This document shows positions 1 to 64,000 of a stretch of DNA of 64,000 bases, in pieces. The position numbers and the translations under genes are program-made. The notes beneath the pieces were generated by a model that was not told the DNA's origin, searched no databases, and saw only the letters and a program-made list of their open reading frames with translations. Within the stretch, counting starts at the first letter, position 1; each line of letters begins with the position of its first letter. This stretch comes from Pseudomonadota bacterium. GTDB taxonomy: Bacteria; Desulfobacterota; Binatia; Binatales; Binataceae. The DNA lies in contig JAJPKA010000018.1 in NCBI GenBank assembly GCA_021323945.1, forward strand, positions 372,453 to 436,452, in the 5' to 3' direction.

Positions 1-256
1 CTTTGAATCGGCCGACCGGTTGGGCTAGGCTCGCAGCTACGGTGATAAGCTAATCGGTTGAAAAGCGGCGAGGACCCCCTTAACAGGTGTCCTTAACCTT
101 GGCGATTATGCCACAAGCTTCAGTAACAAACGTTTCTAGCTTGTTTGCGACAGGCTCCAACCTTATGAGCACGCAGTCCCAAACTCTCGCAGTGGCTGGC
201 TCGAGTGGACCACGGTTCATGGCTTACCGTTCGACCTGCAATTAGGAGATGCACCG

Positions 257-1303
257 ATGGCGACAACGCAATCGGAGGTTGTTGAGGACGATCCGATTGA
301 ATTGCTGTTTCAACGCGGCGTAACTGACGGCTTGCCGGTGGTTCCACCCACTCGCGAGCGCGTCGACCGTATGCTCGCAGCTGCCCCTGGCCGACGACGC
401 GACGAGTTGATCGGAGTACTCGGCCCGCAGATGGGACGGGCGACGGTTGAAAAAGTCGCCATCAACGCGGTGATGGCGGGGTGCAAACCTGAATACTTCC
501 CAGTCGTTCTGGCAGGAGTAGAAGCCTTGTGTGACGCTGCGTTCTGCGCGCATGGCCTTAGCATCACGCTCATGTCAGGCGCTCCACTGGCGATCATCAA
601 TGGGCCGGTGCGGAATCGCATCGGCCTTAACTCGGGTCACAACGCGTTAGGACACGGATTTCGGGCCAATGCAACTATCGGACGGGCGTTGCGCCTGGTC
701 ACGATGAACATTGGCGGTGCGCGGCCCCATGGCGTGACCAAGGCAACGCTGGGACATCCAGGTCAATACAGTTTCCTGGTGGCCGAGTACGAAGAAGCGT
801 CGCCCTGGGAGCCGTTTCATGTCCAACGCGGCTTCCGCAAGGCGGACTCGGTTATCACTCTCTTTGGTGGCACCGGCTTTTTTCAAATCGTTGATTTTGC
901 CAGCAATACGGCGGAGAAGCTCCTGTCAACCATCGGGGGGACCATGGGATGCATCAACAGTTATCGCGAATATCCCCTGATGTCGGATACCGTTTTGGTG
1001 CTGAGCCCGGAGCATGCGGCGACGATTGCTCGCGACGGATGGTCGAAGCGCGACGTCTCTAACTATCTCTACGAAACGGTCGTCCGCCAGCAACCGCCGC
1101 AGGGGATCCTTGGGCCGCCACGTGGGCGGGTTGCGCGATGGACCACCGCCGAGGGAGCGACGCGCAAGTTTCGCTCTCCCGAGTCTATAATCGTACTGGT
1201 TGCCGGGGGCACCGCGGGGCGCCTTTCCGCAGTGATTCCCGGATGGGTATCGGAGGAGCTGGCTGGTAGTTCACCCGTCAGCAAACTGATACGGCTCGAA
1301 TAA
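257..1303 (+). CDS. Uncharacterised conserved protein (TDGLPVVPPT family), usual partner of UGSC selenoproteins
   Basis: 348-aa ORF with RBS AGGAG. Motifs TDGLPVVPPT, VEKVAINAVMAGC.P.YFPVV and RANATIGRALRL are typical of the family found next to UGSC proteins. Confidence 0.75.
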   Translation: MATTQSEVVEDDPIELLFQRGVTDGLPVVPPTRERVDRMLAAAPGRRRDELIGVLGPQMGRATVEKVAINAVMAGCKPEYFPVVLAGVEALCDAAFCAHGLSITLMSGAPLAIINGPVRNRIGLNSGHNALGHGFRANATIGRALRLVTMNIGGARPHGVTKATLGHPGQYSFLVAEYEEASPWEPFHVQRGFRKADSVITLFGGTGFFQIVDFASNTAEKLLSTIGGTMGCINSYREYPLMSDTVLVLSPEHAATIARDGWSKRDVSNYLYETVVRQQPPQGILGPPRGRVARWTTAEGATRKFRSPESIIVLVAGGTAGRLSAVIPGWVSEELAGSSPVSKLIRLE

Positions 1304-1378
1304 GGGTGCCCACTGAAGGAGGAAGCGTTGCGCGGGTGGAAAACGATAGGTACCGAGAGGAAGAAAGGAGTTTTAGTC

Positions 1379-1927
1379 ATGACAGATGATCTTCTGGATC
1401 CTGTTGGCTTCGAAAGTGCTGGGCCGCCCAAGCCGATGGCCAAGCGCCTCGATAGTCTAAGTGGCAAAACAATCGGAATACTCGATATTGGCTTTCCCAA
1501 TGGCAATCTCTTCCTGGATCGGGTGGAAGAGGTACTCCGAAGCAAGTATGGAGTGGCGGAGTTCGTAAGGCGCGCCAAGCCGAGCCCTGCGCGACCAGCG
1601 GATGACGAGGTAAGGAGGGAGTTGATCGAGGCCTGTGATGCGATTGTAGAAGGGACCAGCAGTTGAGGGTCTTGCATGTCGTGCAGTTCGCACGACACCG
1701 CCTATTTCGAGGAACAGGGAATTCCCACCGCGAATATAGCGACTACAGAGTTCCGGGAAGCAGGGCGTATCCAGTACACCAATCTCGGATACCCCAATTA
1801 TGACATCGTCTTCATTCCTCACCCAATTTTTCCACTGACCAAAGAGGAAACCTTCGCCAAAGCCGACGCAGTGATTGACGAAATTGTGAAACGGCTGACT
1901 GAGGATCAGACATCTCGGCGAGTTTGA
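1379..1927 (+). CDS. UGSC-motif selenoprotein (182 aa, Sec96 encoded by TGA 1664-1666)
   Basis: ORFs 1328-1666 and 1676-1927 are in the same frame. Read-through gives ...EGTSS-U-GSCMSCSSHD.... RBS AAGGAG precedes ATG 1379, and a SECIS-like hairpin follows the UGA. Confidence 0.88.
1677..1697 (+). promoter_or_regulatory. Bacterial SECIS-like hairpin
   Basis: Perfect 8-bp stem TGTCGTGC/GCACGACA with loop AGTTC (G at position 2). There are 18 nt between the UGA and the loop, which fits the bacterial SECIS consensus. Confidence 0.8.
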
Positions 1928-1940
1928 AGCGACGGCAGCC

Positions 1941-1985
1941 GCGACCTCCTGCCCGCATTTTAAATCGTGCGGGGCGGGGGGTCGC
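1941..1985. terminator. Long GC-rich hairpin between convergent genes
   Basis: GCGACCTCCTGCCCGCA pairs with TGCGGGGCGGGGGGTCGC (G-U pairs, one bulge). Confidence 0.5.
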
Positions 1986-2038
1986 ATGGGCTTAACGGGT
2001 AACTCGCCACTTTCCGATTTGGCGTCGGTCGCGAGCCG

Positions 2039-3019
2039 CTAGGCTGCTTCGCCGAGCATCCGGCGCAAGCGCTGAATTCGGCGCGAGAGGGGCGGGTGAG
2101 TCGAAAATAAATTGTCCAGAAACCCTTCATCGTCGTCCCGGGCGCCTGTGAGGGGATTGACAATAAAAAGATGAGCAATGCCGCGAGACGCGTGGGCGAG
2201 CGGTGACTGACTTTGCGCGATCTGTTCGAGTGCGCGCAGCAGGGCCCGCGGATTGCGCGTAAACTCGACGGCTGAAGCGTCAGCGAGGTATTCGCGCTGG
2301 CGCGACACAGCCATGGCGATCAAACCGGAGAAAAGCGGTGCCAGCATTGCCAGAATGAAGACCGCGGTTGTGAGCAACATTCCACTTTCCCCTTGACTTT
2401 CCTCACCGTCGTCGCGTCCGCCCAAGCCGCCGAAGAAGGACCAGCGCATCAAAAAGTCGGTTAGCATTGCCACGCCGCCAACCAACACCGCGATCATCAT
2501 CATTGTACGAATATCATAATCGCGGATATGCGCCATCTCGTGGCCGATGACGCCTTGTAGCTCTTCTCGATCCATCTGATCCACCAGCCCCTGCGTGACA
2601 CAGATAACGGAATGCCACGGATCGCGCCCAGTGGCAAAAGCGTTAGGTGCCGGGTCATCAATGATGTAAAGCCGGGGGACGGGCATGCGCGACGCCAAGG
2701 CCATCTCCCGCACAACGTCTGTAACCACTTGGTGTTGTGGTGAGTCCGGCAGTAGGGGACGTGCATGGGCTGATGCGAGGACAAGAGTCGCACCACCAAA
2801 GTAGGAGATCAGTGATTGGAAGGAGCCAACTACCAGCGCGGAAACCGTGAGTAGAGGAAAACCAACCAGTTGCCCGTCTTTTAGCCGTACAGTGCCCAAG
2901 ACGAAATCGAGACCGAAGCCGAGGGCAGAGAAGAGCGCGAGAAACACCAGGACAAGCAGGACCGTGGCGCGGCGGTTGCGACGCTCCAATTCACGAAAAT
3001 CGGCGCGCGTAGCTGCCAT
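2039..3019 (-). CDS. htpX: M48 family zinc metalloprotease HtpX-like
   Basis: PNAFATG, HEMAH zinc motif, SRQREYLADA and STHPP; lies downstream of lemA. Confidence 0.9.
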   Translation of the reverse strand: MAATRADFRELERRNRRATVLLVLVFLALFSALGFGLDFVLGTVRLKDGQLVGFPLLTVSALVVGSFQSLISYFGGATLVLASAHARPLLPDSPQHQVVTDVVREMALASRMPVPRLYIIDDPAPNAFATGRDPWHSVICVTQGLVDQMDREELQGVIGHEMAHIRDYDIRTMMMIAVLVGGVAMLTDFLMRWSFFGGLGGRDDGEESQGESGMLLTTAVFILAMLAPLFSGLIAMAVSRQREYLADASAVEFTRNPRALLRALEQIAQSQSPLAHASRGIAHLFIVNPLTGARDDDEGFLDNLFSTHPPLSRRIQRLRRMLGEAA

Positions 3020-3037
3020 CTTCCCGGGATTGTCGAT

Positions 3038-3610
3038 TTAAGAGGCGCGCTGAGTTCCCAACGAAAGGTCGACCTTCGGTACGGCCTGGTCTTCTGCCGA
3101 GGTCTGGAAATATTCAGCCGGGCGAAAGCCGAATTGTGTGGCAATGATGCTGGCTGGGAAGGTCTCAATGCGATTGTTCAGATCCAACACCGCATCGTTG
3201 TAGGCCTGACGAGCGAATGCGATCTAATTCTCAGTGGTGGTCAGCTCTTCCTGCAATCGTAAAACGTTGCCATCCGCCTTTAACTGCGGGTAATTTTCCA
3301 TTAACGCCAGCAGCCGACCGAGACCAGCGGTGAGCTCGTTTTCCGCTCGAACTCGTGTTTGCTGACTGGGAGCTGCAATCGCCCGATTGCGGGCTTCGAT
3401 TACCTGACCAAGTGTCTCTCGCTCAAATTGCATGTAGCCTTTGACTGCTTCTACCAGGTTTGGAATGAGGTCGTGGCGACGTTTGAGCTGGACGTCGATT
3501 TGACGCCAGGCATTCTCGACAGCGTTGCGCATCCTGACGAGCGAATTATAGGTAAAGATCAAATATAGCGCGACAATAACGATAATTCCGATGACTATCC
3601 AGGTGCTCAT
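3038..3610 (-). pseudogene. lemA: LemA family protein interrupted by an in-frame TAG at 3224-3226
   Basis: N-terminal TM helix and IDVQLKRRHDLIPNLVE. After ...TTTEN* the same frame continues IAFARQAYNDAVLDLNNRIETFPASIIA...PKVDL to TAA at 3038, giving about 190 codons. Confidence 0.85.
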
Positions 3611-3866
3611 TGAGGCTGTATTCTCCCCCTCACTGACTCCGCTATCCATCTATTAAACAGTCTTCTTATAAATAGTCGTTCGTTGTGCGGGCGCTGGTTT
3701 GAAACCACCAACTCTCTTTCTGAGACGAGCGCCGCTGAAGAATGATAACAGAAAGTTTTTCTGCAAAAGCGTTTGTCGGGAGGGATCTCGGAGGCATGGA
3801 CGGCTCGGCGGCCGTCCATGCCTGGCCCTTAAAAAAAGCGTGATTTCGACTCAAAAGGAATGGCTT

Positions 3867-4286
3867 TTAGTTGATCTGAATCTTGACCGGCCGTGCTTCG
3901 GCGCGCTTCTCGATCCTTACTTCAAGCACCCCGTCTTTGTAGCTGGCCGTCACGTGTTCAGGGTCAGCATCTTTGGGTAACTCGAAACTGCGCCGTATCG
4001 GACCGTAATGACGCTCAGCCAGATGAACCTCAGCGTTTTTTGGCCATTCCGGGCGCTTCCGTTCGGCCGTCACCCTAAGCGTATGATCCTCGACCCTGAG
4101 GTCGACGGAATCATTTTTCAAACCCGGCATATCGAAATAGAACCGGTAGCTTTCGTTATCCTCCATGACGTCGGTAGCTGGACGTATGGGAGTTTGAAAG
4201 CTCGGCTCAAAATCTTCAAACAAGTGATTAAATCCGTTAAATAACCAGCCACTGTTCGGAAATGAGCTTTCATACCTGATTTCCAT
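3867..4286 (-). CDS. Hsp20/alpha-crystallin small heat shock protein
   Basis: DMPGL, ER.YG...RSF.LP and ASYKDGVLEV motifs; RBS AGGAGG. Confidence 0.92.
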   Translation of the reverse strand: MEIRYESSFPNSGWLFNGFNHLFEDFEPSFQTPIRPATDVMEDNESYRFYFDMPGLKNDSVDLRVEDHTLRVTAERKRPEWPKNAEVHLAERHYGPIRRSFELPKDADPEHVTASYKDGVLEVRIEKRAEARPVKIQIN

Positions 4287-4651
4287 TCAATAATTACCTC
4301 CTGCGAGTCGAGTCGGGGAAAACGTTGATCGAACCAACTGTCCGCTAACCTCGTCCGCTGCTAATCAACTTAAGTACGATTCCCTAGTCGTCAAGCACAG
4401 TGAAGTGGGCCTGGGTGTAAGGCTGCGACCTGTTATTGCGCGCGGCCTGATTACAACGCGGCGCGCGAGAGACTTTGTGCCAGGTTCCGTGAAATGGTCT
4501 TGTCTGATGCGAGAACCTGACGCTGCCGACTCTGGAGTTCACTCTTTGACAACCTCAAGGCAGGATTAAAGCCTGTACTTGCTTAACCGCACAGTGCCCT
4601 GCTAGCCATTGAGGTTCAGACCGGCTGGCGAGAATCAAGGCCCGGACCAAT

Positions 4652-5719
4652 ATGGAGGCTCCTGCGATGAAGGGCTTGGCATTCCTTGGAATTGGGAAGG
4701 TTGGAGTGATCGATAAGCCGATTCCGCGTCCCGGAGTGAATGACGCGGTAGTCCGGACCACTGCCTCTCTGATCTGTACCTCCGACGTTCACAACGTCAG
4801 AGGTACGATTCCGATCCCTGAAGGTCAATTTCTCGGTCACGAGAGTGTTGGCATCGTTGATCAGGTTGGCGCCAACGTCAGTCACTTTAAACCAGGAGAC
4901 CGAGTCGCTGTTTGTGCAATCACGCCGTGCGGGCGTTGCGACAATTGCCAACGAGGCTACACTTCCCAATGCGGGGGATTACTAGGTGCTTATCAATTCG
5001 GTCCGCGGCGAGACGGCAATTTGGCTGAATATTTTGTCGTCAACGACGCCGACTTCAATCTGGTTCGTATTCCCCAGGGGCTGTCCGACGAGATGGCCGT
5101 TTACACCACCGATATGCTGACAACGGGTATAGCAGCGGCGGAAAATGCCGAAATTCCTGTAGGTGGCAGCGTTGCGATCTTCGCCCAGGGGCCCGTCGGC
5201 TTGTGCGCGACTATGGGTGCGCGGCTTCTGGGAGCGGGGCTGATCATAGCCGTCGAATCCAAGCCCGATCGACAACGACTTGCCATGCGCTTCGGCGCCG
5301 ATGCAGTTGTGGACCCGAGCCGTGGCAGAACAGTTGAAGAAATAGTTGAAATGACGGATGGCGTCGGAGTCGACTCCGCTATCGAAGCGTTAGGGCATCC
5401 GGAGACGTTCGCCAACTGCATCAGGGTCACCAGACCAGGGGGCGTAATCTCGAACGTCGGTTATCACGGGGAAGCGGGCAATTTCCTGCAGATTCCGCTG
5501 GCGGAGTTTGGCTTGGGCATGGGCGATAAAACGATCCGCACGGCACTCTGTCCAGGCGGCCGTGAACGCCTCTCCCGGCTCATGCAGTTGCTGCAAAGGG
5601 GCCGTATAGATCCGACCCCGCTGACCACCCATCGGTTCTCCTTTGCTGAAGTCGAACGCGCATTTCACATGATGGAGACCAAAGAGGATAATATTATAAA
5701 GCCTCTGATCACTTACTGA
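4652..5719 (+). CDS. Zn-dependent NAD(P) alcohol dehydrogenase (MDR family); start may be 4667
   Basis: CTSDVH, GHE, CGRCDNC...C structural zinc site and AQGPVG nucleotide motif. Confidence 0.9.
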   Translation: MEAPAMKGLAFLGIGKVGVIDKPIPRPGVNDAVVRTTASLICTSDVHNVRGTIPIPEGQFLGHESVGIVDQVGANVSHFKPGDRVAVCAITPCGRCDNCQRGYTSQCGGLLGAYQFGPRRDGNLAEYFVVNDADFNLVRIPQGLSDEMAVYTTDMLTTGIAAAENAEIPVGGSVAIFAQGPVGLCATMGARLLGAGLIIAVESKPDRQRLAMRFGADAVVDPSRGRTVEEIVEMTDGVGVDSAIEALGHPETFANCIRVTRPGGVISNVGYHGEAGNFLQIPLAEFGLGMGDKTIRTALCPGGRERLSRLMQLLQRGRIDPTPLTTHRFSFAEVERAFHMMETKEDNIIKPLITY

Positions 5720-5749
5720 GCCGGCCAAGGTGTGAGTGGGCCATGTGTC

Positions 5750-5953
5750 TCAGTCGGAGGATGTGGGCAGGTGATTGGCGCGCGCGATTTCAGCGGCAAA
5801 CCGTCGCGCCATCCCAGCGTCGCCCCATTGCTCGGCTAGTGATCTGCCGTCTTCGAGCACCTTAATGGCCTGGGCGATTCTTCCTTTGCCGAGCAGCGTG
5901 CCGGCCTTGCGAAATAACCGCGCATAGCGGGCGGCTTTGTCGGTCGCATCCAT
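5750..5953 (-). CDS. Small helical (TPR-like) hypothetical protein
   Basis: 67-aa ORF MDATDKAARYARLFRKAG...; fills an otherwise empty gap and is amphipathic. Confidence 0.45.
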   Translation of the reverse strand: MDATDKAARYARLFRKAGTLLGKGRIAQAIKVLEDGRSLAEQWGDAGMARRFAAEIARANHLPTSSD

Positions 5954-6686
5954 GGCAATCGCGGGAGCACAAAGCGTCGATCCCATACTAGGTGGTGCAC
6001 TTAGAATCGTCCAGCCAGCCTGCGGTTATCGCTTCGCGATCGATTCGATCCTACTGGCGCGCTTCGCGCGGCCGGCTCAATCGGCCCGAGTTTTGGAACT
6101 CGGCGCGGGCTGTGGGGTGGTTTCAGTAATAATCGCGGCCCTGCATCGCCCTAAACAGATAGTAGCGGTGGAACTGCAAGCACAGTTGGCCGAAATGATT
6201 GCCCAGAACGCTGCGCTGAACGGTATCGCCATGTTAACGGGGCTGTGTGCCGATCTCCGAAGTGAGCTTCCAGGAATTACGCCCGCCTCCTTTGACTACG
6301 TCGTCGCGAACCCACCTTATCGCATGGTTTCCACCGGACGTCAAAGCCCTGACGGGCAGAAGCGGGTGGCCCGCAGCGGCGACAGCGAAACGCTTACCGC
6401 ATTCGTCAATGCGGCTTCGCGTTACACGAAGTACAGGGGCAAAGTCGCCATGGTGTTTACAGCTTCACGGACCGCGGAGCTGATAAGCGCATTGACGAGC
6501 AAAGCGCTCGAGCCGAAACGAATACGCTTCGTGCATTCACGCCCCGGAGAGAGCGCCAGGCTAATACTGGTGGAGGCTCGCAAAGCGGCTGGCATCGAAG
6601 CATTAATCGAACCTCCGTTATTCGTTTATGATTCGTCTGGTGCCTACTCTGACGAAGCCCGAGCGATGCTCAGGACTCTGGCCTGA
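5952..6686 (+). CDS. tRNA1(Val) A37 N6-methyltransferase-like (YfiC/TrmN6 family)
   Basis: GYRFAIDSILLA, LELGAGCG, NPPY and LEPKRIRFVH. Confidence 0.85.
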   Translation: MAIAGAQSVDPILGGALRIVQPACGYRFAIDSILLARFARPAQSARVLELGAGCGVVSVIIAALHRPKQIVAVELQAQLAEMIAQNAALNGIAMLTGLCADLRSELPGITPASFDYVVANPPYRMVSTGRQSPDGQKRVARSGDSETLTAFVNAASRYTKYRGKVAMVFTASRTAELISALTSKALEPKRIRFVHSRPGESARLILVEARKAAGIEALIEPPLFVYDSSGAYSDEARAMLRTLA

Positions 6687-7425
6687 GTTCTGGTCCGAAC
6701 CTTCTGAGCGAGGAGCAAAGGGCACGGCGTTAACCTTGCTCTGGGTTGCTGCATTGTTTGTCCTGACGGTAGCTGAGCCGACCGTCGGGGCCGATATGGA
6801 GGTATGTTTCACTCCACCGTTGCCGGGAACATGCGACCCATTGGCTACTGTGATCAGGGCGATCGACGGTGCTCGGCGTACTATTAGGCTTCAGATGTAT
6901 TCGCTGACGCTCGATGAGATAGTGAGCGCGCTGGTGCGAGCGAAGCGACGAGGCGTGGATGTGCGACTAATTATCGACCGCGGCCAATTCCTCCAGGATC
7001 GAAATGACTCGTTACGCATTGCGAACCTGGCTTCCGCGGGCATTCCGGTCCTATTCGATACCGTTCCGGGACTAATGCACAACAAGGTTATGGTGATCGA
7101 TGACCAGACGGTCCTGACTGGCAGTTTCAATTACACCTGGGGAGCTGAGCATTTGAATGCTGAAAACTTGCTCGTGTTGCACGATCCAGAACTGGCAGCC
7201 GAATATCGACGCAATTGGGATCGTCGAGCCGTGGAGTCAAAGGCACTGCACATTTCTCGCGCGCCTGCGTCTAGGACAGTAGTCGGGAACCGTCGCACCA
7301 GAATCTATCAATGGCCCGGATGCCCTTTTTATGACCACGTCGGAGTGCGTAACCGGGTTGTGTTCGCCGACGCCGCGGCAGCCGAGGCCGCCGGCTATCG
7401 TCCTGCGCGAAATTGCCCTCGGTAA
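6628..7425 (+). CDS. Secreted phospholipase D/Nuc-type nuclease with C-terminal Ada-like metal-binding domain (true start probably near 6736)
   Basis: Single HNK....D....TGSFN motif, hydrophobic signal region and C-terminal GNRRTRIY..PGC.....NRV.F....AEAAGYRPA. Confidence 0.82.
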   Translation: MIRLVPTLTKPERCSGLWPEFWSEPSERGAKGTALTLLWVAALFVLTVAEPTVGADMEVCFTPPLPGTCDPLATVIRAIDGARRTIRLQMYSLTLDEIVSALVRAKRRGVDVRLIIDRGQFLQDRNDSLRIANLASAGIPVLFDTVPGLMHNKVMVIDDQTVLTGSFNYTWGAEHLNAENLLVLHDPELAAEYRRNWDRRAVESKALHISRAPASRTVVGNRRTRIYQWPGCPFYDHVGVRNRVVFADAAAAEAAGYRPARNCPR

Positions 7426-7571
7426 GGTTTCGATTGCAGCTTTTGATGCGGCCTTCGCGGCGCCACTGAATTCGATTTGCCAGCACTTGTACGCGGTGGG
7501 TGTCAGCGTCACCGGTACGCGCCCCCGCTTACAGGACCCTTATAATGACTTGCCGGAGAGGTCGAAAATCT

Positions 7572-7847
7572 GTGGTAAGCAAAACTTCAATCCTGATCGG
7601 CGATAACGTGGAGTTGTGTGCCCAGGAGCTGGTCGAGAATGACTTCATCAGAAATTGGCAAAGACTCGCACCAGAGCACGCCGATACTGCTCGCATCCTC
7701 ATCGTAGCTTTTGGTGGTGAATTAGCTTATGAAAATGCTTTGGACGAGGTTATAGCCTTTGCCAGTCGGCATGGCGCGGTCTGGCGCCACGAAGACTATC
7801 TCACATACGGCGACCCGCGCGAAAAAGAGTGGATAGTTCCGATGTGA
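7572..7847 (+). CDS. Hypothetical protein
   Basis: Plausible globular ORF (VVSKTSILIGDNV...); start uncertain. Confidence 0.5.
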   Translation: MVSKTSILIGDNVELCAQELVENDFIRNWQRLAPEHADTARILIVAFGGELAYENALDEVIAFASRHGAVWRHEDYLTYGDPREKEWIVPM

Positions 7848-7880
7848 ATTGGGCTGCGAGCGGGGGCGAACTTCAGAAAA

Positions 7881-8498
7881 TCAACCTCGCACTGTCCGCG
7901 CGATTATCTCCAGTGCTATCTCGATGCCTGTCACCATAGTTGCCAAAGACATACTGGGGACAGCACGATGACGGGCTGCCTGCCTCGCTTCGTACGGCAG
8001 ATGAATAAATCCTGCCGGAGCACGACGGCGGCGGAGCGCATGAAGAGTCGTGTACATCACAGCGTTGCAGACATACACGCCGGCACTCAGCGACAGCGCC
8101 GCTGGAACACCGCGGCGCTTGAGCGCCACCAGGATGTCCGCAATGGGCAAGCGTGCGAAGTAGGCATCGGGTCCGCCGGCGATCACCGCTCTGCTCTGCA
8201 TGCCGCCTTCGCCCTCGCGCTGCGCACGTGTATCCTCCAAGTTGATTGCAACCCTCTCCAACGAGAGGACCGGGCGACCACCAGCCTGACCCAGCCCGAG
8301 CACGGCGGCAGGGCGCAACCTGGTGATAGCCCTCATAACCTGCTCGGATGCTCGACGGCAGTTGACCGGCAGGCGCATCGATTTCACCTTGATACCGTTA
8401 AAGCTGCGGGTATCGAGCTGCGAAGCGACTTCCCAGGAGGGATTGAGCCGTTCACCGGCAAAGGGAGCAAAGCCAGTGAGCAGGATGACCCTTGACAT
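7881..8498 (-). CDS. pcp: Pyroglutamyl-peptidase I
   Basis: ILLTGF.PF.GE..NPS, ERVAIN, SAGVYVCN and GFIHLP. Confidence 0.93.
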   Translation of the reverse strand: MSRVILLTGFAPFAGERLNPSWEVASQLDTRSFNGIKVKSMRLPVNCRRASEQVMRAITRLRPAAVLGLGQAGGRPVLSLERVAINLEDTRAQREGEGGMQSRAVIAGGPDAYFARLPIADILVALKRRGVPAALSLSAGVYVCNAVMYTTLHALRRRRAPAGFIHLPYEARQAARHRAVPSMSLATMVTGIEIALEIIARTVRG

Positions 8499-8507
8499 CG
8501 CGCGGCG

Positions 8508-9334
8508 TCAATGCGCACGTCGGCGTGTAGGTCTTTCGATAGGCAGGTCTTCGCGATTACCCCATTCGCCCATGATCCAAGGTAATTGCGAACGTGCGGG
8601 TACCCTGCCAGGCGCAGCGCATAGAAGGCGTGGGCAGACCGGTATCCACCCTGGCAGTAGGGGATGATTTCGCGTTCGGGCCGCAGTCCTAATTGTTCAA
8701 ATTCTGCGCGCAATTGTGCGGCTGGTTTGAAAGCGCCGTTGCTGTCGAGACTGTGACGCCAGTCGCAGTGAATCGCGCCCGGAATGGCACCTCCTCGGCG
8801 AGCGCGTAAGCGTTCGCCGAAATATTCCTCGTCGCTACGTACGTCGAAGATCTGTGCAGTTCTGTCGCCCAAACGTCCTACTACATCCTGGTAGGTCGCC
8901 AGCAGGTCAGGCTGTGGAGTTCCTTCAAATTTCGTCGGGGTGATAATGGGAGGCGTCGTCACCAGCTCGGCGTCAGTTATCTGATTGAGCCCGCCATCAA
9001 GGATCCGCAGTGATGGGTGTCCCATATACTCGAGGAGCCATGCGCCTCGAGCGGCACGCATGCCTGATTCGCTCTCGTAAAAAACCACGGTTTCCCCACC
9101 CGTTATGCCGAGCGCCGAAAAAATCCAGGCGAGCTGGCTGCGGAATTCGTTCATGCCCGCTTCGCCGGTACCACTATGATGGAACGGGAAAGGATCGAAA
9201 TGACGGGCACCAGCGAGATGTCCAGCCCAGTAATCGGCGGCGGGCCGAGTATCGACCAACACCACTCCGGGCTGGCCGAGTCGGTCGCGGAGCCATTCAC
9301 TGTGAATCAGAATTTCATGTTCATTGAACGCCAT
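8508..9334 (-). CDS. Two-domain rhodanese/sulfurtransferase with a one-base deletion near the C-terminus (about 8570)
   Basis: GHLAGA, LDGG, DVRS..EY.G, active loop CQGGYR. Adding one G restores YLGSWGEWGNREDLPIE and a stop at 8508. Confidence 0.85.
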
Positions 9335-9475
9335 TTTTGTTTCCCCAAGAATGCATACCATTCATCACGGAAACCACTTTTCCACCTCATTCGCCCACGC
9401 CCGTCCTGTCCTGACCCTCCTTGGGTCATGGCACCACCCGCAACCCCTGGTGCTGACAATCCTGCGCCGGACCGT

Positions 9476-10546
9476 TCAGGTGTCGCCGCGGCCAACAGCC
9501 TCGGCAATATTGCGAAGCCCGTCTCGGGTCAACAGTTCGACGAGGCCGGATTTAATCCTGGCGACCAGCCCAGGCCCACGGTAGATTAGGGCAGTATATA
9601 GTTCTACCAGGCTGGCGCCAGCCCGGATGTGTTTGTAGGCGCTCTCGGCGCTGGCTATTCCGCCAACTCCGATGATTGGTATGCGGCCTTGGCTCAACTG
9701 ATAGATCGTGGCGATCATTGCGCGACTTCGCTGCTCCAGAGGTTCGCCGCTCAATCCTCCTTGGAAAGGAGAGACGACGCCGAGTGCGGGATGGTCGAGG
9801 CTGGTATTGGTGGCTACTATTCCTGAGAGCTCGAGCTCAAGCGCAACGGCGCAGATCTCGGCGATCAAGTGCGGCTCTAGCTCTGGCGCAAGCTTAATTA
9901 ATAACGGGTGCTCAGTGGCCAGCTCGGCGGAGGCGCTGCGTGTGGCTTGCACAATCGCCGCGATACGCTCGGGGCTTTGGAAGCTGCGCAGCCCTGGTGT
10001 GTTGGGTGAAGAAACGTTAATAACGAGGAAATCGCACAATCCCGCTACCCGCTTGATTGATTCTGCGTAGTCACGAGGTACGCGATCCTCAGGTGTGTCG
10101 CGATTGGGCCCAAGATTTACCCCAACACGCATTCTGTGGCTGACGGCACGAAAATGTGCGAGACGCGAGCGCACTTGTTCGATCCCGGCGCTGGGAAAGC
10201 CCATTCGATTGACGAGCGCGCGCTCCCTGTCGAGCCGCCAGATCCTCGGCGGTGGGTTACCGGGTTGTGGACGAGGCGTAACTGTGCCGATTTCCACGAA
10301 GCCGAACCCGAGACTCTGCCAGGCACTCAACGCGAGGGCGTCTTTATCCAAACCGGCGGCCAGTCCAACTGGATTCGAAAAAGAGAGCCCAAAGACCGAG
10401 GTTTGCAACGCGGGCGGGTCATGATGCCGGCCGAGTGGCAATCCGTGCCGCAACATTGCCAGCATTAGCCGATGGGCGCGCTCAGGCTCTATTCTGAACA
10501 GCAAAGGCTTCAGAAGCAGGTAAGGATAATCCAGCAGGATAGGCAT
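9476..10546 (-). CDS. pyrD: Quinone-dependent dihydroorotate dehydrogenase
   Basis: NPVGLAAGLDK, NRMGF, NVSSPNTPGLR and GGLSG. Confidence 0.95.
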   Translation of the reverse strand: MPILLDYPYLLLKPLLFRIEPERAHRLMLAMLRHGLPLGRHHDPPALQTSVFGLSFSNPVGLAAGLDKDALALSAWQSLGFGFVEIGTVTPRPQPGNPPPRIWRLDRERALVNRMGFPSAGIEQVRSRLAHFRAVSHRMRVGVNLGPNRDTPEDRVPRDYAESIKRVAGLCDFLVINVSSPNTPGLRSFQSPERIAAIVQATRSASAELATEHPLLIKLAPELEPHLIAEICAVALELELSGIVATNTSLDHPALGVVSPFQGGLSGEPLEQRSRAMIATIYQLSQGRIPIIGVGGIASAESAYKHIRAGASLVELYTALIYRGPGLVARIKSGLVELLTRDGLRNIAEAVGRGDT

Positions 10547-10713
10547 TGTCGCGATAATGGGCTCGCGTGAGTTTCAACGCAACTCTGGGCGCAACCCTGT
10601 TGATTACCGACGTCTGCTCGCTGGCGCGAACCCAGCTAGCCGTAGTAGGGCATAAAGTGCAGATTGGTATAATCGAACGCCGGAGACGGGCTTTGAACAA
10701 CTTGCAGGCGAGC

Positions 10714-11523
10714 ATGCAGGTCAAATTGATCGATTTTGCGCGGGCGCCACTGGAAAAGCTTTACGCCGCCTTCCGCACCTGTTACTCCGCTGACACCCCG
10801 GTTGAGATCTGGGAGAGGATCGAGGCTGAGAGAATCAGTCGCGAGCGCATCAGCGAGTTCGTGACCGAGCGGCTAAAGACAGGCCACGCTTCGCCGCTTG
10901 AACAGGTGGTATTCTGGTTTGCGATCGCCGGCGTGTCCCGCTCGCTTTCGCACCAGTTCGTCCGTCATCGAGTTGGTATCAGTTTCGAGCAGCAAAGCCA
11001 GCGCTATGTCAAGTTCAAACAGGAAAAACTCGCCTACGTGATGCCGGAATCATGGGCTCGTGCTCACTTGGAGGATGAATTCGCCGATCTCCTAAGAAAA
11101 ACCTCAGAACTCTACCAACGCGCCTTGGCGGCAGGGATTCCGGCGGAGGATGCGCGCTTTATTCTGCCGAATGCTGCACCGACCAACTTTCATGTAATGG
11201 TTAACTTTGCGGAGATGCTCCACATCTGCGATTTGCGGCTGTGCGTTCGAGCGCAATGGGAAATCAGACGCATGGTCGCGCTAATGCGCGCCGAGATCAA
11301 GCGGGTATTGCCTGAGATCGCCGTGTTTCTGCAGCCCAAATGCGGCGAGAAGCGCATGGGTTATTGCGATGAGTCTCTCGAGGATTGGAAGAGATGCCCG
11401 CTCGGGCGTGTGCGCCCACACAAGTCTCTCTTGTTTGAGTTGTACGAACGGCATGGTGGTAAAAAACCCCAGGCTTTGGGCGATGCTGAGTTTCGCGAAG
11501 TCGAAGAACGGGAACACCTGTAA
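10714..11523 (+). CDS. thyX: FAD-dependent thymidylate synthase
   Basis: GH.SPLE, RHR..SF.Q.SQRY, EDARFILP and RAQWEIR. Confidence 0.92.
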   Translation: MQVKLIDFARAPLEKLYAAFRTCYSADTPVEIWERIEAERISRERISEFVTERLKTGHASPLEQVVFWFAIAGVSRSLSHQFVRHRVGISFEQQSQRYVKFKQEKLAYVMPESWARAHLEDEFADLLRKTSELYQRALAAGIPAEDARFILPNAAPTNFHVMVNFAEMLHICDLRLCVRAQWEIRRMVALMRAEIKRVLPEIAVFLQPKCGEKRMGYCDESLEDWKRCPLGRVRPHKSLLFELYERHGGKKPQALGDAEFREVEEREHL

Positions 11524-11745
11524 ACGGACCCTCCCCTCACGCCGCCTGATTCTCTTCACCGCTGAGCAGCCAGCCGGAGCTCAAACTTGCGCGCGCCGTC
11601 TCCGACATCCATTGCGAGACGGCAGCGTGCTAACCTGTGGGGGTCGTTAAACCGCATGCTATCGTGCTGCTTCGCGGGCCGCTGCTATCCCGGGCGACTG
11701 GCAGTCTCAGCCTCGCCTGGCCTCAGACTGCTTGAGTGAAATCAA

Positions 11746-12285
11746 ATGAGCCCAACGGACGTTCCGCACGAAGGAGAGTTACACAAATTGATGGCCGCGC
11801 AGCACGCCATTCTGGACGAACTCCTTGCCAAGGCTGCACAGCCGGATGAGATCGACGAAGACGCCTACAGGTGCTTCCGGGAACGATTACTTAGGCATAT
11901 CAGGATAGAAGAGAAGATCCTCCTCCCGATGGCAGAGCGCAAACGGGGCACGCCGCTCTCCATAGCAGCCCGTCTACGGCTGGACCACGGAGCCTTAGCC
12001 GCGTTGCTGATGGTTCCACCCAGTGCCAAGACGTTTCACGCTATACGGGCGGTGCTCGATGCCCACAACCCGCTCGAAGAAGTCGCAGGTGGCGTGTATG
12101 ACCAGTGCGACAGTCTGAGCGGTGCTGAAAGTAACGTGTTGCTGGCACGCATTGCGGCTACTCCAGCAGTGCCGGTGTCCTCTTGGGTCGACAGTCCGAA
12201 GGTCGTCGCCGCTGCGCAACGGGCATTAAGCCGCGCGGGTTACGACCCGAGGATCCTGGATGCAGCGGAGAGTAAGTCCAATTAA
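11746..12285 (+). CDS. Hemerythrin/HHE domain protein
   Basis: H...H.RIEEKILLP...DH...HNPLEE pattern. Confidence 0.75.
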   Translation: MSPTDVPHEGELHKLMAAQHAILDELLAKAAQPDEIDEDAYRCFRERLLRHIRIEEKILLPMAERKRGTPLSIAARLRLDHGALAALLMVPPSAKTFHAIRAVLDAHNPLEEVAGGVYDQCDSLSGAESNVLLARIAATPAVPVSSWVDSPKVVAAAQRALSRAGYDPRILDAAESKSN

Positions 12286-12582
12286 TTGGTTAAAATGAAA
12301 CGCCTCACTGCTTCAATTAATCGGATAACATGCGGGGGCAATACTAGCCACAGAGAGGCCGCGGTACCTTTGGTGTGGAGTAAGCCAGCCACAGCAGCGA
12401 ATTTACTCCCCCGACCGCAAACCTTCACAAGCGCCGCCTCGCGCCGACAGTCAACCTCAGGAGCGGCACCATCTTCTGCGTTGAGGGAAACCGGATCGTT
12501 GCTCCAAGCAATAAACGCTTTCAATCCAAATCAGAGCTTAACTATTATCGCCGTTATCAGCTGAAGGAAAGTGAGTCGCAGT

Positions 12583-12843
12583 ATGGGTCTCATCGAAGCC
12601 ACTTTTCCATCCCTGAATCAGATTATCGACCCGTGTAGTTACTGCCATCGTGACGAAGGTGTCTTTTTTGTTCCGTGGCCTGATATCCCGCCAGACGTTC
12701 TATTCCTGGTATGCGGACGATGTTTGTGGCGCAAATTCCATGAAGTGCCCAAGGGTCCGAATCGGCGAGCACTGTTGAAAAAGGTCTTTGCTCAGCGGCT
12801 GTTTGGGCGAGCGCTGAGGAACCGCCTGAGCGGTGCCAGCTGA
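12583..12843 (+). CDS. Small hypothetical protein with two CxxC motifs (zinc-binding?)
   Basis: CSYC...CGRC; AAGGA RBS upstream of the alternative GTG at 12571. Confidence 0.5.
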   Translation: MGLIEATFPSLNQIIDPCSYCHRDEGVFFVPWPDIPPDVLFLVCGRCLWRKFHEVPKGPNRRALLKKVFAQRLFGRALRNRLSGAS

Positions 12844-12906
12844 TTTCCACATTCGACCACCAATGGCGCAGCTGGCAGCAGAATATTCGCTTGACCTGGG
12901 CAAACT

Positions 12907-13536
12907 GTGAGTGTGCGCGCGACCGAGTGCCGACCCGATGAGGCCATCGTTGACGGATCTTCAACTGCGCTTTTGCGGCTGCAAGCTTCGATCCGGAGCT
13001 GTGTCAGATGCCCGAGATTGGTACGCTGCCGTTCTCGTGTCGTCCCTGGCGATGGCAACGTTCCCGCTGACGTCATGTTTGTTGGAATTGCCCCGGGGCG
13101 CTTCGGTGGCGACCGCACCGGTCGACCCTTCAATGGCGACCGTTCGGGCAAGCTGCTGTGGGAAATGATTCAGCGCTGCGGTTTCGCGCGTACCTTTATT
13201 ACCAATCTCGTCCGTTGTAACCCCCGCGACGCGGCGGGACGGAATCGTGATCCGACCGCCGATGAGATCCAACGATGCCGGAGCCATCTCCAAGCCGAGA
13301 TCGCACTTGCTCGGCCACGAATCGTGGTTTGCCTAGGCCGACTAGCATGGCGATACCTGGCAGGTCGGTCGGTTTCATTTAACCCCCGGCGCGCTGAGCC
13401 GGTGAAGATCGGGCACTTGCTGCTCTTTCCGATGTATCATCCCGCGTACGTCAATCGTGGGGCGTACCCGCGACGTTCGTATCTTAATGACTTTGATCGA
13501 CTTAGCGGGTTCGTCCGACGCTTTGTGTCGGTTTGA
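12907..13536 (+). CDS. Uracil-DNA glycosylase family 4/5 (Fe-S type)
   Basis: CVRC.RL, FVG.APG..G.D.TGRPF.GDRSG, NLVRC.P and YHPAY. Confidence 0.88.
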   Translation: MSVRATECRPDEAIVDGSSTALLRLQASIRSCVRCPRLVRCRSRVVPGDGNVPADVMFVGIAPGRFGGDRTGRPFNGDRSGKLLWEMIQRCGFARTFITNLVRCNPRDAAGRNRDPTADEIQRCRSHLQAEIALARPRIVVCLGRLAWRYLAGRSVSFNPRRAEPVKIGHLLLFPMYHPAYVNRGAYPRRSYLNDFDRLSGFVRRFVSV

Positions 13537-13648
13537 CTGCCGGCTCAGCTCACTCGGTAGAAGCAGAGGTCGTCGCCAGCGTAACATACTGAGGAGTTAT
13601 GAGATATTTTGGCCTGCGCGGGCGAACGGTGAGTTTGGTCAGGGACTG

Positions 13649-14431
13649 TCACGGCTTGACAAATTTCAGCACAAAACGGTCCTGATGGTGATCCAGCTTC
13701 CAGAAGGGCTCGGTCCGCGGATCCTTCGGATTGCGCAATACATCGGAAGTGGCGGCTAAGCGAAAGCCGGCCTTTTCAATCTCCTTGATTTCGAAGTTTT
13801 CGTCGATACGGTGAAGCGTATTGGCGTCATTGGCACCCGTCCCGGGCCGGGCACTGTTGTCAACGAGCCCGTAAATACCACCCGGCTTGAGGGCTGTGAA
13901 GACCGCACGATTGATAGCGTCACGGTTGAAACCACGTCCCACGATGTCATGGTAGTTCATGTTGATAATCACGGCATCAAGCGAGCCGGGTTTTACGGGT
14001 AAGAGGTGGGGTGAGTCGAAGGGCTCTTCGATCTCAACAACATTTGCCATTCCCGGCTCTTTGAGACGTGCCTTCCAGCTTGCGCCGGCCTCTTTGAGCC
14101 CAACGGTTTTCATGTTCTGCGAATAGACCTTTCCGGTCGGGCCGACGGTTCGCGCCAACAGCTCGGTCGTATATCCCCCGCCCGCCCACAGATCGGCCAC
14201 CTTCATTCCTGGCTGGATGCCGAAAAATGCCAATAGTTGCTCGGGTTTCCGTGAAGCATCAAGCTTGCGGTCGACAGCAGGCCGCTCGGGTGAATTTACC
14301 GCATTAATAATGTACTGAGGGATCTGGCCCGGGGCGCGCTCGTGCTCGAGCTCAGCCGGCAGAACTGATGTGCAAGGTATAATCAACAGTATTAGCAGGA
14401 TTAAAATTTCGACCGATGAATTTCGTTTCAA
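13649..14431 (-). CDS. Exported class I SAM-dependent methyltransferase (COG4798-like)
   Basis: Signal peptide, R..RKP...L.F.GI.PGMKV, LHRID and LRNP.D. Confidence 0.8.
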   Translation of the reverse strand: MKRNSSVEILILLILLIIPCTSVLPAELEHERAPGQIPQYIINAVNSPERPAVDRKLDASRKPEQLLAFFGIQPGMKVADLWAGGGYTTELLARTVGPTGKVYSQNMKTVGLKEAGASWKARLKEPGMANVVEIEEPFDSPHLLPVKPGSLDAVIINMNYHDIVGRGFNRDAINRAVFTALKPGGIYGLVDNSARPGTGANDANTLHRIDENFEIKEIEKAGFRLAATSDVLRNPKDPRTEPFWKLDHHQDRFVLKFVKP

Positions 14432-14523
14432 AGTTTCCCTCCTGCGTGCTTCGAATTGCTCATCACTGGCCGCAGTATACGGATAAACTATATTCTCAGT
14501 CAGCGGTGAAAGGCGGACAACAG

Positions 14524-16485
14524 ATGCCTAGCATCACGGATCAGTCGGAGCCGAATTTTCGCGGGCTGCGGGTTTTCGCGTTCGAGAGCCGAATGGCTGC
14601 CGAGACTGCAGCCCTCATCGAGCGCTTCGGGGGGCTTGCCACCGTCGTACCCGCCATGCGCGAAGTAGCCTTGGAGGACAATCACGCCGCTTTCGAATTT
14701 GCCGCTCGACTGTTAGCGCGACAGGTCGATGCTGTCGTGTTCCTGACAGGAGTCGGAGTGCGACAACTGTGGCGGGTAATGGAAACGCGATACGCGCGCG
14801 ACACACTGGTTGAGGCGACAAGAGAAATCATCAGCGTCGCCCGCGGCCCAAAATCGGTGCGCGCGTTGCACGAACTGGGAGTGGAGCCAACTATAACGAT
14901 CGGTGAACCGAATACGTGGCGCGAGGTTCTCTCCGCTCTTGACCGGCTGATGCAGTTGGCCGATAAGCGGATCGCTGTTCAGGAGTATGGCACCTCAAAC
15001 CACGACCTGATTGCCGGCTTGGAGGCACGTGGTGCGACGGTTTTCACTGTTCCTGTATACAGGTGGGCGCTGCCTCGGGAGCGCGAGCCGCTGCGGGAAG
15101 CGGCACGAGTCATCGCCGATTGTCAAGCGGACATCCTCCTGTTCACCAGCTCGGCTCAGGTGACGAATCTAATCCAGGTGGCCGAGGCCGCGGCTCTCGG
15201 CGATGAAATGAGGCGCGGTATGTCGACCTGCGTGATTGGGTCGATTGGCCCAGTGTGTTCGCAGGCACTGCGCAGTCATAATATCGAGCCCGATTTCGAG
15301 CCGGCGCACCCGAAACTGGGTCATTTGATTAAGGAAGCGGCACAGCGGGCGGCAGAAATTCTTGGGGAAAAGCGGCGCTCACCCGCTTTGCGGGTTCGGG
15401 TCGAGGACTCATTGCAAGACAAGTCAGCTGCCAACGGAAGTTCGAGCCTGGACATGCTTGCCAACCACCCGCTGATGCGAGCTTGCCGCCGCGAGACAAC
15501 GCCTTACACACCGATCTGGCTAATGCGGCAGGCGGGTCGGTATCTGCCGCAGTATAGGCGGGTGCGCGAGCGGTACTCCTTCCTCGAAATGTGCCGCAGG
15601 CCAGAGGTAGCGGCCGAGGTGACGCTGTCCGCGGTCGAGCAACTGAAGGTCGACGCCGCGATAATCTTTGCGGACATTTTATTGCCGTTGCTGCCGCTGG
15701 GGGTCGGCCTCAGCTACGAGCGAGGTGACGGGCCGATAGTCGAACGCCCCGTACGGACCGCTGCCGACCGGCGCAAACTCCCAGACATGCCGACCGTGGA
15801 ATCGCTCTCGTTTGTCGCTGACGCGATCGAAATTGTCCGAGGTGCGTTGTCAAATCGAATACCAATCATCGGATTCGCTGGGGCTCCGTTCACCCTGGCT
15901 TCTTATTTGATAGAAGGCGGCGCGTCGCGTCAGTATCAGGCAACAAAAACGCTCATGTACACTGACTCGGCACTGTGGCATCAGATAATGGAGTTGCTCG
16001 CGCGGATCACGACGGAGTATCTCAAGCTACAAATCGAGGCCGGCGCCAGCATCGTACAACTCTTCGACAGTTGGGTAGGCAGTCTCGGTCCGGACGACTA
16101 TCGTCGCTTTGTGTTGCCCTATACCAGTCGAGTCATCAGTTCGGTACCCGATCATGTCCCCGTCATCCACTTCGGCACAATCACGAGCGGTCTGCTTGAG
16201 TTGATGCGCGAAGCTGGCGGCGATGTGATTGGTCTCGATTGGCGGGTCGATCTGGCAGACGCCTGGAAGCGTTTGGGTCCGGGCGTCGGAGTCCAAGGCA
16301 ATCTTGACCCAGTCGCATTGTTTGCCGAGATCCCTGAAATCCGGCGCCGCGCTAGTGAGATCCTGGACCGTGCTGGAGGACGACCAGGCCACATCTTCAA
16401 CCTCGGGCACGGCGTTCTACCGGAGACCCCTGTTGATCATGTTCGCGCGTTGGTTGACATGGTTCACGAGATGAGTACGAAGTAG
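14524..16485 (+). CDS. hemE: Fusion of uroporphyrinogen-III synthase (HemD) and uroporphyrinogen decarboxylase (HemE)
   Basis: N-half: FESR, ARGPK, VPVYRW.LP, LFTSS.QV, SIGP. C-half: PIWLMRQAGRY, FADIL, GFAGAPFTLASY, QGNLDP, FNLGHG. Confidence 0.9.
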   Translation: MPSITDQSEPNFRGLRVFAFESRMAAETAALIERFGGLATVVPAMREVALEDNHAAFEFAARLLARQVDAVVFLTGVGVRQLWRVMETRYARDTLVEATREIISVARGPKSVRALHELGVEPTITIGEPNTWREVLSALDRLMQLADKRIAVQEYGTSNHDLIAGLEARGATVFTVPVYRWALPREREPLREAARVIADCQADILLFTSSAQVTNLIQVAEAAALGDEMRRGMSTCVIGSIGPVCSQALRSHNIEPDFEPAHPKLGHLIKEAAQRAAEILGEKRRSPALRVRVEDSLQDKSAANGSSSLDMLANHPLMRACRRETTPYTPIWLMRQAGRYLPQYRRVRERYSFLEMCRRPEVAAEVTLSAVEQLKVDAAIIFADILLPLLPLGVGLSYERGDGPIVERPVRTAADRRKLPDMPTVESLSFVADAIEIVRGALSNRIPIIGFAGAPFTLASYLIEGGASRQYQATKTLMYTDSALWHQIMELLARITTEYLKLQIEAGASIVQLFDSWVGSLGPDDYRRFVLPYTSRVISSVPDHVPVIHFGTITSGLLELMREAGGDVIGLDWRVDLADAWKRLGPGVGVQGNLDPVALFAEIPEIRRRASEILDRAGGRPGHIFNLGHGVLPETPVDHVRALVDMVHEMSTK

Positions 16486-16633
16486 ACTTCAGCGCGCTCG
16501 CTAAGGACCCGATAACATCTCGTGTCCGACACGAGTTGCGGGAGCACTAATCCTTACCCTGGCCCTTGGACTTTTTGTCCACACGTTCGGGAGCTTTTTC
16601 CGACCTGCATTCGTCTGTTATAGGAGCATCATC

Positions 16634-16804
16634 ATGCCCTGGGATGAGACGTACTACCCAAAATCGATGCGCAATCTGCCGTTACCAGTGCGACTCAAGG
16701 CTATCGAGATCGCGAATGCGCTGCTTGAGGAAGGTTACGAGGAGGGGACGGCGATCCGGATTGCGATTGCCAAGGCCAAGGAATGGTCCCAATCACACGA
16801 ATAA
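16634..16804 (+). CDS. 56-aa YdaT/DUF2188-like stress protein (not in the ORF track)
   Basis: RBS AGGAG; MPWDETYYPKSMRNLPLPVRLKAIEIANALLEEGYEEGTAIRIAIAKAKEWSQSHE resembles the Bacillus YdaT N-terminus. Confidence 0.8.
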   Translation: MPWDETYYPKSMRNLPLPVRLKAIEIANALLEEGYEEGTAIRIAIAKAKEWSQSHE

Positions 16805-16812
16805 ACAATCCT

Positions 16813-17409
16813 TCAATTGACAGCTGATTGGAATCCGAGGTTCAAGCTGACATGCACAACTCCGTTTTCATAAGAGTTGTGCGAGACGAAGCCACTGTTG
16901 GCAAAGACCTCGAGCATTTGGTGATTAGCCCCCAACACATCCGCGCTGAATTCGCTGATTCCATTTTTTCGCGCAATTGTCGCAAGGTGTTTCAACAGCA
17001 GAGTGCCAATACCGAGACCTTGGTACTCATCGAGCACCGCGAAGGCGACTTCCGCACGAGGCCGATTATCGGTGCGAATATACCGGCCCACTCCAACAAA
17101 CCGCTCATGTGCCTCCACGCCGACTGTAGCAGCGAGTCCCGCATGATTGACAAAGTCCAGTTCGGTGAGACGGCGGAGCTCATCGTCGGAGAGCGATCGC
17201 TTAATGCCAAAGAATCGGAAGTAGACCGACTTCTCGCTCAAACCCTCAAAGTGCCGCGTTAGACGTTGCTTATCATCCGGGCGTATTGCGCGGATCAGCA
17301 CGCCGGTGCCGTTGCGCAAGACCTCCCAAACCGAGTAGTTAGCCGGATCTTTGGTCTCTGGCTGAGCTTTGAGCTGTATTCTTGTGTCCACCCGATTTCG
17401 TTTATCCAC
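16813..17409 (-). CDS. GNAT N-acetyltransferase (similar to the GNAT domain of Pat-type acetyltransferases); start uncertain
   Basis: IRAIRPDD, LSEKSVYFRFF, AEVAFAV.D.YQG.GIG and N..ML.VF...GF. Confidence 0.85.
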   Translation of the reverse strand: MDKRNRVDTRIQLKAQPETKDPANYSVWEVLRNGTGVLIRAIRPDDKQRLTRHFEGLSEKSVYFRFFGIKRSLSDDELRRLTELDFVNHAGLAATVGVEAHERFVGVGRYIRTDNRPRAEVAFAVLDEYQGLGIGTLLLKHLATIARKNGISEFSADVLGANHQMLEVFANSGFVSHNSYENGVVHVSLNLGFQSAVN

Positions 17410-17583
17410 TTTACCGAAGACGCTTTCCCGAGTGGATACGTTCCCCTTGAAGAATGGCCAGGGGCACGCCCCGCTATCGTGGCGGAGTTGACTTAGGGGT
17501 CGCACAGCGGACGGCGGGTGGTTTCAGCATCATGCCTGCACAGACCTAAACATTATGAAGTGTGCCTTCCGGCAGTCCGGTTT

Positions 17584-17600
17584 CGGCTCGAGCCCTCACA
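17584..17600 (+). promoter_or_regulatory. Degenerate copy of the putative 17-bp activator site
   Basis: CGGCTC-GAGCC-CTCACA ends about 100 bp before the sigma54 promoter at 17702. Confidence 0.35.
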
Positions 17601-17701
17601 CGATCAGGTTTATGCCGATTGCACGAGATCCAGGGGAAGGCATTTGAGTCCGGTCGCCTCCCTGAAAAGCACACTCGAAAATTACCTCACAATTGGGCCG
17701 G

Positions 17702-17717
17702 TGGCATTCAACCTGCA
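17702..17717 (+). promoter_or_regulatory. Sigma54 -24/-12 promoter for the CBS gene
   Basis: TGGCATTCAACCTGCA (GG-N10-GC), 44 nt upstream of the ATG. Confidence 0.65.
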
Positions 17718-17760
17718 ACACCTTCTGAGAGTGTTCAAGGCAAACCCGAGGAGGTAAGCA

Positions 17761-18192
17761 ATGGAACCGACGAAGGTTCGGGATGTCATGACGGCACCGG
17801 TGGTCACGCTCAGACGCAACGACAAGCTCACTCTCGCCGACGATCTGATGCGACTTGGGAGGATCCGCCATCTTCCCATAGTTGACGATGATGGCGAGCA
17901 GTTGGTCGGTATCCTGAGTCAGCGCGACCTTTTTCGTGGCGCCCTCGCTCAGGCACTCGGTTACGGCCGGTACGCCCAAGGCCGGCTGCTGGAAATGTTC
18001 TCGATAAAGGAAGTGATGACAACCGACGTCATTACGACCAGCCCCGAGACTCTACTGACGGAGGCAGCCAGAGTTTTGATGGAACGCAAGATCGGCTGTC
18101 TTCCGGTGGTAGAGAACGGACGTCTGGTCGGAATCATAACCGAAAGCGATTTCGTCGCTCTGGTAGCACGACAGGCGCAAGAAGCGGGATAA
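17761..18192 (+). CDS. CBS-pair protein
   Basis: IRHLPIVD, IGCLPVV and LVGIITESD; RBS GAGGAGG. Confidence 0.92.
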   Translation: MEPTKVRDVMTAPVVTLRRNDKLTLADDLMRLGRIRHLPIVDDDGEQLVGILSQRDLFRGALAQALGYGRYAQGRLLEMFSIKEVMTTDVITTSPETLLTEAARVLMERKIGCLPVVENGRLVGIITESDFVALVARQAQEAG

Positions 18193-18283
18193 CTGCGTTC
18201 GCAAAGAATTCATGCCCGGTGCTCGTGCGCGGACGTTATTGAAATAAGGTTCGGGGCGCCAGGTCGCGGCAACCAGGAAAAGA

Positions 18284-18718
18284 TCAAATCATCACAACTT
18301 CAGGTTCTAGTTGAACAGGGGTCGACAGTGAAGCCGAAACCAGACAAGTCTCTTCACTCCTGCGTAGAACCCTCAACGCTTTTTCTCTACTTTCACCTGC
18401 CTGAATTGTCAGGCGCGGACGAAGAATAATGCTGGTAAAACGGGTCACTCCCTCCTTGCGGTCGACGGTGCCCTGCGTGCTTAACTCCAAAGACAAGTAC
18501 TCAAGCCTGGAGGCGCGAGCTACGACTTTGAGCGTCAGAGCAAAACAAGTTTCCACAGCGGCTAATAGTAACTGTTCGGGACTCCAGGCATCACCCGGTC
18601 CGTCGAAGTCTCGGGGCGCTGCAGCTCGAAGATCGGGCAAACCCGGGGCTGATATGCGACAATATCCGTCAGCTCTCAGAGATGCTTCCGCGCTATAGAC
18701 ATGCGGTAGTGGCTTCAT
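18284..18718 (-). CDS. OsmC/Ohr family protein
   Basis: WSPEQLLLAAVETCF...CLVS.SL; RBS AAGGAGG. Confidence 0.88.
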   Translation of the reverse strand: MKPLPHVYSAEASLRADGYCRISAPGLPDLRAAAPRDFDGPGDAWSPEQLLLAAVETCFALTLKVVARASRLEYLSLELSTQGTVDRKEGVTRFTSIILRPRLTIQAGESREKALRVLRRSEETCLVSASLSTPVQLEPEVVMI

Positions 18719-18849
18719 AAGCTCCTCCTTCTTTCGGTCCAGAGATAACCGAGGCGCCGGACGCGCATCAGTTCATCCCCGAAATCTCGATGAGCAATTG
18801 CGCTAAGTCCCAGCCGCCTTGAGCGATGGATTCGCCGATGAGAATCGCT

Positions 18850-19204
18850 ACGTTCGTCCTGCAACTGAAGAATTCGCTTTGACTATCCATCATGAGCGGG
18901 ATATCGATTCCTATCCCGGCAGGGCATGCTGCTGAAGTTGCCCGGCAAGTAGTAAACCACCTTGCGCCCACGTGCTGAACTCTCTCGGCGTAAAAATAGA
19001 TGTGACCTGATGAGATGCATACCTAGTATTTGAGGACCGCGCCGGCGGCAGGAGCTGAGGTGGAGTAATATGTACGTAACTGCTCGATCTTTCGCGCCGT
19101 GATGCGCGCCGCGAGCTCCAGGGGACTGACTAACTGCTATACTGATCGCCATCGAACCACGTGCCGCAATCAAGTGGACCACCGGGGTCCGCCGTTGTCA
19201 CTTT
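18850..19204 (-). pseudogene. Degraded N-terminal remnant of an acetyl-CoA hydrolase/CoA-transferase
   Basis: Fragments in alternating frames: KVTTAD, VHLIAARGSMAISIAVSQ, LAARITARKIEQLRTYY...LKY*, GRKVVYYLPGNFSSMP, IDIPLMM...FFSCRTN. Confidence 0.5.
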
Positions 19205-19252
19205 GTGACCATTTTCATGCTCCGCCGTCGTGGCCTCGCGCGTCCGCGTCAA

Positions 19253-19690
19253 TTACGCCGATGCGGCTTGTTTTGAGGCGGCTGGCCGTATGGTTAAAAC
19301 CGGGCAGAGCGCTTCGCGCAGGACCTTTTCGGCAACGCTGCCGAGGACGACGCGAGCAAGACCTTTTCGGCCATGTGTGGCCATCACAATCAGATCGGCG
19401 CCGAGTTCATCTGCCATCTGAATCGTCAACGCAGCTGGATCACCTTCGCGAACCAATAGGTCATGGATGATCTGATCGCCAAGCTGACTGCGAGCAAAAT
19501 GTTCCAGGTTGCGGCGCGCCAGCTCGGCAACTGGCGGATACGGTTCAGTGGCAACCCCATAGAGGTTGGGGATGACATGCAGCAGGTAAAGCGTGCCACC
19601 CAGATCCAATATCTTGTAGGCGAAGTGCAGCGCTGCAGCAGAATTCTGGTCAAAATCGACCGGGCACAGGATCTTTTTAAATTGAAGCAT
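19253..19690 (-). CDS. Universal stress protein (USP)
   Basis: KKILCPVDF, GDPA and DLIVMATHGR.G...GSVAEKV. Confidence 0.93.
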   Translation of the reverse strand: MLQFKKILCPVDFDQNSAAALHFAYKILDLGGTLYLLHVIPNLYGVATEPYPPVAELARRNLEHFARSQLGDQIIHDLLVREGDPAALTIQMADELGADLIVMATHGRKGLARVVLGSVAEKVLREALCPVLTIRPAASKQAASA

Positions 19691-19809
19691 ATAACTCTCT
19701 CCTATCGAGTGCTTGCATGGCTAAGGTTTTGGCTCACAACCGAACCCGTCCTTTCGGCTCAAAGATGAGGGAAACCATTTGGGCGCACGCCATGCATGTC
19801 TGCTACACG

Positions 19810-20811
19810 TCACTTTGCGAAGCCTTGAGCGAGAACTTGAAGGCTTGGGCGACTACCAATTGCCACCAATAAGTCACCCGGCTGGATTTCGGTGCGCGCA
19901 TCGGGGACTAGGGTCATTGGTTCCGATCCCCGCTTCAGGCCAACAATTCTGAGGCGGTCGGCGTTATGCTCCAGGCTGCCGATCGTTCTTCCAGCCAGAC
20001 TGCTTCCGGGCTCAACTCGCACTTCTTCGAGCCCAAATTCTTCCGGGCGAAGACCAGGCAGCAGCAGATCGAGAAAGTCGACCACCGAGGGACGAGCGAT
20101 CGTGTTAGCGATGCGCATCGCACTCCAATGATAGGAAGAGATGGGTTGATCGACACCAGCGAGCTGAAGATGCTTGAGGCCTAATTCGGATTCGGCTCTG
20201 GCATGGATGCGGATATGGGGATTACGGTTTCTGGCTGACAGTGCAATGAAGACGTTGTCGGGATCGGATGCCGTCGCGATCACAATTGCGCTCGCGGTGT
20301 CGATGCCAGCCCGCGCGAGCGTGTGTTCCTCCAGCGCCGAGCCGAGAACGTAGGGCTCGCCCGTCTGCGCGAGGATGTCCTCTTTTTCCGGGTCTTTCTC
20401 AATTATAACCAGCGTGGTGGCGTGACGGCGTAATTCCTCGACCACCACCCGGCCGAAACGGCCATAACCACATACGATGACATGTCGGCGAAGCCGTTGA
20501 ATTTTATGCATCATTGCGCTGCGACCAATTAACTCCCGCAATTGGCCGCCAACCACCATTTCGGTGACGGCCGCCAGAACGTAATAGGCGGTGCCCACGC
20601 CGGTCAGGATAAGTGCAATTGTGAAAACCGTGCCTCGCGTATCGAGCGGTTTGACCTCTCCGTACCCCACGGTCGTAATCGTGATAACCGTCATAAAGAG
20701 GGCATCTTCGAACCGCATGCGCTCCAACAGCATATAGCCGCCCGTGCCAACCGCGATGAGCAACGCAATCAGGCCCAATGCGATTAGTAGCCGCTGTTTC
20801 CCCAACTCCAT
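19810..20811 (-). CDS. Potassium channel with RCK (TrkA-N/TrkA-C) domains
   Basis: TITTVGYG selectivity filter, CGYGRFG and C-terminal TrkA-C domain. Confidence 0.92.
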   Translation of the reverse strand: MELGKQRLLIALGLIALLIAVGTGGYMLLERMRFEDALFMTVITITTVGYGEVKPLDTRGTVFTIALILTGVGTAYYVLAAVTEMVVGGQLRELIGRSAMMHKIQRLRRHVIVCGYGRFGRVVVEELRRHATTLVIIEKDPEKEDILAQTGEPYVLGSALEEHTLARAGIDTASAIVIATASDPDNVFIALSARNRNPHIRIHARAESELGLKHLQLAGVDQPISSYHWSAMRIANTIARPSVVDFLDLLLPGLRPEEFGLEEVRVEPGSSLAGRTIGSLEHNADRLRIVGLKRGSEPMTLVPDARTEIQPGDLLVAIGSRPSLQVLAQGFAK

Positions 20812-20922
20812 TACGGAGAGAGTTTACCGCCGAGCAAAGCGCGGCACGATCCCGCCACCATCTCACAGCAGGTTTGATTCCCGATATCCCAACAATTACT
20901 TAGGTTTGCTCTGCACCTTGAC

Positions 20923-20938
20923 AGCAAGTTGCCTGCCA
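20923..20938 (-). promoter_or_regulatory. Sigma54 promoter for the K-channel/usp unit
   Basis: Minus strand TGGCAGGCAACTTGCT, near consensus. Confidence 0.7.
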
Positions 20939-21040
20939 GGTTGATGCCGGGAAACGGGATCGCGGTTGGACTGGCGACGGGGCTAGCTGCGAAGCGAGGC
21001 GTTTGAGTTTCGATGACACGAACGAAGTGGCGAGCCACGG

Positions 21041-21057
21041 TGGCGCTTCAGGCTACA
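21041..21057. promoter_or_regulatory. Putative enhancer (UAS) site
   Basis: TGGCGC-TTCAG-GCTACA, about 103 bp from the -24 element at 20938. Confidence 0.5.
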
Positions 21058-21435
21058 TGTTCGCTCTCTGTAAACGGTCTTTCTAGAGACTTGAGTTATC
21101 CTGAACCAGAAAACTGCTACATGGGGCGGCGCGTCGAAGTGCACGAAATGTTGCCAGGGGATACATCTTTGAGCTGCATCCACCGATACGCCTCTTTGAG
21201 CGGATGGAAAGATGTGGCCGCCGCGATTTCGTTAGCCGGAGTCGTTATTAACACGCCATCAACCGAAAGTGCGCCAGTTCTGCGTCCACCGGAAACGAAC
21301 AACCGTCGCCGCGGAAGACGGCTCCTCGGGTTCGGCGATCAGTACTCACGGTCGCCTGGGTTCGTGTTTCCGTAAGCGTAAAGGGTATGGTACGGTCCTT
21401 TTTCTACCGGATACTGACTCAGTAGCAAGCGACAA

Positions 21436-22995
21436 ATGTCTAGCGCCAAAGCCGTCAAACCGTCGGTCGCCGACGGAGAGATCCACCCTCGAGCAGGGCT
21501 ACCTCGTCACTTTCATTTGTTGTGGGATGAGGACCTCGAAGAAATGCGTCCCATCTTCCGAGCGATTCGCGATCGACGATCGGAAGTCATCGCTGGCTGG
21601 TACCAGCTCTATACCTTGCATTTCGGCGAGGCGCGTTCGCTGTCCGAGGCGGAGTTCTCTCGAATCTTCGAGCCGGCGCTTTTCCGCAACAAAAACGACC
21701 TGCTCGAAATGAACATGGATCGCTACGCCGGAGATGTCAGAAATCTGGGCAAGCTGTTGGCTGAGCGGGGCGTACCCCTTCAGGAAATAATCGCCTCCTT
21801 ACATCTTTTCGAGGAAGCTGCCCAGAGGGTATTTCCGGCTGAGCCACCGCTGACCCTGGAGACCTACGCCAAATTCGACAAGCTTAGCCATATTCGTATT
21901 ATTTTACTGGTCGACGCGTATCTTCGTGTTTGGTCCGCCGCGACTGGCACCAGAATCGACGGGCTCGAACGCGAGGCCGCTCAGCTGCCGCACGACGGGC
22001 GGAGCCGTTTTCACGGCATAGTCGGTGCTTCGCCGTTGATGCGCGAGCTCTACAAAAGAATAGAAGCGGCGGCGAAAACCCGTGGAACCGTCCTAATCGT
22101 AGGGGAAAGTGGCACGGGAAAGGAGCTGGTTGCCCGCGCACTGCACGAAGCCGGGAGCAGAAGCAAAGCGCCATTTATTGCGTTTAACTGTGCTGCGATT
22201 CCTAAGGATCTGATCGAAAGCGAATTGTTCGGCTACAAACGAGGCGCTTTCAGCGGTGCCAATACCGAATATCCTGGGCTTTTCCGCGCCGCCGAGGGCG
22301 GGACGCTGTTCCTCGATGAAATTACCGAGATGGGGGCGGAAACGCAGACTAAACTCTTGCGAGCGATCCAGGAACGCTCGGTACGGCCCGTGGGCTCGAC
22401 GCGGGAAATCCCTGTAGACGTGCGTCTGATCGCATCGACCAATCGCGATCCGGAGGCTGCTGTGCGTTCCCATTTCCTGCGCGCGGACCTTTATTACAGG
22501 CTCCAGGCCAATGTGCTGCGCGTTCCACCGCTTCGCGAGCGATTAGATGACATACCCCTGCTGGTTGACCATTTTATCAGCGTCTTCAATGAGCGACTTG
22601 GCCGTGGCATTGTCACGGCCGGCATCGAGGAGCGCGCGCTCCGTGCTCTGTCACAGTACCGCTGGCCCGGTAACGTTCGCGAACTCGCCAATGCTATCGA
22701 GAGTGCCATGACTTTCGGCAGTGAGGCGCTGATTCGATTGGAGGATTTGCCGGAAACCATTAACAGGGCGCAATCGTCGAGCCGAACTACTTCGCGGTCG
22801 TCGGCTTCGGCGTCGAATTTAGCTACCTTTGCTGAGGTTGAGCGTGATTTAATTTCACGTGCCCTCGAGGCTTGTCAGTGGAACAAGGTTCAGGCTGCGG
22901 CTATGCTCAAGATCTCCCGCAAGAAGCTTTACGCGAAGATCAACAAGTATCGACTCGAGCGGCCCGCAAGAGCGGGTAGTGGCCAAGCGGAATGA
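21436..22995 (+). CDS. Sigma54-dependent enhancer-binding protein with N-terminal helical globin/RsbRD-like sensor domain
   Basis: GESGTGKE, ESELFGY.RGAFSGA, LFLDEI, WPGNVREL and C-terminal Fis HTH; no receiver domain. Confidence 0.92.
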   Translation: MSSAKAVKPSVADGEIHPRAGLPRHFHLLWDEDLEEMRPIFRAIRDRRSEVIAGWYQLYTLHFGEARSLSEAEFSRIFEPALFRNKNDLLEMNMDRYAGDVRNLGKLLAERGVPLQEIIASLHLFEEAAQRVFPAEPPLTLETYAKFDKLSHIRIILLVDAYLRVWSAATGTRIDGLEREAAQLPHDGRSRFHGIVGASPLMRELYKRIEAAAKTRGTVLIVGESGTGKELVARALHEAGSRSKAPFIAFNCAAIPKDLIESELFGYKRGAFSGANTEYPGLFRAAEGGTLFLDEITEMGAETQTKLLRAIQERSVRPVGSTREIPVDVRLIASTNRDPEAAVRSHFLRADLYYRLQANVLRVPPLRERLDDIPLLVDHFISVFNERLGRGIVTAGIEERALRALSQYRWPGNVRELANAIESAMTFGSEALIRLEDLPETINRAQSSSRTTSRSSASASNLATFAEVERDLISRALEACQWNKVQAAAMLKISRKKLYAKINKYRLERPARAGSGQAE

Positions 22996-23134
22996 GTTTT
23001 TGCAAAGACTCCTGTGGCGGCATGGCTCGACAAGCAGACTTGGTCGAAAGCATTTCAGACGCTGGTGACCGCTGACTCGTTGGCAGAGACTCGTGGATCA
23101 AGACTAGGGCCGAAGCACGGGCAAATCTGCATGC

Positions 23135-25387
23135 TCAGGCCGCCTCGGCAGTGCGGCCGTTGCCGCTGCCAACATGCAACCCAGGGCCGCGAACGATATG
23201 AGCGTAGGTCTTGAGCCCAGCGATCACCAGCGGCAGGACACCGAGGACGATAAAGACCAGGTCGGCTGGAAGTCGCAGCCACTCAATAACGTGCATCGGT
23301 CCTGAGAGCTCAAATGCGGCGCTACGTGCGTGCCAGTAGCCGTTTTCAATCGCGTCATAGAGTTGATAGACGCCACCTGGAAACAGCGTCAGCAACACCA
23401 TCAGGGCGAGTCCGGCGTTGAGGCCCCAGAAGGACACACGTATGTACTTCTCCAGGCCAGGCCAGGCTGAATCTGGGGTTAGGTGGCGCAAGGCGAACAC
23501 CATCATTGCCACGGCCAGCATTCCAAAGACGCCCATCATGGCAGCATGGCCGTGATTCGGGGTAAGCATGGTGCCCACCTCGAAGTAACTAACTATGGGT
23601 AAATTGATAAGAAAGCCGAAAACCCCGGCACCGACGAAGTTCCAGAATCCTACGGCCATCAGAAAGTAGAAGGTCCACCTGTGAGGCATTCCGATCTGCT
23701 CTCCGCAGATTCCGCATTGACCAGAAGTCAGCTTGATGAAGTCCCAGGCATCAAGCGTCAGCAGTGTCAGCGGAACCACCTCCATGGCCGAGAAGGTCGC
23801 ACCGAGCGCCATTGTGAGTTCGTTCTGGCCGGTAAAATACCAGTGGTGACCCGTGCCAATAACACCGCTGCCGAGATATAAGAGTGCGTCAAGGTAGACG
23901 ACGCGCGTGGCAGTCACGTTGGATACAATGCCGAGCTCGTAAAAGATGAGTGCTACAGCCGCGGTTGCGAACAGTTCGAGGAAATTCTCCACCCATAAGT
24001 GGATGATCCAGAAGCGCCATAGGTCAACCACCGCGTAATTGGTGCGCACGGTGTAGAAAAAGGCAGGAAGGTAGAAAACGGGGATAGCCGTTGCCGAGCA
24101 TAGAAACAGCCGCGGCATCTCGCCATGGACCCTCTCAGTTAATGCCGGTCTTGCCGCTCGGTAAAGCAGAAAAACCCAGAAAAGAAGTCCGGCGGCCAGC
24201 AGTATTTGCCATGCGCGGCCCAGGTCGAGATATTCCCAGCCCTGGTCGCCAAACCATGGCCAGAGGCTTCCAATCAATCCCCGCACTCCGAGCCATTCGC
24301 CGATGAGACTTCCAATCTGAACTACGACCAGTGCCCAGAAGAGCAGATCGACGAGGGTTTTCTGGCCCGGCGGCTCACGCCCACCGATTACCGGCGCGAG
24401 CAACAGGCCGCCGGCGACGTAAGCTGTCGCGATCCAGAAAATCGCCAATTGCAGGTGCCAGGTCCGCAGGACTTGGCTGGACAACAGCCAGGAAAGATCG
24501 AGGCCATAAAAGCTCGACGGGTCAGCGCGATAGTGCTCAGTGGCGCCACCGACCAGCACTTGTCCGGCCAACAGCAGAGCGACGAGCACGAAATACTTGA
24601 CGGTCGCAAGCTGGCTCGACGTCACTGATCCCTTTAGCATGCGAGGATGAACATGCTCCCCGGTCCGGCGCCATCCGAGAAAATCCCAGCGCCCGAAAGC
24701 GAACAGCACCACCGCCAAACCCGCCAACAAGCTTATCAAACTGAGTGCACTCCACAGGACAGCGGCGCCAGTCGGAGTGTTGCCCGCTTGAGGGTCAAAA
24801 GGAAAGTTGTTGGTGTAGGAATGTGATGTGCCGGGGCGGTCGGCCACCGACGCCCATGCCGCCCATGCAAAAAAGGCCGTTAGCTCACGGATCTCCCGAG
24901 CATCTCTAATGTAATTGCGGGGCAAGCCACCGTTATTGGACGGACGGGCAAAATACGAGCTCCAGTAGGCGATTTGCTGACGGAAGGAGTCGGCCTCGCC
25001 GCTGGTAAGTTGCAATGTGCCAGTGGTCGCATCATAGCGATTTTGTTTCAGTTGACGGCGTACCTCATCGGCAGATTTGTTGTGCTCCGACACCGTGAGC
25101 ACCAGATTATGAAGATAGAGCGCGGAGAAGTCAGGACCTAGGTACCCGCCATGTCCCCAGAGCGTGCCGTTTTCCATGAGACCGTGCCTCAAGAAAACTC
25201 CTTGACCCTCCAGGACATCGGAACCCGTGAACAGCAGGTTGCCGTCCGGTCCCACGACTCGCTCGGGAATAGGCGGCGCTTCTGTGTAGGTTCGTGCCGA
25301 CAGCCAGCTAAGAATCGTAAAAGCGACGACAATAGCGATGACTGTCGAGCGACGCCACCACGGAGACAGTATTTCGGTCTCAGGCAT
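23135..25387 (-). CDS. norZ: Quinol-dependent nitric oxide reductase (qNOR)
   Basis: GHGGYLGPDF, SYTNNFP, HLWVE..LELF, GTGHHWY and NHGHAAMMGVFG; about 750 aa. Confidence 0.93.
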   Translation of the reverse strand: MPETEILSPWWRRSTVIAIVVAFTILSWLSARTYTEAPPIPERVVGPDGNLLFTGSDVLEGQGVFLRHGLMENGTLWGHGGYLGPDFSALYLHNLVLTVSEHNKSADEVRRQLKQNRYDATTGTLQLTSGEADSFRQQIAYWSSYFARPSNNGGLPRNYIRDAREIRELTAFFAWAAWASVADRPGTSHSYTNNFPFDPQAGNTPTGAAVLWSALSLISLLAGLAVVLFAFGRWDFLGWRRTGEHVHPRMLKGSVTSSQLATVKYFVLVALLLAGQVLVGGATEHYRADPSSFYGLDLSWLLSSQVLRTWHLQLAIFWIATAYVAGGLLLAPVIGGREPPGQKTLVDLLFWALVVVQIGSLIGEWLGVRGLIGSLWPWFGDQGWEYLDLGRAWQILLAAGLLFWVFLLYRAARPALTERVHGEMPRLFLCSATAIPVFYLPAFFYTVRTNYAVVDLWRFWIIHLWVENFLELFATAAVALIFYELGIVSNVTATRVVYLDALLYLGSGVIGTGHHWYFTGQNELTMALGATFSAMEVVPLTLLTLDAWDFIKLTSGQCGICGEQIGMPHRWTFYFLMAVGFWNFVGAGVFGFLINLPIVSYFEVGTMLTPNHGHAAMMGVFGMLAVAMMVFALRHLTPDSAWPGLEKYIRVSFWGLNAGLALMVLLTLFPGGVYQLYDAIENGYWHARSAAFELSGPMHVIEWLRLPADLVFIVLGVLPLVIAGLKTYAHIVRGPGLHVGSGNGRTAEAA

Positions 25388-25691
25388 TAAACACTCTCCC
25401 GTAAAACTCACCGGAGTGAGCAACTGTCAGTGAGCAACCAGCTTATGAACCGCTCAACTAGTCGATACGCGGCGATTGATCCTTTTTCTACAACCCCAAC
25501 GCGCTAAACGGGTTGCGTATCAGATCAGCCTCGTTAGCTTGACCGCTCTCTGTCAAGCGCCTCATCAGCCCGGCTGTAGCTTCGGCTGACTTGAGCCTAC
25601 CAGATTGCTGAGCCGCTAGTTGGCCGAGCAAAAGCCGAACCTTTAATCTCCGCTCGAGCGCTGGCCGCGGCGACGGCTAGCGCAGGAGGGC

Positions 25692-25732
25692 TGGCGCCAA
25701 AAGACACAGAAACTATGGCGCCAATGGTCACA
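25692..25732. promoter_or_regulatory. Tandem putative UAS sites (24-bp period)
   Basis: TGGCGC-CAAAA-GACACA (25692-25708) and TGGCGC-CAATG-GTCACA (25716-25732), 100 bp before the sigma54 promoter. Confidence 0.55.
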
Positions 25733-25831
25733 TTGACTGGCGCTGATTGGCGGAGCTCGCCGCGGAGATCTGGATACTGTCCTGACCAATGATGCGGGTC
25801 TGACCACGCGTCGCTCCGACGCTTGAGCCGC

Positions 25832-25847
25832 TGGCACAGTAGCTGCT
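25832..25847 (+). promoter_or_regulatory. Sigma54 promoter for usp
   Basis: TGGCACAGTAGCTGCT, 37 nt before ATG 25884. Confidence 0.7.
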
Positions 25848-25883
25848 CATCCGGAACATAGAGACGAAATGGAGGCGGCCACA

Positions 25884-26345
25884 ATGCTCAAGCGGATTCT
25901 GTGCCCAGTCGATTTCCACAACAACTCATTGGAAGCACTGCGCCTCGCGCGTCGGCTCGCTGAAGAGAATAAGGCCAAACTGTATATGCTGCATGTTATC
26001 CCCCTGACCGACCCGACCGTCGTCTCCGCTCCCCTGTTTGCCGAGCAAGAGGCGGAAATTGCTCGCGCAGACCTTGCGAAAATCGCGCGCGAGGAACTGG
26101 CGGGCGTCGAGCACGAAACACTTCTGCGCTTCGGTCACCCGGCCAAGGAAATCGTTGCGGCCGAGCGCGACATCGATGCCGACCTGGTTGTCCTGGCAAC
26201 GCACGGCCGCACTGGTATTTCCCACCTCATTCTGGGCAGTGTTGCTGAGAGGGTGGTACGCGAATCAACCTGCCCGGTGCTAACCGTTCGAATGAAGGGC
26301 GCCAAAACGCTCGCAGACGAGGCATTGAACCGCCCGTCAGCCTGA
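25884..26345 (+). CDS. Universal stress protein (USP)
   Basis: KRILCPVDF and ATHGRTG...GSVAERVVR; RBS GGAGG. Confidence 0.93.
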   Translation: MLKRILCPVDFHNNSLEALRLARRLAEENKAKLYMLHVIPLTDPTVVSAPLFAEQEAEIARADLAKIAREELAGVEHETLLRFGHPAKEIVAAERDIDADLVVLATHGRTGISHLILGSVAERVVRESTCPVLTVRMKGAKTLADEALNRPSA

Positions 26346-26421
26346 ACAGGTCATCAACACTGGAGGCCTTGAAGCGACACTCGATGACCCGCTCGTGCTT
26401 CTTGTCGAGGAGGTGTCAACC

Positions 26422-27507
26422 GTGAAGTTTGGAATGTTGCATTTCTTTGAGCATCCTGCCGGAGGCAAGAGCGAACTCCAGGTAGTGAGAGAGCAGCTTG
26501 ATTGCATGCGCGCAGCTGAGGACATGGGTTTCGACTCGATCTGGGCGCCCGAGCACCATTTCACGGAGTATGGTTTCTGCGCTTCGCCGATGGTGACGTT
26601 GGCTGCAATATCATCGGTTACCAGGCGAATTCGTTTGGGGAGTGGCGTGGTCGTCCTGCCGTTTAACGATCCGGTTCGCGTGGCCGAGGAAAGCGCAATG
26701 CTCGACCTGATGAGCAACGGGCGACTCGAATTGGGTGTGGGTAGAGGCTTCCAACCGGTCGAGTATCGGGGCTTTGGGATCGACCAGTCCAAATCGCGCG
26801 ACGTATTCAGGGAGGCTCTTGAGGTGATCGTGCGCGCTTGGACAGAGGATGAGATAAGTTTTAAGGGGAAGCACTTCGACATCCCGCCACATTCGGTTCG
26901 GCCGAAGCCCCTCCAGAAACCGCATCCACCGATATGGGTTGCCGCAATCAGCGAGGAAACTTTTGCGTTGGCGGGTCAGTTGGGGTTCAACCTGCTCTGT
27001 TCTTTGGTTTATGGCTTCAAACAGGAACACACAGCTCAGCTTCTGACGAGCTATCGCGACAGCCTCCGCGCCCGTGGACCCGATCTTGGCCAACGAGAAA
27101 TTGGCGCGCTGTGCATGGTCTACTGTGCCGATTCGACCCACCAGGCGCGCCAGGACTTTGCTGGTCCAGTTCTCTGGTACTTTCGTACCATCGCGAATTA
27201 CGTAGCGCCCCCGGCATCTCAGCAATCCATACATGGTTACGAAGCCTATGGCCACATCCGCTACGCAGCACGAACAGTCCAGTGGGACGAACTTCTTGCT
27301 ACTGGAGCGGTGATATGCGGAAGCCCTGACTCCTGTATCCAGCAGATAGAGGAGCTGCAGCAGAGGTACGGTTTCACCCAGCTACTATGCTGGACGCGAC
27401 TGTCCGGCCTAGACCATCGAAAAGTTCTCAGAAGCATGGAGTTAATGCAGAGGCATGTGATTCCGTATTTTAAGCGGGGCTCGAGTCGTGCAGCCTCGCG
27501 TCCCTGA
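26422..27507 (+). CDS. LLM-class flavin-dependent oxidoreductase
   Basis: W.PEHHF, P.RVAEE.AMLD.MS.GRLELGVGRG and PKPLQKPHPP. Confidence 0.9.
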   Translation: MKFGMLHFFEHPAGGKSELQVVREQLDCMRAAEDMGFDSIWAPEHHFTEYGFCASPMVTLAAISSVTRRIRLGSGVVVLPFNDPVRVAEESAMLDLMSNGRLELGVGRGFQPVEYRGFGIDQSKSRDVFREALEVIVRAWTEDEISFKGKHFDIPPHSVRPKPLQKPHPPIWVAAISEETFALAGQLGFNLLCSLVYGFKQEHTAQLLTSYRDSLRARGPDLGQREIGALCMVYCADSTHQARQDFAGPVLWYFRTIANYVAPPASQQSIHGYEAYGHIRYAARTVQWDELLATGAVICGSPDSCIQQIEELQQRYGFTQLLCWTRLSGLDHRKVLRSMELMQRHVIPYFKRGSSRAASRP

Positions 27508-27604
27508 TGTGGCCCCGACCGGACAATGAACGCAGCCTGAGTGCGAACGGCCAGGGGCAAAAGGCTGCAGTTTGGGTCAACGCCAAAGGGTTTGAGGAGG
27601 AACA

Positions 27605-29107
27605 ATGGGACGGCTGGTGTTCGGTTTGTTAATGCCTGTGGTGCTAAGTTTGGTCTCTTCGCCCCGATCGGTCGCGTTAGCCGAAGGGGATCATACAAGC
27701 TCCAGCGCCGACCCCGTCTCGAGCCGTGACCGCGAGATTCAAGAGATAAAACGCGAAATCCGCCTATTGCAGCAACGAGTCGATGAACTTGAAGGTCAGA
27801 ATGAGCGGCTATGGAAGGCGAACACGGAGGCCAAGAGCAGCAGCGAAAAGTTTGAAGCCGCCACCACCCAGCAATTGCAGACGCTCCAGGGCCAGGTAGA
27901 TTCGGCCTCATCTCCGGCCTCTTTCGCAGAAGCTTTTAATCGCTACCTGGGCAATTACCGCTTTACGCTGGTGGGGGGTGCGGCAGGGAGTTTTATTTAC
28001 GATCGCCAGAACAACATCAACACCTTTGCACTCGACCTGGAGCCAATCATTCTCTGGCGGATCAGTGATCGCATGCTGTTCGAGGGAACTGTCGAGGCCA
28101 ACCTGCCGAGTGGTTCGAGTGCGGAGTATCAGCTTCCGGTCGCGACCTTACAGTATTTTCTCAACGATTACGCTGAATTAGAGCTCGGCATTTTCGATCA
28201 ACCCTTCGGCGATTGGTATGAGGATCAGAGCCCATTCTGGGTTAACCGTTTCATCACTGCGCCGCTGCCGTATGGTGCCAATGCGCTCGTTCCACCGACT
28301 GATGTTGGGTTGCAACTTCGTGGTGGTTTCCAATGGGGCGCAATGGGCCAGGTTGCCGACTACACACTATGGACGGCCAACGGCCCCGGCTTTAGTCAGG
28401 CGACCTGTACTGGCAACACCCCTCCTTCACCGCTACCGACCTGCACTCCTGAGGCTCTGGTTGGCGATACGCTTGTGTCAGTAAACAACATTCATCTGAA
28501 CACGCACACGCCCGCTTTCGGGGCCCGTTTCCGTATCTATCCCTTGCCGGTCGACTCGGACCTCGGACGGCTGGAACTCGGCGCCTCGACCTACGACGGC
28601 AAGTGGCTCAACGGATTTTGGCTCAACGCGTGGGGCGTTGATTTCAATTATTTCAAAGGCAATCTCCAGACTCGCGGCGAATGGCTGCAGACCTACCGGC
28701 AGATGCCGAACAGGATTGGCGCGGACAATCGCCAGGGTTGGTATATCCAGGCGGGCTATTTCTTGACGGGGCTGCGGCTACCTTTTCTGCCAGCCGAGGT
28801 TAATCAGCTTATCGATAAGCTCGAGCCTCTGGTCCGTTACTCGGGCATCAATCAGCGCGCTGCAGTTCAAAACGAGATTCTTACCACACCCGAGATCGGC
28901 TTCAATGGTTCGCCCGCTGTCTTCGCACCACATGCGCGTGAAATCGCGTTGGGCTTGGACTATTGGTTCGCGCCGTCAATCGTCTGGCAAAACGAGTTTG
29001 ACTTCGAGCTGCCGAGAGCAGGTGGCTTCTACAGCGATACGGGACGGGCTGTGGGAGCAACTCCTAACGATCGTGCTTTCCTGAGCCAGTTTGCGGTGGG
29101 TTTTTAG
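27605..29107 (+). CDS. Putative outer-membrane beta-barrel porin with N-terminal coiled coil
   Basis: Signal peptide, heptad-rich region, amphipathic strands and C-terminal QFAVGF. Confidence 0.75.
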   Translation: MGRLVFGLLMPVVLSLVSSPRSVALAEGDHTSSSADPVSSRDREIQEIKREIRLLQQRVDELEGQNERLWKANTEAKSSSEKFEAATTQQLQTLQGQVDSASSPASFAEAFNRYLGNYRFTLVGGAAGSFIYDRQNNINTFALDLEPIILWRISDRMLFEGTVEANLPSGSSAEYQLPVATLQYFLNDYAELELGIFDQPFGDWYEDQSPFWVNRFITAPLPYGANALVPPTDVGLQLRGGFQWGAMGQVADYTLWTANGPGFSQATCTGNTPPSPLPTCTPEALVGDTLVSVNNIHLNTHTPAFGARFRIYPLPVDSDLGRLELGASTYDGKWLNGFWLNAWGVDFNYFKGNLQTRGEWLQTYRQMPNRIGADNRQGWYIQAGYFLTGLRLPFLPAEVNQLIDKLEPLVRYSGINQRAAVQNEILTTPEIGFNGSPAVFAPHAREIALGLDYWFAPSIVWQNEFDFELPRAGGFYSDTGRAVGATPNDRAFLSQFAVGF

Positions 29108-29119
29108 GAGAGGGCGGAC

Positions 29120-29410
29120 ATGAGAGCAATCGTGAGCTTAGCCATCCTCATCGGTGCATTAAACATGAGTACTGCGGCGCGGGTCTGGGCTCGACCGGCG
29201 GAGTCATCAGGCGACGCCGAGCGGCGCGCACTTTTCCTGCGTGGCGCGCAGCTCTGGCCCGTGTATTGTAACACTTGTCATAACGCTCGCCCGGGCGCCG
29301 AATTTTCACCAGCCGAGTGGTCGATGATCATGATGCATATGCGGACGCAGGGAAACCTGCCGGCGAAGGACGCCCGCGCGATACTCGAGTACCTGAGGTC
29401 GTCGCGATAG
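29120..29410 (+). CDS. Small monoheme cytochrome c
   Basis: Signal peptide, CNTCH and W..IMMHMR. Confidence 0.85.
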   Translation: MRAIVSLAILIGALNMSTAARVWARPAESSGDAERRALFLRGAQLWPVYCNTCHNARPGAEFSPAEWSMIMMHMRTQGNLPAKDARAILEYLRSSR

Positions 29411-29468
29411 CCCGTTGCACGGCAATAATCCACGGTCCGTTTCGACGCTGCACAAACGGGGATAAATA

Positions 29469-29828
29469 GTGATCCGATTGCTCGGTTGGATGATTTGTCT
29501 AAGTGCGTTTAGCTGCGCTATTGGGTTGTCGCCAGCAACTGCGAGTGGCCAGGAAGCCTCGCTGCTTTATAAGGTCTACTGTGCGCGATGCCACGGTTTT
29601 AGCGGCCGCGGGGACGGGCCCGATGCCGGAACACTCAAAAGCCAGCCCCGAAACTTTACCGACTGTAAGCTGATGCAGTCGATCTCGGACGACACGATGT
29701 TCAAGGCAATAAAGAACGGCGGTGCCGCGGTCAACCTGCCTAACGATATGCCGGCGTGGGCTGCCGGACTTAGTGACGATCAAATCAAGTCACTGATCGA
29801 ATATATTCGAGGTTTTTGCCCAAAGTGA
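29469..29828 (+). CDS. Monoheme cytochrome c
   Basis: Signal peptide, CARCHG..G.GDG and distal MPAW. Confidence 0.88.
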   Translation: MIRLLGWMICLSAFSCAIGLSPATASGQEASLLYKVYCARCHGFSGRGDGPDAGTLKSQPRNFTDCKLMQSISDDTMFKAIKNGGAAVNLPNDMPAWAAGLSDDQIKSLIEYIRGFCPK

Positions 29829-29878
29829 CTAGATGTGAAGCTTCGATGGTAGAGTGTTCTTTGCGGCGACGCGGGGAG

Positions 29879-30793
29879 ATGTTAACAAAGGGTTTCCCGC
29901 GCGGTAGGACTTTGCGGCCGCAGTCATTGTGCCTTTATGGGTTGCTGGTTATGAGCCTGCTGATCGGACCGCTTTTGTTAAGGAGCGCTGCCGCGGAGAG
30001 AGCATTCAGGCTCACAGCTGCTCGAACCCAGGTGTCGATTGGCTCAGGGCTTTCGTATCCTGCCTGGACCTACAACGGCACGGTGCCGGGGCCGTTGATA
30101 CGGGTCAATGAAGGTGACCGGGTGACGATTACTTTGACGAATCACACCAGCGACTCACATGGAATGTATTCCCACGCCGCGCAGCTCAATGACGAACGCT
30201 TTGCCGGACCGCCTGGCGCAAAGGAACTTACCTACAGTTTTGTCGCGCAGATTCCGGGCGTGTTCGATTATCACTGCATCGCCGAACCGGTTCTCGACCA
30301 TATTGCCGGCGGAATGTACGGAATGATGATCGTTAGGCCCAAGGGTGGATGGCCGAGCGGTGCCGCTCATGAGGTGAGCCTGGTGCAAGCTGAGCTATAT
30401 GGCCTGCCTGACAACCGCGGAGTACTTCGGCCGGATCACGCCAAGATGGTTGACGGCGAGCCGGATTTTGTCGTGTTTAATGGCCAGGTTGGTCGCTACA
30501 GCCTCGCCCATCCAATTGCGATCAAGGTCGGCGAGCTGGTGCGCGTGTTTTTCGTTAATGTGGGTCCCAATCTCTTTTCCGATTTTCACGTGGTCGGTGC
30601 AATCTTCAGCTCCGTCTACCGTAGCGGTAATCCGGCCGACGCCGTGCACGACGTTCAAACGTTCGAAGTTGGGCCCGGCGATGGGGCGGTGTTCGAGTTT
30701 CGGGTGCATCACCCTGGAATTTATATGTTCATGGATCACGCCATGGGACACGCGTACAAGGGAGCCATGGGCGTTTTTCGTGCAAGTCAATGA
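29879..30793 (+). CDS. Two-domain cupredoxin, NirK-like copper nitrite reductase (catalytic Asp position is Tyr)
   Basis: NGTVPGP, HGMYSH, YHC......H....M, FHVVG and DH; all T1/T2 copper ligands are present. Confidence 0.8.
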   Translation: MLTKGFPRGRTLRPQSLCLYGLLVMSLLIGPLLLRSAAAERAFRLTAARTQVSIGSGLSYPAWTYNGTVPGPLIRVNEGDRVTITLTNHTSDSHGMYSHAAQLNDERFAGPPGAKELTYSFVAQIPGVFDYHCIAEPVLDHIAGGMYGMMIVRPKGGWPSGAAHEVSLVQAELYGLPDNRGVLRPDHAKMVDGEPDFVVFNGQVGRYSLAHPIAIKVGELVRVFFVNVGPNLFSDFHVVGAIFSSVYRSGNPADAVHDVQTFEVGPGDGAVFEFRVHHPGIYMFMDHAMGHAYKGAMGVFRASQ

Positions 30794-30974
30794 GACTGGC
30801 GAAGGATCGACCTTCGGACCATTTTCGTACTGAGCGACCGCGAGTCGGGCACCAATCAGGGTGTGTCGTCTGATCGAGCAGTCTGCGATGGTCTCCTCGG
30901 CCACTGACGAGATATCCGCGCTGGTGGGACAGTGCTATCTATTGCTGCTCGTTGATACTTAACGGAGCCGACGC

Positions 30975-31295
30975 CTATTTCTGCTCTGATAGGCGTTCCG
31001 AGGAAATAGCCGTGACCCTAAAGCCGTAGCGTTTCAGCGAGTTCACCGCCAGCTGGGCGGCGGACGCCGCCACTCGCACATACACAATCTGGCCGCAGGA
31101 GTGTGCGCGGCTGTAGGTCCCCATGTAGAGAAATGGGCAGACGGTCCGCACGAGGCTGATCGCTGCGCTTATCTCGCCCGAGCCAGTCACGTCGAGCTCG
31201 ATTCGGACCGCGTCCTCCTTGGGGTCTACTTGTATAGATGGATAGAGAGAACCGAATGTCATCGGGTCCAAGACCCTATCTGATGCCTCTGCCAT
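30975..31295 (-). CDS. Small hypothetical protein, possibly ACT-like fold
   Basis: RBS GAGGT, beta-alpha-beta pattern ending VRV....AVNSLKRYGFRV, and its own sigma54 promoter. Confidence 0.6.
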   Translation of the reverse strand: MAEASDRVLDPMTFGSLYPSIQVDPKEDAVRIELDVTGSGEISAAISLVRTVCPFLYMGTYSRAHSCGQIVYVRVAASAAQLAVNSLKRYGFRVTAISSERLSEQK

Positions 31296-31337
31296 TGGAA
31301 CCTCACTCGGCGTCGGCAGACTGTTAATAGATAGTCA

Positions 31338-31353
31338 AGCAACCGGCGAGCCA
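31338..31353 (-). promoter_or_regulatory. Sigma54 promoter
   Basis: Minus strand TGGCTCGCCGGTTGCT, 43 nt upstream of ATG 31295. Confidence 0.65.
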
Positions 31354-31404
31354 GGTCTCCGTGAGTCTGGTGTTTGATGTTCGCCTTATTTGGTCTGACT
31401 GCGC

Positions 31405-31445
31405 TGATGCAAAAGGGTGCAAGACCTCTGGCGCGAATCGCTACA
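31405..31445. promoter_or_regulatory. Tandem putative UAS sites between divergent sigma54 promoters
   Basis: TGATGC-AAAAG-GGTGCA (31405) and TGGCGC-GAATC-GCTACA (31429), 24-bp period. Confidence 0.5.
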
Positions 31446-31557
31446 TTCAGCACAGCCACTATATCGCTTAGCGGGCCGTCAGGTACAGCGCGTTGAGCGA
31501 CTGCGGATTTGCCTTAGCAAGCTCTCGGTTCATCGGCCAACCGAAAGAGGCGCCCGC

Positions 31558-31573
31558 TGGCATGTCCGATGCT
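31558..31573 (+). promoter_or_regulatory. Sigma54 promoter for the DUF2267 gene
   Basis: TGGCATGTCCGATGCT, 37 nt before ATG 31610. Confidence 0.6.
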
Positions 31574-31609
31574 CGATGACGTTTGTCGAAACACATAGGA
31601 GGAGTCGCG

Positions 31610-32023
31610 ATGAATGAGTTTCAGTTTGTTCGTGAAGTAGCGCAGCGCACTTACGGCGATGAACGACGTGCAGAAACCTTGATTTTTGCCGTATTTCAAG
31701 AATTGCGCGATCGACTGACCCCCGGTGAGGCGGCTAACGTTGCGGCCCAGCTTCCTTCGTCACTTAAAATGTTGTGGCTGTCTTTCGACCGGCCGGATCG
31801 CAAAATTCGCCATGTGCACGAAGGCGCTTTTTTGCTCGACGTGGCCCGGATGGCCGGGCTGGACGATATAGTCGAGGCCGAGGAAGCCGTTACCGCGGTA
31901 TTCGCCGTGCTTCAACGAGCCCTCAGCAGCCCGAATGGCATGACGGGCGTAGCTCGCCATATTTTCAGCCAGCTTCCCGAAGATCTCAAACAATTATGGC
32001 TTAGCGCCAGCGAAGTTCAGTGA
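31610..32023 (+). CDS. DUF2267 family protein
   Basis: AVFQELRDRLT.GEA..VAAQLP...SQLPEDLK.LW; RBS AGGAGG. Confidence 0.8.
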   Translation: MNEFQFVREVAQRTYGDERRAETLIFAVFQELRDRLTPGEAANVAAQLPSSLKMLWLSFDRPDRKIRHVHEGAFLLDVARMAGLDDIVEAEEAVTAVFAVLQRALSSPNGMTGVARHIFSQLPEDLKQLWLSASEVQ

Positions 32024-32638
32024 AAGGCCGGAATTTTCTTTGACCAGGTCAGCCCGATCGAAGAATTGTCCCAACCGAGCCCAAATGAAACTCTTGTGCC
32101 TGGTGGCAAGTAGCGCGGCTAAGCGCCCTGCCACCTGTGCCATCAGGTACCGCGCCCGTTGCATACCTTCAGGATCTCGCCGTATCCCCCAGCGATGGCC
32201 GCCATGCGTCTTCCCGGAGAGCTCACTCATTTTGGAGCCGCATCGACTCTCGCTACCGGCTTAGCTTTTCTAGCAAAAGGTATTGATGCCGGGTCATAAC
32301 GCACCAAGGCCGGCTACGCGTGCTCGTCATGGGTGGTTTGTTCTTTGGTCAACAAGAATTCGGGATACGGCCTGCGCTAGCAGCACGTGACTTGCCGCCG
32401 ATGCCGTGCTCAAGCTATGAAGCGGCTTCGTCGAACCGCTGAATCTGCAACCAATAATCCCAGGTGGAGTGACGACCATTCACCCCGCTTGGGCGAAGCG
32501 CTTCATAATGAAACGAATTTCTTAGCCGTTAAGTGTCGGTCGCAAGCTCGCCGAAGACCCGGTGCGGCCATCCTGCAGGTATCAGCAACCACGCGCTGAG
32601 TCCCCTACTTCGCAGCGTGCACCGTAAAGTCCGGACTC

Positions 32639-32667
32639 TTGACCTCCTACGACGCTCGTCGTAGGGT
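32639..32667 (+). promoter_or_regulatory. Sigma70-type promoter overlapped by a BlaI-type operator
   Basis: TTGACC-N17-TAGGGT with the palindrome CCTACGAC-GCTC-GTCGTAGG (32646-32665) across the spacer. Confidence 0.75.
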
Positions 32668-32674
32668 TTTCTCA

Positions 32675-33073
32675 ATGAAGGATAGGTTCAGGCTGCCCGG
32701 TGGCGATCTGGAATATGCGGTACTGGCAAAGCTCTGGGAGTTGGGCAGCGCCTCGACGCGCGACATTCACCGGCAAGTGGGCGAACCTCAAGGGCTCGTC
32801 TATACGACCATCGCAAAGGTTTTGGATCGCCTGCACGCCAAGCGCCTCGTGGACCGTGAGCGCCAGGGCGTGAGCTTTGTCTACCGGCCGCGCGTGGATC
32901 GCGATGTGGTAGAGAGAGCCCGCGCCCGAACGTTTTTGAGCCGGCTTTTGGGCGCCACTCCTCGTTCCGCGGTAGCCACCCTCGTGGACGCGGTCGAGTC
33001 GCTGGATCCAAAGCTACTTGATGATCTCGCGCGGATTGTAGCTGCGCGCAGGAGGTCAAGGCATGGAACGTGA
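32675..33073 (+). CDS. BlaI/MecI/CopY family repressor
   Basis: GDLEYAVL..LW, YTTI..VLDRLH.K.LV.R and FVYRP. Confidence 0.9.
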   Translation: MKDRFRLPGGDLEYAVLAKLWELGSASTRDIHRQVGEPQGLVYTTIAKVLDRLHAKRLVDRERQGVSFVYRPRVDRDVVERARARTFLSRLLGATPRSAVATLVDAVESLDPKLLDDLARIVAARRRSRHGT

Positions 33074-33917
33074 GAGCTGTCTGGCCATGTTAGTGGTTCT
33101 GATTGGCGAGGTAGTGCTGCTAGGGTGCGGCTGGTGGCTGCCCTCTCTGGTGCGAAACGGTAATGCTCGGCAGTTTGAAGAAGCTGCGTGGCGACAGTTG
33201 TGGTTGCCCGTTGTGCCCGGATTCGCCGTTACAGCATGGCTCTGCGGATGGGCGCTGACGCAGCCTGACCCCGTCCCAACGAGGGCGCCAATTTCGTTGA
33301 TCTTGACCGCATCGACCTTTGCGCTGGTTTTCATCAGAGCTGCTGTGCGAGCAGCCTGGTCGCTGGTCGTGGAACAGGGAGAGCCGGGCTCAGCGACTGT
33401 CGGTTTACTGCGGCCGTGGGTTTTGATTTCCCCCCGCCTGGTGCGAAAGCTTGATGATCGCGAGCTCGAAGCTGTGCTGCAACATGAACGGGCGCACGCG
33501 CGCCATCGAGACCCGTTGCGCATCTGGCTGGCGCAGTTCGTGACGGACTTGTTGTGGCCGTGGCCGCAAGCCGAGGAGAGGTTGCGGCGATGGCTTGTTG
33601 CGCTAGAGTTTGCGCGCGATGAGGAAGCGCGTCTAGCAGGTGTTCAAGGCTCGGATTTAGCGTCCGCTGTTGTGACCTGTGCCCAGTTGCGCGCAGCAGC
33701 CCCTGTCATGCCCATCGCTAGGTTAGCCAGCGACGAATCAGTCGTAAGGCAGCGCGTCGATTGGCTGCTCGGTCCCTTTTCTTATTCGCAAGCGCAAGAA
33801 TATAGGAACCCTCGCTTCGTTTCTCGACTATTGGGGTTTGTTCTCGTGTGTGGGCTGGTTGCGGGTATGACAACCGGCGCAACGGTGATTCACGCAATAC
33901 TTCGATTTGCCCCATAA
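33063..33917 (+). CDS. M56 family (BlaR1-like) membrane metallopeptidase without sensor domain
   Basis: TM helices, GLLRP, HERAH and E...DE.A. Confidence 0.85.
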   Translation: MERESCLAMLVVLIGEVVLLGCGWWLPSLVRNGNARQFEEAAWRQLWLPVVPGFAVTAWLCGWALTQPDPVPTRAPISLILTASTFALVFIRAAVRAAWSLVVEQGEPGSATVGLLRPWVLISPRLVRKLDDRELEAVLQHERAHARHRDPLRIWLAQFVTDLLWPWPQAEERLRRWLVALEFARDEEARLAGVQGSDLASAVVTCAQLRAAAPVMPIARLASDESVVRQRVDWLLGPFSYSQAQEYRNPRFVSRLLGFVLVCGLVAGMTTGATVIHAILRFAP

Positions 33918-33952
33918 GCGCCGTTAGGGCCGAACCGTACAGCCATCGAAGC

Positions 33953-34657
33953 ATGGAGGCGCCAACCGATCAGATAGCCGTCCACTGCCGCGGAGTGACG
34001 AAGACCTACGGGTTCGGCGATGCTCGGGTGACTGCGTTGCGAGGTGTCGACCTCGATGTTCGTTGCGGCGAATTGCTTATGCTGGCGGGGCCTTCGGGAT
34101 GCGGCAAGACAACCTTGCTCGCCCTCATTGCAGCGATACTCGATCGCGACGGCGGCGAATGCACGGTGCTCGGCCTCGATCTTCAGAAGATGGAGAAGAC
34201 CGAGCGGGCACGCTTCCGGGCTCGCTCGATTGGCTTCGTATTTCAAACATTCAATCTCCTGCCCGCGCTCAGTGCGACCGAGAACGTCGCCGCGCCGCTG
34301 TTAATCAACGGGTTCTCACGTTCGCAGGCGGTTTGTCGGGCGAGGGAGATCCTCGACGCAGTGGGTTTGAAGACGCGCAAAGATGCCCTTCCCAGCAATC
34401 TCAGCGGGGGCCAGCAACAACGGGTCGCGATTGCGCGCGCGTTGGTTCACAGTCCGCGGGTGGTCATCTGCGACGAGCCGACCAGTCAACTCGATCGCGA
34501 AACTGGGCAAGCCGTGATGGAAGTGCTGCGAACTTTTGCGCGGAGCGTGGACCGCGCTGTGATCGTTGTTACTCATGACAACCGCATTTTCGAGTTCGCA
34601 GATCGCCTGGCTCGAATGGACGATGGCAGGATAGTTGAGGTGCTCAGGGGCGGATAG
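33953..34657 (+). CDS. ABC transporter ATP-binding protein (MacB/LolD/DevA type)
   Basis: GPSGCGKT, LSGGQQQRVAIARA, DEPT and VTHD. Confidence 0.93.
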   Translation: MEAPTDQIAVHCRGVTKTYGFGDARVTALRGVDLDVRCGELLMLAGPSGCGKTTLLALIAAILDRDGGECTVLGLDLQKMEKTERARFRARSIGFVFQTFNLLPALSATENVAAPLLINGFSRSQAVCRAREILDAVGLKTRKDALPSNLSGGQQQRVAIARALVHSPRVVICDEPTSQLDRETGQAVMEVLRTFARSVDRAVIVVTHDNRIFEFADRLARMDDGRIVEVLRGG

Positions 34658-34664
34658 TCCGTGG

Positions 34665-35606
34665 ATGGCAATGATTCGGAAGTACATCCTCCCGGGCCTG
34701 GCGGTCATCGGTCTGATTGTTGGCATTGGGACCGTGTTACGCGGCCATCGACCACCGGCAGTGGAACCCCCTGTGTCGGCGCCAGCACAAGCACCGTACA
34801 CGTCCTATGTTGCAGGTGCCGGCATTGTCGAGGCGGCGACAGAGAATATCGCAGTTGGCACCCCGGTATCAGGAATAGTGACTGCGATCTACGTCAAGTG
34901 GGGCGATCACGTGAATGTGGGAGACCCGCTGTTCAAGATTGACGATCGCGATCTTCAGGCAGATCTCCTGCCCGCAGTCGCAAAAGTTAAAGAGGCGGAA
35001 GCGGCGCTGAGTATGGCAAGGAATCAGCTCAGGTTGGTAGAGAGGGTGCCGGATAAACGCGCGATTAGTGTCGCAGAGCTGACCGACCACAGTTCCAAGG
35101 TAGCGGTCGCTGAAGCCGCGGTTGAGCTCGCGAAGGCTCGAGTCAAGCAAATCAGAATGGAGATTCAGCGGCGAACCATTCGGGCGCTGGTCTCCGGACG
35201 AATTTTGCAAATCAAGCTGCGATTGGGGGAGTTCGCGCAGGCGGGAGTTCTGGCCACGCCGCTGATAGTTTTGGGCCAGGATTCGCCGTGGCTCCACGTC
35301 CGCGTCGATATCGATCAGAATGACGCGTGGAGGTTCCGGCCGGGTGCGCCGGCAATGGGCTTCGTGCGGGGCAACGCGCGGCTTAGGACCCCACTCCAAT
35401 TCGTGCGTGTCGAGCCATATGTCATCCCGAAGATATCGTTCACCGGCCAAAGTTCCGAACGCGTCGATACTCGTGTGTTGCAGGTTATCTATAGCTTCGA
35501 TTCATCGGCGTTGCCGGTCTACGTAGGTCAGCAGCTCGACGTCTTTGTCCAGGCTCCTCCGCCGAGTTGGGCTTCGAGGCAACAGCTCACCGACCCGCTC
35601 AAATGA
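34665..35606 (+). CDS. Efflux periplasmic adaptor (HlyD/MFP)
   Basis: N-terminal TM, lipoyl-like halves, coiled coil and ERVDTRVLQVIY. Confidence 0.88.
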   Translation: MAMIRKYILPGLAVIGLIVGIGTVLRGHRPPAVEPPVSAPAQAPYTSYVAGAGIVEAATENIAVGTPVSGIVTAIYVKWGDHVNVGDPLFKIDDRDLQADLLPAVAKVKEAEAALSMARNQLRLVERVPDKRAISVAELTDHSSKVAVAEAAVELAKARVKQIRMEIQRRTIRALVSGRILQIKLRLGEFAQAGVLATPLIVLGQDSPWLHVRVDIDQNDAWRFRPGAPAMGFVRGNARLRTPLQFVRVEPYVIPKISFTGQSSERVDTRVLQVIYSFDSSALPVYVGQQLDVFVQAPPPSWASRQQLTDPLK

Positions 35607-37045
35607 ACTTGTCGCATTCTCGGCTGATGGCGGCACTGCTGGCCGCTGTCGTTGGCGGTTGCGTAGTGGGGCCTGCCTATCACCCGCCAGTTGAAAATTT
35701 GCCCGCGCACTGGAGCGAAATGACGCCCGCGACCTCGCCATCCACGAGGGCGGTTAGCAGGACCTGGTGGCAGGAGTTCAAAGATCCGGAACTGAATTCG
35801 CTCCTGCAGCGGGCCGCGCGCAACAACCTCGGAATCAAGCAGGCTGAAGCGCGGATCCGCGAGGCTCGCGCGAAGTATAGATTCGCTTCTGCCGCGCTGT
35901 GGCCGTCGGCAGACGCTAGTGCTTCCTACACGCGTCTTTTGCAGGACGAGGACATTTTCGGACCGCTATCAGCCGGGCCGTTTCCGGTTGTGCTTGGTCA
36001 GCAACCCGAGAACCTTTTTGAAGCTGGCTTCGATGCGCAGTGGGAGATCGACCTGTTCGGCCACGCCCGACGGACGGTGGAAGCGGCACAGGCGGATGTG
36101 GCGGGCTCTTACTATCGTCGCGCCGAGGCAACATTGACGATTATCGCCGAGGTGGCGCGCAATTACATCGAACTCCGCGGTTTCCAGCAACAACTGGCAA
36201 TTGCGCGCCGTAACCTGGCCGTCCAGAAGGACATCCTGGCCCTGACGAGAGCGCGCTACACGGGCGGCTTGGTCTCCGAACTCGACGTGCAGCGGGCGCA
36301 GGCGCTGGTAGAGTCGACCGCGGCGAGCATTCCTGCGCTGGAAGTCTCGTATCAAAATGCGGCCCATCGTTTGAGCGTGCTGCTGGGGGAGTTTCCAGGA
36401 GCGCTCGACAGTGAACTGCGGTACCCGCAGCCGATTCCTGTCGCTCCTTTCGATTTGCCGCCCGATCTGCCGTCGTCCTTGCTTCGACAACGTCCCGACA
36501 TCCGGCGCGCCGAGCGGAAGGTGGCCGCAGCGACGGCACGAATTGGCGTGGCGACGTCGGACCTTTATCCGAGGTTTTCGCTGATCGGATTCGCGGGGCT
36601 GGAGAGCTTGGCGGCCAGTGAGTTTTTTGATAGCGGCAGCAGGTTCTGGGGGATCGGCCCCTCGATCACCTGGCCCATCTTTCGGGGGCGACAGCTCGTG
36701 GCTGTCATAAAGGTGCGCCAGGCGCAGCAACAGCAGGCGGTTATCGCGTACCGCCAGACAATCCTTAAGGCGGTTGAAGAAGTGGAAAACGCGCTCGCCG
36801 CCTACACTCACGAGCGAGATCGGCGCATGGTCCTTGCGAATGCTGTGACCGCGAAGCGGCGGGCCGCGTCGTTGGCGCGTGCCCTTTACCTGAGCGGTCT
36901 GACAGATTTCTTGAGCGTGCTCGATGCACAACGGGATCTCCTGCAAAGTCAGCGCGACCTCGCGCGCAGCGACACCGCTCTGTCGTGTGCGGTCGTCGCC
37001 TTGCATAAGGCGCTGGGCGGCGGATGGCGGGATCCGTCGCAGTAG
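35603..37045 (+). CDS. NodT/TolC family outer-membrane efflux lipoprotein
   Basis: Lipobox VGGC, WW..F.D..L, WEIDLFG, RPDIR.AE and KALGGGW. Confidence 0.92.
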   Translation: MNLSHSRLMAALLAAVVGGCVVGPAYHPPVENLPAHWSEMTPATSPSTRAVSRTWWQEFKDPELNSLLQRAARNNLGIKQAEARIREARAKYRFASAALWPSADASASYTRLLQDEDIFGPLSAGPFPVVLGQQPENLFEAGFDAQWEIDLFGHARRTVEAAQADVAGSYYRRAEATLTIIAEVARNYIELRGFQQQLAIARRNLAVQKDILALTRARYTGGLVSELDVQRAQALVESTAASIPALEVSYQNAAHRLSVLLGEFPGALDSELRYPQPIPVAPFDLPPDLPSSLLRQRPDIRRAERKVAAATARIGVATSDLYPRFSLIGFAGLESLAASEFFDSGSRFWGIGPSITWPIFRGRQLVAVIKVRQAQQQQAVIAYRQTILKAVEEVENALAAYTHERDRRMVLANAVTAKRRAASLARALYLSGLTDFLSVLDAQRDLLQSQRDLARSDTALSCAVVALHKALGGGWRDPSQ

Positions 37046-37099
37046 TCTGGCCCGCGGACAAAGCTCGCTCGGCCAGGGTTGAAGCCAGGGAATTTGAAA

Positions 37100-38296
37100 A
37101 TGTTCGGTATTGCGCTGAAGATGCTCATCGGGGATCGCGCTAAGTATAGTGGACTGGTCTTCGGGGTCGCTTTCACCTCGTTTTTGGTCACCTTCGCGAT
37201 GTCCTTCTTCTCGGGCTTCCTGACCCGAGGGTTTGCGCTGATCGCGGAAAATCCCACGGTCGATGTCTGGGTGATGGACCCGAGTGTCCGCTCGGTCGAA
37301 CTCACTACAAATCTGCCGGCATCGGCACTTAGCGAGGTGCGTAGTGTGGTCGGCGTGCGGTCAGCAGTGCCGCTGGCTCTTGGTATGGCCGAGGCGCGCT
37401 TTGCCAATGGTTGCTTCCAACAAGTTCAGGTGATCGGCGTTGATGATTCGACTCTTGGCGGCCTGCCACCGATAGCCGATGCCACTAGTGCAATTGTGCT
37501 ACGTGCGTCCGACGCCGTGATTGTCGATTCGGGTGGAACGTCTGGGAAACTTGAGACCCCGCGACGACAGAACGATCAGTGGGCGTACGGCGCACCGCGC
37601 CTGGATGCCCCGACTCGCCCGCTGTCAAGGGGCGATGAGCTACTGGTCAACGACCACCGGGTGTGGGTCGCGGGGCGCGCGCACGGGTTATCGCGCTTTC
37701 CGCCAAGGCCGCTGTTGTACACCACGTTCTCGAACGCCGATCGTATTCTGCTGCCTGAGCGTCGGCGCCTTACCTTCGTCCTCGCCACTGCCATGCCAGG
37801 CGTGTCTTCCCGAGAGCTCGCACGACGCATCGAGCGTCAAACTGGCCTGCGCGCGCGCACCTCAGCCGAATTCAAGGCTGATACCGTGCGTTGGTACCTG
37901 GCCAATTCCGAAGATGTCGAGGATGTAGGCTGGATGCTGGCGCTTGCGGGAGTAGTCGGGCTCGGAATCACCGGAGTGATGCTTTATATGTTCACGACCG
38001 AGAACCTCTGGCAGTACGCTGTGCTGAGCGCGATGGGTGTGACCCCGCGAATGCTGATGATGACTATCTTTGTTCAGGCAGGACTCTGCGCATTGCTTGG
38101 AACCGGACTTGGAATCGGATCATGTGCAGTCGCTGGCAGCCTTGCCGCAGATATTGCGCACTATCCCTTTCGGATGATGTGGTTCACGCCACTGGCCGGA
38201 GGCGCTGCCGTGCTGCTGGTGAGCCTGGTTGCCGCCTTACTAAGTAGCCGGCCAGTACTAAAGCTGCAGCCAATGCTAGTATTTGAGAGGCGCTAG
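37100..38296 (+). CDS. ABC transporter permease (FtsX/DevC-like)
   Basis: ALKML.GDRAKY.GL and 1+3 TM topology. Confidence 0.88.
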   Translation: MFGIALKMLIGDRAKYSGLVFGVAFTSFLVTFAMSFFSGFLTRGFALIAENPTVDVWVMDPSVRSVELTTNLPASALSEVRSVVGVRSAVPLALGMAEARFANGCFQQVQVIGVDDSTLGGLPPIADATSAIVLRASDAVIVDSGGTSGKLETPRRQNDQWAYGAPRLDAPTRPLSRGDELLVNDHRVWVAGRAHGLSRFPPRPLLYTTFSNADRILLPERRRLTFVLATAMPGVSSRELARRIERQTGLRARTSAEFKADTVRWYLANSEDVEDVGWMLALAGVVGLGITGVMLYMFTTENLWQYAVLSAMGVTPRMLMMTIFVQAGLCALLGTGLGIGSCAVAGSLAADIAHYPFRMMWFTPLAGGAAVLLVSLVAALLSSRPVLKLQPMLVFERR

Positions 38297-38484
38297 AAAG
38301 CAGGGCGAACGAATCATGGCCAGAGAAATTCAGCGAGAAACAGAGAAATATGGACGAACCAGGGTAAAATAGGGGATGAGTTCGACAGGTCGAGTAACTC
38401 GTTGGCCGCAATAAGGTCAGGCGCTAAGGCAGATGAGCCCGCCGCCCTAACCGCGAGGACTGAACAGCCGCGCGAGGGAAGTGT

Positions 38485-39534
38485 CTACGCGATGTAGGCG
38501 CATGCCTGGTCGAGGTAGCACCTTGCCATCTCACGACACGCGATTCGTTCAGCAACCGGCCTGTCGAGTTGGTTGCTCGCGATCAGCTCGACTTTGGCCC
38601 GCACGAGTGCGCGATAACATTGGTAAAATGGAAGGAGCACAGGTAACGCTCCATCGCCGGTTGCCAGAACGTAAGATCGGACCAGCTCGGTCGCAAGCTC
38701 GGGTGCTTTAAGACGATCCAGATCCATCGCCAGAAACGCAACTTCCGAGGCAGTATCCCCATAACGTAACGCCGCGCTGAATTCCACGCAGTCGATAATT
38801 CTGATTCCTCCGTCGGTCAAATAAACCGAGTCAGTCCGTAGGTCTCCGTGACCGTCCAGAACATAGCCGTTAAGTGCCCTTGTATTAAGAAATTGCCAGC
38901 GCGCAGATATGTAACTTCGGGCATAGGCTTCGATTAACCTAAGTTTATCGCGGCTGACCGTATCTGCCAGAAGTCGTTCTGTTTCGGCGATATTGCCGAC
39001 AACTAACCGCCAGATAGCGGCTGCAGTTCCATAGCGCCAAGCTTCCTGTCTCGAGGCGGTGGCGTGAAATTCAGCCAGGCGGTTTGCAACCCCCTGAATC
39101 TCGGCGGCGCTGATCTTTCTGGCAGCAATTCGATTGTCGAGTCGCTGGTCATCCGGTAGTCGGCGCATTTTCACGGCAAATTCAATCGCAGCTTGCTCAT
39201 CTTTGGGCGCTTGGCCGAAACGAAAAGTGCCGTCTCTAAACGTTATCGGGACGACTGCAAGGTACACATCGGGCGCCAACCGACGATTGAGAATTATCTC
39301 GCATTTACAGAGCTCGTGACGTTTGCCGAGCGTTGAAGAGTCGAGCCATGGCAACCGAAGGGGTTTCTTTATTTTGTAAGCAAACTCTTCAGTGAGAAAG
39401 ACATAAGAAATGTGGGTTTGTCGTAGCTCGATTGGACTGGAACCAGGTCCGTAGAAATCCGACCGCATCATCGCATCGACGAGACTGGGAGGAGACTGAT
39501 CTTTGAGTTCTTCGGCTGTCGCCATTTGAGTCAC
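38485..39534 (-). CDS. Aminoglycoside-phosphotransferase-like kinase (COG2187; N-half of Rv2004c-type proteins)
   Basis: THISYVF, AYKIKKP, LNRRLAP.VY, HGDL, IIDCVEF and YRA.VRAKV. Confidence 0.82.
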   Translation of the reverse strand: MTQMATAEELKDQSPPSLVDAMMRSDFYGPGSSPIELRQTHISYVFLTEEFAYKIKKPLRLPWLDSSTLGKRHELCKCEIILNRRLAPDVYLAVVPITFRDGTFRFGQAPKDEQAAIEFAVKMRRLPDDQRLDNRIAARKISAAEIQGVANRLAEFHATASRQEAWRYGTAAAIWRLVVGNIAETERLLADTVSRDKLRLIEAYARSYISARWQFLNTRALNGYVLDGHGDLRTDSVYLTDGGIRIIDCVEFSAALRYGDTASEVAFLAMDLDRLKAPELATELVRSYVLATGDGALPVLLPFYQCYRALVRAKVELIASNQLDRPVAERIACREMARCYLDQACAYIA

Positions 39535-39539
39535 TCGCC

Positions 39540-40343
39540 TTACTGCAGCTCGATGCAGGCCTTGAGCAGGTCGGTTGTAGAAACAATGCCCACAAGAGTG
39601 TCGCCGTCCAGGACGGGTAGTGCCCCAATTTTCCGTTCACTGAGAAGCCGAGCAGCATCCCAGACTGACGTCCGAGGTGTCACGGTTATCAACTTGGTGG
39701 TCATCACCTGGTCGGCCGTCAGTGAGTCAAGCGAGCTCAAGTGTGTTCTGATATCGCGATCCGTGAGAATGCCAACCAGTCTGCCGTCCGCAACGACTGG
39801 CAGGCTTCGGAATTTGCCCTCCTGCATCAGCACGACAGCTTTAGGGAGTCTCTCGGCGGGCGTAATTGTGATCGGATGAGGTGTCATCCAGTGCCGGACT
39901 AAAAAGCGGTCGGCGGGGTAGATTTTGACGGTTAAGACCGGGCAGCTGACCTCGCTCATCACAGCTTCCGCCACACTGCCGAGAAAGAAACGGGAGAAAC
40001 CTCGCCGGCCATGGGTCGACATGACAATCAGATCGGCTGGGAGCCTCTTTGCCGAGGCAACAATGATCACGGCGGGGTCACCGAGGGCCGTTTCCGCTAT
40101 CCAATGAACGTTACCAAGATAATGCGAAGCCAGCTCGGCAAGGTCAGCCTTTACCTCCTCCTGCTGCCTCTTTGCTAGATTACCCAATGCTGGCAGGTCC
40201 TCTCCTCGCAACACCACTGGGACGACGTGCAGAACGTGCACTTCAGCATCGCTCTGCCGTGCCAAGTCCCCAGCTAGCTCAAGCGCATTTCGCGCGCTGC
40301 TATCGAGGTCGACTGGGCAGAGAATCTTCTTAAAAGCAGCCAT
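39540..40343 (-). CDS. USP + CBS-pair fusion protein
   Basis: N-terminal KKILCPVD...STHGRRG; C-terminal FRSLPVV and IGALPVL. Confidence 0.9.
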   Translation of the reverse strand: MAAFKKILCPVDLDSSARNALELAGDLARQSDAEVHVLHVVPVVLRGEDLPALGNLAKRQQEEVKADLAELASHYLGNVHWIAETALGDPAVIIVASAKRLPADLIVMSTHGRRGFSRFFLGSVAEAVMSEVSCPVLTVKIYPADRFLVRHWMTPHPITITPAERLPKAVVLMQEGKFRSLPVVADGRLVGILTDRDIRTHLSSLDSLTADQVMTTKLITVTPRTSVWDAARLLSERKIGALPVLDGDTLVGIVSTTDLLKACIELQ

Positions 40344-40441
40344 TCGGGCTCCATGGATATCTCAAACTGGCCGTTAGTTAGCAGGTGAAGCCCCGCAGAG
40401 TCGCGATTGTCAATTCGCAACTCTGCGATGAGCACCGTTGG

Positions 40442-40924
40442 TTATCCGACGGACTTTGCTGAGGTCGCGGAAGCCTCTTCGAGAGGGATTTTCTTCGGCG
40501 TCAATGCTTTTACCACCGGCATCGCTATCTCGACGACGCCATTTTTGAAGCTCGCTTTGATCTGCTGGGCGTCGACTTCTTCGGGTAGTGTAAGGCGCCG
40601 CTCGAACGAGCCGTAAACGGTCTCACGCCTTATATATTCCTCTTGTTTAACCTGCTCTTGCTGCTTGCGCTCTCCTTTGATTGTGAGCACGTTGCCGAGC
40701 ACGCTGAGTTCGATGTCTTTGGGTTCCAGACCCGGAACGTCGGCGCGAATCACCAGATTGCCATCCTTGACATAGCTCTCGATGGCAGGGAGATACGGCG
40801 CCTCAAGGTCCGCAGGCTCGAGGTCGTGAAACAGTCTCCCGAAGTGCCGGCTGAACTCACGATCCATCTCACGGCGCCAGCGCTCAAGTTCATGAAACGG
40901 TCGCCACAAGGTCAAATCTGCCAT
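40442..40924 (-). CDS. Hsp20 family protein
   Basis: ADVPGL, YGSFERR..LP and ASFKNGVVEI; RBS AAGGAGG. Confidence 0.92.
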   Translation of the reverse strand: MADLTLWRPFHELERWRREMDREFSRHFGRLFHDLEPADLEAPYLPAIESYVKDGNLVIRADVPGLEPKDIELSVLGNVLTIKGERKQQEQVKQEEYIRRETVYGSFERRLTLPEEVDAQQIKASFKNGVVEIAMPVVKALTPKKIPLEEASATSAKSVG

Positions 40925-41009
40925 TGGAGCACATCCTCCTTCGCACTAGAATTGCGGCCCTTTGGGCCGTGCAGAGTATACGCAGCCTGTTGTTTCAACC
41001 GCGGAGAGG

Positions 41010-41025
41010 TGCAGCAAATGTGCCA
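41010..41025 (-). promoter_or_regulatory. Sigma54 promoter for the hsp20-usp/cbs-kinase operon
   Basis: Minus strand TGGCACATTTGCTGCA. Confidence 0.65.
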
Positions 41026-41353
41026 TACTGCAGATAGTCCAAAGCTGTGGCGGCGATGCGACGCCGCATCATCTTTTCCCCGGTTGTTGCCGGAGGAGTC
41101 AGGTTAGCCGACTGCGTGAAAGAGGCAGCGGTCACGTCGCTGCTCCGCTGAGCGCAAGTCAACGAAAGTGGCGGGCAAGCCACAGCGTTAACAGTCGCAT
41201 CCTGCCTGGCAGCTCGGTCCGAGACGTGATGACGAGGGCGGAACGTACTTTACGCGGCCGCAGCTCTCGCGGCGAAGTGGCAAGGGCGACCGCAGCCTTT
41301 TTTCTCCTCATGCGTCTATGAAATGATGTTTGCAACGGAAAGGGCAGGCTGAC

Positions 41354-41854
41354 ATGGAATCGCTTCCAGAAAAATTGCTCGAACGGGTCGTGCGACTGGA
41401 GCATGAACAGACCGAGCTCCGGCGTGCCAATCGTCGGTTGCGATTACTGACCGGTGCGCTGATGCTGTCGATGGGGGCCCTTGTCGTGATGGGTCAGGCA
41501 GTACCAGAACGCACTGTCGAGGCCCAGCAGTTCGTGCTGCGGAGCAGGGATGGTACCGTTAGAGGTTCAATCGGTATTACTGACAATGGCGCCGTTGGCA
41601 TCAACCTCAACGACTCCAAGGGCCAAACGCGCATCGATTTGGATATCGCAAGCAACGGCTCACCAGGCTTGGACCTGTATGACCCTAACGGCAAGCTGCG
41701 GGCCACGCTAGCACTCGGGCCGGAGGGAACTCCGGGCTTGGGACTTTATGACCCCAACGGCAAATTGCGCTCCAGTCTCAACATTCCTGCAGCCAACACT
41801 CCCGGCCTGGCCTTCTATCACACCAACGGCACACCGTCCTGGGGTGCGCCCTGA
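41354..41854 (+). CDS. Membrane-anchored protein with about 23-aa beta repeats
   Basis: Coiled coil, TM segment, then repeats such as PGLDLYDPNGKLR and PGLGLYDPNGKLR. Confidence 0.75.
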   Translation: MESLPEKLLERVVRLEHEQTELRRANRRLRLLTGALMLSMGALVVMGQAVPERTVEAQQFVLRSRDGTVRGSIGITDNGAVGINLNDSKGQTRIDLDIASNGSPGLDLYDPNGKLRATLALGPEGTPGLGLYDPNGKLRSSLNIPAANTPGLAFYHTNGTPSWGAP

Positions 41855-41899
41855 AAGGAATGCCTCGCTGGTCGTTCATCAGGTGGAGGACTGCTGATC

Positions 41900-42211
41900 G
41901 TGCCACGGATCATCCAAGTAATACTGGTCTCGGCTCTGCTCTGCGGGCTGAGCGGCTGTTTTACGGGAGTCGGTTACGGGCCTGATTATGGGTATCCAGC
42001 TTACGGCTATGCGCCTTATTCATATGGCTGGCCAGTGTACGCAATGGGCTATGCGCCGGTCTTTGCCGTGCATCATCCCTGGGAAGAGCATCATGCCTTC
42101 GGCCATGAGCGCAGCTTTTTCCATCCCGAACCCCGCGTCGCCCATATCATGCGACCCGGTTTCCATGGTGGTGGCCTTCCGGGAGGTTTTCACGAAGGCA
42201 ACCATCGGTGA
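41900..42211 (+). CDS. Small Tyr/Gly/His-rich lipoprotein
   Basis: RBS GGAGG, lipobox LSGC and low-complexity tail. Confidence 0.7.
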   Translation: MPRIIQVILVSALLCGLSGCFTGVGYGPDYGYPAYGYAPYSYGWPVYAMGYAPVFAVHHPWEEHHAFGHERSFFHPEPRVAHIMRPGFHGGGLPGGFHEGNHR

Positions 42212-43079
42212 ATCCAATCAGCGAATCAAATGAGCAATCGACGGCTCTCGAGCTGCTCGCTTCGCGCCTGAATACCAAGAGTCTTGACTCACGCCCCGGT
42301 TATGACGAGGTCGCCGGCGTGTGCTTGCGAGAAGCCGAGCAAATGATCCCAAGGGCTTGGCAGCCTCTCCAGGTAGCCTCGTTGCGCGAAAGAAACGCGA
42401 CATTACAAGAGGACGGTTTTTTCTTTGCTGCGATTGCACACTGGCCGGCAGCTGCCCAGGCAGGCTCCGGTGGGTTAAGAAGTCCTGCCGTTTCTCTCGC
42501 ATTCCATGACGTTGTCCGTATCCAATGGATACAGGGGCGGTCAGCCACGCAAACCGCTGGTTCCTAATGGCACAGCCGCGTTAGATGCAAACCGGTCCAA
42601 ATTGTTTCGAACATGCCGAACAGGCGCAAGTGTTCGAGGAGTGGGCAGAAATCGTGTCGCTCCGGCAGGGGATTTGGCCAGGTTTAGGGCGCGCTTCTCT
42701 AATGCGAGCGGAACAGTGGCCATTGCAAATTAGATTGGGAGCCAAAAATTGCTGGTATCGGCGACATGATCTTCAGTGGCACAGGGTGTGCCGCGACCAG
42801 CGTTTGTCCCGCCACCGATTCACTCCCGACCGTTTCGGAGCGACCCGAGCAGCTATACAGTCCAGACTGGGCTCAGCGCGCCCAACTCATGATCCTGGAA
42901 CCGAAAGCGGAGACGGTTCGGCCAGATTGCCAGGTGGCATGGCGGAACAGCAGAGGATTCGCCGATAGACGCTGGTTGATATAGTGCCCGTAATGCGTGC
43001 GAAGTAACCTCGAACCGTCTGAGGTTTTCGACCTGTTTGCCTATAATTTCTGTCGAGTGCGACGTAGCCTTTAAGGTCG

Positions 43080-44024
43080 ATGAGCGCGGAGAGCAATTGC
43101 CAGGCTGTGATGCTGCTCGGTTTCGGCGGACCTGACACCGCCGCTGACGTTCGCCCTTTCCTGGAACGCGTGTTATCCGGCAGAGCGATTCCTCACTCCC
43201 GCTACGAGGAGGTCGTTCGTCATTATGAACTGTTGGGTGGGAAATCGCCTTACAATGAAATCACGTCGCGTCAGGCTCAGGCATTACAGGAAAAACTCGA
43301 GCTCATGGGTCTGCCCGTGCCGGTGGTGGTCGGCTTCCTCCACGCGCGACCATTCATCTACGATGCCTTGAGTGAATTGAAAGATAAGGCAATTGGCCGA
43401 GCGTTGGGGTTTGTGCTTGCTCCCCATCGCTGCGAGGCGAGCTGGGACCGGTATTGGAGATCGGTGAAGTCAGCTAGCGATCGGCTTGGTCCAGACTCTC
43501 CACACGTACAATCACTACCGCCATGGCACAACTCTCCCTTGTTTGTCGCAGCCGTCGCCGATCGCGTTCGTGCTGCATTCGAACGACTTGGCCAGGGCTC
43601 GCCCGAGCAACTGAAGCTGATCTTTACCGCTCACAGCATTCCGCTGGCAATGGCTGGCCGAGCGTCTTATGTTGAGCAGCTCAACGAATCGGCCCGGTTG
43701 GTCGCTGAGCAGCTAGGAATCAAGAGTTGGACACTTGCATATCAGAGCCGAAGCGGAAACCCGCGTGAGCCATGGCTGGAGCCGGACGTACGGGACGTGG
43801 TGCGAGCAGCCGCGGGGACGTCGGTGGTGATTGTTCCGATCGGCTTTACATGCGATCACGTCGAAGTGCTCTACGATCTTGATATCGAGACTGCCAAGGT
43901 GGCACGCGAAGCTGGCGTGACGATGGTAAGGGCGGAGACCGTCGGCGAGCATCCAAAATTCATCGAAATGCTGGCAACTATGTCGGCTCCGTACCTGTCT
44001 CGGTCGCCTCAGGAACCATCTTGA
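43080..44024 (+). CDS. hemH: Ferrochelatase
   Basis: FGGP, HY...GG.SP, FTAHSIP, YQSRSG....WLEPD and DHVEVLYDLD. Confidence 0.93.
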   Translation: MSAESNCQAVMLLGFGGPDTAADVRPFLERVLSGRAIPHSRYEEVVRHYELLGGKSPYNEITSRQAQALQEKLELMGLPVPVVVGFLHARPFIYDALSELKDKAIGRALGFVLAPHRCEASWDRYWRSVKSASDRLGPDSPHVQSLPPWHNSPLFVAAVADRVRAAFERLGQGSPEQLKLIFTAHSIPLAMAGRASYVEQLNESARLVAEQLGIKSWTLAYQSRSGNPREPWLEPDVRDVVRAAAGTSVVIVPIGFTCDHVEVLYDLDIETAKVAREAGVTMVRAETVGEHPKFIEMLATMSAPYLSRSPQEPS

Positions 44025-45505
44025 GCGTTTATGCAGCTATGCCGGCTCAAGTCACAAAGCTTCCACGCGTTGCCGTACTAGGTGGTGGGATAACCGGCCT
44101 CGTCGCGGCCTATCGGTTGCGCGAGCTGACAGCGGCCAACGAGATCCCGCTTGAAACCATTCTGCTGGAGAGCAGCGACCGAGTGGGTGGAGCGCTGGAG
44201 ACTATATGCGACAATGGCTACGTCATCGAGAATGGCGCCGACGCGATCCTAACTGAAAAACCCGCGGTCCTGAGGCTGGTTAAGCGATTGGGACTCGAGG
44301 ATAAGCTCATAACCACCCAGGAGCGCTTCCGGCGCAGCTACGTGGCGCGTCGCGGCCGGCTTGTGCCGATCCCTGATGGTTTCTCTTTGATTGCTCCTAC
44401 AGTTCTTGGTCCTGTTATCCACAGCGAGCTGTTCAGTCCGCTCGGCAAGCTTAGGATCCTGGCCGAACCTTTGATTCCGCGCCGGCGGCGACGTGAGGAC
44501 GAAAGCCTGGCGGCATTTGTCAGGCGTCGGCTCGGTCAGCAAGTACTGGAGCGGATCGCACAGCCCCTGGCTGGGGGAATCTATACCGGTGACCCCGGGA
44601 CATTGAGCGCGGCCGCGACAATACCCCGCTTCGTTGAGATGGAGCGTGTCTACGGTAGTGTTATTCGTGGACTCAAGGCCGCCGCCCGATCAAATCGCGC
44701 CGCCCGACAAGCCAGCGGCGCGCGATGGAGCCTGTTCGTCAGCTTCAGTTCCGGCATTACGCAACTAACTGACACTCTGCTCAAGCGTATCAGCGACTCG
44801 GTGCGCTATCGGTCGCAGGTGACGGGCATAGAGCGCCAGGTGCCAGGAGAACATCCTCGCCGGCGGCTGTGGCGTCTTAGGCTCGAGGACGAGCTAAGCG
44901 TGGAGGCGGATGCCATCATTTGCACTATTCCGGCATATGCTGCGGCGCCGTTACTCCGTCCTCATGACGAACATGCGGCGGGATTGCTGGACAGCATTGA
45001 ATACGCCTCTTCGGCGGTGGTTAATATGGCATTTCGCGAAGCTGATCTTGCGGGTGTGCCGCAAAGCTTTGGTTTCGTGGTGCCCGCGATTGAGCGGCGC
45101 AGCATAATCGCCGGGAGCTTCTCGAGCTTCAAGTATGCTGGTCGTGCGCCGTCGGGGATGGTGCTTGTGCGCGTATTTCTCGGCGGGGAGCTGCAAAAGC
45201 ACATGATGCTGCTGGACGATGATGAATTAATCACCGCCGCAGTCGAAGATTTCGGCGCGCTTGTGGGGGTTCGAGCACGGCCCGTCTTCACGCGTTTACG
45301 GCGATGGCCACGAGCGATGCCGCAGTACTCCGTCGGACATCTGCAGCGCGTAACAGAGATCGAGCGGAGTCTTGAGCGGCTTCCCTGTTTTGCGTTGGCC
45401 GGCGCGTTTCTCCGTGGTGTTGGTATTCCGGATTGCGTACAGGCTGGTGAGTCTGCCGCAGAGACCGTCTTCAGTCAGTTTCAGCGGAATCGGGCCCAGT
45501 ACTAG
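44021..45505 (+). CDS. hemY: HemY-type protoporphyrinogen/coproporphyrinogen oxidase
   Basis: GGGITGL, E.GAD, DESLA.F..RRLG, MPQY.VGH and GVGIPDC. Confidence 0.92.
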   Translation: MSVYAAMPAQVTKLPRVAVLGGGITGLVAAYRLRELTAANEIPLETILLESSDRVGGALETICDNGYVIENGADAILTEKPAVLRLVKRLGLEDKLITTQERFRRSYVARRGRLVPIPDGFSLIAPTVLGPVIHSELFSPLGKLRILAEPLIPRRRRREDESLAAFVRRRLGQQVLERIAQPLAGGIYTGDPGTLSAAATIPRFVEMERVYGSVIRGLKAAARSNRAARQASGARWSLFVSFSSGITQLTDTLLKRISDSVRYRSQVTGIERQVPGEHPRRRLWRLRLEDELSVEADAIICTIPAYAAAPLLRPHDEHAAGLLDSIEYASSAVVNMAFREADLAGVPQSFGFVVPAIERRSIIAGSFSSFKYAGRAPSGMVLVRVFLGGELQKHMMLLDDDELITAAVEDFGALVGVRARPVFTRLRRWPRAMPQYSVGHLQRVTEIERSLERLPCFALAGAFLRGVGIPDCVQAGESAAETVFSQFQRNRAQY

Positions 45506-45583
45506 CTTGACACTCGGCTCGCGCGCTCCGAGGGATTGAAAAATTTCACGGGAAAGCGATCGGCAAAGCTGCCGTTGACTAAC

Positions 45584-46855
45584 ATGAAGCCGCCGCCCCG
45601 CATTCGCTCGTCGCCCGGAGACTTGTTGTCGGACCCATCAGCGGCGCCACGCCTCATAGCCCATGCTGACATGGACGCTTTCTATGCCTCGATTGAACAA
45701 CTTGATAATCCGGAACTGCGAGGCAAGCCGGTGATAGTCGGTGGCACCTCAATGCGTGGTGTGGTTACGTCAGCTTCCTATGAAGCCCGCAAGTTTGGTA
45801 TTCGGTCGGCGATGCCCACCGTGGAGGCACACAGGTTGTGTCCAGATGGGATCTTCATAGCTGGGCGAATGGGGCGTTACGTTGAGATTGCCCGCCGGGT
45901 CCGCGAGGTGTTCGAGTCTTTCAGTCCTGTGGTTGAACCGCTTTCGCTGGACGAGGCCTTCATCGATCTCACAGGCACGCAACGTTTGTTTGGTACCCCT
46001 GTGGACCTCGGCCGCGCGCTTAAACGGCAAATGCTCGAGCGTACCGGGTTGATAGTTTCGGTCGGCATCGCGCCAACCAAGATGGCGGCTAAAATCCTCA
46101 GCGATCTGTCCAAACCGGATGGTCTATTGGTGATAACGGCCGAATATTTGCGGTCTTTCCTTGACCCACTGCCAGTCGACCGGTTGTGGGGCGTCGGTCG
46201 GGTCACGCTTGAGAGGATGAACCGTGCAGGAATCCGCACGATCGGCGATCTCGCGCGTTACGACGTCTCTGTCCTGCGCCGGATGTTTGGCTCCGCCGGA
46301 CCTCATCTCCATGAGCTTGCCAACGCCCGCGACCCACGCCCGGTTATCCGGGACTGGCAACGGAAATCCTATGGTGAGGAGAGCACCTTCGACCGTGATC
46401 TGGAGCTCGGCTCCCTCGAGCTCCGACGTGTCTTCGTCGCGCATAGCGAAGCGATCGGCCGCCGCCTGCGGGCTGACCGAGTGCGCGCCCGAACGGTGAC
46501 AGTGAAGTTAAAACTTGCACGTGCGTTGGGCAGCGGACGCTATCCGTTGCTTACACGTTCCGCGACCCTCGAAAAATCAACCGATGATGGCGCGACAATC
46601 GCGCAAACCGCGCTAAACCTGCTCGCACGGGTGCGCGTGCCGGAACGGGTGAGATTGGCCGGCGTTCAAGTTCACCATTTGGAACGCGACGACGAAATGC
46701 AGCTTCAATTATTCGACTCACCAGCTGGTCATGAAGCGCGCAGGTGGCGGCTCAACCGAGCAGTTGACGATGTGATAAGGAAATTTGGTGACAACGTTAT
46801 CAGCCTCGGTTTGGTTCAGGCCGCAAAAGCGTCTCCCACGCGCAGGATTAAATAG
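45584..46855 (+). CDS. dinB: DNA polymerase IV
   Basis: HADMDAFYASIE, SYEARKFGIRSAMP, SLDEAFID and KPDG. Confidence 0.93.
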   Translation: MKPPPRIRSSPGDLLSDPSAAPRLIAHADMDAFYASIEQLDNPELRGKPVIVGGTSMRGVVTSASYEARKFGIRSAMPTVEAHRLCPDGIFIAGRMGRYVEIARRVREVFESFSPVVEPLSLDEAFIDLTGTQRLFGTPVDLGRALKRQMLERTGLIVSVGIAPTKMAAKILSDLSKPDGLLVITAEYLRSFLDPLPVDRLWGVGRVTLERMNRAGIRTIGDLARYDVSVLRRMFGSAGPHLHELANARDPRPVIRDWQRKSYGEESTFDRDLELGSLELRRVFVAHSEAIGRRLRADRVRARTVTVKLKLARALGSGRYPLLTRSATLEKSTDDGATIAQTALNLLARVRVPERVRLAGVQVHHLERDDEMQLQLFDSPAGHEARRWRLNRAVDDVIRKFGDNVISLGLVQAAKASPTRRIK

Positions 46856-46891
46856 CTGGAATTTCGTCGTACGGCTAAATTTCATGTGTTT

Positions 46892-46931
46892 GGTGGCGGA
46901 CTTGACGGAGGGTTCCGTCAGTTCCGCTACC
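46892..46931 (+). terminator. Long hairpin after dinB
   Basis: GGTGGCGGA..TGACGGA/TCCGTCA..TCCGCTACC, with a T-tract about 10 nt downstream. Confidence 0.5.
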
Positions 46932-47061
46932 TGACCAGGGCTTTTTTGTCGCTTACCTACGTATTGGCGCCTTGAGCCCAGGAATGGTTTGATGCTTGGC
47001 ACTCCATATTGAGCTGCGCTAGATGAATTAACCACGTGCGCCAAACCGGGAGGCCCGGACT

Positions 47062-47853
47062 GTGAAGGATGTATTCAGCGTAGAGGGCAAGGTCACGATC
47101 GTGACGGGCGGCGGCACCGGCATCGGCATCGCAATCGCGCGTGAGTTTGCGATTCGCGGCGCGCCAGTTTTGATTGCCAGCCGTAACGCCAACCATCTCG
47201 AACCGGTCCGCGATGAGATCCGCAGATTGGGGGGAAAATGCGAGATGTTTGTCGTTGACGTACGGGATGCGGCCAAGTGTGAGGCAATGGTCGCCGAGGC
47301 GGTTCGGCTTTATGGCCGACTCGACGTGATGATCAACAACCATGGTGGCAGCATTACCGCCCCCAGCTTGAATCTGTCGCCCAACGCCTGGCGTGCGGTG
47401 GTTGCGATTAACCTCGATGGCACGTTTTTTTGCTCGAAAGCGGCGGCGCGGCAGTTCATCGAACAAAAGAGCGGTGGATGCATCATCAATTTGTCCTCGA
47501 CCTCCGGTGTCCACGGCTCCAGCACAATGCTGCCATATGCTGCCTCGAAAGCCGGGGTAATCAAGCTGACCGAGTCTCACGCTGGCGAATGGGGCCGTTA
47601 CGGAATTCGTGTGAATTGTATCGCTCCCGGACCTGTCAGTACCGAAGGTGCGGCAGCGCGGATTTGGCCAAATGCCGAAGTGAAGCAGATGATGCTGCGC
47701 TCTCGCGCCTTGGGTCGCTTCGGGACAGTGGAAGATGTCGCTTATCCCTGCATTTTTCTTGCCTCAGAAGCGGCCAGTTGGATTAGTGGGGCGACCTTGG
47801 TGGTTGACGGAGGCAACATTCGCCCGGCAGAAATAGTGCAGATGGGCTTGTGA
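47062..47853 (+). CDS. SDR oxidoreductase (2,4-dienoyl-CoA reductase-like)
   Basis: TGGGTGIG, YAASK, EWGRYGIRVN and VDGG. Confidence 0.9.
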   Translation: MKDVFSVEGKVTIVTGGGTGIGIAIAREFAIRGAPVLIASRNANHLEPVRDEIRRLGGKCEMFVVDVRDAAKCEAMVAEAVRLYGRLDVMINNHGGSITAPSLNLSPNAWRAVVAINLDGTFFCSKAAARQFIEQKSGGCIINLSSTSGVHGSSTMLPYAASKAGVIKLTESHAGEWGRYGIRVNCIAPGPVSTEGAAARIWPNAEVKQMMLRSRALGRFGTVEDVAYPCIFLASEAASWISGATLVVDGGNIRPAEIVQMGL

Positions 47854-47881
47854 GCGCGAGCAGGAAAAGAGAGGCAGGCCG

Positions 47882-49012
47882 GTGGATTTTGGTTTTAGCG
47901 AAGAACAGGAAATGCTGCGTCAGAGTGCGCGAGCACTCCTCGAGAAAGAATGTTCATCGGCTGTGGTTCGCCGGCTGATGGAAGATGAGCGCGGTTTCGA
48001 CCCCGCCTTGTGGAAAAAAATGGCCGAGCTGGGTTGGTTGGGCCTGGTAATCCCCGAAGCCTATGGTGGTGGCGGGCTGAGCTACGTCGACCTGGTGCTC
48101 GTGATGGAAGAGATGGGTCGCGTGGTGTTGCCCTCGCCTTTCATCTGGACGGTGATGTTCGCCGAAGCGATCAAGCGAGCCGGCACGGACGCGCAACGGT
48201 CATCGTTGTTGCCGAAAATCGCCGCCGGAAACCTCATCGCCACCGTCGCTTATCTGGAGCCTTCCCCCTCATGGAGTGCCGACGGCATCAGAATGGCGGC
48301 ACGCCCGGACGGGACCGGGTTTTTGCTCGACGGTACTAAACTGTTTGTCAACGACGCTCACATAGCGGATTGGTTCCTGGTCGCGGTGCGCACGGGCGAT
48401 GCCGCTGAGCGTGGCATCACTTTGTTCGCACTCGAGAGCAGTCGGACCGGAATTTCGGTAACGCCGCTAAACACCATGGATCAAACTCGCAAACTCGCCG
48501 AGGTCAAATTCACAGGGGTTAAAGTTGAGCCCTCCGATGCCGTGGGTGAGGTAGGGAGCGGCTGGAACATACTGTCCCAGGTAATTGATCGGGGCAAGGT
48601 AATGCTGGCGGGCGAGATGGTTGGCGGAGCTCAAAAAGTGCTTGAGATGGCGGTCGACTATGCCAAGGTGCGGGTTCAATTCGGACGGCCGATCGGCAGC
48701 TTTCAAGCCGTTCAACACAAGTGTGCCAACATGATGATCGACGTGGAAGGCGCCAAATCCGCTGTTTACTATGCTTCGTGGGCGGTCAGCAACGAGGTCG
48801 CGGAAAGCTCCTTGGCTGCCGCCGTGGCTAAAGCTGCTGCATCCGATGCCTTTCGGCGTGTCTCAGCCGAGGGCATCCAGGTGCATGGCGGTATCGGGTT
48901 CACCTGGGACCACGACATGCACCTGTATTTCAAACGCGCCAAGTCTTCCGAGTTCACGTTCGGTGATGCCAACTGGAATCGCGAGCTGGTTGCCCAGGGA
49001 ATTAACCTTTAA
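47882..49012 (+). CDS. Acyl-CoA dehydrogenase family protein
   Basis: DF.FSEEQ, R.QFGRPIGSFQAV.H and Q.HGGIGFTW. Confidence 0.92.
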   Translation: MDFGFSEEQEMLRQSARALLEKECSSAVVRRLMEDERGFDPALWKKMAELGWLGLVIPEAYGGGGLSYVDLVLVMEEMGRVVLPSPFIWTVMFAEAIKRAGTDAQRSSLLPKIAAGNLIATVAYLEPSPSWSADGIRMAARPDGTGFLLDGTKLFVNDAHIADWFLVAVRTGDAAERGITLFALESSRTGISVTPLNTMDQTRKLAEVKFTGVKVEPSDAVGEVGSGWNILSQVIDRGKVMLAGEMVGGAQKVLEMAVDYAKVRVQFGRPIGSFQAVQHKCANMMIDVEGAKSAVYYASWAVSNEVAESSLAAAVAKAAASDAFRRVSAEGIQVHGGIGFTWDHDMHLYFKRAKSSEFTFGDANWNRELVAQGINL

Positions 49013-49054
49013 TTCCGACTGGTCTGTTCTCCTTTAGCCCGGAGGGAGGTGTAG

Positions 49055-49513
49055 ATGGCAATCGATAAGAGTGTCATCGGCAAAACGGGAAAACCGTTTA
49101 CGATGCCGATCGAATGGAGCAAGGTCAGGGAATTTGCCAGGGCGATTCGTGATCCGAACCCGGTCTACTTCGATCCCGAGCTCGCAAAAAAGGAATGCGG
49201 CGGCATCCCGGTTCCACCGACTTTTCTGCAGATTGCAGCCTTCTGGCAGGATTCCGACTCAATGCCCACGGTCCATTTTGACCTGCGCCGAATCCTGCAC
49301 GGAGAGCAGGAATTTGAACTGTACAAACCTATCCTGGTCGGTGACGTGCTCACCGGCACCGCGCGGATCGCCGATGTCTATGAACGCGAGGGAGGGCGCG
49401 GCGGCAAGATGACCTTTATGGTCACCGAGATCGAATACAAGAATCAGCGAGGCGAAAAGGTCGCTCTCGCACGCAGTACATTGATCGAAACCGGACAGGC
49501 GGTAAGCGGATAG
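49055..49513 (+). CDS. MaoC N-terminal-type (FAS1-like) dehydratase subunit
   Basis: KVREFARAI.D.NP, PPTF and LHGEQEF. Confidence 0.88.
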   Translation: MAIDKSVIGKTGKPFTMPIEWSKVREFARAIRDPNPVYFDPELAKKECGGIPVPPTFLQIAAFWQDSDSMPTVHFDLRRILHGEQEFELYKPILVGDVLTGTARIADVYEREGGRGGKMTFMVTEIEYKNQRGEKVALARSTLIETGQAVSG

Positions 49514-49631
49514 ATAACCTTTTTGCAGACGAGCTGCCGGTCTGCTGCCTTTTTATCCAGACTTTAGGATTCGGCAGCGTCGTGGTCGGCAATCAGAAAA
49601 AGGCTCAATCAACGACATTCGACGATACTCT

Positions 49632-50054
49632 ATGGCTCCCAAAATAAAGTACGAATCGGTTAAGATCGGAGACGCGCTTCCAACGATTACTATCGACAAC
49701 GTTTCGCGAGCGGACTTCGTTCGCTATGCGGGTGCTTCGGGCGATTTCGTTCCCCTCCATTACGACCAGACCTTTGTCGAGGCAGCGGGCATTCCGACCG
49801 TTTTCGCACAGGGGATGTGGACCGCGGGGTGCCTGTCGCGTACTCTGACTGATTTTGCCGGCGCAGGAAATGTCCGACGTTACAAGGTTCGGTTCGCGCG
49901 CCAAGTTTGGCCGGGCGATACACTCACATGTCGCGGTAAAGTAACGGGAAAAACCGAAAAGGACGGAGAGAAACTCATCGAGGGTGAGGTCGAGGTCCTC
50001 AATCAAAAGGGCGAAACCACGGTTCGGGGGAATTTCACCGTACTGGCTTCCTAG
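49632..50054 (+). CDS. MaoC family dehydratase subunit
   Basis: YAGASGDF.PLHYD and RF...VWPGD. Confidence 0.88.
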   Translation: MAPKIKYESVKIGDALPTITIDNVSRADFVRYAGASGDFVPLHYDQTFVEAAGIPTVFAQGMWTAGCLSRTLTDFAGAGNVRRYKVRFARQVWPGDTLTCRGKVTGKTEKDGEKLIEGEVEVLNQKGETTVRGNFTVLAS

Positions 50055-50426
50055 CGCCGGTCATCGGGCTGTCGGGGGTTGCAACGGAATGGCCGTATCG
50101 CCAGCGCCCGCTCGGTAGCTCGCCTCTCTCCGATTCAAGCAGTCCAGTCTTCAATGCGATTTTCCCGGGGAGCATTGAAGGCACTTATTTGATCCAACGG
50201 TCTCCGCGTTGGCCGGGGCGCAGACATATCAGGGGCCCCGCGGGTTTCTAACGTAACCGCGGACAGGCCGGGTGAGTCGCCGATTCTAACAGGCGTATTC
50301 GCTTGACCTTGACCATCAAGGCCTCAGGCGCAACCTGTATTTCGCTAATGCAGTCCACGTGGAATCATTAGGTGAAAGCACCCTATGACTTCGCTTGCAA
50401 ATCAGTGTTAACCAGAAAGAGCTTCT

Positions 50427-51872
50427 ATGACCGAACCTCGATATATCATTCTTCATGGCCATTTTTACCAGCCTCCGCGCGAAAGCCCATGGACGGGCAT
50501 CATTGCCCACGAAACGAGTGCCGCTCCCTTCGCGAACTGGAACGAGCGCATCCTGAGCGAATGCTACAACGCCAATGCGCAGGCGCAGATCATGGAAGGG
50601 ACAGTCGTCTATATTCGCAATAATTACGAATCACTAAATTTTAATTTCGGTCCTACTTTGGCCGCGTGGCTGCAGAGCCATGGTAAATCAGCGTATCGGG
50701 CGCTGCGTCGTGCCGACGAGCTCAGCCGCCAAAAGCGCGACGGACATGGCAACGCGATCGCTCAGGCTTATAGTCATTCCATCTTGCCGCTGTTAGAAGC
50801 ACGGGACCGCGAGCTGCAGATAGCTTGGGGGATGGAGGACTTTTCGGCAAGGTTTGGCCGGCCGCCGGAGGGTATCTGGCTGCCGGAATGCGCAGTTGAC
50901 AGGGATACGCTCCGCACAGTAGCCGAAGCTGGGCTCCGATTCGTCATGCTGGGGGGCGATCAGGGACACTTCAGCCGCCCCGGACGAGACGCGGGCCCCT
51001 TTTTATGGGAAGAGGGTAATCTGAGGCTCGCGGTGTTTCGGTTTGACCGTCTGTTGTCGGGCAGCATTGCCTTCGGCGAAATGTTGAGCGATGGGACCCG
51101 GTTGGCCACAGCCCTGATTGATACTGTTCGAGCACTCGCCCCTGGCCAGGCTTTGCTGGTGGCTACGGACGGTGAGACCTTCGGCCATCACAAGCGGACG
51201 GGCGCCGCTGAGCTGGCGCGAGCGATCAAAATGCTCGAACAGCAGGACGATGTCGTCTTGACCAACTGTAGCCAATACCTCGCAGTGCGTGGGTGCACCG
51301 GCCACTTTGAGAGCGACGCTCCGACCTCCTGGAGTTGTGTACACGGCATTGAGCGATGGCGTTCAAACTGTGGGTGTCGAATCGACTCAAGCACCAATCA
51401 GGAGTGGCGGCGCCCACTGCGCGCAACCATGGATTTCGTGCGCAACCATTGCGACGCGCTGTATGATCGATTTGCGGCGGGCTGCGTGAATGACCCTTGG
51501 GCAGCGCTCAAAGCCGCCCCGCGGCTCTTCGTGGATCCGTCGCCCGCGGTGCAAGAAGAATTTTTTGCTGCGCATCGGCCCAAAGATGAAAATCGGCGCG
51601 AGCAACTGGTGCGCCTGTTCGAAATGGAACGCGCGGCGCAAGCCGCGCTGACCAGTTGCGCCTGGTTCTTCGACGATTTCGGCGGGCTTGAAGGACGGAT
51701 TGCTTTACGATGGGCCGCCCGCGCAATTGAGCTCGCAAGCGAATTGGCGCCTTCGATCGAGTCGGAGGTTTTGCAACAACTTCGGGCGGTTCGATCGAAC
51801 CGCCGGGAGATTGGCGATGCCGCAACGTTATATCTTAGTATCAAGACTCGTGAAGCCCGTGGTCGTGTCTAG
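50427..51872 (+). CDS. GH57-type glycoside hydrolase, DUF3536 family
   Basis: HGHFYQPPRE.PW, WLPECA, DGETFGHH, SWSC.HG..RW and TSC.WFFDD. Confidence 0.87.
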   Translation: MTEPRYIILHGHFYQPPRESPWTGIIAHETSAAPFANWNERILSECYNANAQAQIMEGTVVYIRNNYESLNFNFGPTLAAWLQSHGKSAYRALRRADELSRQKRDGHGNAIAQAYSHSILPLLEARDRELQIAWGMEDFSARFGRPPEGIWLPECAVDRDTLRTVAEAGLRFVMLGGDQGHFSRPGRDAGPFLWEEGNLRLAVFRFDRLLSGSIAFGEMLSDGTRLATALIDTVRALAPGQALLVATDGETFGHHKRTGAAELARAIKMLEQQDDVVLTNCSQYLAVRGCTGHFESDAPTSWSCVHGIERWRSNCGCRIDSSTNQEWRRPLRATMDFVRNHCDALYDRFAAGCVNDPWAALKAAPRLFVDPSPAVQEEFFAAHRPKDENRREQLVRLFEMERAAQAALTSCAWFFDDFGGLEGRIALRWAARAIELASELAPSIESEVLQQLRAVRSNRREIGDAATLYLSIKTREARGRV

Positions 51873-51971
51873 CTGCAAGGGTCCGTGGTGAGGCTCGCCG
51901 AGATCAAGTCCCAAACTTAAGCTCAGACACGCCTCAAGTGACGGAGAACTTCGGTCCAAGGTGGTCTAACG

Positions 51972-53933
51972 ATGGCAGGAAGCGAACAGCGCCCCGATAT
52001 TGAGTCAATTCTGCGCGAACAGCGGAAGTTTGTGCCTCCTCAGGATTTTGTCAGCCACGCCCGCATTAAGAGCGAAGCGGAACGTCGCGAGCTCTGTCGT
52101 CGTGCTGAAGAAAGTCCGGAGGCGTTTTGGGCCGAACAGGCGCGTCGATTGGACTGGTTCAAGCCTTTTGACAAGGTGTTGGAATGGCAGCCGCCCTTCG
52201 CCAAGTGGTTCGTTGGCGGTCAATTGAATGCTTCCTATAACTGCATTGATCGCCACTTGGCTGGTCCTCGACGGAACAAAGCCGCGCTGATCTGGGAAGG
52301 TGAACCTGGCGACTCGCGAGTCCTTACTTACCAAATGCTCGCCAGCGAGGTTGCTCGCTGTGCTAATGCATTGAAGCAGCTCGGAGTGCAATCAGGCGAT
52401 CGCGTGGCCATCTACATGCCGCTGGTGCCAGAAGCGGCGATTGCGATGCTCGCCTGCGCGCGGATAGGAGCTATCCATTCCGTGATCTTCGGCGGTTTTT
52501 CGGCGGAAGCTCTTATCGACCGGATCAACGATGCCGAGGCCAAGCTGGTTATTACGGCTGATGCCGGCTGGCGGCGCGGTCAAAAAGTTGCCCTAAAACA
52601 AAATGTTGACGTGGCCCTGAACCGGTGTCCATCAGTGGAACATTGCCTGGTGCTGCGCCGCACCGGTGACCAATGCGAAATGCGTGACGGACGAGACACC
52701 TGGTGGCATGACCTGGTGCCATCTCAGAGCAGCAGCTGTGAGGCGGCAACTCTCGATTCGGAACATATACTATATACACTTTATACGTCGGGCACGACTG
52801 GTAAGCCAAAAGGAGTAGTGCATACCACCGGCGGGTATCTCACTCATATCCTGGCCACTATGGAGTGGGTATTCGATTTGAAAGACGATGATATCTATTG
52901 GTGCACTGCCGACATTGGCTGGGTCACCGGACACAGCTATTCCGTCTATGGGCCGCTGGCGGCTGGCGCAACGGTCGTAATGTATGAAGGGGCGCCAAAT
53001 TTTCCCCATGAAGACCGATGGTGGTCGATCGTCGAAAAATATCGAGTCAACATACTTTATACCGCGCCGACGGCAATCAGGACCTTCATAAGATGGGGAG
53101 AGTCGTGGCCCCGCAAGCATGATTTGTCGAGTCTGCGCTTGCTGGGGACCGTCGGAGAACCCATCAATCCTGAAGCTTGGATCTGGTACCACCAGGTGAT
53201 CGGCGGTGGCCGGTGTCCGATCGTTGATACCTGGTGGCAAACCGAGACCGGCGGAATCATGATTTCGCCGATTCCCGGAGCCGTCTCGACCAAGCCCGGG
53301 TCGGCTACCTTGCCATTGCCGGGCGTTGCGGCCGACATAGTGACGCGCGATGGAAGCCCGGTGGGACCCAACCAGGGTGGGTTTTTGGTAATTAAGCGCC
53401 CATGGCCTGGAATGTTACGCACGATCTTTCGCGATCCCGAACGATATCAGCAGCAGTATTTCAGCCAGATAGACGGCGTTTACTTCACCGGTGATGGCGC
53501 TCGTCGTGACGAAGACGGCTATTTCTGGATTATGGGTCGGGTTGACGACGTCATAAACGTCTCCGGCCATCGCCTCGGTACGATGGAAATCGAAAGCGCC
53601 CTGGTTTCTCATCCTCTGGTGGCGGAGGCTGCGGTAGTGGGACGTCCAGACCCTATCAAAGGCCAGGCGGTCTTCGCCTTTGTCACGCTCGAGGGGGGCC
53701 GTAAAGGCGACGACGCCCTGCGCAGGGAGTTGCAGCAGCACGTGGTTAAAGAGATCGGTGCATTAGCTCGCCCTGACGAGCTTCGATTTACAGATACGCT
53801 GCCCAAAACCCGCAGCGGCAAAATTATGCGACGCCTTCTTCGGCAAATCGCCGCCGGAGACGAAAGCCTGGGGGACATCAGCACATTAGAAGATCTTTCC
53901 GCCCTCGCCAAATTGCGTGAAGACGAGGAATAG
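51972..53933 (+). CDS. acs: Acetate--CoA ligase (AMP-forming)
   Basis: [37 protein letters not shown] and [12 protein letters not shown]. Confidence 0.96.
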
Positions 53934-54033
53934 GCCGCCGAAATTGTTGCGCAAAGCCCGTGCCTCAGCTTAGCCTTGGGCCCGAAAGGGTTGCGCTAAT
54001 TAACTAGAAGTTTTCTCCCGCGAGGTAAGGATC

Positions 54034-55140
54034 ATGGCAGTTGAAAGCTTCATTTCAGCCGATTCGCATGTGGTTGAACCCCCCGACTTGTGGATTACTC
54101 GGATGGACAAGCGCTTTCGTGATCGCGCTCCGCGTCTCGAAGCGCGAGCAAACGGTGATTATTGGGTAGTCGAGGGTCTCAATACTTTACCCATCGGCCT
54201 ATTCGGCCCGATGGTTAACGACAAGGAAAAGGGAGCTATCGAACGAGGCCAGGAGCGTCGTTACCAGGAGACCCGCCCTGGTGCTTATAATTTCGAAGCT
54301 CGAATCGTCGACCAGCGCCTCGATCACGTTGAAGCTGAGATCGTGTATCCTGGCTTTTGCCTGACGTTGTTCGGAATTCCCGATGCCGAATATCAACGGG
54401 AATGTATCCGAGTTTACAACGATTGGCTCGCGGAATTCTGTGGAGGTGCGCCGAAAAACCTGATCGGCGTCGGAATGCTGCCGATGCGCGGACCGGTGGA
54501 ATGGGCGATCAAGGAGGCTGAACGCTGCGCCAAAATGGGGCTTCGTGGTTTGATGATTCCGGCGGTCAAGCATAAGCCCTCATACCATGAGCCGATCTAT
54601 GATCCGATGTGGGCAGCGCTGCAGGAGCTCGGTCTTCCGATCGGCGTGCATAGCGGGGCTGACGATGAACCGCTGACCATTGAACGTGATATCCCGCTTC
54701 ACGCCACTATTTGCGATAACAAAATGTTCATGATGCAGCGCAGTCTTGCCTTGTTGATAACGTCGGCAGTCCCCCAACGTTATCCGAAGCTCAAGTTTGT
54801 TATCGTGGAAGGCGGAATTGGCTGGATTGCCGCTCAGTTGCGCTTCATGGATCATTGGTGGGAGGATCACCATCGCTGGATGACGCCGAAACTCGACGAG
54901 CCACCCAGCTTTTATTTCAAGCGGCAATTTTGGGCCACCTTCGAGGACGACCGCCCAGGAATTCTAACTCGTCATTTGCTGGGAGTCGACCGCCTGATGT
55001 GGGGATCCGACTATCCCCATACTGAAGGTACGTTTCCTTTCTCGCTTCAGCGGATTCAACAGGACTTTGCGGATGTGCCCGAAGACGAAGTGCGTCTGAT
55101 GGTACGTGACAACGCCGCACACCTGTTCGGCTTGAACTGA
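54034..55140 (+). CDS. Amidohydrolase_2 family protein
   Basis: SADSHVVEP, YNDWLAEFC and WGSDYPH. Confidence 0.9.
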   Translation: MAVESFISADSHVVEPPDLWITRMDKRFRDRAPRLEARANGDYWVVEGLNTLPIGLFGPMVNDKEKGAIERGQERRYQETRPGAYNFEARIVDQRLDHVEAEIVYPGFCLTLFGIPDAEYQRECIRVYNDWLAEFCGGAPKNLIGVGMLPMRGPVEWAIKEAERCAKMGLRGLMIPAVKHKPSYHEPIYDPMWAALQELGLPIGVHSGADDEPLTIERDIPLHATICDNKMFMMQRSLALLITSAVPQRYPKLKFVIVEGGIGWIAAQLRFMDHWWEDHHRWMTPKLDEPPSFYFKRQFWATFEDDRPGILTRHLLGVDRLMWGSDYPHTEGTFPFSLQRIQQDFADVPEDEVRLMVRDNAAHLFGLN

Positions 55141-55215
55141 CGGTCGGACAGTCGAAGGCTGGCACCGGTCAGGTCTGCCTGTCATCATGGCAGGCAGCCT
55201 GCCCGCAAACCGCAA

Positions 55216-55668
55216 TCAGATTCTAATATCGGCAGGACGGTTTTCCTCCCATGTCACCGTAAGAGTATATTTTGGTATCTTCCAGTCCCCCCCGACCCGC
55301 ACCAGGTGATAGGTATAATACCCATACATATCCCAGGTTGGGTGACCGCGTTTGAAGTGCCGCGCCTGCATGTAACTCAACCACCTCGCGGAATTACCAT
55401 CGATCTCAACATGATAGTCGGTCAGGAAATGCTGCGTTACGTCGAAGCGGGTGATGATATCTGTGACCCGCTCGGTGAATCTGTCCGCGCTGACCGTCCG
55501 CATTCTGAGGTTGGAGGTGGGAGGGCCCAAATAAACCTCGATCTCATCAGTAAAAATTGACCGAAAGAGTTTCCAGTCTCGCATATCGATAGCAACGGGA
55601 TAACGATGAACAATCTCGCCGATTTGAATTCGGTCGAAGAGGTATTGAAGCTTTTCACTGTCAGTCAT
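55216..55668 (-). CDS. SnoaL/NTF2-like protein
   Basis: DR..I.....RY...ID.RDW and TQH. Confidence 0.82.
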   Translation of the reverse strand: MTDSEKLQYLFDRIQIGEIVHRYPVAIDMRDWKLFRSIFTDEIEVYLGPPTSNLRMRTVSADRFTERVTDIITRFDVTQHFLTDYHVEIDGNSARWLSYMQARHFKRGHPTWDMYGYYTYHLVRVGGDWKIPKYTLTVTWEENRPADIRI

Positions 55669-55826
55669 TATTGGTCCCCCTTCGGGTGCTGCGTTTCGCC
55701 AAAGATCAATTTGCGACCCGGTGATCAGGCCAGAGCACTCACGGTTGGCAGCAAGTGGACGCTCTATTGATCTGTGCGATCAAAGCTCTCGTGCGATCGG
55801 CGCTCCTAGTAATCAGGGCGTCGTGG

Positions 55827-56282
55827 TTAACCGTTGAACGGCTCGATCAGCTCGAGGAAGGTGCCGTCCGGGTCTTTGAAGCAGAAAAATTTGGCACCCG
55901 CGTTGTTGGCGAAGCGAATCGTCACAGGCTCCGACACCATCTCGACCCCGTTCGCCTTTAATCTGGCATACTCCTCGTCGACATTCTTGGTGAACAGGGC
56001 GATACGGGCCACACCTGTGTGATAAAGATGCGGATATGGCGAACCCTCGGTTGGCGGCTGTTTCCATTCAATCAGGTCGAGACGAGTAGCCCGCGGATCA
56101 TCACTTAAGGTGAGCAAAGCAGCGCGTGCACGGCTGTTGGGAATGTTTAGTCCCTGATCGTTTCCCCTGTTCGGCCCGTCTCCCAAATCCAGGGCGACTT
56201 TGAACCCGAGCATCTTGTAGAACTCGAGCGAGCGTTCGAAATTCTTGACATTTATGTTTACGTGAAAAATTGATTTGATCAT
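55827..56282 (-). CDS. VOC/glyoxalase family protein
   Basis: HVNINV..FERSL.FY and F.DPDG..LELIE. Confidence 0.88.
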   Translation of the reverse strand: MIKSIFHVNINVKNFERSLEFYKMLGFKVALDLGDGPNRGNDQGLNIPNSRARAALLTLSDDPRATRLDLIEWKQPPTEGSPYPHLYHTGVARIALFTKNVDEEYARLKANGVEMVSEPVTIRFANNAGAKFFCFKDPDGTFLELIEPFNG

Positions 56283-56509
56283 CAGCCTGTCCTCGCCGTT
56301 CAGGGCGTTATTCTGAACCCCGAGCCTCCGGCAATGCAAACGTCGCGCACATCAGCTTGATCTGGCGCCGTTTGACTTGCGAAGTGGTTTTCAATTCACA
56401 TCTGCTCGGCTATAAACTCCTGCCATCAGCCACGAGCGAGTTTTATGGCGCTGAATGACGGAAGATCGATGGATACTGCTCGCTATTAACCGGGGGGAAG
56501 GATTAAACG

Positions 56510-57286
56510 ATGGATCCGGATGCCGGCCCTGAGTTTTGGCAAAAAGTTCTAACCGAAGGTCATCCGCCGCTGCGCGTAATGCATAAGCTTTTCCGCTACT
56601 TGCCTTCACCTCCTCGCTGCAAAGTCTGCCACAACCCCTTCGGCGGAATTGGAGGCAAGCTGTGCGCTATCTTTGGGTATACCCCGTCACGCAAGAATCC
56701 TAACGTCTGCATGACTTGCTGCGAGAGGCTGCCACCAGGAGGCGCAGAGGTGGACATTGCGGTTCTGTTTGCCGATGTCAGGGGCTCTACAGAGCTCGGA
56801 GAAAAACTCGCGCCGAGTGCCTATGCTGAGATGTTAAATCGATTTTACCGCACCGCGACCGAGGTCCTCATCCGTCACGACGCCATCATCGACAAACTGA
56901 TCGGTGACGAAGTGATGGCCTTGTTCATACCGGGAATCTGTGGGTCCGAATACCATCGACGGGCGGTTGAGGCGGCGTCGGCGTTGCTGAAAGCGGTGGG
57001 TTACGGAGCAGAGGCGGGCCCGTGGCTGGCTCTCGGCGGTGCGGTGAATTCGGGAATGACGTACGTTGGTAACGTCGGCGCCCAGGGCATAGTAGATTTT
57101 ACTGCTCTCGGTGACACGGTAAACACGGCATCGCGGCTCGCCTCCAGCGCCGCAGCGGGCGAAATCCTGATCAGCGCCGCTGTATACAGCCGGGTAGCAG
57201 AACGCTTTCCGGATCTTCAAGAGCGCACTTTTTCCTTGCGCGGCAAAGAATCACCAATGACCGCTCGGGTTCTCGGCGCAGCATGA
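56510..57286 (+). CDS. Class III adenylate/guanylate cyclase with Cys-rich N-terminus
   Basis: LFADVRGST, DKLIGD.VMALF and GDTVN.ASRL; N-terminal CKVC...C...CMTCC. Confidence 0.9.
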   Translation: MDPDAGPEFWQKVLTEGHPPLRVMHKLFRYLPSPPRCKVCHNPFGGIGGKLCAIFGYTPSRKNPNVCMTCCERLPPGGAEVDIAVLFADVRGSTELGEKLAPSAYAEMLNRFYRTATEVLIRHDAIIDKLIGDEVMALFIPGICGSEYHRRAVEAASALLKAVGYGAEAGPWLALGGAVNSGMTYVGNVGAQGIVDFTALGDTVNTASRLASSAAAGEILISAAVYSRVAERFPDLQERTFSLRGKESPMTARVLGAA

Positions 57287-57414
57287 GCGGCGATTTAGTC
57301 CTCTAGTTTTTAGTCGCGGCTCAACACTCCGCAACGTTTGGACATCTCTAAGCTAAACACTCCGGCTATCATGAGCAGTTATCGACAGGTAATCCTTGTC
57401 AAACTGCAGAAACG

Positions 57415-58698
57415 ATGACGCTGTTCGGGGCCAAGGTGGCGAAGCGACTCTCCAAGACCTTAATGGCTTCGTTTTTGCGTCTATGTAGGCCGATTCGTTG
57501 GAGGGCCGTGATGCTTGCCTATATAGACGTATATCGGCGCCAAAAGGCCTCGCTGCTGAATCCTTGGGAACAAATTACCTCTCAATCCAAGGAAGAAGCC
57601 GATGGCTTAGTTGCTCTCTTGTACGCGATCGTAGACTCCTCGGAGGACGCGATCGTCAGCAAAACCCTCGATGGTATTGTCACTTCGTGGAATCGGAGTG
57701 CCGAGCGAATTTTTGGCTATACCGCCGAGGAAATAATCGGCCGATCTATCACCGTGATAATTCCACCTGAACGACTGGAAGAGGAAGAGTACGTCCTCGG
57801 CTGCCTGCGGTCCGGCAACAAGGTCGAGCATTTTGAAACGGTGCGCTTAACCAAGGACGGGCGCCGTATTGATGTCTCCTTGACAGTTTCGCCGATTAAA
57901 GACTCGACCGGCCGGATCATAGGCGCCTCCAAGATTGCGCGCGATATTACGGAGCGGAAGCGCCTGGAACAAGAACGCGAACTCGTGCATCAGCAGCTTC
58001 TTGCAACCCTTGCGGCGCGTGACGACCTGATCGCAATCGCAGCTCATGAGCTCCGTAACCCCCTCAACGTGCTCACACTAATGTGGCAGTTGATGGGCCG
58101 CGTACTCGGCCAACCCGAGAAAGCGGATCGCGCCAAACAGCTTTTCGAGAAGTCTCGGGCGCAACTCGAGAGATTAAATAGCTTGGTCGATCGCTTATTC
58201 GATGTGGCACGAGTTCAAGGAGGGGCCCTTGACCTCTACTGGGAAAAGTTTGATTTATGCGAGCTCATTCAGCAGATCATCAATCGCTTTGTGGTGGAAA
58301 ATCCCGATGTGGCGATCTCGAGCGAACTAGAGCCGCGCATAATGGGAACGTGGGATCGGATTCGGGTTGACCAGGTAATCACCAACTTGTTGTCTAATGC
58401 CATTAAATACAGCAATGGGAACCCCGTTGCGGTGAACGCCTCCACTGTCAAAGGCCATGCCTTGGTGAAGGTTCGAGATAGCGGCCTCGGGATTGCTCGC
58501 GAAGATCTCGGCCGAATTTTCGACCGCTTCGCACGGGCCAGGACCGCGGTGCCGAACAGGGGCCTGGGAATCGGACTGTGGATTACGAAGCAGATCGTCG
58601 CCGCCCATGGCGGGACCATATCAGCGGAGAGCGAGGTCGGAAGGGGTTCGATCTTCACGGTTCGGCTGCCATTGAATGCGAATGGACGCGCTCCCTAA
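57415..58698 (+). CDS. PAS sensor histidine kinase (start may be 57511)
   Basis: PAS/PAC (DAI.SKTLDG.V.SWN..AE), HELRNPL, NAIKY and G boxes. Confidence 0.9.
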   Translation: MTLFGAKVAKRLSKTLMASFLRLCRPIRWRAVMLAYIDVYRRQKASLLNPWEQITSQSKEEADGLVALLYAIVDSSEDAIVSKTLDGIVTSWNRSAERIFGYTAEEIIGRSITVIIPPERLEEEEYVLGCLRSGNKVEHFETVRLTKDGRRIDVSLTVSPIKDSTGRIIGASKIARDITERKRLEQERELVHQQLLATLAARDDLIAIAAHELRNPLNVLTLMWQLMGRVLGQPEKADRAKQLFEKSRAQLERLNSLVDRLFDVARVQGGALDLYWEKFDLCELIQQIINRFVVENPDVAISSELEPRIMGTWDRIRVDQVITNLLSNAIKYSNGNPVAVNASTVKGHALVKVRDSGLGIAREDLGRIFDRFARARTAVPNRGLGIGLWITKQIVAAHGGTISAESEVGRGSIFTVRLPLNANGRAP

Positions 58699-59017
58699 CG
58701 CGCCAGGATGTGGATGTTCGGGTCCAGAGCAGGTGGGCGATGAGAAAAGGCTCGGGAAATCTCGCCGCCTGCACCAGTGCAAATGACAGAAAGCGCGACT
58801 TCGAGGTTCCTTCGAGTCGCAATTTTAGAGATGCGAGCGCTTCGCGACTATAGCAGATGGTTTTTGACCCGATCTTCGGCTAACAAGCGGCCAGCCGGCT
58901 ATCGCTTTTGTCCATGAAGGTAGGGGGCCTGTTCAAAGGTTTTTGCCGAAAGCAGGTGATGTTTCTGTCATGGCCAAGGCGGCCGAGGACGCCCCCGGCG
59001 GCCCAGAGTTTTGGTGA

Positions 59018-59710
59018 GTGTATTCTAAAATGAGTTCATCCTCCGGCAACCGTGAGCCAAATGCGGGAGCACCTGCTTCGATGCCTTATCCTGATTGGCG
59101 AAATATCGCTCAGTTACGATTTCCCGAGCTGATGCAACTCTATCGACCCGAGGCCGCGAGCCATGTCGCGCATTTTTACCAGGATGACCGAGTAGTGATC
59201 GAGAATATTGTCGATCTCGCCCGAAAGGCGCTGGACTGTGGCAGTTCGGTTGTCCTGGTGGCGACGAAGGATCATTTGCGCGAGATTTTCCAGCGGATCG
59301 GTCCGAAGCTTGATCTTGAGTCTCTGCGCGCCAAGCGCCGCTATATCGCGGCCGATGCTGCCCAGGCGCTATCTCGGCTGATGCTCCACGGCTGTCCCGA
59401 CGAAACGAAGTTTAATGAAGTTATCGGTGCGACCATCATTCAAGCAGCCAAACGTAGCACAAACGACTTTGTTCTGGCCTTTGGTGAAATGGTCGCGCTG
59501 CTGTGCGCGGAAGATAAGCCAGACGCTGCCTGGTTGCTGGAGCGATTTTGGAATCGGCTTGCATGTCGTCAACCCTTGTCGCTCTATTGTGTGTACTCGC
59601 TCGACTGCCTTGATACGGAGCGTACCTTTGACCACATCGTGCGGCTCTCCGCCGAACATAATCTGGTAGTCCCATCAGAACTTGTTGGGTTGAGCGTTAA
59701 ATCGCCGTGA
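59018..59710 (+). CDS. Stand-alone MEDS (DcmR-type) sensory domain protein; start uncertain
   Basis: HVAHFY.DD, AFGEMVALL, LE.FWN.L and LYC.Y. Confidence 0.8.
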   Translation: MYSKMSSSSGNREPNAGAPASMPYPDWRNIAQLRFPELMQLYRPEAASHVAHFYQDDRVVIENIVDLARKALDCGSSVVLVATKDHLREIFQRIGPKLDLESLRAKRRYIAADAAQALSRLMLHGCPDETKFNEVIGATIIQAAKRSTNDFVLAFGEMVALLCAEDKPDAAWLLERFWNRLACRQPLSLYCVYSLDCLDTERTFDHIVRLSAEHNLVVPSELVGLSVKSP

Positions 59711-59789
59711 CAATTTGTCACGCACTTGCCGCCGCTTTGCTGAGACTTGAGGAGCTGCTTAGTAGCTAGGAGGCGGCGGTGGCACTTCT

Positions 59790-61436
59790 TCAGGGGCGCA
59801 GGACAATGTCAGACAACGGGTCAGTGACCGGGGATGCGAGAGCCCGCTCCGGGGCTTCCCATTTTTCATTCCGGGTGATGCGCCGTATTGCCCTTTCAAT
59901 GTTGCGCTCGGCGACCGCGGCAATCGTATGCGAGGGATTGGCTCCGATGGCCACTGGAATTGCTGCACCGTCCAAAACGAACAGCCCCGGGTAACCAAAT
60001 ACCTCGCCGTCGGGAGTCAGCACACCCGAAGCAGGCGACTCGGCAAGTGGGCAGCCGCCTAGATTGTGCACCGTTACAGGAATATGGAGAAGCTCCCAAA
60101 ACGGGTTGAAGGCTGCCTTCCCGCCCATCGCTTGCGCCAAGGCCTTGACGAAAGCAGTTTCAGCATCGTAGAGGGGCATGTTCGCTTGCACGTCCCATTG
60201 AACTTCGAGAGCGAAAGTCAAAGGATGCAGCGCCAGGCGGCCATTTGCCTGATCTCGCCCCATCGCCAGAAAAACGGCTGAATGCTCCGCGTCGGGGTGC
60301 GGTCCGGGGATTGGGGCGTTGCGCCGCAGCACCTCATCTAAATCGAACCGAGACAGGGTTCGCACTCCCGCCAGCAACTTGTTACCGGGGTTGAGGATCT
60401 GTAGCAGACTGCCAATTTGGCTTGGGTAGCCGCCCTCCTCGACGATGAACCAGATGTTTGGCTGACCATCTCCGCGAGCATTTACAATGCCGGAAGTGAT
60501 CGTCGGCCCTTCACTCGGCTTGAACGGCTCGCGCGTGTTGAAAGCAAAAGCCAAAAAATCGCCATTGCCGGAATAGTTGGCCCCGAGGCGAGAGCTCAGG
60601 TGAGGCAGGGTCCTAAACTGGTCGCGACAACGCAGGAGAAGTTCCGTCGAGTTCACCGCACCGGCACACAGGAATGCGTACCTCGCGTTCAATTCCCTGG
60701 GCGTTCCGTTGTCCCGATAGTCGGTAAAATGCACCCGATAGCCCCCATCGACGGTTTGCTCGATACGTGTCACCTCACATTGCGTTTCTATCCGAGCCCC
60801 TTTGTCTTGGGCGATTTTGAGATAATTCAAATCGAGCGTGTTTTTCGCATGATAGTTGCATCCAATATCGCATTCGCCGCAGTATCTACAGCCTTCCTGC
60901 AGCGCACCAAATTTATTCAGGTGGGGGGCTTGAGGCTCGCCGAAATCCACCGCGATATTGGGCAAACAAAACTGGGCGGAACGGCCCATCGCGGCCGCAA
61001 TTCGCTGCATCAGAATCGTTTTGGCTGGCATTCCCAGGAACTTTGACGCGGTGATCGGCTTGATATCGAGCATATAGGCGACAAGATCGTAGTAGGGATC
61101 TAACAGCTGGCGGTTGTAACCCGTTGGCCAGCCGTTTTGAAACACTTCGTGTGGAGCCCGCAAATGGACATTCGCGTATATCAGCGAACCACCACCTAGT
61201 CCGGCTCCCTGCACTACCATCATCTGCGAGAAGTGCTTGAGCTCGAACAGGCCTTGGCCCACCTGCCATAACCAACCTGCAGCCGGATCTTTCCAATCAC
61301 GCGGAAACGAATTCCGATCGTAGCGTCGGCCGCGCTCGATCACCGTCACCGCACAGTCGGCCTGAGCCAGGCGGCACGCCGCAACCGCGCCACCAAAACC
61401 GCTACCAATCACAACCGCATCGTAAGTAGTCGCCAT
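59790..61436 (-). CDS. GMC oxidoreductase, cholesterol-oxidase-like
   Basis: IGSGFGG, GGGSLIYAN, C..CG.C..GC, HNLGGC and GANPS.TI. Confidence 0.88.
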   Translation of the reverse strand: MATTYDAVVIGSGFGGAVAACRLAQADCAVTVIERGRRYDRNSFPRDWKDPAAGWLWQVGQGLFELKHFSQMMVVQGAGLGGGSLIYANVHLRAPHEVFQNGWPTGYNRQLLDPYYDLVAYMLDIKPITASKFLGMPAKTILMQRIAAAMGRSAQFCLPNIAVDFGEPQAPHLNKFGALQEGCRYCGECDIGCNYHAKNTLDLNYLKIAQDKGARIETQCEVTRIEQTVDGGYRVHFTDYRDNGTPRELNARYAFLCAGAVNSTELLLRCRDQFRTLPHLSSRLGANYSGNGDFLAFAFNTREPFKPSEGPTITSGIVNARGDGQPNIWFIVEEGGYPSQIGSLLQILNPGNKLLAGVRTLSRFDLDEVLRRNAPIPGPHPDAEHSAVFLAMGRDQANGRLALHPLTFALEVQWDVQANMPLYDAETAFVKALAQAMGGKAAFNPFWELLHIPVTVHNLGGCPLAESPASGVLTPDGEVFGYPGLFVLDGAAIPVAIGANPSHTIAAVAERNIERAIRRITRNEKWEAPERALASPVTDPLSDIVLRP

Positions 61437-61758
61437 GCGAAACTCGCTGTTAGCAGCCGGGCTCAGCGCGATCCAAGCTCAGCGCCTTGCACGGCTCGGC
61501 AGAGGTATTTTTTCTGTCGTTTCAATAACAAAAAGTGCGCCTGACGCGCGATGATGATTGACCCGAGCCATTTGAACGACGACTTGAGGCCCGAAGTTAT
61601 CCGCAGAGGGAGAAATTGCCTGCTTTCGGAACGCTTGTGTCCACTTACTTAGCCAGACAGCATCTTCGACCAGGCCGTACTTTTTAGCTCAAGCCTCCTA
61701 CCCTTGCGGCTCCAGGCGAGTGGCAAGCGGTTGGCTGTGCGGTGGGAAATCAAATGAT

Positions 61759-61833
<75 letters not shown>

Positions 61834-61940
61834 TCGACCTATGATTGTGATCTCTTGGCAGAGCTTTTTCAAGTCTTTTTTATCACCAGCTGATGGAGCG
61901 GGTTGTAGCAGCCGCTTGGGATGCGATAAACGGAAAACTT

Positions 61941-62732
61941 ATGAAGCCGAGCATTAGCCCGCTCCATCGCCAATACCAAGATTCGAGCAATTTCCGCAAA
62001 AGAGCCGCCCTGGTCGGTAGATTCAGCACCAATCGGTATTCGTGGTACCGATGGGTCTATGATCAGTTCTATCCTTTGCCGGACGATGCCGCTGTACTCG
62101 AGTTGGGATGCGGACCAGGCAGTCTTTGGAAGCGAAACCTCGACCGCATTCCCGTGAACTGGAAGATTGTTCTGTCGGACTTCTCGGCAGGCATGTTGCG
62201 AGACTGCCAACAAAATTTGGGCTCGGCCGTCTCGCGCTTCCTGTCCTGCCAGCTCGATGCGTCGCGACTCCCATTCCGCGCAGCCCGCTTTGATGCGGTA
62301 ATCGCGAATATGATGTTTTATCACGTGGAGGATCGGGCCGCCGCACTGCGCGATATTCGGCGGGTGCTGCGCGCGGATGGTCACTTTTATGCCACGACGA
62401 CCGGAACAGAATATATGCGGGAGCTGAACGCCGTCGCGACCCGCATTTTACAGGTTCCTCGTTATGCGCCCTCTGCTCAACGCTTCGGGCTCGAAAACGG
62501 TATCGAGCAGCTACGAGCAGAGTTCGCCAACGTTGAGCTTAGACGTTATGAAAATGAACTACGCGTCAACGAGGTCCAGCCTCTGATCGACTATTTCGCG
62601 TCGATGGAGCCGCTGATAGCGCCACGCGCCGAACGATGGGATGAGCTGCGCGACTATTTTCAGCGCCAGATTGATGAACGGGGGGAGATAGTGATTCCAA
62701 TTGAGGTGGGAATGCTGATTGCCCACCTTTGA
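61941..62732 (+). CDS. Class I SAM-dependent methyltransferase
   Basis: LELGCGPG.LW, SDFS.GM, FD.VIAN.M.YHV and FGLENG. Confidence 0.88.
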   Translation: MKPSISPLHRQYQDSSNFRKRAALVGRFSTNRYSWYRWVYDQFYPLPDDAAVLELGCGPGSLWKRNLDRIPVNWKIVLSDFSAGMLRDCQQNLGSAVSRFLSCQLDASRLPFRAARFDAVIANMMFYHVEDRAAALRDIRRVLRADGHFYATTTGTEYMRELNAVATRILQVPRYAPSAQRFGLENGIEQLRAEFANVELRRYENELRVNEVQPLIDYFASMEPLIAPRAERWDELRDYFQRQIDERGEIVIPIEVGMLIAHL

Positions 62733-63409
62733 AGGGGCATTGGACGGCCACACCAGTGGACAAAATCAAGGAATTGGTCCGACGACATTGGGACAGGCGG
62801 GCGGCTGAGTTCGACAAAGAGGCCAGTCATGGTCTCCTCAATGATCGGCAATCACGAGCCTGGCACGACTTGATTGGTCGCGTCATTGGTACCGGAGCTC
62901 TGGATGTGCTCGACATCGGATGTGGCACGGGCTTCCTTTCGCTATTGCTGGCAGAGTTTGGGCATCACGTGGTTGGAATTGACTTTGCTGAGTCAATGCT
63001 GACAGCTGCACGTCGCAAGGCCGCGGCTCGTGGGCTCGATATAGATTTTCGTTATGCTGACGCCGAAGCGCCGAACTTCGCGCCTGGCAGCTTTGATTTG
63101 GTCGTCGAGCGGCACGTCCTCTGGACTTTGCCCCGGCCAATGCTGGCACTCGACAGTTGGCGTCAGCTTCTGCGCGAACGTGGCAGGCTTTTGCTGATCG
63201 AGGGTCAATGGAAGGGAATGGTGCCCCGCGATGAGTACATCGAGATCGCCGATCAACTGCCATTCTTTGGCGGAAGGCCCGATAAGGAGGTTGCTGAGCT
63301 CATCCGTTCGTGCGGATTTACTTTCGTTGCAACCGAGCCGCTGATGGAGGCTGATCTATGGCTCGAAACTCCCACCCATATGCGCTACCTGGTAATTGCC
63401 CGGCGATGA
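62729..63409 (+). CDS. Class I SAM-dependent methyltransferase
   Basis: LDIGCGTGFLS, DAE and RHVLWTLP. Confidence 0.88.
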   Translation: MKGHWTATPVDKIKELVRRHWDRRAAEFDKEASHGLLNDRQSRAWHDLIGRVIGTGALDVLDIGCGTGFLSLLLAEFGHHVVGIDFAESMLTAARRKAAARGLDIDFRYADAEAPNFAPGSFDLVVERHVLWTLPRPMLALDSWRQLLRERGRLLLIEGQWKGMVPRDEYIEIADQLPFFGGRPDKEVAELIRSCGFTFVATEPLMEADLWLETPTHMRYLVIARR

Positions 63410-63601
63410 CATGGACTCGGCCGAATGAATCAAAGCGTCGACAAGAGCAGGTCTACGCTCCGGCCACCGCCAAGAGACTAACGCCACCACCGCTGGTGCA
63501 CAGTCGCGCAACGATCTAGGCTCTAGAAGCGGAAGTTTGGCGTGTTTGCGTGAGCGCGGAGAAGAAGTCGTCAGACAGGATTCTTTGCGGTTCTCCGTCA
63601 C

Positions 63602-64000
63602 GTGGAAGTCGGATTGACCTCAGAAAGGGGTCGAACGTCACCAACCGCCCTGGGGCTGGTACTAGGGCTACTTTTCCCGGGGCTGGCCGCGGCGGTTTTT
63701 GACGGATGCGTCGCAGTAAAAGCTTCCCCACCGAAACCAGCGGTCGAACTTTCAGGGGTGTGGCGCGGTGAATCGCTGCTGACACCGTGCGGGTGGATTG
63801 GGCATTCAGAGAGCGTCTGCAACGCGATGAATTTAATAACGTTTACGCTGATTCAGTCTGACGCGCAGCTCCGCGGTCGCTACACTTGCGCTTACGGGAA
63901 TTATATCTGCCGTCATGACGGGTTGGATCGGTCGGGATATATCACGTCAGGCCACGTGAGCGGACGGCGGCTGACGATGCGCGTGATGATTCCCGCAGAC
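63602..64000 (+). CDS. Hypothetical lipoprotein, truncated by the window end
   Basis: Open frame from GTG 63602: hydrophobic signal, FDGC lipobox-like motif, LSGVWRG...YTCAYGNYICRH.... Confidence 0.6.
   Translation, partial: MEVGLTSERGRTSPTALGLVLGLLFPGLAAAVFDGCVAVKASPPKPAVELSGVWRGESLLTPCGWIGHSESVCNAMNLITFTLIQSDAQLRGRYTCAYGNYICRHDGLDRSGYITSGHVSGRRLTMRVMIPAD

Follow-up and report, generated by a model that had tools for sequence, protein, structure and literature searches.

The locus described here raises two questions: whether two short open reading frames separated by a TGA codon are a single selenoprotein gene, and what the product of such a gene would do together with the protein encoded directly upstream. 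A preliminary description had proposed a hidden selenocysteine (Sec) protein of the UGSC type with a SECIS element, acting with the upstream protein as a redox system. The relevant features are listed below by their coordinates in the window, by which we mean the whole 64,000-nucleotide stretch of DNA that was analysed.

244..248, forward strand: Shine-Dalgarno-like AGGAG of the partner gene, 8 nt before its ATG, read from the sequence
257..1303, forward strand: partner gene ("up"), 348 amino acids, stop codon TAA
1366..1370, forward strand: Shine-Dalgarno AGGAG of the selenoprotein gene, 8 nt before ATG 1379, read from the sequence
1379..1927, forward strand: UGSC-family selenoprotein gene, 182 amino acids, with a predicted in-frame Sec codon and a terminal TGA stop at 1925-1927 (translated with TGA as U)
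1664..1666, forward strand: predicted Sec codon UGA (U96), forming a UxxC pair with C99 (1673-1675); C102 (1682-1684) is a clade-specific third Cys
1677..1697, forward strand: SECIS-type hairpin, 8-bp stem, loop AGUUC at 1685-1689, 10 nt after the UGA
1943..1983, forward strand: GC-rich inverted repeat after the stop codon, with stems in chance-level Rfam alignments

The open reading frames at 1328-1666 and 1676-1927 belong to one frame, as had been proposed, with the TGA at 1664-1666 as its sole break, and the read-through product contains the expected segment EGTSS-U-GSCMSCSS, with U96, C99 and C102. The start of the gene is placed at ATG 1379, and not at the mechanical TTG 1328, on the basis of the AGGAG 8 nt upstream and of an MADD(I/M)LDP N-terminus found in 10 of 10 close relatives. 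Membership in the UGSC family was confirmed with two curated models, both of whose cut-offs are passed by the read-through protein: NF041046 of NCBIfam (137 bits, cut-off 125, profile positions 2-147 of 147) and PF24696 of Pfam (158.3 bits, cut-off 25, profile positions 2-171 of 172). The label "hidden" is therefore only partly apt, since these models recognise the read-through form, but many database entries are fragments that end at the TGA, and 11 of 12 database matches span only 40-60% of the query. The family itself was published in 2007-2008 (Zhang and Gladyshev, 2007, 2008). In the ocean metagenomes tabulated in PMC2398784 (Table 2) it ranks third by count among the predicted selenoprotein families, with 255 Sec and 21 Cys forms, and the same paper records a fusion to an unknown conserved domain that it labels "Unknown_1", which we do not equate with the partner family described here. 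UGSC is still listed as uncharacterised in a 2026 review (PMC13188914), and review passages that deal with these proteins mention no experiment on any member of the UGSC or partner family. A cultured carrier, Hyphomonas neptunium, is given in PMC1976440.

Several observations bear on the UGA itself. The TGA does not stem from a sequencing error, as contigs of four runs from four studies cover it with no differences, although this DNA may itself derive from some of those runs. The aligned position is TGA in 41 of the 42 UGSC copies found at 40 loci and Cys in the remaining copy, and the codon is retained to this extent despite protein identity falling to ∼25%. Within the phylum sample, 63 of 75 UGSC matches contain one TGA, 11 contain none and one contains two. 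Cys or Sec had been expected opposite the UGA in homologues, and Cys is present there in the uninterrupted homologues P0176, P0255 and P0194, all of which are fused proteins, and in L047. Over an alignment of 35 sequences the second Cys of the motif is invariant, and the Sec/Cys column is at least 90% conserved. The window's own genome encodes the machinery for Sec incorporation: selA (572 bits), selB (360 bits), selD (379 bits) and a tRNA-Sec with anticodon TCA (74 bits) were all detected, and this selD itself carries one in-frame TGA. Likewise, selA was found in all 23 genomes with a TGA-form UGSC; selA is absent from G143 (100% complete), the one genome in which UGSC occurs solely as the Cys form. 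We conclude that 1379-1927 is one gene encoding a genuine UGSC-family protein for which selenium incorporation is predicted.

The hairpin downstream of the UGA has the eight perfect pairs attributed to it (1677-1684 with 1690-1697), but the distance of 18 nt given earlier is that to the loop; the stem starts 10 nt after the UGA. By itself the hairpin lies within chance expectation (z = -0.53 for a 76-nt stretch, with 59 of 200 shuffles folding equally well), and a search of Rfam 15 with window positions 1200-2100 gave nothing relevant at E≤10 and no family at threshold. It is the comparison with relatives that lifts the hairpin above chance, through its conservation, suppressed synonymous variation and covariation. 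Both TGA and hairpin are retained in 10 of 10 Binataceae/Binatia loci, one of which shows a compensatory G-C to A-U change, and synonymous variation occurs in one of six hairpin codon columns as against 82 of 92 columns elsewhere in the gene (Fisher p = 2.4e-4). Over 40 UGSC genes, which are kin, 78.1% of cells are paired compared with 64.7% in shuffles, double-sided changes number 43 compared with 16.3, and the covariation score is 0.349 compared with 0.160; none of 500 shuffles reaches any of these values, and slid controls give scores of at most 0.248. The stem-loops of the relatives begin 10-11 nt after the UGA and carry apical loops of GUG, GUA or AGUAU. Taken together, these comparisons identify 1677-1697 as a SECIS-type element, its structure conserved beyond the requirements of the protein sequence and its binding by SelB predicted.

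The 348-amino-acid frame upstream is present at 257-1303 as reported. Its assignment to a "TDGLP family" holds for the motif, D24-G-L-P27 being invariant or nearly so in 64 homologues, but not for the name: no named family and no Pfam or NCBIfam model corresponds to it. Searches of the partner against Pfam, NCBIfam and PDB sequences gave no family match, the PDB matches being at chance level. The partner family comprises 5214 representative clusters (50% identity) at E≤1e-3, and some genomes carry at least 10 paralogues. Besides the motif, conserved positions include P30-P-T32, G75-C76, R136, N138, G142-R143, E177 and W184, with Cys76, R136, N138, R143 and E177 assigned to a presumed conserved pocket. 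No single Cys is universal in the partner, because Cys76 is Ala in four of 30 loci from the phylum (L048, L049, L050 and L059) and position 174, which is Cys in at least 90% of homologues, is Leu in the window's copy. Loss of Cys174 shows no clean pattern with gain of the third Cys in UGSC, as L036, L038-L041 and L054 have both. Two further candidates were discarded: G75-C76 found no support as a pyruvoyl-forming self-cleavage site, and Cys76 is Ala in the four loci above; a TGA apparently inside a partner homologue of G110, considered as a Sec codon, is just that gene's stop codon. The AlphaFold2 (AF2) model of the partner (pLDDT 91.7, pTM 0.92) has only weak structural matches, which do not establish a new fold: Foldseek ranks first the class I fumarate hydratase alpha subunit, 7xky_A (E 4.8e-4, TMq 0.29), and VIA reaches a Z of at most 5.8, over 91 residues. 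Its structural neighbours in the Atlas, at TM 0.91, are clusters in which the same domain is fused to TlpA/AhpC-TSA or to UGSC.

The pairing of the two genes is highly regular. The partner adjoins or is fused to UGSC in 40 of 40 loci (10 of 10 close relatives and 30 of 30 from the phylum), and the two families co-occur in exactly the same 24 of the phylum's 201 genomes; because the compared genomes are kin within one phylum, these counts overstate the independence of the observations. Among the 30 phylum loci, 13 have separate genes in the order partner then UGSC, 14 have both in one open frame whose sole "stop" is the Sec TGA, and the remaining three are UGSC-first but out of frame, or partial. 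The window's genome has a single copy of each, side by side. Fusions were also sought by comparing the best 150 partner representatives with Pfam at E≤0.001. A UGSC domain is present on 39 of them (34 above the Pfam cut-off), an N-terminal AhpC-TSA/Redoxin domain on seven (six above the cut-off; P0135 has a CxxC) and a ferredoxin:thioredoxin reductase (FTR) catalytic-chain domain on two, with P0204 arranged as UGSC remnant-partner-FTR_B; 103 carry no fused Pfam domain. A word-index search had returned no longer UGSC fusions, a misleading result since the six-frame genome and representative searches found many. We conclude that the two-gene module is real, with the upstream gene as the constant partner of UGSC across the sequences compared.

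No conserved third gene emerged around the pair: when 222 crude open reading frames from 23 loci were clustered, none was common to more than four loci, the caller used being rough in GC-rich DNA and many of the frames having no Pfam match. Regulators of the GntR/FCD type surround some paralogue arrays, together with TRAP and MFS transporters, an Opp/Dpp-type ABC transporter, a 2-hydroxyacid dehydrogenase and PrpD-like genes, themes that recur in few loci only; L096 is an example of an array with GntR/FCD regulators and transporters beside it. A promoter and terminator scan around the operon gave nothing beyond chance. The inverted repeat at 1943-1983, which has no T-run and is absent from the terminator-scan list, may mark the end of the transcript.

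What kind of protein the selenoprotein is can be addressed from its modelled fold and its remote homology. AF2 models it (pLDDT 92.9) as an alpha/beta/alpha sandwich of the flavodoxin/CheY type, with five successive strand-helix units and the Sec between strand 3 and helix 3. The structural matches listed are azoreductases, flavodoxin-like proteins, receiver domains and binding proteins, with Z up to 11.1 and no thioredoxins among them, and no thioredoxin-type Pfam domain matched the protein. The earlier term "thioredoxin-like" thus suits the UxxC motif but not the modelled fold. Searches of PDB sequences with UGSC alone or as a profile gave chance-level matches only. A profile comparison by hhalign with nine read-through GrdB sequences from the same phylum gave a probability of 96.5% (E 9.5e-10): UGSC residues 83-174 align with GrdB 336-423, Sec on Sec, with the U-G-(S/T)-C and PHP motifs matched. 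TIGR01917 matches UGSC weakly at the same place (15.9 bits against a cut-off of 602.2, residues 76-123 only), and PF07355 gave no match at E≤0.01. At the level of sequence profiles, the Sec-bearing half of UGSC is a homologue of the C-terminal end of GrdB, the selenoprotein B of glycine reductase.

In its core the preliminary description holds: a UGSC protein predicted to contain Sec, its gene equipped with a SECIS-type hairpin, forms a conserved module with the product of the upstream gene. Each of the tests that the description had named as able to overturn it came out in its favour. Since a UGSC selenoprotein is joined here by a constant partner, the pair is probably a small reducing enzyme. 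We consider it likely that 257-1927 encodes a two-component selenol/thiol oxidoreductase in which UGSC serves as the redox module of a catalytic partner. SelB and tRNA-Sec would decode the UGA at 1664-1666 with the aid of the hairpin 10 nt downstream, so that Sec96 would open a helix of the flavodoxin-like domain, three residues ahead of Cys99. The gene 1 product (257-1303) would be an obligate partner, most likely the substrate-binding, catalytic subunit, with UGSC as a redox module reserved for it. Two electrons would pass from the Sec96/Cys99 pair to the partner, reaching either the conserved Cys76 region or a substrate bound at that site; the pair would then close to an internal Se-S bond, to be re-reduced by a thioredoxin-type or ferredoxin-linked system. 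We infer the physical complex, the direction of electron flow and the catalytic role of the partner alike; the interchangeable dithiol or selenol donors found on the partner (UGSC, AhpC-TSA/Redoxin and FTR) suggest that the partner is the part that stays constant and carries out catalysis. As to the substrate, the gene neighbourhoods of a few relatives give a faint hint of small organic acids or peptides.

Other readings of the locus were weighed against this one. Were the UGA an ordinary stop, the locus would contain a truncated 95-residue gene followed by an unrelated 83-residue frame, or a pseudogene. Gene callers using table 11 yield exactly such fragments, as the partial database matches illustrate, and the hairpin taken alone does not stand out from shuffles; however, both halves match one profile end to end (PF24696), the codon is TGA in nearly all copies, Cys forms exist, the hairpin covaries and the Sec machinery is complete, all of which makes this reading highly improbable. 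We would give no more credence to a free-standing antioxidant selenoprotein of thioredoxin fold that happens to lie beside an unrelated gene. The UxxC motif would suit it, but the strand and helix order is flavodoxin-like, the top matches listed include no thioredoxins and Pfam no thioredoxin-type match, and adjacency or fusion in every locus, with a phyletic pattern identical to the partner's, argues against a chance neighbour.

A more substantial challenge concerns which protein does the chemistry. GrdB, the nearest homologue of UGSC, is itself a catalytic selenoprotein and does more than carry electrons, which speaks against the redox-module reading and favours a miniature "protein B". UGSC would then be catalytic in the manner of GrdB or PrdB in the glycine, sarcosine, betaine and D-proline reductases, and the partner would only bind and activate a small substrate; Sec96 would attack the carbon of that substrate and cleave a C-N or C-X bond reductively, and the resulting Se-S bond with Cys99 would then be reduced. 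The Sec-on-Sec hhalign alignment, the weak TIGR01917 match at the same place, a GrdB gene that directly follows the GrdE gene, in the order seen here, and the regulator, transporter, dehydrogenase and PrpD-like surroundings of the paralogue arrays are all consistent with it. Against it, those surroundings occur in few loci; the partner is unlike both GrdE/PrdA (hhalign probability 0.4% against GrdE) and GrdB (0.5%) and has no Pfam match, whether to PF09338, the model of GrdE/PrdA-type proproteins, or to Gly_reductase; there is no indication of a pyruvoyl group, and UGSC is without the N-terminal part of GrdB. Moreover, the partner can carry peroxiredoxin-like or FTR-like domains in place of UGSC, as would be expected of a general reductant more than of a selenol that attacks the substrate. 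We therefore regard a miniature "protein B" as possible but rather doubtful, and retain the two-component oxidoreductase as our reading.

As such, the locus is a further member of an already known, uncharacterised family and adds little. What its analysis does provide is starting points for experiments: an obligate partner for co-expression with UGSC, the homology of UGSC to the catalytic end of GrdB, and natural fusions in which UGSC, peroxiredoxin-like and FTR-like domains appear as interchangeable donors to one and the same enzyme domain. A further point is that gene calling with table 11 continues to leave many truncated UGSC fragments in public protein sets. More speculatively, the pair might represent, in soil, a large class of Sec-dependent reductases that has yet to be described. 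In this class a minimal GrdB-like selenol module would serve a catalytic subunit lacking both a Pfam family and a clear structural relative, for the reductive cleavage of small carboxylates or peptides, with an FTR-like domain as a direct link to ferredoxin in some lineages; we put this forward tentatively. If true, genomes with at least 10 paralogues would hold a family diversified by substrate, in the way of the glycine, betaine, sarcosine and proline reductases.

Compared with known systems, the locus shows no essential difference from the UGSC family: the match is full-length, U-G-S-C stands at the family position, and Sec forms predominate over few Cys forms. Particular to it are the host, a soil/mine Binataceae-like genome, and the third Cys (UGSCMSC) of this clade. 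In E. coli fdhF, the SECIS has a minimal upper stem-loop ∼11 nt after the UGA, whose loop contains G and U; the element here and those of its relatives share the start at 10-11 nt and a loop with G then U, whereas the sequence is unrelated and the hairpin here has no bulged U. With protein B (GrdB with GrdE, PrdB with PrdA) the module shares a homologous Sec-bearing segment and, as in GrdB/GrdE, a selenoprotein gene directly 3' of a larger partner-subunit gene. It differs from GrdB in size, UGSC having 182 residues instead of about 430 and lacking the roughly 250-residue N-terminal part, and from the glycine and D-proline reductases in a partner unrelated to GrdE/PrdA, no GrdA, GrdC or GrdD context and no sign of a pyruvoyl group. 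Disulfide relay is known from dedicated modules that are fused to a reductase or form a pair with one: thioredoxin or TlpA-like domains, and ferredoxin:thioredoxin reductase acting on thioredoxin. The UGSC model is not a thioredoxin fold, and the acceptor enzyme falls outside all described families; what the pair has in common with them is a partner domain served by interchangeable CxxC or UxxC donors.

The mechanical ORFs at 1328–1666 and 1676–1927 were found to lie in the same frame with the TGA at 1664–1666 as their sole separator, which upholds the preliminary description of one frame split by TGA. Reading this codon as U yields a 182-aa UGSC protein containing ...VEGTSS-U-GSCMSCSSHD..., with U as Sec96 and Cys99 as the Cys of the UxxC motif. 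A 75-nt gap separates it from an upstream partner gene. The features of the locus are:

257–1303, + strand: partner gene (348 aa), an ORF from ATG 257 to TAA 1301–1303, with AGGAG 8 nt 5' of the start
1379–1927, + strand: UGSC gene (182 aa), an ORF from ATG 1379 with TGA as U; AGGAG at 1366–1370 lies 8 nt 5' of the ATG
1677–1684 paired perfectly with 1690–1697, + strand: hairpin by folding, loop AGUUC

A GC-rich inverted repeat without a T-run (1943–1983, + strand), just 3' of the UGSC stop codon, might mark the transcript end.

The read-through protein scores 137 bits against NCBIfam NF041046 'UGSC family (seleno)protein' (cut-off 125) and 158.3 bits against Pfam PF24696 (cut-off 25), with end-to-end matches to both curated models. 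Publications on the family date back to 2007–2008 (PMC1976440, PMC2398784); it is also treated in PMC9312934 and is still counted as uncharacterised in a 2026 review (PMC13188914). The papers found by full-text search are without exception selenoproteome surveys or reviews; judged by titles and passages, they contain no functional work, no link to GrdB (selenoprotein B of glycine reductase) and no described partner. The value of the locus lies in handles for experiments on a family already known.

The window's genome (3.74 Mb, 22 contigs, 95.5% complete) contains the selenocysteine machinery whose presence had been proposed as a check: selA (572 bits), selB (360 bits), selD (379 bits) and a tRNA-Sec (74 bits; anticodon TCA by ARAGORN). 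Its selD (G000:C1:158949-159872, locus L010) has one in-frame TGA of its own, and the selenophosphate synthetase of this genome is, judging by that codon, probably a selenoprotein too. TGA occupies the same UGSC codon in 10/10 related Binataceae/Binatia MAG loci (61–87% protein identity). UGSC is carried by 24 of 201 sampled genomes of the phylum; among the 75 UGSC matches in the 201 genomes, one TGA was present in 63, none in 11 and two in 1. Homologues were expected to show Cys or Sec opposite the UGA, and they do: the aligned codon in 40 extracted loci is TGA in 41/42 UGSC copies and Cys in the other (L047, from genome G143), and Cys is also found in the uninterrupted fused homologues P0176, P0255 and P0194 of the protein library, with C-G-A-S at the Sec motif of a further one, P0147. 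A near-full-length database entry, P0272, shares 55% identity with the window's UGSC and shows W in place of Sec, most simply, and probably, because its source translated TGA as Trp. The selA gene was present in 23/23 genomes with TGA-form UGSC and was not found in G143 (100% complete), which carries UGSC solely as a single Cys-form copy; given how widespread selA is (184/201 genomes), this pattern is supportive rather than strong. Neither TGC nor TGG, the readings named beforehand as counting against Sec, appears at 1664–1666: contigs of 4 runs from 4 studies (soil and mine metagenomes), some perhaps the window's source, cover the TGA with 0 differences.

The hairpin placed 18 nt downstream in the preliminary description is real, but 18 nt is the distance from the UGA to its loop, the stem beginning 10 nt past that codon. 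No Rfam family matches the region. The hairpin is within chance when taken alone (z = -0.53) and beyond chance once relatives are compared. Codons 101–106 (TCG TGC AGT TCG CAC GAC) are frozen in 11 close sequences while flanking codons are free to vary; synonymous variation at invariant-residue codon columns of these sequences occurs in 1/6 hairpin columns versus 82/92 elsewhere (Fisher p = 2.4e-4), and the sole synonymous variant, together with ATG>ATA, forms a compensatory G-C to A-U change in the related locus L029. A 6–9 bp stem in nearly constant register recurs in 39 further TGA-bearing UGSC genes (identity down to ~25%), with differing stem sequences (GUCGUGC/GCACGAC, AUCAUGG/CCAUGAU, CUCGAGC/GCUCGAG, GUCGGCC/GGUCGAC) and the loop G-U kept. 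In a gap-free alignment of 40 sequences, which are kin, inflating significance, and one of which supplied the tested structure, 78.1% of cells pair versus 64.7% in shuffles (reached by 0/500), 43 cells changed on both sides versus 16.3 (0/500), and the covariation score is 0.349 versus 0.160 shuffled, with slid controls at ≤0.248. The position and loop of the hairpin agree with the pattern expected of the minimal SECIS of E. coli fdhF.

Conservation of the gene pair, another of the proposed checks, was evident within the single phylum from which all comparative counts derive: a partner homologue adjoins UGSC in 10/10 close loci and 30/30 phylum loci, and the partner and UGSC profiles find the identical 24/201 genomes. 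The window's genome holds a single, adjacent copy of each. Partner and UGSC are separate genes in that order in 13/30 phylum loci, as in the window; in 14/30 UGSC comes first in one open frame with the partner, the Sec TGA being the sole interruption (fusion genes of ~570–620 aa), and in the remaining 3/30 UGSC also comes first, though the genes are partial or not in frame. A conserved third gene did not emerge among the neighbours of the pair in 23 loci. Fusion of UGSC to a conserved 'Unknown_1' domain was noted in 2008 (PMC2398784); this domain is likely the partner family. In some genomes the fusions are much expanded (16 UGSC matches in G171, 14 in G034, 9 in G124), partly as tandem arrays (loci L096, L099, L092) that adjoin GntR/FCD regulators, an Opp/Dpp-type ABC transporter, TRAP/MFS transporters, rhodanese and MauE/DoxX genes.

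The 348-aa partner has no match in Pfam, NCBIfam or PDB sequences, and is nevertheless widespread, with at least 8000 matching clusters at 90% identity, all unnamed or 'hypothetical', and 5214 representatives at 50% identity (E≤1e-3). Its AF2 model (pLDDT 91.7, pTM 0.92) gave as best solved-structure match the class I fumarate hydratase alpha subunit 7xky_A, a weak one (Foldseek E 4.8e-4, TMq 0.29), followed by L-serine dehydratase, CyuA and Rid/YjgF-like pieces (VIA Z≤5.8); matches this weak neither identify the fold nor show it to be new. The conserved positions D24-G-L-P27, P30-P-T32, G75-C76, R136, N138, G142-R143, E177 and W184 form a pattern that could suit an anionic small substrate. 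Cys76 is replaced by Ala in 4/30 phylum loci, and column 174, Cys in 90% or more of homologues, is Leu in the window's clade.

Domains fused to the partner (Pfam scan, E≤0.001, best 150 of 5214 partner representatives)
UGSC: 39/150, 34 above the Pfam cut-off; whole N-terminal, N-terminal remnant beginning after the TGA, or C-terminal piece
AhpC-TSA/Redoxin-like: 7/150, 6 above the cut-off; N-terminal, CxxC in P0135
Ferredoxin:thioredoxin reductase (FTR) catalytic chain: 2/150, 2 above the cut-off; P0129 (N-terminal) and P0204
Without Pfam domain: 103/150; includes tandem partner-partner proteins of ~710–740 aa

The TGA corresponds to profile position 92, where the C-terminal UGSC pieces end; P0204, ordered UGSC remnant-partner-FTR_B, is counted under UGSC as well. 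Six proteins of ~710–740 aa (P0125, P0132, P0145, P0155, P0202, P0207) have 2–3 matched partner stretches and no recognised redox domain. The Atlas clusters that neighbour the partner in structure (TM 0.91) are likewise TlpA/AhpC-TSA-fused and UGSC-fused. Since fusion partners and Atlas neighbours vary, the partner domain is the constant element and the dithiol or selenol-thiol donor the variable one.

Gene context hints only weakly at a substrate: L096 combines three UGSC-partner fusions with a GntR/FCD regulator, an Opp/Dpp-type ABC transporter and a TRAP permease, and L083 has fusions with an MFS transporter, a 2-hydroxyacid dehydrogenase, and RraA-like and PrpD-like proteins. The window pair is flanked on one side by an M48 (HtpX-like) peptidase, LemA, Hsp20 and a zinc alcohol dehydrogenase, and on the other by AIR-synthase-related and CNNM/CorC-type genes that lie outside the window, before its first position; none of these neighbours is conserved with the pair. 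The LemA-family gene (3038–3649, − strand) has an in-frame TAG at 3224–3226 (...TTTEN*IAFARQAYND...) between halves that share a frame. LemA is intact (190 aa) in the relative L020; the TAG may be a nonsense mutation, a sign of a pseudogene or an assembly error.

The UGSC AF2 model (pLDDT 92.9) is built of five successive strand-helix units; Sec96 lies where helix 3 begins. Its structural matches (53 by Foldseek, E≤1e-3; by VIA, Z up to 11.1) are flavodoxin-like proteins, azoreductases, receiver domains and binding-protein domains, and no thioredoxin is among the matches listed. NCBIfam gave a faint GrdB match around the Sec. Nine GrdB genes of the same phylum, read through the TGA, carry ...LTST-U-GTCTRCGAT...E..GIP, and profile-profile comparison aligned UGSC 83–174 over GrdB 336–423 (probability 96.5%, E 9.5e-10), so that UGSC and the catalytic end of GrdB have a common ancestor. 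The partner resembles neither GrdB (probability 0.5%) nor GrdE, GrdB's neighbour and substrate-binding partner (0.4%). The UGSC-partner system is not a glycine or proline reductase. Small proteins (G000:C8:617102-617488 and 49 listed matches) that cover only positions ~185–347 (mostly 200–345) of the Pfam GRDB model are also common in the phylum. Most of them lack any stop and lie in open frames of ~150–280 aa, and they account for most PF07355 matches, which occur in 61/201 genomes. They appear to be a further free-standing relative of part of GrdB.

The best-supported reading is that UGSC and its partner probably form a two-component reductase, in which the partner would bind and reduce a substrate, UGSC would supply electrons via Sec96/Cys99, and a thioredoxin-type or ferredoxin-linked system would regenerate UGSC. 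That Prx-like and FTR-like donors are interchangeable favours such a reductase over its main rival, a rather unlikely one, in which UGSC acts like GrdB and its Sec attacks a substrate held by the partner. What speaks for Sec attack is the homology itself: UGSC and GrdB have in common a Sec aligned on Sec and an aligned PHP motif.

Follow-up and report, generated by a model that had tools for sequence, protein, structure and literature searches.

Genes and candidate promoters at the locus

The window, a 64,000-nt stretch of DNA from an uncultured soil bacterium of the family Binataceae, encodes USP, Usp-CBS, CBS and Hsp20 proteins, an APH-like kinase that matches the kinase half of Rv2004c-type proteins, a DUF2267 protein and an RCK-gated K+ channel; genes for qNor and NirK adjoin this set. 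The initial annotation had placed six TGGC-N8-TGC(A/T) elements 37-112 nt ahead of six genes. All six lie where it put them, strand included, and their recomputed distances to the start codons are 36-111 nt in the correct orientation (Table 1). The gene identities also stand as named, except that orf106, described as 'ACT-like', has no Pfam or NCBIfam match.

All six sites have the GG-N10-GC geometry typical of sigma-54 promoters at workable distances from the start codon, and an SD sequence is present at all three starts that were inspected (CBS, usp and DUF2267); an alternative upstream usp ATG at 25869 lacks one. Their -12 elements read CTGC or TTGC, and those of relatives are mostly TCGC or TAGC. 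Among the six candidates, the one ahead of CBS (17702) is weakest. Judging from gene spacing, the usp transcript possibly extends into an LLM-porin-cyt c-cyt c-NirK series (26395-30793; same strand, gaps of at most 97 nt). The first hsp20 gene (window position 3879) lacks a sigma-54 site, as had been noted before, and norB has none of score 4.5 or higher.

Table 1. Candidate promoters, predicted activator sites and the activator gene in the window (coordinates count from the first letter of the window; bits refer to the activator-site PWM unless stated otherwise)
Feature	Position	Strand	Sequence	Details
Candidate -24/-12 promoter, CBS-pair gene (17761-18192)	17702..17717	+	TGGCATTCAACCTGCA	consensus score 5; gap 43 nt to ATG 17761; SD GAGGAGG
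Candidate -24/-12 promoter, K-channel (19810-20811) - Usp (19253-19690) transcription unit	20923..20938	-	TGGCAGGCAACTTGCT	score 6; gap 111 nt to ATG 20811
Predicted UAS of K-channel promoter	21147..21167	.	AATGTTGCCAGGGGATACATC	219 nt upstream; 18.4 bits, genome rank 3
Sigma-54 enhancer-binding protein gene, 519 aa	21436..22995	+		Pfam Sigma54_activat 9.5e-66, AAA_lid_14, HTH_8
Two tandem predicted activator sites, usp promoter	25690..25734	.	TGGCGCCAAAAGACACA, TGGCGCCAATGGTCACA	12.7, 12.8 bits; 24 nt apart, centers 132 and 108 nt upstream of the promoter
Candidate -24/-12 promoter, usp (25884-26345)	25832..25847	+	TGGCACAGTAGCTGCT	score 6; 15.1 bits by a PWM trained on other genomes; gap 36 nt to ATG 25884; SD GGAGG
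Candidate -24/-12 promoter, orf106 (30975-31295)	31338..31353	-	TGGCTCGCCGGTTGCT	score 6; gap 42 nt to ATG 31295
Predicted activator site common to the divergent orf106 and DUF2267 promoters	31427..31447	.	TCTGGCGCGAATCGCTACATT	15.2 bits, genome rank 12; 84 nt from orf106 promoter, 121 nt from DUF2267 promoter
Candidate -24/-12 promoter, DUF2267 gene (ATG 31610, end 32023)	31558..31573	+	TGGCATGTCCGATGCT	score 5.5; gap 36 nt to ATG 31610; AGGAGG ahead
Candidate -24/-12 promoter, hsp20 (40442-40924) - usp-CBS (39540-40343) - APH-like kinase (38485-39534) operon	41010..41025	-	TGGCACATTTGCTGCA	score 6; gap 85 nt to ATG 40924
Weak predicted activator site, hsp20 promoter	41083..41103			10.0 bits
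Best genome match to activator-site PWM	42515..42535	.	TCCGTATCCAATGGATACAGG	19.6 bits, rank 1

Position and conservation of the candidate sigma-54 sites

Taken by itself, the motif is no more frequent than expected. The bare TGGC-N8-TGCW pattern is not enriched in the window (10 matches versus 5.85 ± 2.30 expected; 8 of 100 shuffles reach 10), and of its 366 matches genome-wide, 37 are intergenic, in sense orientation and at most 400 nt from a gene, compared with 25-35 intergenic sense matches for the wrong spacers N6, N7, N9 and N10. A sigma-54 PWM derived from 29 promoters in other genomes finds 50 matches of at least 14 bits in the genome versus 48.3 in shuffled sequence; a frequency equal to background is literally the outcome that the initial annotation had named as speaking against its proposal. 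By the same PWM, a single window site, that of usp, is among the best 70 genome matches and the other five fall outside. Such numbers favor the explanation that most of the six matches arose by chance from a low-information motif, with the genes served by sigma-70-type or other promoters and at most the hsp20 operon dependent on sigma-54.

The case for sigma-54 sites is instead made by position and conservation, not by motif frequency. In the intergenic DNA up to 250 nt upstream of genes, a consensus score of at least 5 is reached at 6 of 54 window genes versus 40 of 2,883 genome-wide (hypergeometric P = 7.7e-5), where the 2,883 are crude gene calls that do not include orf106 and the six window genes comprise five of the earlier-noted sites plus one at 61721. 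Outside the window, all 86 paralogues of the target gene families lack such a site. These figures, like the uniform placement of the sites 36-111 nt ahead of start codons with an SD sequence wherever inspected, argue against chance.

For conservation, we examined 29 Binataceae loci around activator orthologues (10 and 19 from two collections; L035 and L038 were left out because they duplicate L120 and L122), counting sites with a consensus score of at least 5.5 within 250 nt. A canonically spaced sense-strand site precedes 22 of 49 orthologous Usp-CBS, Hsp20, DUF2267, CBS and K-channel genes, versus 1 of 49 on the antisense strand and 1, 0, 0 and 0 of 49 for sense-strand spacers of 2, 3, 5 and 6 nt (the correct spacer being 4); in these and all other cross-genome counts the relatives are non-independent samples. 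This strand and spacer specificity is the outcome of a conservation check that the initial annotation had proposed, and it is hard to reconcile with chance. Among non-target genes, 3 of 43 have a sense site and 6 of 43 an antisense site, the latter because of divergent target promoters.

Conservation is uneven among the six. Many loci have counterparts of the hsp20 promoter ahead of their Hsp20 and Usp-CBS genes; in a genome of the same genus (G003, locus L111), TGGCACACTTGCTGCT precedes the identical hsp20 / usp-CBS / APH-like kinase trio. The DUF2267 promoter has counterparts upstream of orthologues in L039, L116 and L119, and stand-alone CBS genes in L114, L116, L117 and L123 carry promoters of the form TGGCA(A/G)GC-N4-TTGC(A/T). 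A counterpart of the K-channel promoter lies in L034, ahead of a K-channel orthologue that adjoins the activator, and was not found at the K-channel orthologues of G003 and G001, of the same genus, where the gene is located elsewhere. For the usp and orf106 promoters, the loci examined offer no conserved counterpart, which, together with the K-channel absences, also favors chance. Weighing both sides, we regard chance as improbable: judged by where they lie and how they are conserved, most of the six predicted sites are likely real.

A palindrome upstream of the promoters

Five of the six promoters have, 68-219 nt upstream, a 17-bp palindrome with the consensus TGTATC-N5-GATACA; the exception is the CBS promoter at 17702, where no such site reaches 7 bits. 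Perfect palindromes (12/12) occur three times, in three other genomes. The organism's own 3.74 Mb genome has none, and its best copies are degenerate, matching at most 10 of the 12 specified positions. Within 10,307 nt of DNA upstream of promoters there are 23 matches to at least 9 of 12 positions, a density of 2.23 per kb versus 0.187 per kb in the genome; the motif was derived from the same sequences in which this enrichment was measured. The tandem sites at 25690-25734, in the norB-usp intergenic region, and the site at 31427-31447 were outside the set used to build the PWM. The latter lies between the divergent orf106 and DUF2267 promoters, and L116 and L123 have an equal divergent arrangement around an activator site.

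The window holds 8 of the best 60 genome matches to the PWM, including ranks 1 and 3. Pairing an activator site of at least 10 bits with a sigma-54 site of score at least 5.5 located 50-260 nt downstream gives 8 pairs, versus 0 in the wrong-side control, a further argument against chance. When the sigma-54 score is lowered to at least 5, 8 of 16 pairs are intergenic, 6 of these 8 in the window. The K-channel UAS sits inside the 624-nt gap between the K-channel and activator genes, where an ORF covering it (21013-21375) has no family match and no homologue in any locus. The rank 1 site is upstream of hemH (43080), within 870 nt that contain no convincing gene; the sole sigma-54-like match downstream of it is a weak, palindromic one, TGGCACAGGGTGTGCC, at 42777.

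The reading given in the initial annotation stands in part. The gene set does appear to be wired to sigma-54, as upheld by rpoN, the strand- and spacer-specific recurrence of -24/-12 sites at orthologues and the activator site at five of six promoters; support falls short at the CBS promoter (no activator site), the K-channel promoter (absent in two same-genus genomes) and the usp and orf106 promoters (no conserved counterpart).

The neighboring activator

The absence of rpoN, which had been named as a finding that would count against the regulon, does not apply: the gene is present and intact (a 522-aa open frame, 208 bits). Eleven proteins in the genome have a full sigma-54 interaction domain and one of them, encoded at 21436-22995, is in the window; it lies inside the interval of the initial annotation, which overlooked it. 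The protein consists of a predicted globin-fold sensor (about residues 22-170), an AAA+ sigma-54 interaction domain with the Walker A motif GESGTGKE, and a C-terminal Fis-type HTH. The canonical loop of sigma-54 activators is GAFTGA; here it reads GAFSGA. The activator has no receiver or GAF domain and no Pfam match in residues 1-195, and it scores below the cut-offs of NorR and all other NCBIfam equivalogs.

Pairing this activator with the six promoters rests on adjacency and co-occurrence, in a genome that encodes ten others. It is therefore conceivable that the promoters are real and driven by another of the ten, for instance a two-component response regulator, with the globin-type activator serving different or partly overlapping targets. 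The number of activators, the missing palindrome at the CBS promoter and the degeneracy of the activator sites in this genome all fit that explanation. In related genomes such as G023, the globin-type activator has as many as seven paralogues, which also fits it and makes a one-to-one assignment uncertain.

The genomic distribution argues for the neighboring protein. At most of the 29 loci the activator is next to target operons, and the palindrome lies at typical enhancer distances and is common to divergent promoter pairs. Of 24 other Binataceae genomes, 19 encode the sensor domain (18 of 23 if the unpublished G019 is excluded); among 16 genomes of the class that belong to other families, 1 has it. 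Three genomes without it (95-97% complete) also lack the fused Usp-CBS gene, and their Usp or CBS loci, five in all together with those of G002, have no site in the correct position. We thus consider control by a different activator unlikely, and put the probability that the activator encoded at 21436-22995 runs a local sigma-54 regulon at roughly 0.7.

A predicted globin fold without the proximal histidine

In its AlphaFold2 model (pLDDT 84.8), the N-terminal domain of the activator is a predicted globin fold. All 50 matches listed by VIA-align are globin-fold proteins, judged by their titles, and the top match has a Z of 14.6 (rmsd 2.6, 138 residues aligned), although a Z of 14 is unremarkable for helical models by VIA-align's own note. 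The sensor globins 4uiq, 4zva, 2w31 and 5ohe score Z 14.4-13.6, RsbR (2bnl) 13.4 and pXO2-61 (3pmc) 11.4. Foldseek E-values are only 0.02-0.1, and the activator itself has no Pfam globin match; P0107, a histidine-kinase member of the sensor-domain family, exceeds the threshold of Pfam Protoglobin (29.4 bits, cut-off 25).

In the common motif G-R-x-H-x3-G-V-P, Leu108 replaces the histidine of P0107 and the syNOS globin. In 25 orthologues, this leucine shows conservation of 90% or more, and no histidine is invariant across the wider family. Because leucine occupies the position of the proximal histidine, the usual heme binding may not occur, and the oxygen/NO reading is weakened. RsbR-type globins are non-heme, and certain globin-like sporulation inhibitors bind fatty acid.

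Proposed mechanism and signal

NorR, XylR and DmpR are one-component activators whose N-terminal domain restrains the ATPase until the signal arrives. By analogy with enhancer-binding proteins, a dimer of the window activator would bind the TGTATC-N5-GATACA palindrome through its Fis-type HTH and then assemble into an AAA+ hexamer, whose GAFSGA loop would reach the promoter-bound sigma-54 holoenzyme by DNA looping; ATP hydrolysis would then open the promoter. As in NorR, XylR and DmpR, the globin-fold domain would keep the ATPase off until the signal is sensed. The predicted output consists of nucleotide-sensing and protective proteins, possibly joined by the NirK nitrite-reductase operon. We read this as a survival programme for low energy, low oxygen or nitrosative stress.

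We give oxygen, NO or redox a little less than an even chance of being the signal and leave the remainder to different stresses or metabolites; any connection with hypoxia or NO is only what we infer from gene content and the neighboring qNor and NirK. That the signal of a real regulon is unrelated to oxygen or NO is also quite plausible, if short of probable: general envelope, osmotic or heat stress could serve, as could energy charge or a small metabolite or lipid held in a heme-free globin pocket. The circuit would then be closer to the RsbR-type non-heme globins or the fatty-acid-binding globin-like sporulation inhibitors than to a DosR or Nmp analogue. The conserved Leu108, the lack of an invariant histidine, the structural matches to RsbR and pXO2-61, and outputs that include Hsp20, OsmC and the K+ channel are all in keeping with such a signal. 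Against it stand the adjacent qNor and NirK genes, the porin-cyt c-NirK operon of L041, which has its own conserved site, and the family member P0013, in which hemerythrin and DUF2249 domains precede the globin-like domain. Moreover, the Binataceae orthologues conserve H152, H62, Y59 and Y162, residues that could offer an atypical means of cofactor binding.

Comparison with known systems

The initial annotation had regarded a regulon of this kind as undescribed, a claim that needs qualifying. The closest published system is NmpRSTU/NmpR of Myxococcus xanthus, a sigma-54 hypoxia regulon that includes CBS and USP genes and receives its input from a protoglobin sensor (PMC11841059). The hypoxia response of that regulon, as described there, speaks against a signal unrelated to oxygen or NO in Binataceae. 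Set beside the Myxococcus system (PMC11841059), the Binataceae circuit appears to be a one-protein variant of the oxygen-response circuit, in which the predicted globin-fold sensor lies within the activator itself.

Sigma-54-type elements face six gene units of stress-related families

The pattern TGGC-N8-TGC(A/T) matches the window ten times, and six of these matches are exactly the promoters proposed in the initial annotation, each recovered in its place, intergenic and oriented towards a gene. Sigma-54 promoters are recognized by a GG and a GC dinucleotide 10 nt apart within TGGCAC-N5-TTGCW-like flanks. In 6/6 sites the two dinucleotides are exactly 10 nt apart, and a simple -24/-12 consensus score reaches 5-6 out of 7. 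The gaps between motif and start codon that we list in the table were measured after re-examination of the start codons.

By Pfam, the gene starting at 17761 encodes a CBS pair. The K channel combines Ion_trans_2 with TrkA_N/C, and a Usp gene and, further on, OsmC follow it. The usp gene is succeeded on the same strand by genes for a luciferase-like monooxygenase (LLM), a porin, two c-type cytochromes and a copper nitrite reductase (NirK). Pfam also confirms the DUF2267 family, finds no family match for orf106, and places a Usp-CBS fusion and then a 349-aa protein (orf349) behind Hsp20. The Atlas model of orf349 matches APH-type phosphotransferases as well as the APH part of ~510-aa APH+AAA_33 proteins (TM 0.87-0.92). 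The genome (3.74 Mb, 22 contigs), in which the window occupies C22:372453-436452, contains rpoN, whose absence would have spoken against the proposal by the initial annotation's own account (PF04552, 208.5 bits; 522-aa open frame; C11:109020-109496).

Coordinates of promoters, activator sites and neighbouring features in the window. Activator-site distances run from the site centre to the promoter.
Feature	Position	Start codon	Motif-start gap (nt)	Activator site (nt upstream)	Activator-site score (bits)	Remark
CBS gene promoter	17702	ATG 17761	43			no activator site of at least 7 bits
K-channel gene promoter	20938	ATG 20811	111	219	18.4	
usp promoter	25832	ATG 25884	36	132 and 108	12.7 and 12.8	GGAGG ahead of start
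orf106 promoter	31353	ATG 31295	42	84	15.2	activator site common to DUF2267
DUF2267 gene promoter	31558	ATG 31610	36	121	15.2	activator site common to orf106; AGGAGG ahead of start
hsp20 promoter	41025	ATG 40924	85	68	10.0	
Activator gene	21436-22995 (+)					
Quinol NO reductase gene (norB)	23135-25388 (-)	ATG 25388				SD GGAGAG
Region upstream of norB	25389-25868					480 nt
Best sigma-54-like match before norB	25627-25642					AGGTTCGGCTTTTGCT
ORF rejected as a gene	21013-21375					
HEM4/URO-D fusion gene	14416-16485					single ORF, 689 aa
LLM gene	26395-27507					
BlaI/BlaR1-like pair and efflux set	32639-38296					
Stretch upstream of hemH	42200-43080					870 nt
Strongest activator site	42515-42535				19.6	
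Weak palindromic match	42777-42792					TGGCACAGGGTGTGCC
hemH (ferrochelatase)	43080-44024					
hemH and protoporphyrinogen-oxidase-like gene	43080-45505					
Additional sigma-54-like match	61721-61736					TGGCAAGCGGTTGGCT
ORF downstream of it	61893-62732					

The elements are enriched by position and not by number

By number the motif is not above chance: the ten matches in the window compare with 5.85 +/- 2.30 expected, and genome-wide the loose pattern gave 37 sense-oriented intergenic matches, with 25-35 for the wrong spacers. A position weight matrix (PWM) trained on 29 promoters from other genomes found 50 sites of at least 14 bits versus 48.3 in shuffled genomes. The initial annotation had said that a frequency equal to background would speak against it, and read literally this is the outcome, as expected of a low-information motif across 7.5 million positions.

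Position tells a different story. Using crude gene calls (2,883 genes, 82% coding), we looked for genes that have, within at most 250 nt of upstream intergenic DNA, a site reaching a consensus score >=5. Such a site precedes 40 of the 2,883 genes genome-wide and 6/54 window genes (P = 7.7e-5). The six positive genes correspond to five of the originally proposed promoters, orf106 being absent from these gene calls, and to the additional match at 61721. The enrichment of sigma-54 sites is significant by position alone, not by frequency. None of 86 paralogues of the target families outside the window (~74 LLMs, 8 Hsp20 genes and one copy each of Usp, CBS, Usp-CBS-like and orf349) has such a site, and the other hsp20 gene of the window indeed lacks one, as had been noticed originally. 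The match at 61721 scores 5, with a non-canonical GGCT at -12, and lies 157 nt upstream of an ORF; we saw no activator site beside it.

A putative enhancer-binding protein is encoded within the gene cluster

The genome encodes 11 full sigma-54 activators, one of them within the window, where its gene is divergent from the K-channel operon and adjoins the quinol nitric-oxide reductase gene. The product contains a sigma-54 interaction domain (PF00158, 9.5e-66), an AAA lid and a Fis-type helix-turn-helix (HTH_8, 6e-13), with a Walker A motif GESGTGKE, a Walker B motif LFLDEI and a sigma-54 contact loop GAFSGA, a variant of GAFTGA. An AAA+ module bearing Walker motifs and contact loop, joined to a C-terminal HTH, is the hallmark of enhancer-binding proteins, and by these sequence features the protein is one. 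It stays below the cut-offs of the NCBIfam equivalogs for NorR, NtrC, NifA and all other named activators, and a search for a receiver domain gave no Response_reg match. We rejected its assignment as NorR: model NF003451 scores 298.4 bits versus a cut-off of 476, and the alignment starts only at residue 155. The core of the initial interpretation, a stress regulon wired to sigma-54, appears to be right, with its activity predicted; the interpretation was incomplete because it missed the activator, its DNA site and its sensor, although the activator gene lies inside the interval that it described.

The N-terminal domain is predicted to adopt a globin fold

Residues 1-195 of the activator match no Pfam family, Protoglobin and Globin included, and give nothing at E <=1 other than a spurious Arfaptin match. 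An alignment of 25 orthologues was the input of an AF2 model. The N-terminal domain was modeled as seven helices with a mean pLDDT of 84.8. Foldseek against the PDB returned globin-fold proteins only, with weak E-values (0.02-0.1). VIA-align against 48,161 chains gave 5ziq as the best match (Z 14.6, rmsd 2.6, 138 residues aligned), and among sensor globins 4uiq (BpeGReg, Z 14.4), 4zva (DosC, Z 14.1), 2w31 (Z 13.6), 5ohe (AfGcHK, Z 13.6, rmsd 3.2, 138 residues), the 2bnl RsbR N-domain (Z 13.4) and 1or4 (HemAT, Z 13.1); the best 50 rows were all globin-fold proteins, as judged from their titles. Helical models often reach Z 14 in VIA-align, so the assignment of the fold depends on how uniform this match list is and on links in sequence.

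The sequence links come from a rare sensor-domain family. A profile of the 25 orthologues retrieved 248 cluster representatives among 1.84 billion proteins. The 30 members that we scanned comprise 17 sigma-54 activators, 4 histidine kinases, 8 proteins with GAF domains and one that carries DUF2249 and hemerythrin in front of the sensor domain; among them the domain also feeds histidine kinases and GAF proteins. One of the kinases, P0107, passes Pfam Protoglobin with 29.4 bits, and the sensor domain itself has a weak profile match to the stressosome protein RsbR of Vibrio vulnificus (7o0i_B, E = 0.065). Taken with the model, these matches argue for a globin fold in the activator's N-terminal domain. 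Profile matches to S100-A9 (E = 3e-4) were set aside as a spurious likeness between helices, since every structural match, like the model itself, is a globin. We also rejected membership in the photoglobins, for which there is a low-ranking match only (8j2w, Z 9.9) and whose survey paper contains no sigma-54 architectures. The cluster representative P0013 has DUF2249 and a hemerythrin domain N-terminal to its globin-like domain; behind that domain its AAA+ part degenerates, and the gene, from a metagenome, may carry a frameshift.

The alignment further suggests how the domain differs from heme-binding relatives. In P0107, His91 within G-R-S-H-AEA-G-V-P aligns with the histidine in G-R-L-H-GNA-G-V-P of the syNOS globin domain, a position that probably corresponds to the proximal (F8) heme-ligating histidine. 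The activator reads G-K-L-L108-AER-G-V-P here, and L108 is kept in at least 90% of the 25 orthologues. The proximal histidine expected of globin-coupled sensors thus appears to be replaced by leucine, and heme binding by the sensor domain is doubtful. Y59, E117, D148, H152 and Y162 are invariant in the 25 orthologues, though not across the wider sensor-domain family.

Promoter elements of several target families are conserved with strand and spacing beside activator orthologues

The sensor domain is present in 19/24 other genomes of the family (18/23 without the unpublished G019) and in 1/16 genomes of other families of the class. We compared 29 orthologue loci, 10 of them named MAG loci and 19 from these genomes; L035 and L038 were left out as duplicates of L120 and L122, and no other duplicates were evident in a screen that was not rigorous. 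Two arrangements recur beside the activator: Usp-CBS followed by the orf349 kinase, behind TGGCACG-N4-(T/A)(C/A)GCT, and a divergent CBS-pair gene behind TGGCA(A/G)GC-N4-TTGC(A/T). Hsp20, DUF2267 and, in locus L034, the K channel also stand beside the activator, each with a site, and in locus L041 the porin-cytochrome c-NirK operon has GGGCACGCTCGTTGCT.

For a count with an internal control by strand and spacer, we accepted sites with a score >=5.5 and included target-family genes whose match begins within the first 40 residues and whose upstream DNA was at hand. On the sense strand with the canonical spacer, 22/49 target-family genes have a site, versus 1/49 on the antisense strand and 1, 0, 0 and 0 of 49 on the sense strand with spacers 2, 3, 5 and 6. 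Non-target genes have a site in 3/43 cases on the sense strand and 6/43 on the antisense strand, the latter being divergent target promoters. Since 12/49 target genes are orf349, mostly second in its operon, the rate for first genes is higher. Conservation upstream of orthologues, which the initial annotation had named as a check, is borne out by these counts.

Strand- and spacing-specific conservation covers the Hsp20, Usp-CBS, DUF2267 and CBS families. In G003, a genome of the same genus, the hsp20 - usp-CBS - kinase operon lies behind TGGCACACTTGCTGCT, the counterpart of TGGCACATTTGCTGCA in the window. The K channel has a conserved site in 1/3 genomes; its orthologues in G003 and G001, also of the same genus, stand in another gene context without a site. 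For the usp and orf106 promoters no conserved counterpart was found. Three genomes without the sensor domain (G017, G018 and G022, 95-97% complete) yielded no fused Usp-CBS gene with the query used, and no correctly placed site precedes any of the 5 Usp or CBS loci from these genomes and the incomplete G002, which supplied one of the five. In DNA footprinting within the genus, coding sequence alone aligned, at 65-78% identity, so that no intergenic alignment was possible. The activator is multiplied in some relatives, with seven matches in G023 and three in several genomes; G008 holds a tandem pair whose members are separated by 1.6 kb and enclose a Usp-CBS gene (L113).

A palindromic candidate activator site lies upstream of the promoters

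When we searched the 240 nt ahead of each of 34 promoters for dyads, TGTATCCG/CGGATACA and TGGC-N9-TACA emerged in 9 sequences each, versus a shuffle maximum of 5-6. Upon inspection these dyads resolved into the 17-bp palindrome TGTATC-N5-GATACA. With at least 9 of 12 positions matching, it occurs 23 times in 10,307 nt of promoter-upstream DNA, compared with 0.187 per kb in the genome, an enrichment that is circular because the motif was derived from the same sequences. Copies that match it perfectly stand at -90 (L039, Usp-CBS), at -80 (L113, Usp-CBS) and at -77 (L115, Hsp20), and there is none in the 3.74 Mb of the window's own genome.

A genome scan with a 21-nt PWM provides a partly independent check. 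Eight of the 60 best matches fall in the window, which makes up 1.7% of the genome; four of the eight (42515, 31427 and the pair 25690/25714) were outside the PWM training, whereas the site at 21147 was used in it. The site at 42515 ranks first in the genome, 21147 third and 31427 twelfth. An activator site of at least 10 bits lies 50-260 nt upstream of a sigma-54 site (score >=5.5) eight times genome-wide and never on the wrong side. With a sigma-54 score >=5 there are 16 such pairs; 8 are intergenic, and 6 of those are in the window. An ORF upstream of the activator gene (21013-21375) has no family match and no homologue in any locus, and was treated as regulatory spacer rather than as a gene.

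The strongest activator site stands in the stretch upstream of hemH, which contains no convincing gene and no Rfam match. Within ~250 nt of it we found no canonically spaced promoter, apart from the weak palindromic TGGCACAGGGTGTGCC. The site could serve a small gene or RNA that is not annotated, or it could serve hemH, which would then have a long leader.

Heme, nitric-oxide and efflux genes lie around and among the predicted regulon members

For norB we found no sigma-54 promoter of score >=4.5, the best match, AGGTTCGGCTTTTGCT, scoring 4. The region upstream of this gene also holds the usp promoter and its two tandem activator sites. Heme-synthesis genes lie on both sides of the regulon: an ORF that fuses uroporphyrinogen-III synthase (HEM4) to uroporphyrinogen decarboxylase (URO-D) on one, hemH and a protoporphyrinogen-oxidase-like (PPO) gene on the other. 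A linkage of hemH in relatives was rejected, as no hemH or PPO gene occurs in any locus examined. The LLM gene has ~75 tblastn places (E <=1e-8) in the genome, a paralogue family very large for 3.7 Mb, and an LLM gene also adjoins the activator in L033, L040 and L115. Between regulon members, and without sigma-54 sites, lie a BlaI/BlaR1-like repressor/sensor pair and, after it, a MacAB-TolC-like efflux set made up of an ABC ATPase, an HlyD-type adaptor, an outer-membrane factor and an FtsX-type permease. An Rfam scan of window positions 14000-46000 found no family at gathering score.

A model for direct control by a globin-fold sensor

By analogy with established enhancer-binding proteins, activator dimers would bind the TGTATC-N5-GATACA palindrome. 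Release of the AAA+ domain by the globin-fold domain would then permit assembly of a hexamer, which would reach the sigma-54 holoenzyme at the -24/-12 element by DNA looping and open the promoter through ATP hydrolysis. The predicted targets are the hsp20 - usp-CBS - kinase operon, the divergent orf106 and DUF2267 genes, the K-channel - usp unit, and usp, perhaps together with the LLM-porin-cytochrome c-NirK genes behind it; the CBS gene would be a target with less support. Of the 9 public sequencing runs that contain the stretch, none is listed as RNA.

Low oxygen, NO or redox is suggested as the signal by the neighbouring quinol NO reductase and NirK genes, by the family member that is fused to hemerythrin and by the parallel with the published Nmp system of Myxococcus xanthus. 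The missing proximal histidine of the sensor and its resemblance to RsbR leave room for other stress or metabolite signals. On the boldest reading, a globin-fold domain that has lost the canonical heme-binding histidine would feed directly, within one protein, into a sigma-54 AAA+ activator, and in Binataceae this activator would govern, through TGTATC-N5-GATACA, USP, CBS, Hsp20, APH-like kinase, DUF2267 and K-channel genes as a programme of the dormancy type. We give this reading about an even chance (roughly 0.5), and would name the fused architecture a 'globin-coupled enhancer-binding protein'.

If true, Binatota, an uncultured phylum that is common in soils and mine sites, would have its first regulatory circuit, one in which sensor, DNA site and targets are all defined, and the sigma-54 AAA+ motor would be a new output module for the globin sensor superfamily. 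Because the sensor domain may be heme-free, its ligand could bear on what RsbR and other non-heme sensor globins detect. A limit to the value is that the circuit logic itself, sigma-54, enhancer and stress genes, is textbook.

Comparison with known systems

NorR of Escherichia coli and Ralstonia is an NO-sensing, one-component sigma-54 activator whose sensor is a GAF domain with mononuclear iron. The activator described here likewise is of one-component design, lacks a receiver, has an N-terminal sensor that would control AAA+ and is encoded next to a nitric-oxide reductase gene. Its sensor is predicted to have a globin fold rather than a GAF fold, and unlike in NorR systems norB has no qualifying sigma-54 site. 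RsbR of Bacillus subtilis is a non-heme globin sensor of the stressosome (2bnl), whereas its Vibrio vulnificus namesake binds heme (7o0i); its output is a STAS domain in a partner-switching cascade leading to sigma-B. Both here and in RsbR a globin-fold sensor, non-heme in Bacillus, would sit atop a general-stress transcription programme. The output differs, with a fused AAA+ motor acting on sigma-54 here in place of STAS partner switching towards sigma-B.

DosR/DevR of Mycobacterium tuberculosis is a response regulator of the NarL/LuxR type that acts on sigma-70-type promoters and is served by GAF-heme kinases. The initial annotation had called the gene set DosR-like, and this holds for the output families, namely USP, alpha-crystallin/Hsp20, a CBS-pair protein and an APH-type kinase (Pfam, and the Atlas model for orf349), and for the nitrogen-oxide and respiration context. 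It does not extend to the regulator, which belongs to another family, a sigma-54 activator with a putative globin-fold sensor. The DosR likeness is one of output only, by gene family and not by orthology.

The regulon had also been presented as undescribed. We found no description of a globin-AAA+ sigma-54 fusion in the literature, and the main text of the Binatota genomics paper does not mention sigma, universal stress, globin, nitric oxide, hypoxia or Hsp20. The novelty was nonetheless overstated, since the Nmp system shares the logic and part of the output.

NmpRSTU of Myxococcus xanthus is the closest published system. The heme protoglobin kinase NmpU feeds a phosphorelay of four proteins, comprising NmpU, NmpT, the hybrid kinase NmpS and the receiver-domain, NtrC-like activator NmpR; NmpU needs heme, and NmpR, which binds GCGCA-N5-TGCGC, acts under hypoxia on the sigma-54 promoters of hemN, of cbb3 oxidase and of genes for a CBS protein, a USP and a hemerythrin, and activates them (PMC11841059). 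Both systems, the one here by prediction, use sigma-54 promoters and an enhancer-binding protein on a palindrome with a 5-nt centre, include a CBS-domain protein and a single-domain USP, are tied to heme and oxygen genes, and draw their input domain from the globin/protoglobin superfamily. AfGcHK (5ohe), the Anaeromyxobacter homologue of the Nmp sensor, matches the sensor domain here with Z 13.6. The palindromes differ (TGTATC-N5-GATACA versus GCGCA-N5-TGCGC), and the NmpR-regulon genes named in the parts of the paper considered include none for Hsp20, DUF2267, an APH-like kinase or a K channel. Unlike heme-dependent NmpU, the sensor here has leucine at the proximal histidine position, so that canonical heme ligation is probably absent. 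Here the globin-like domain is fused directly to AAA+ without a receiver, which would unite sensing and activation in one protein. If true, the USP/CBS/Hsp20 'dormancy' set is under at least three unrelated controls: DosR, the Nmp phosphorelay and a one-component activator.
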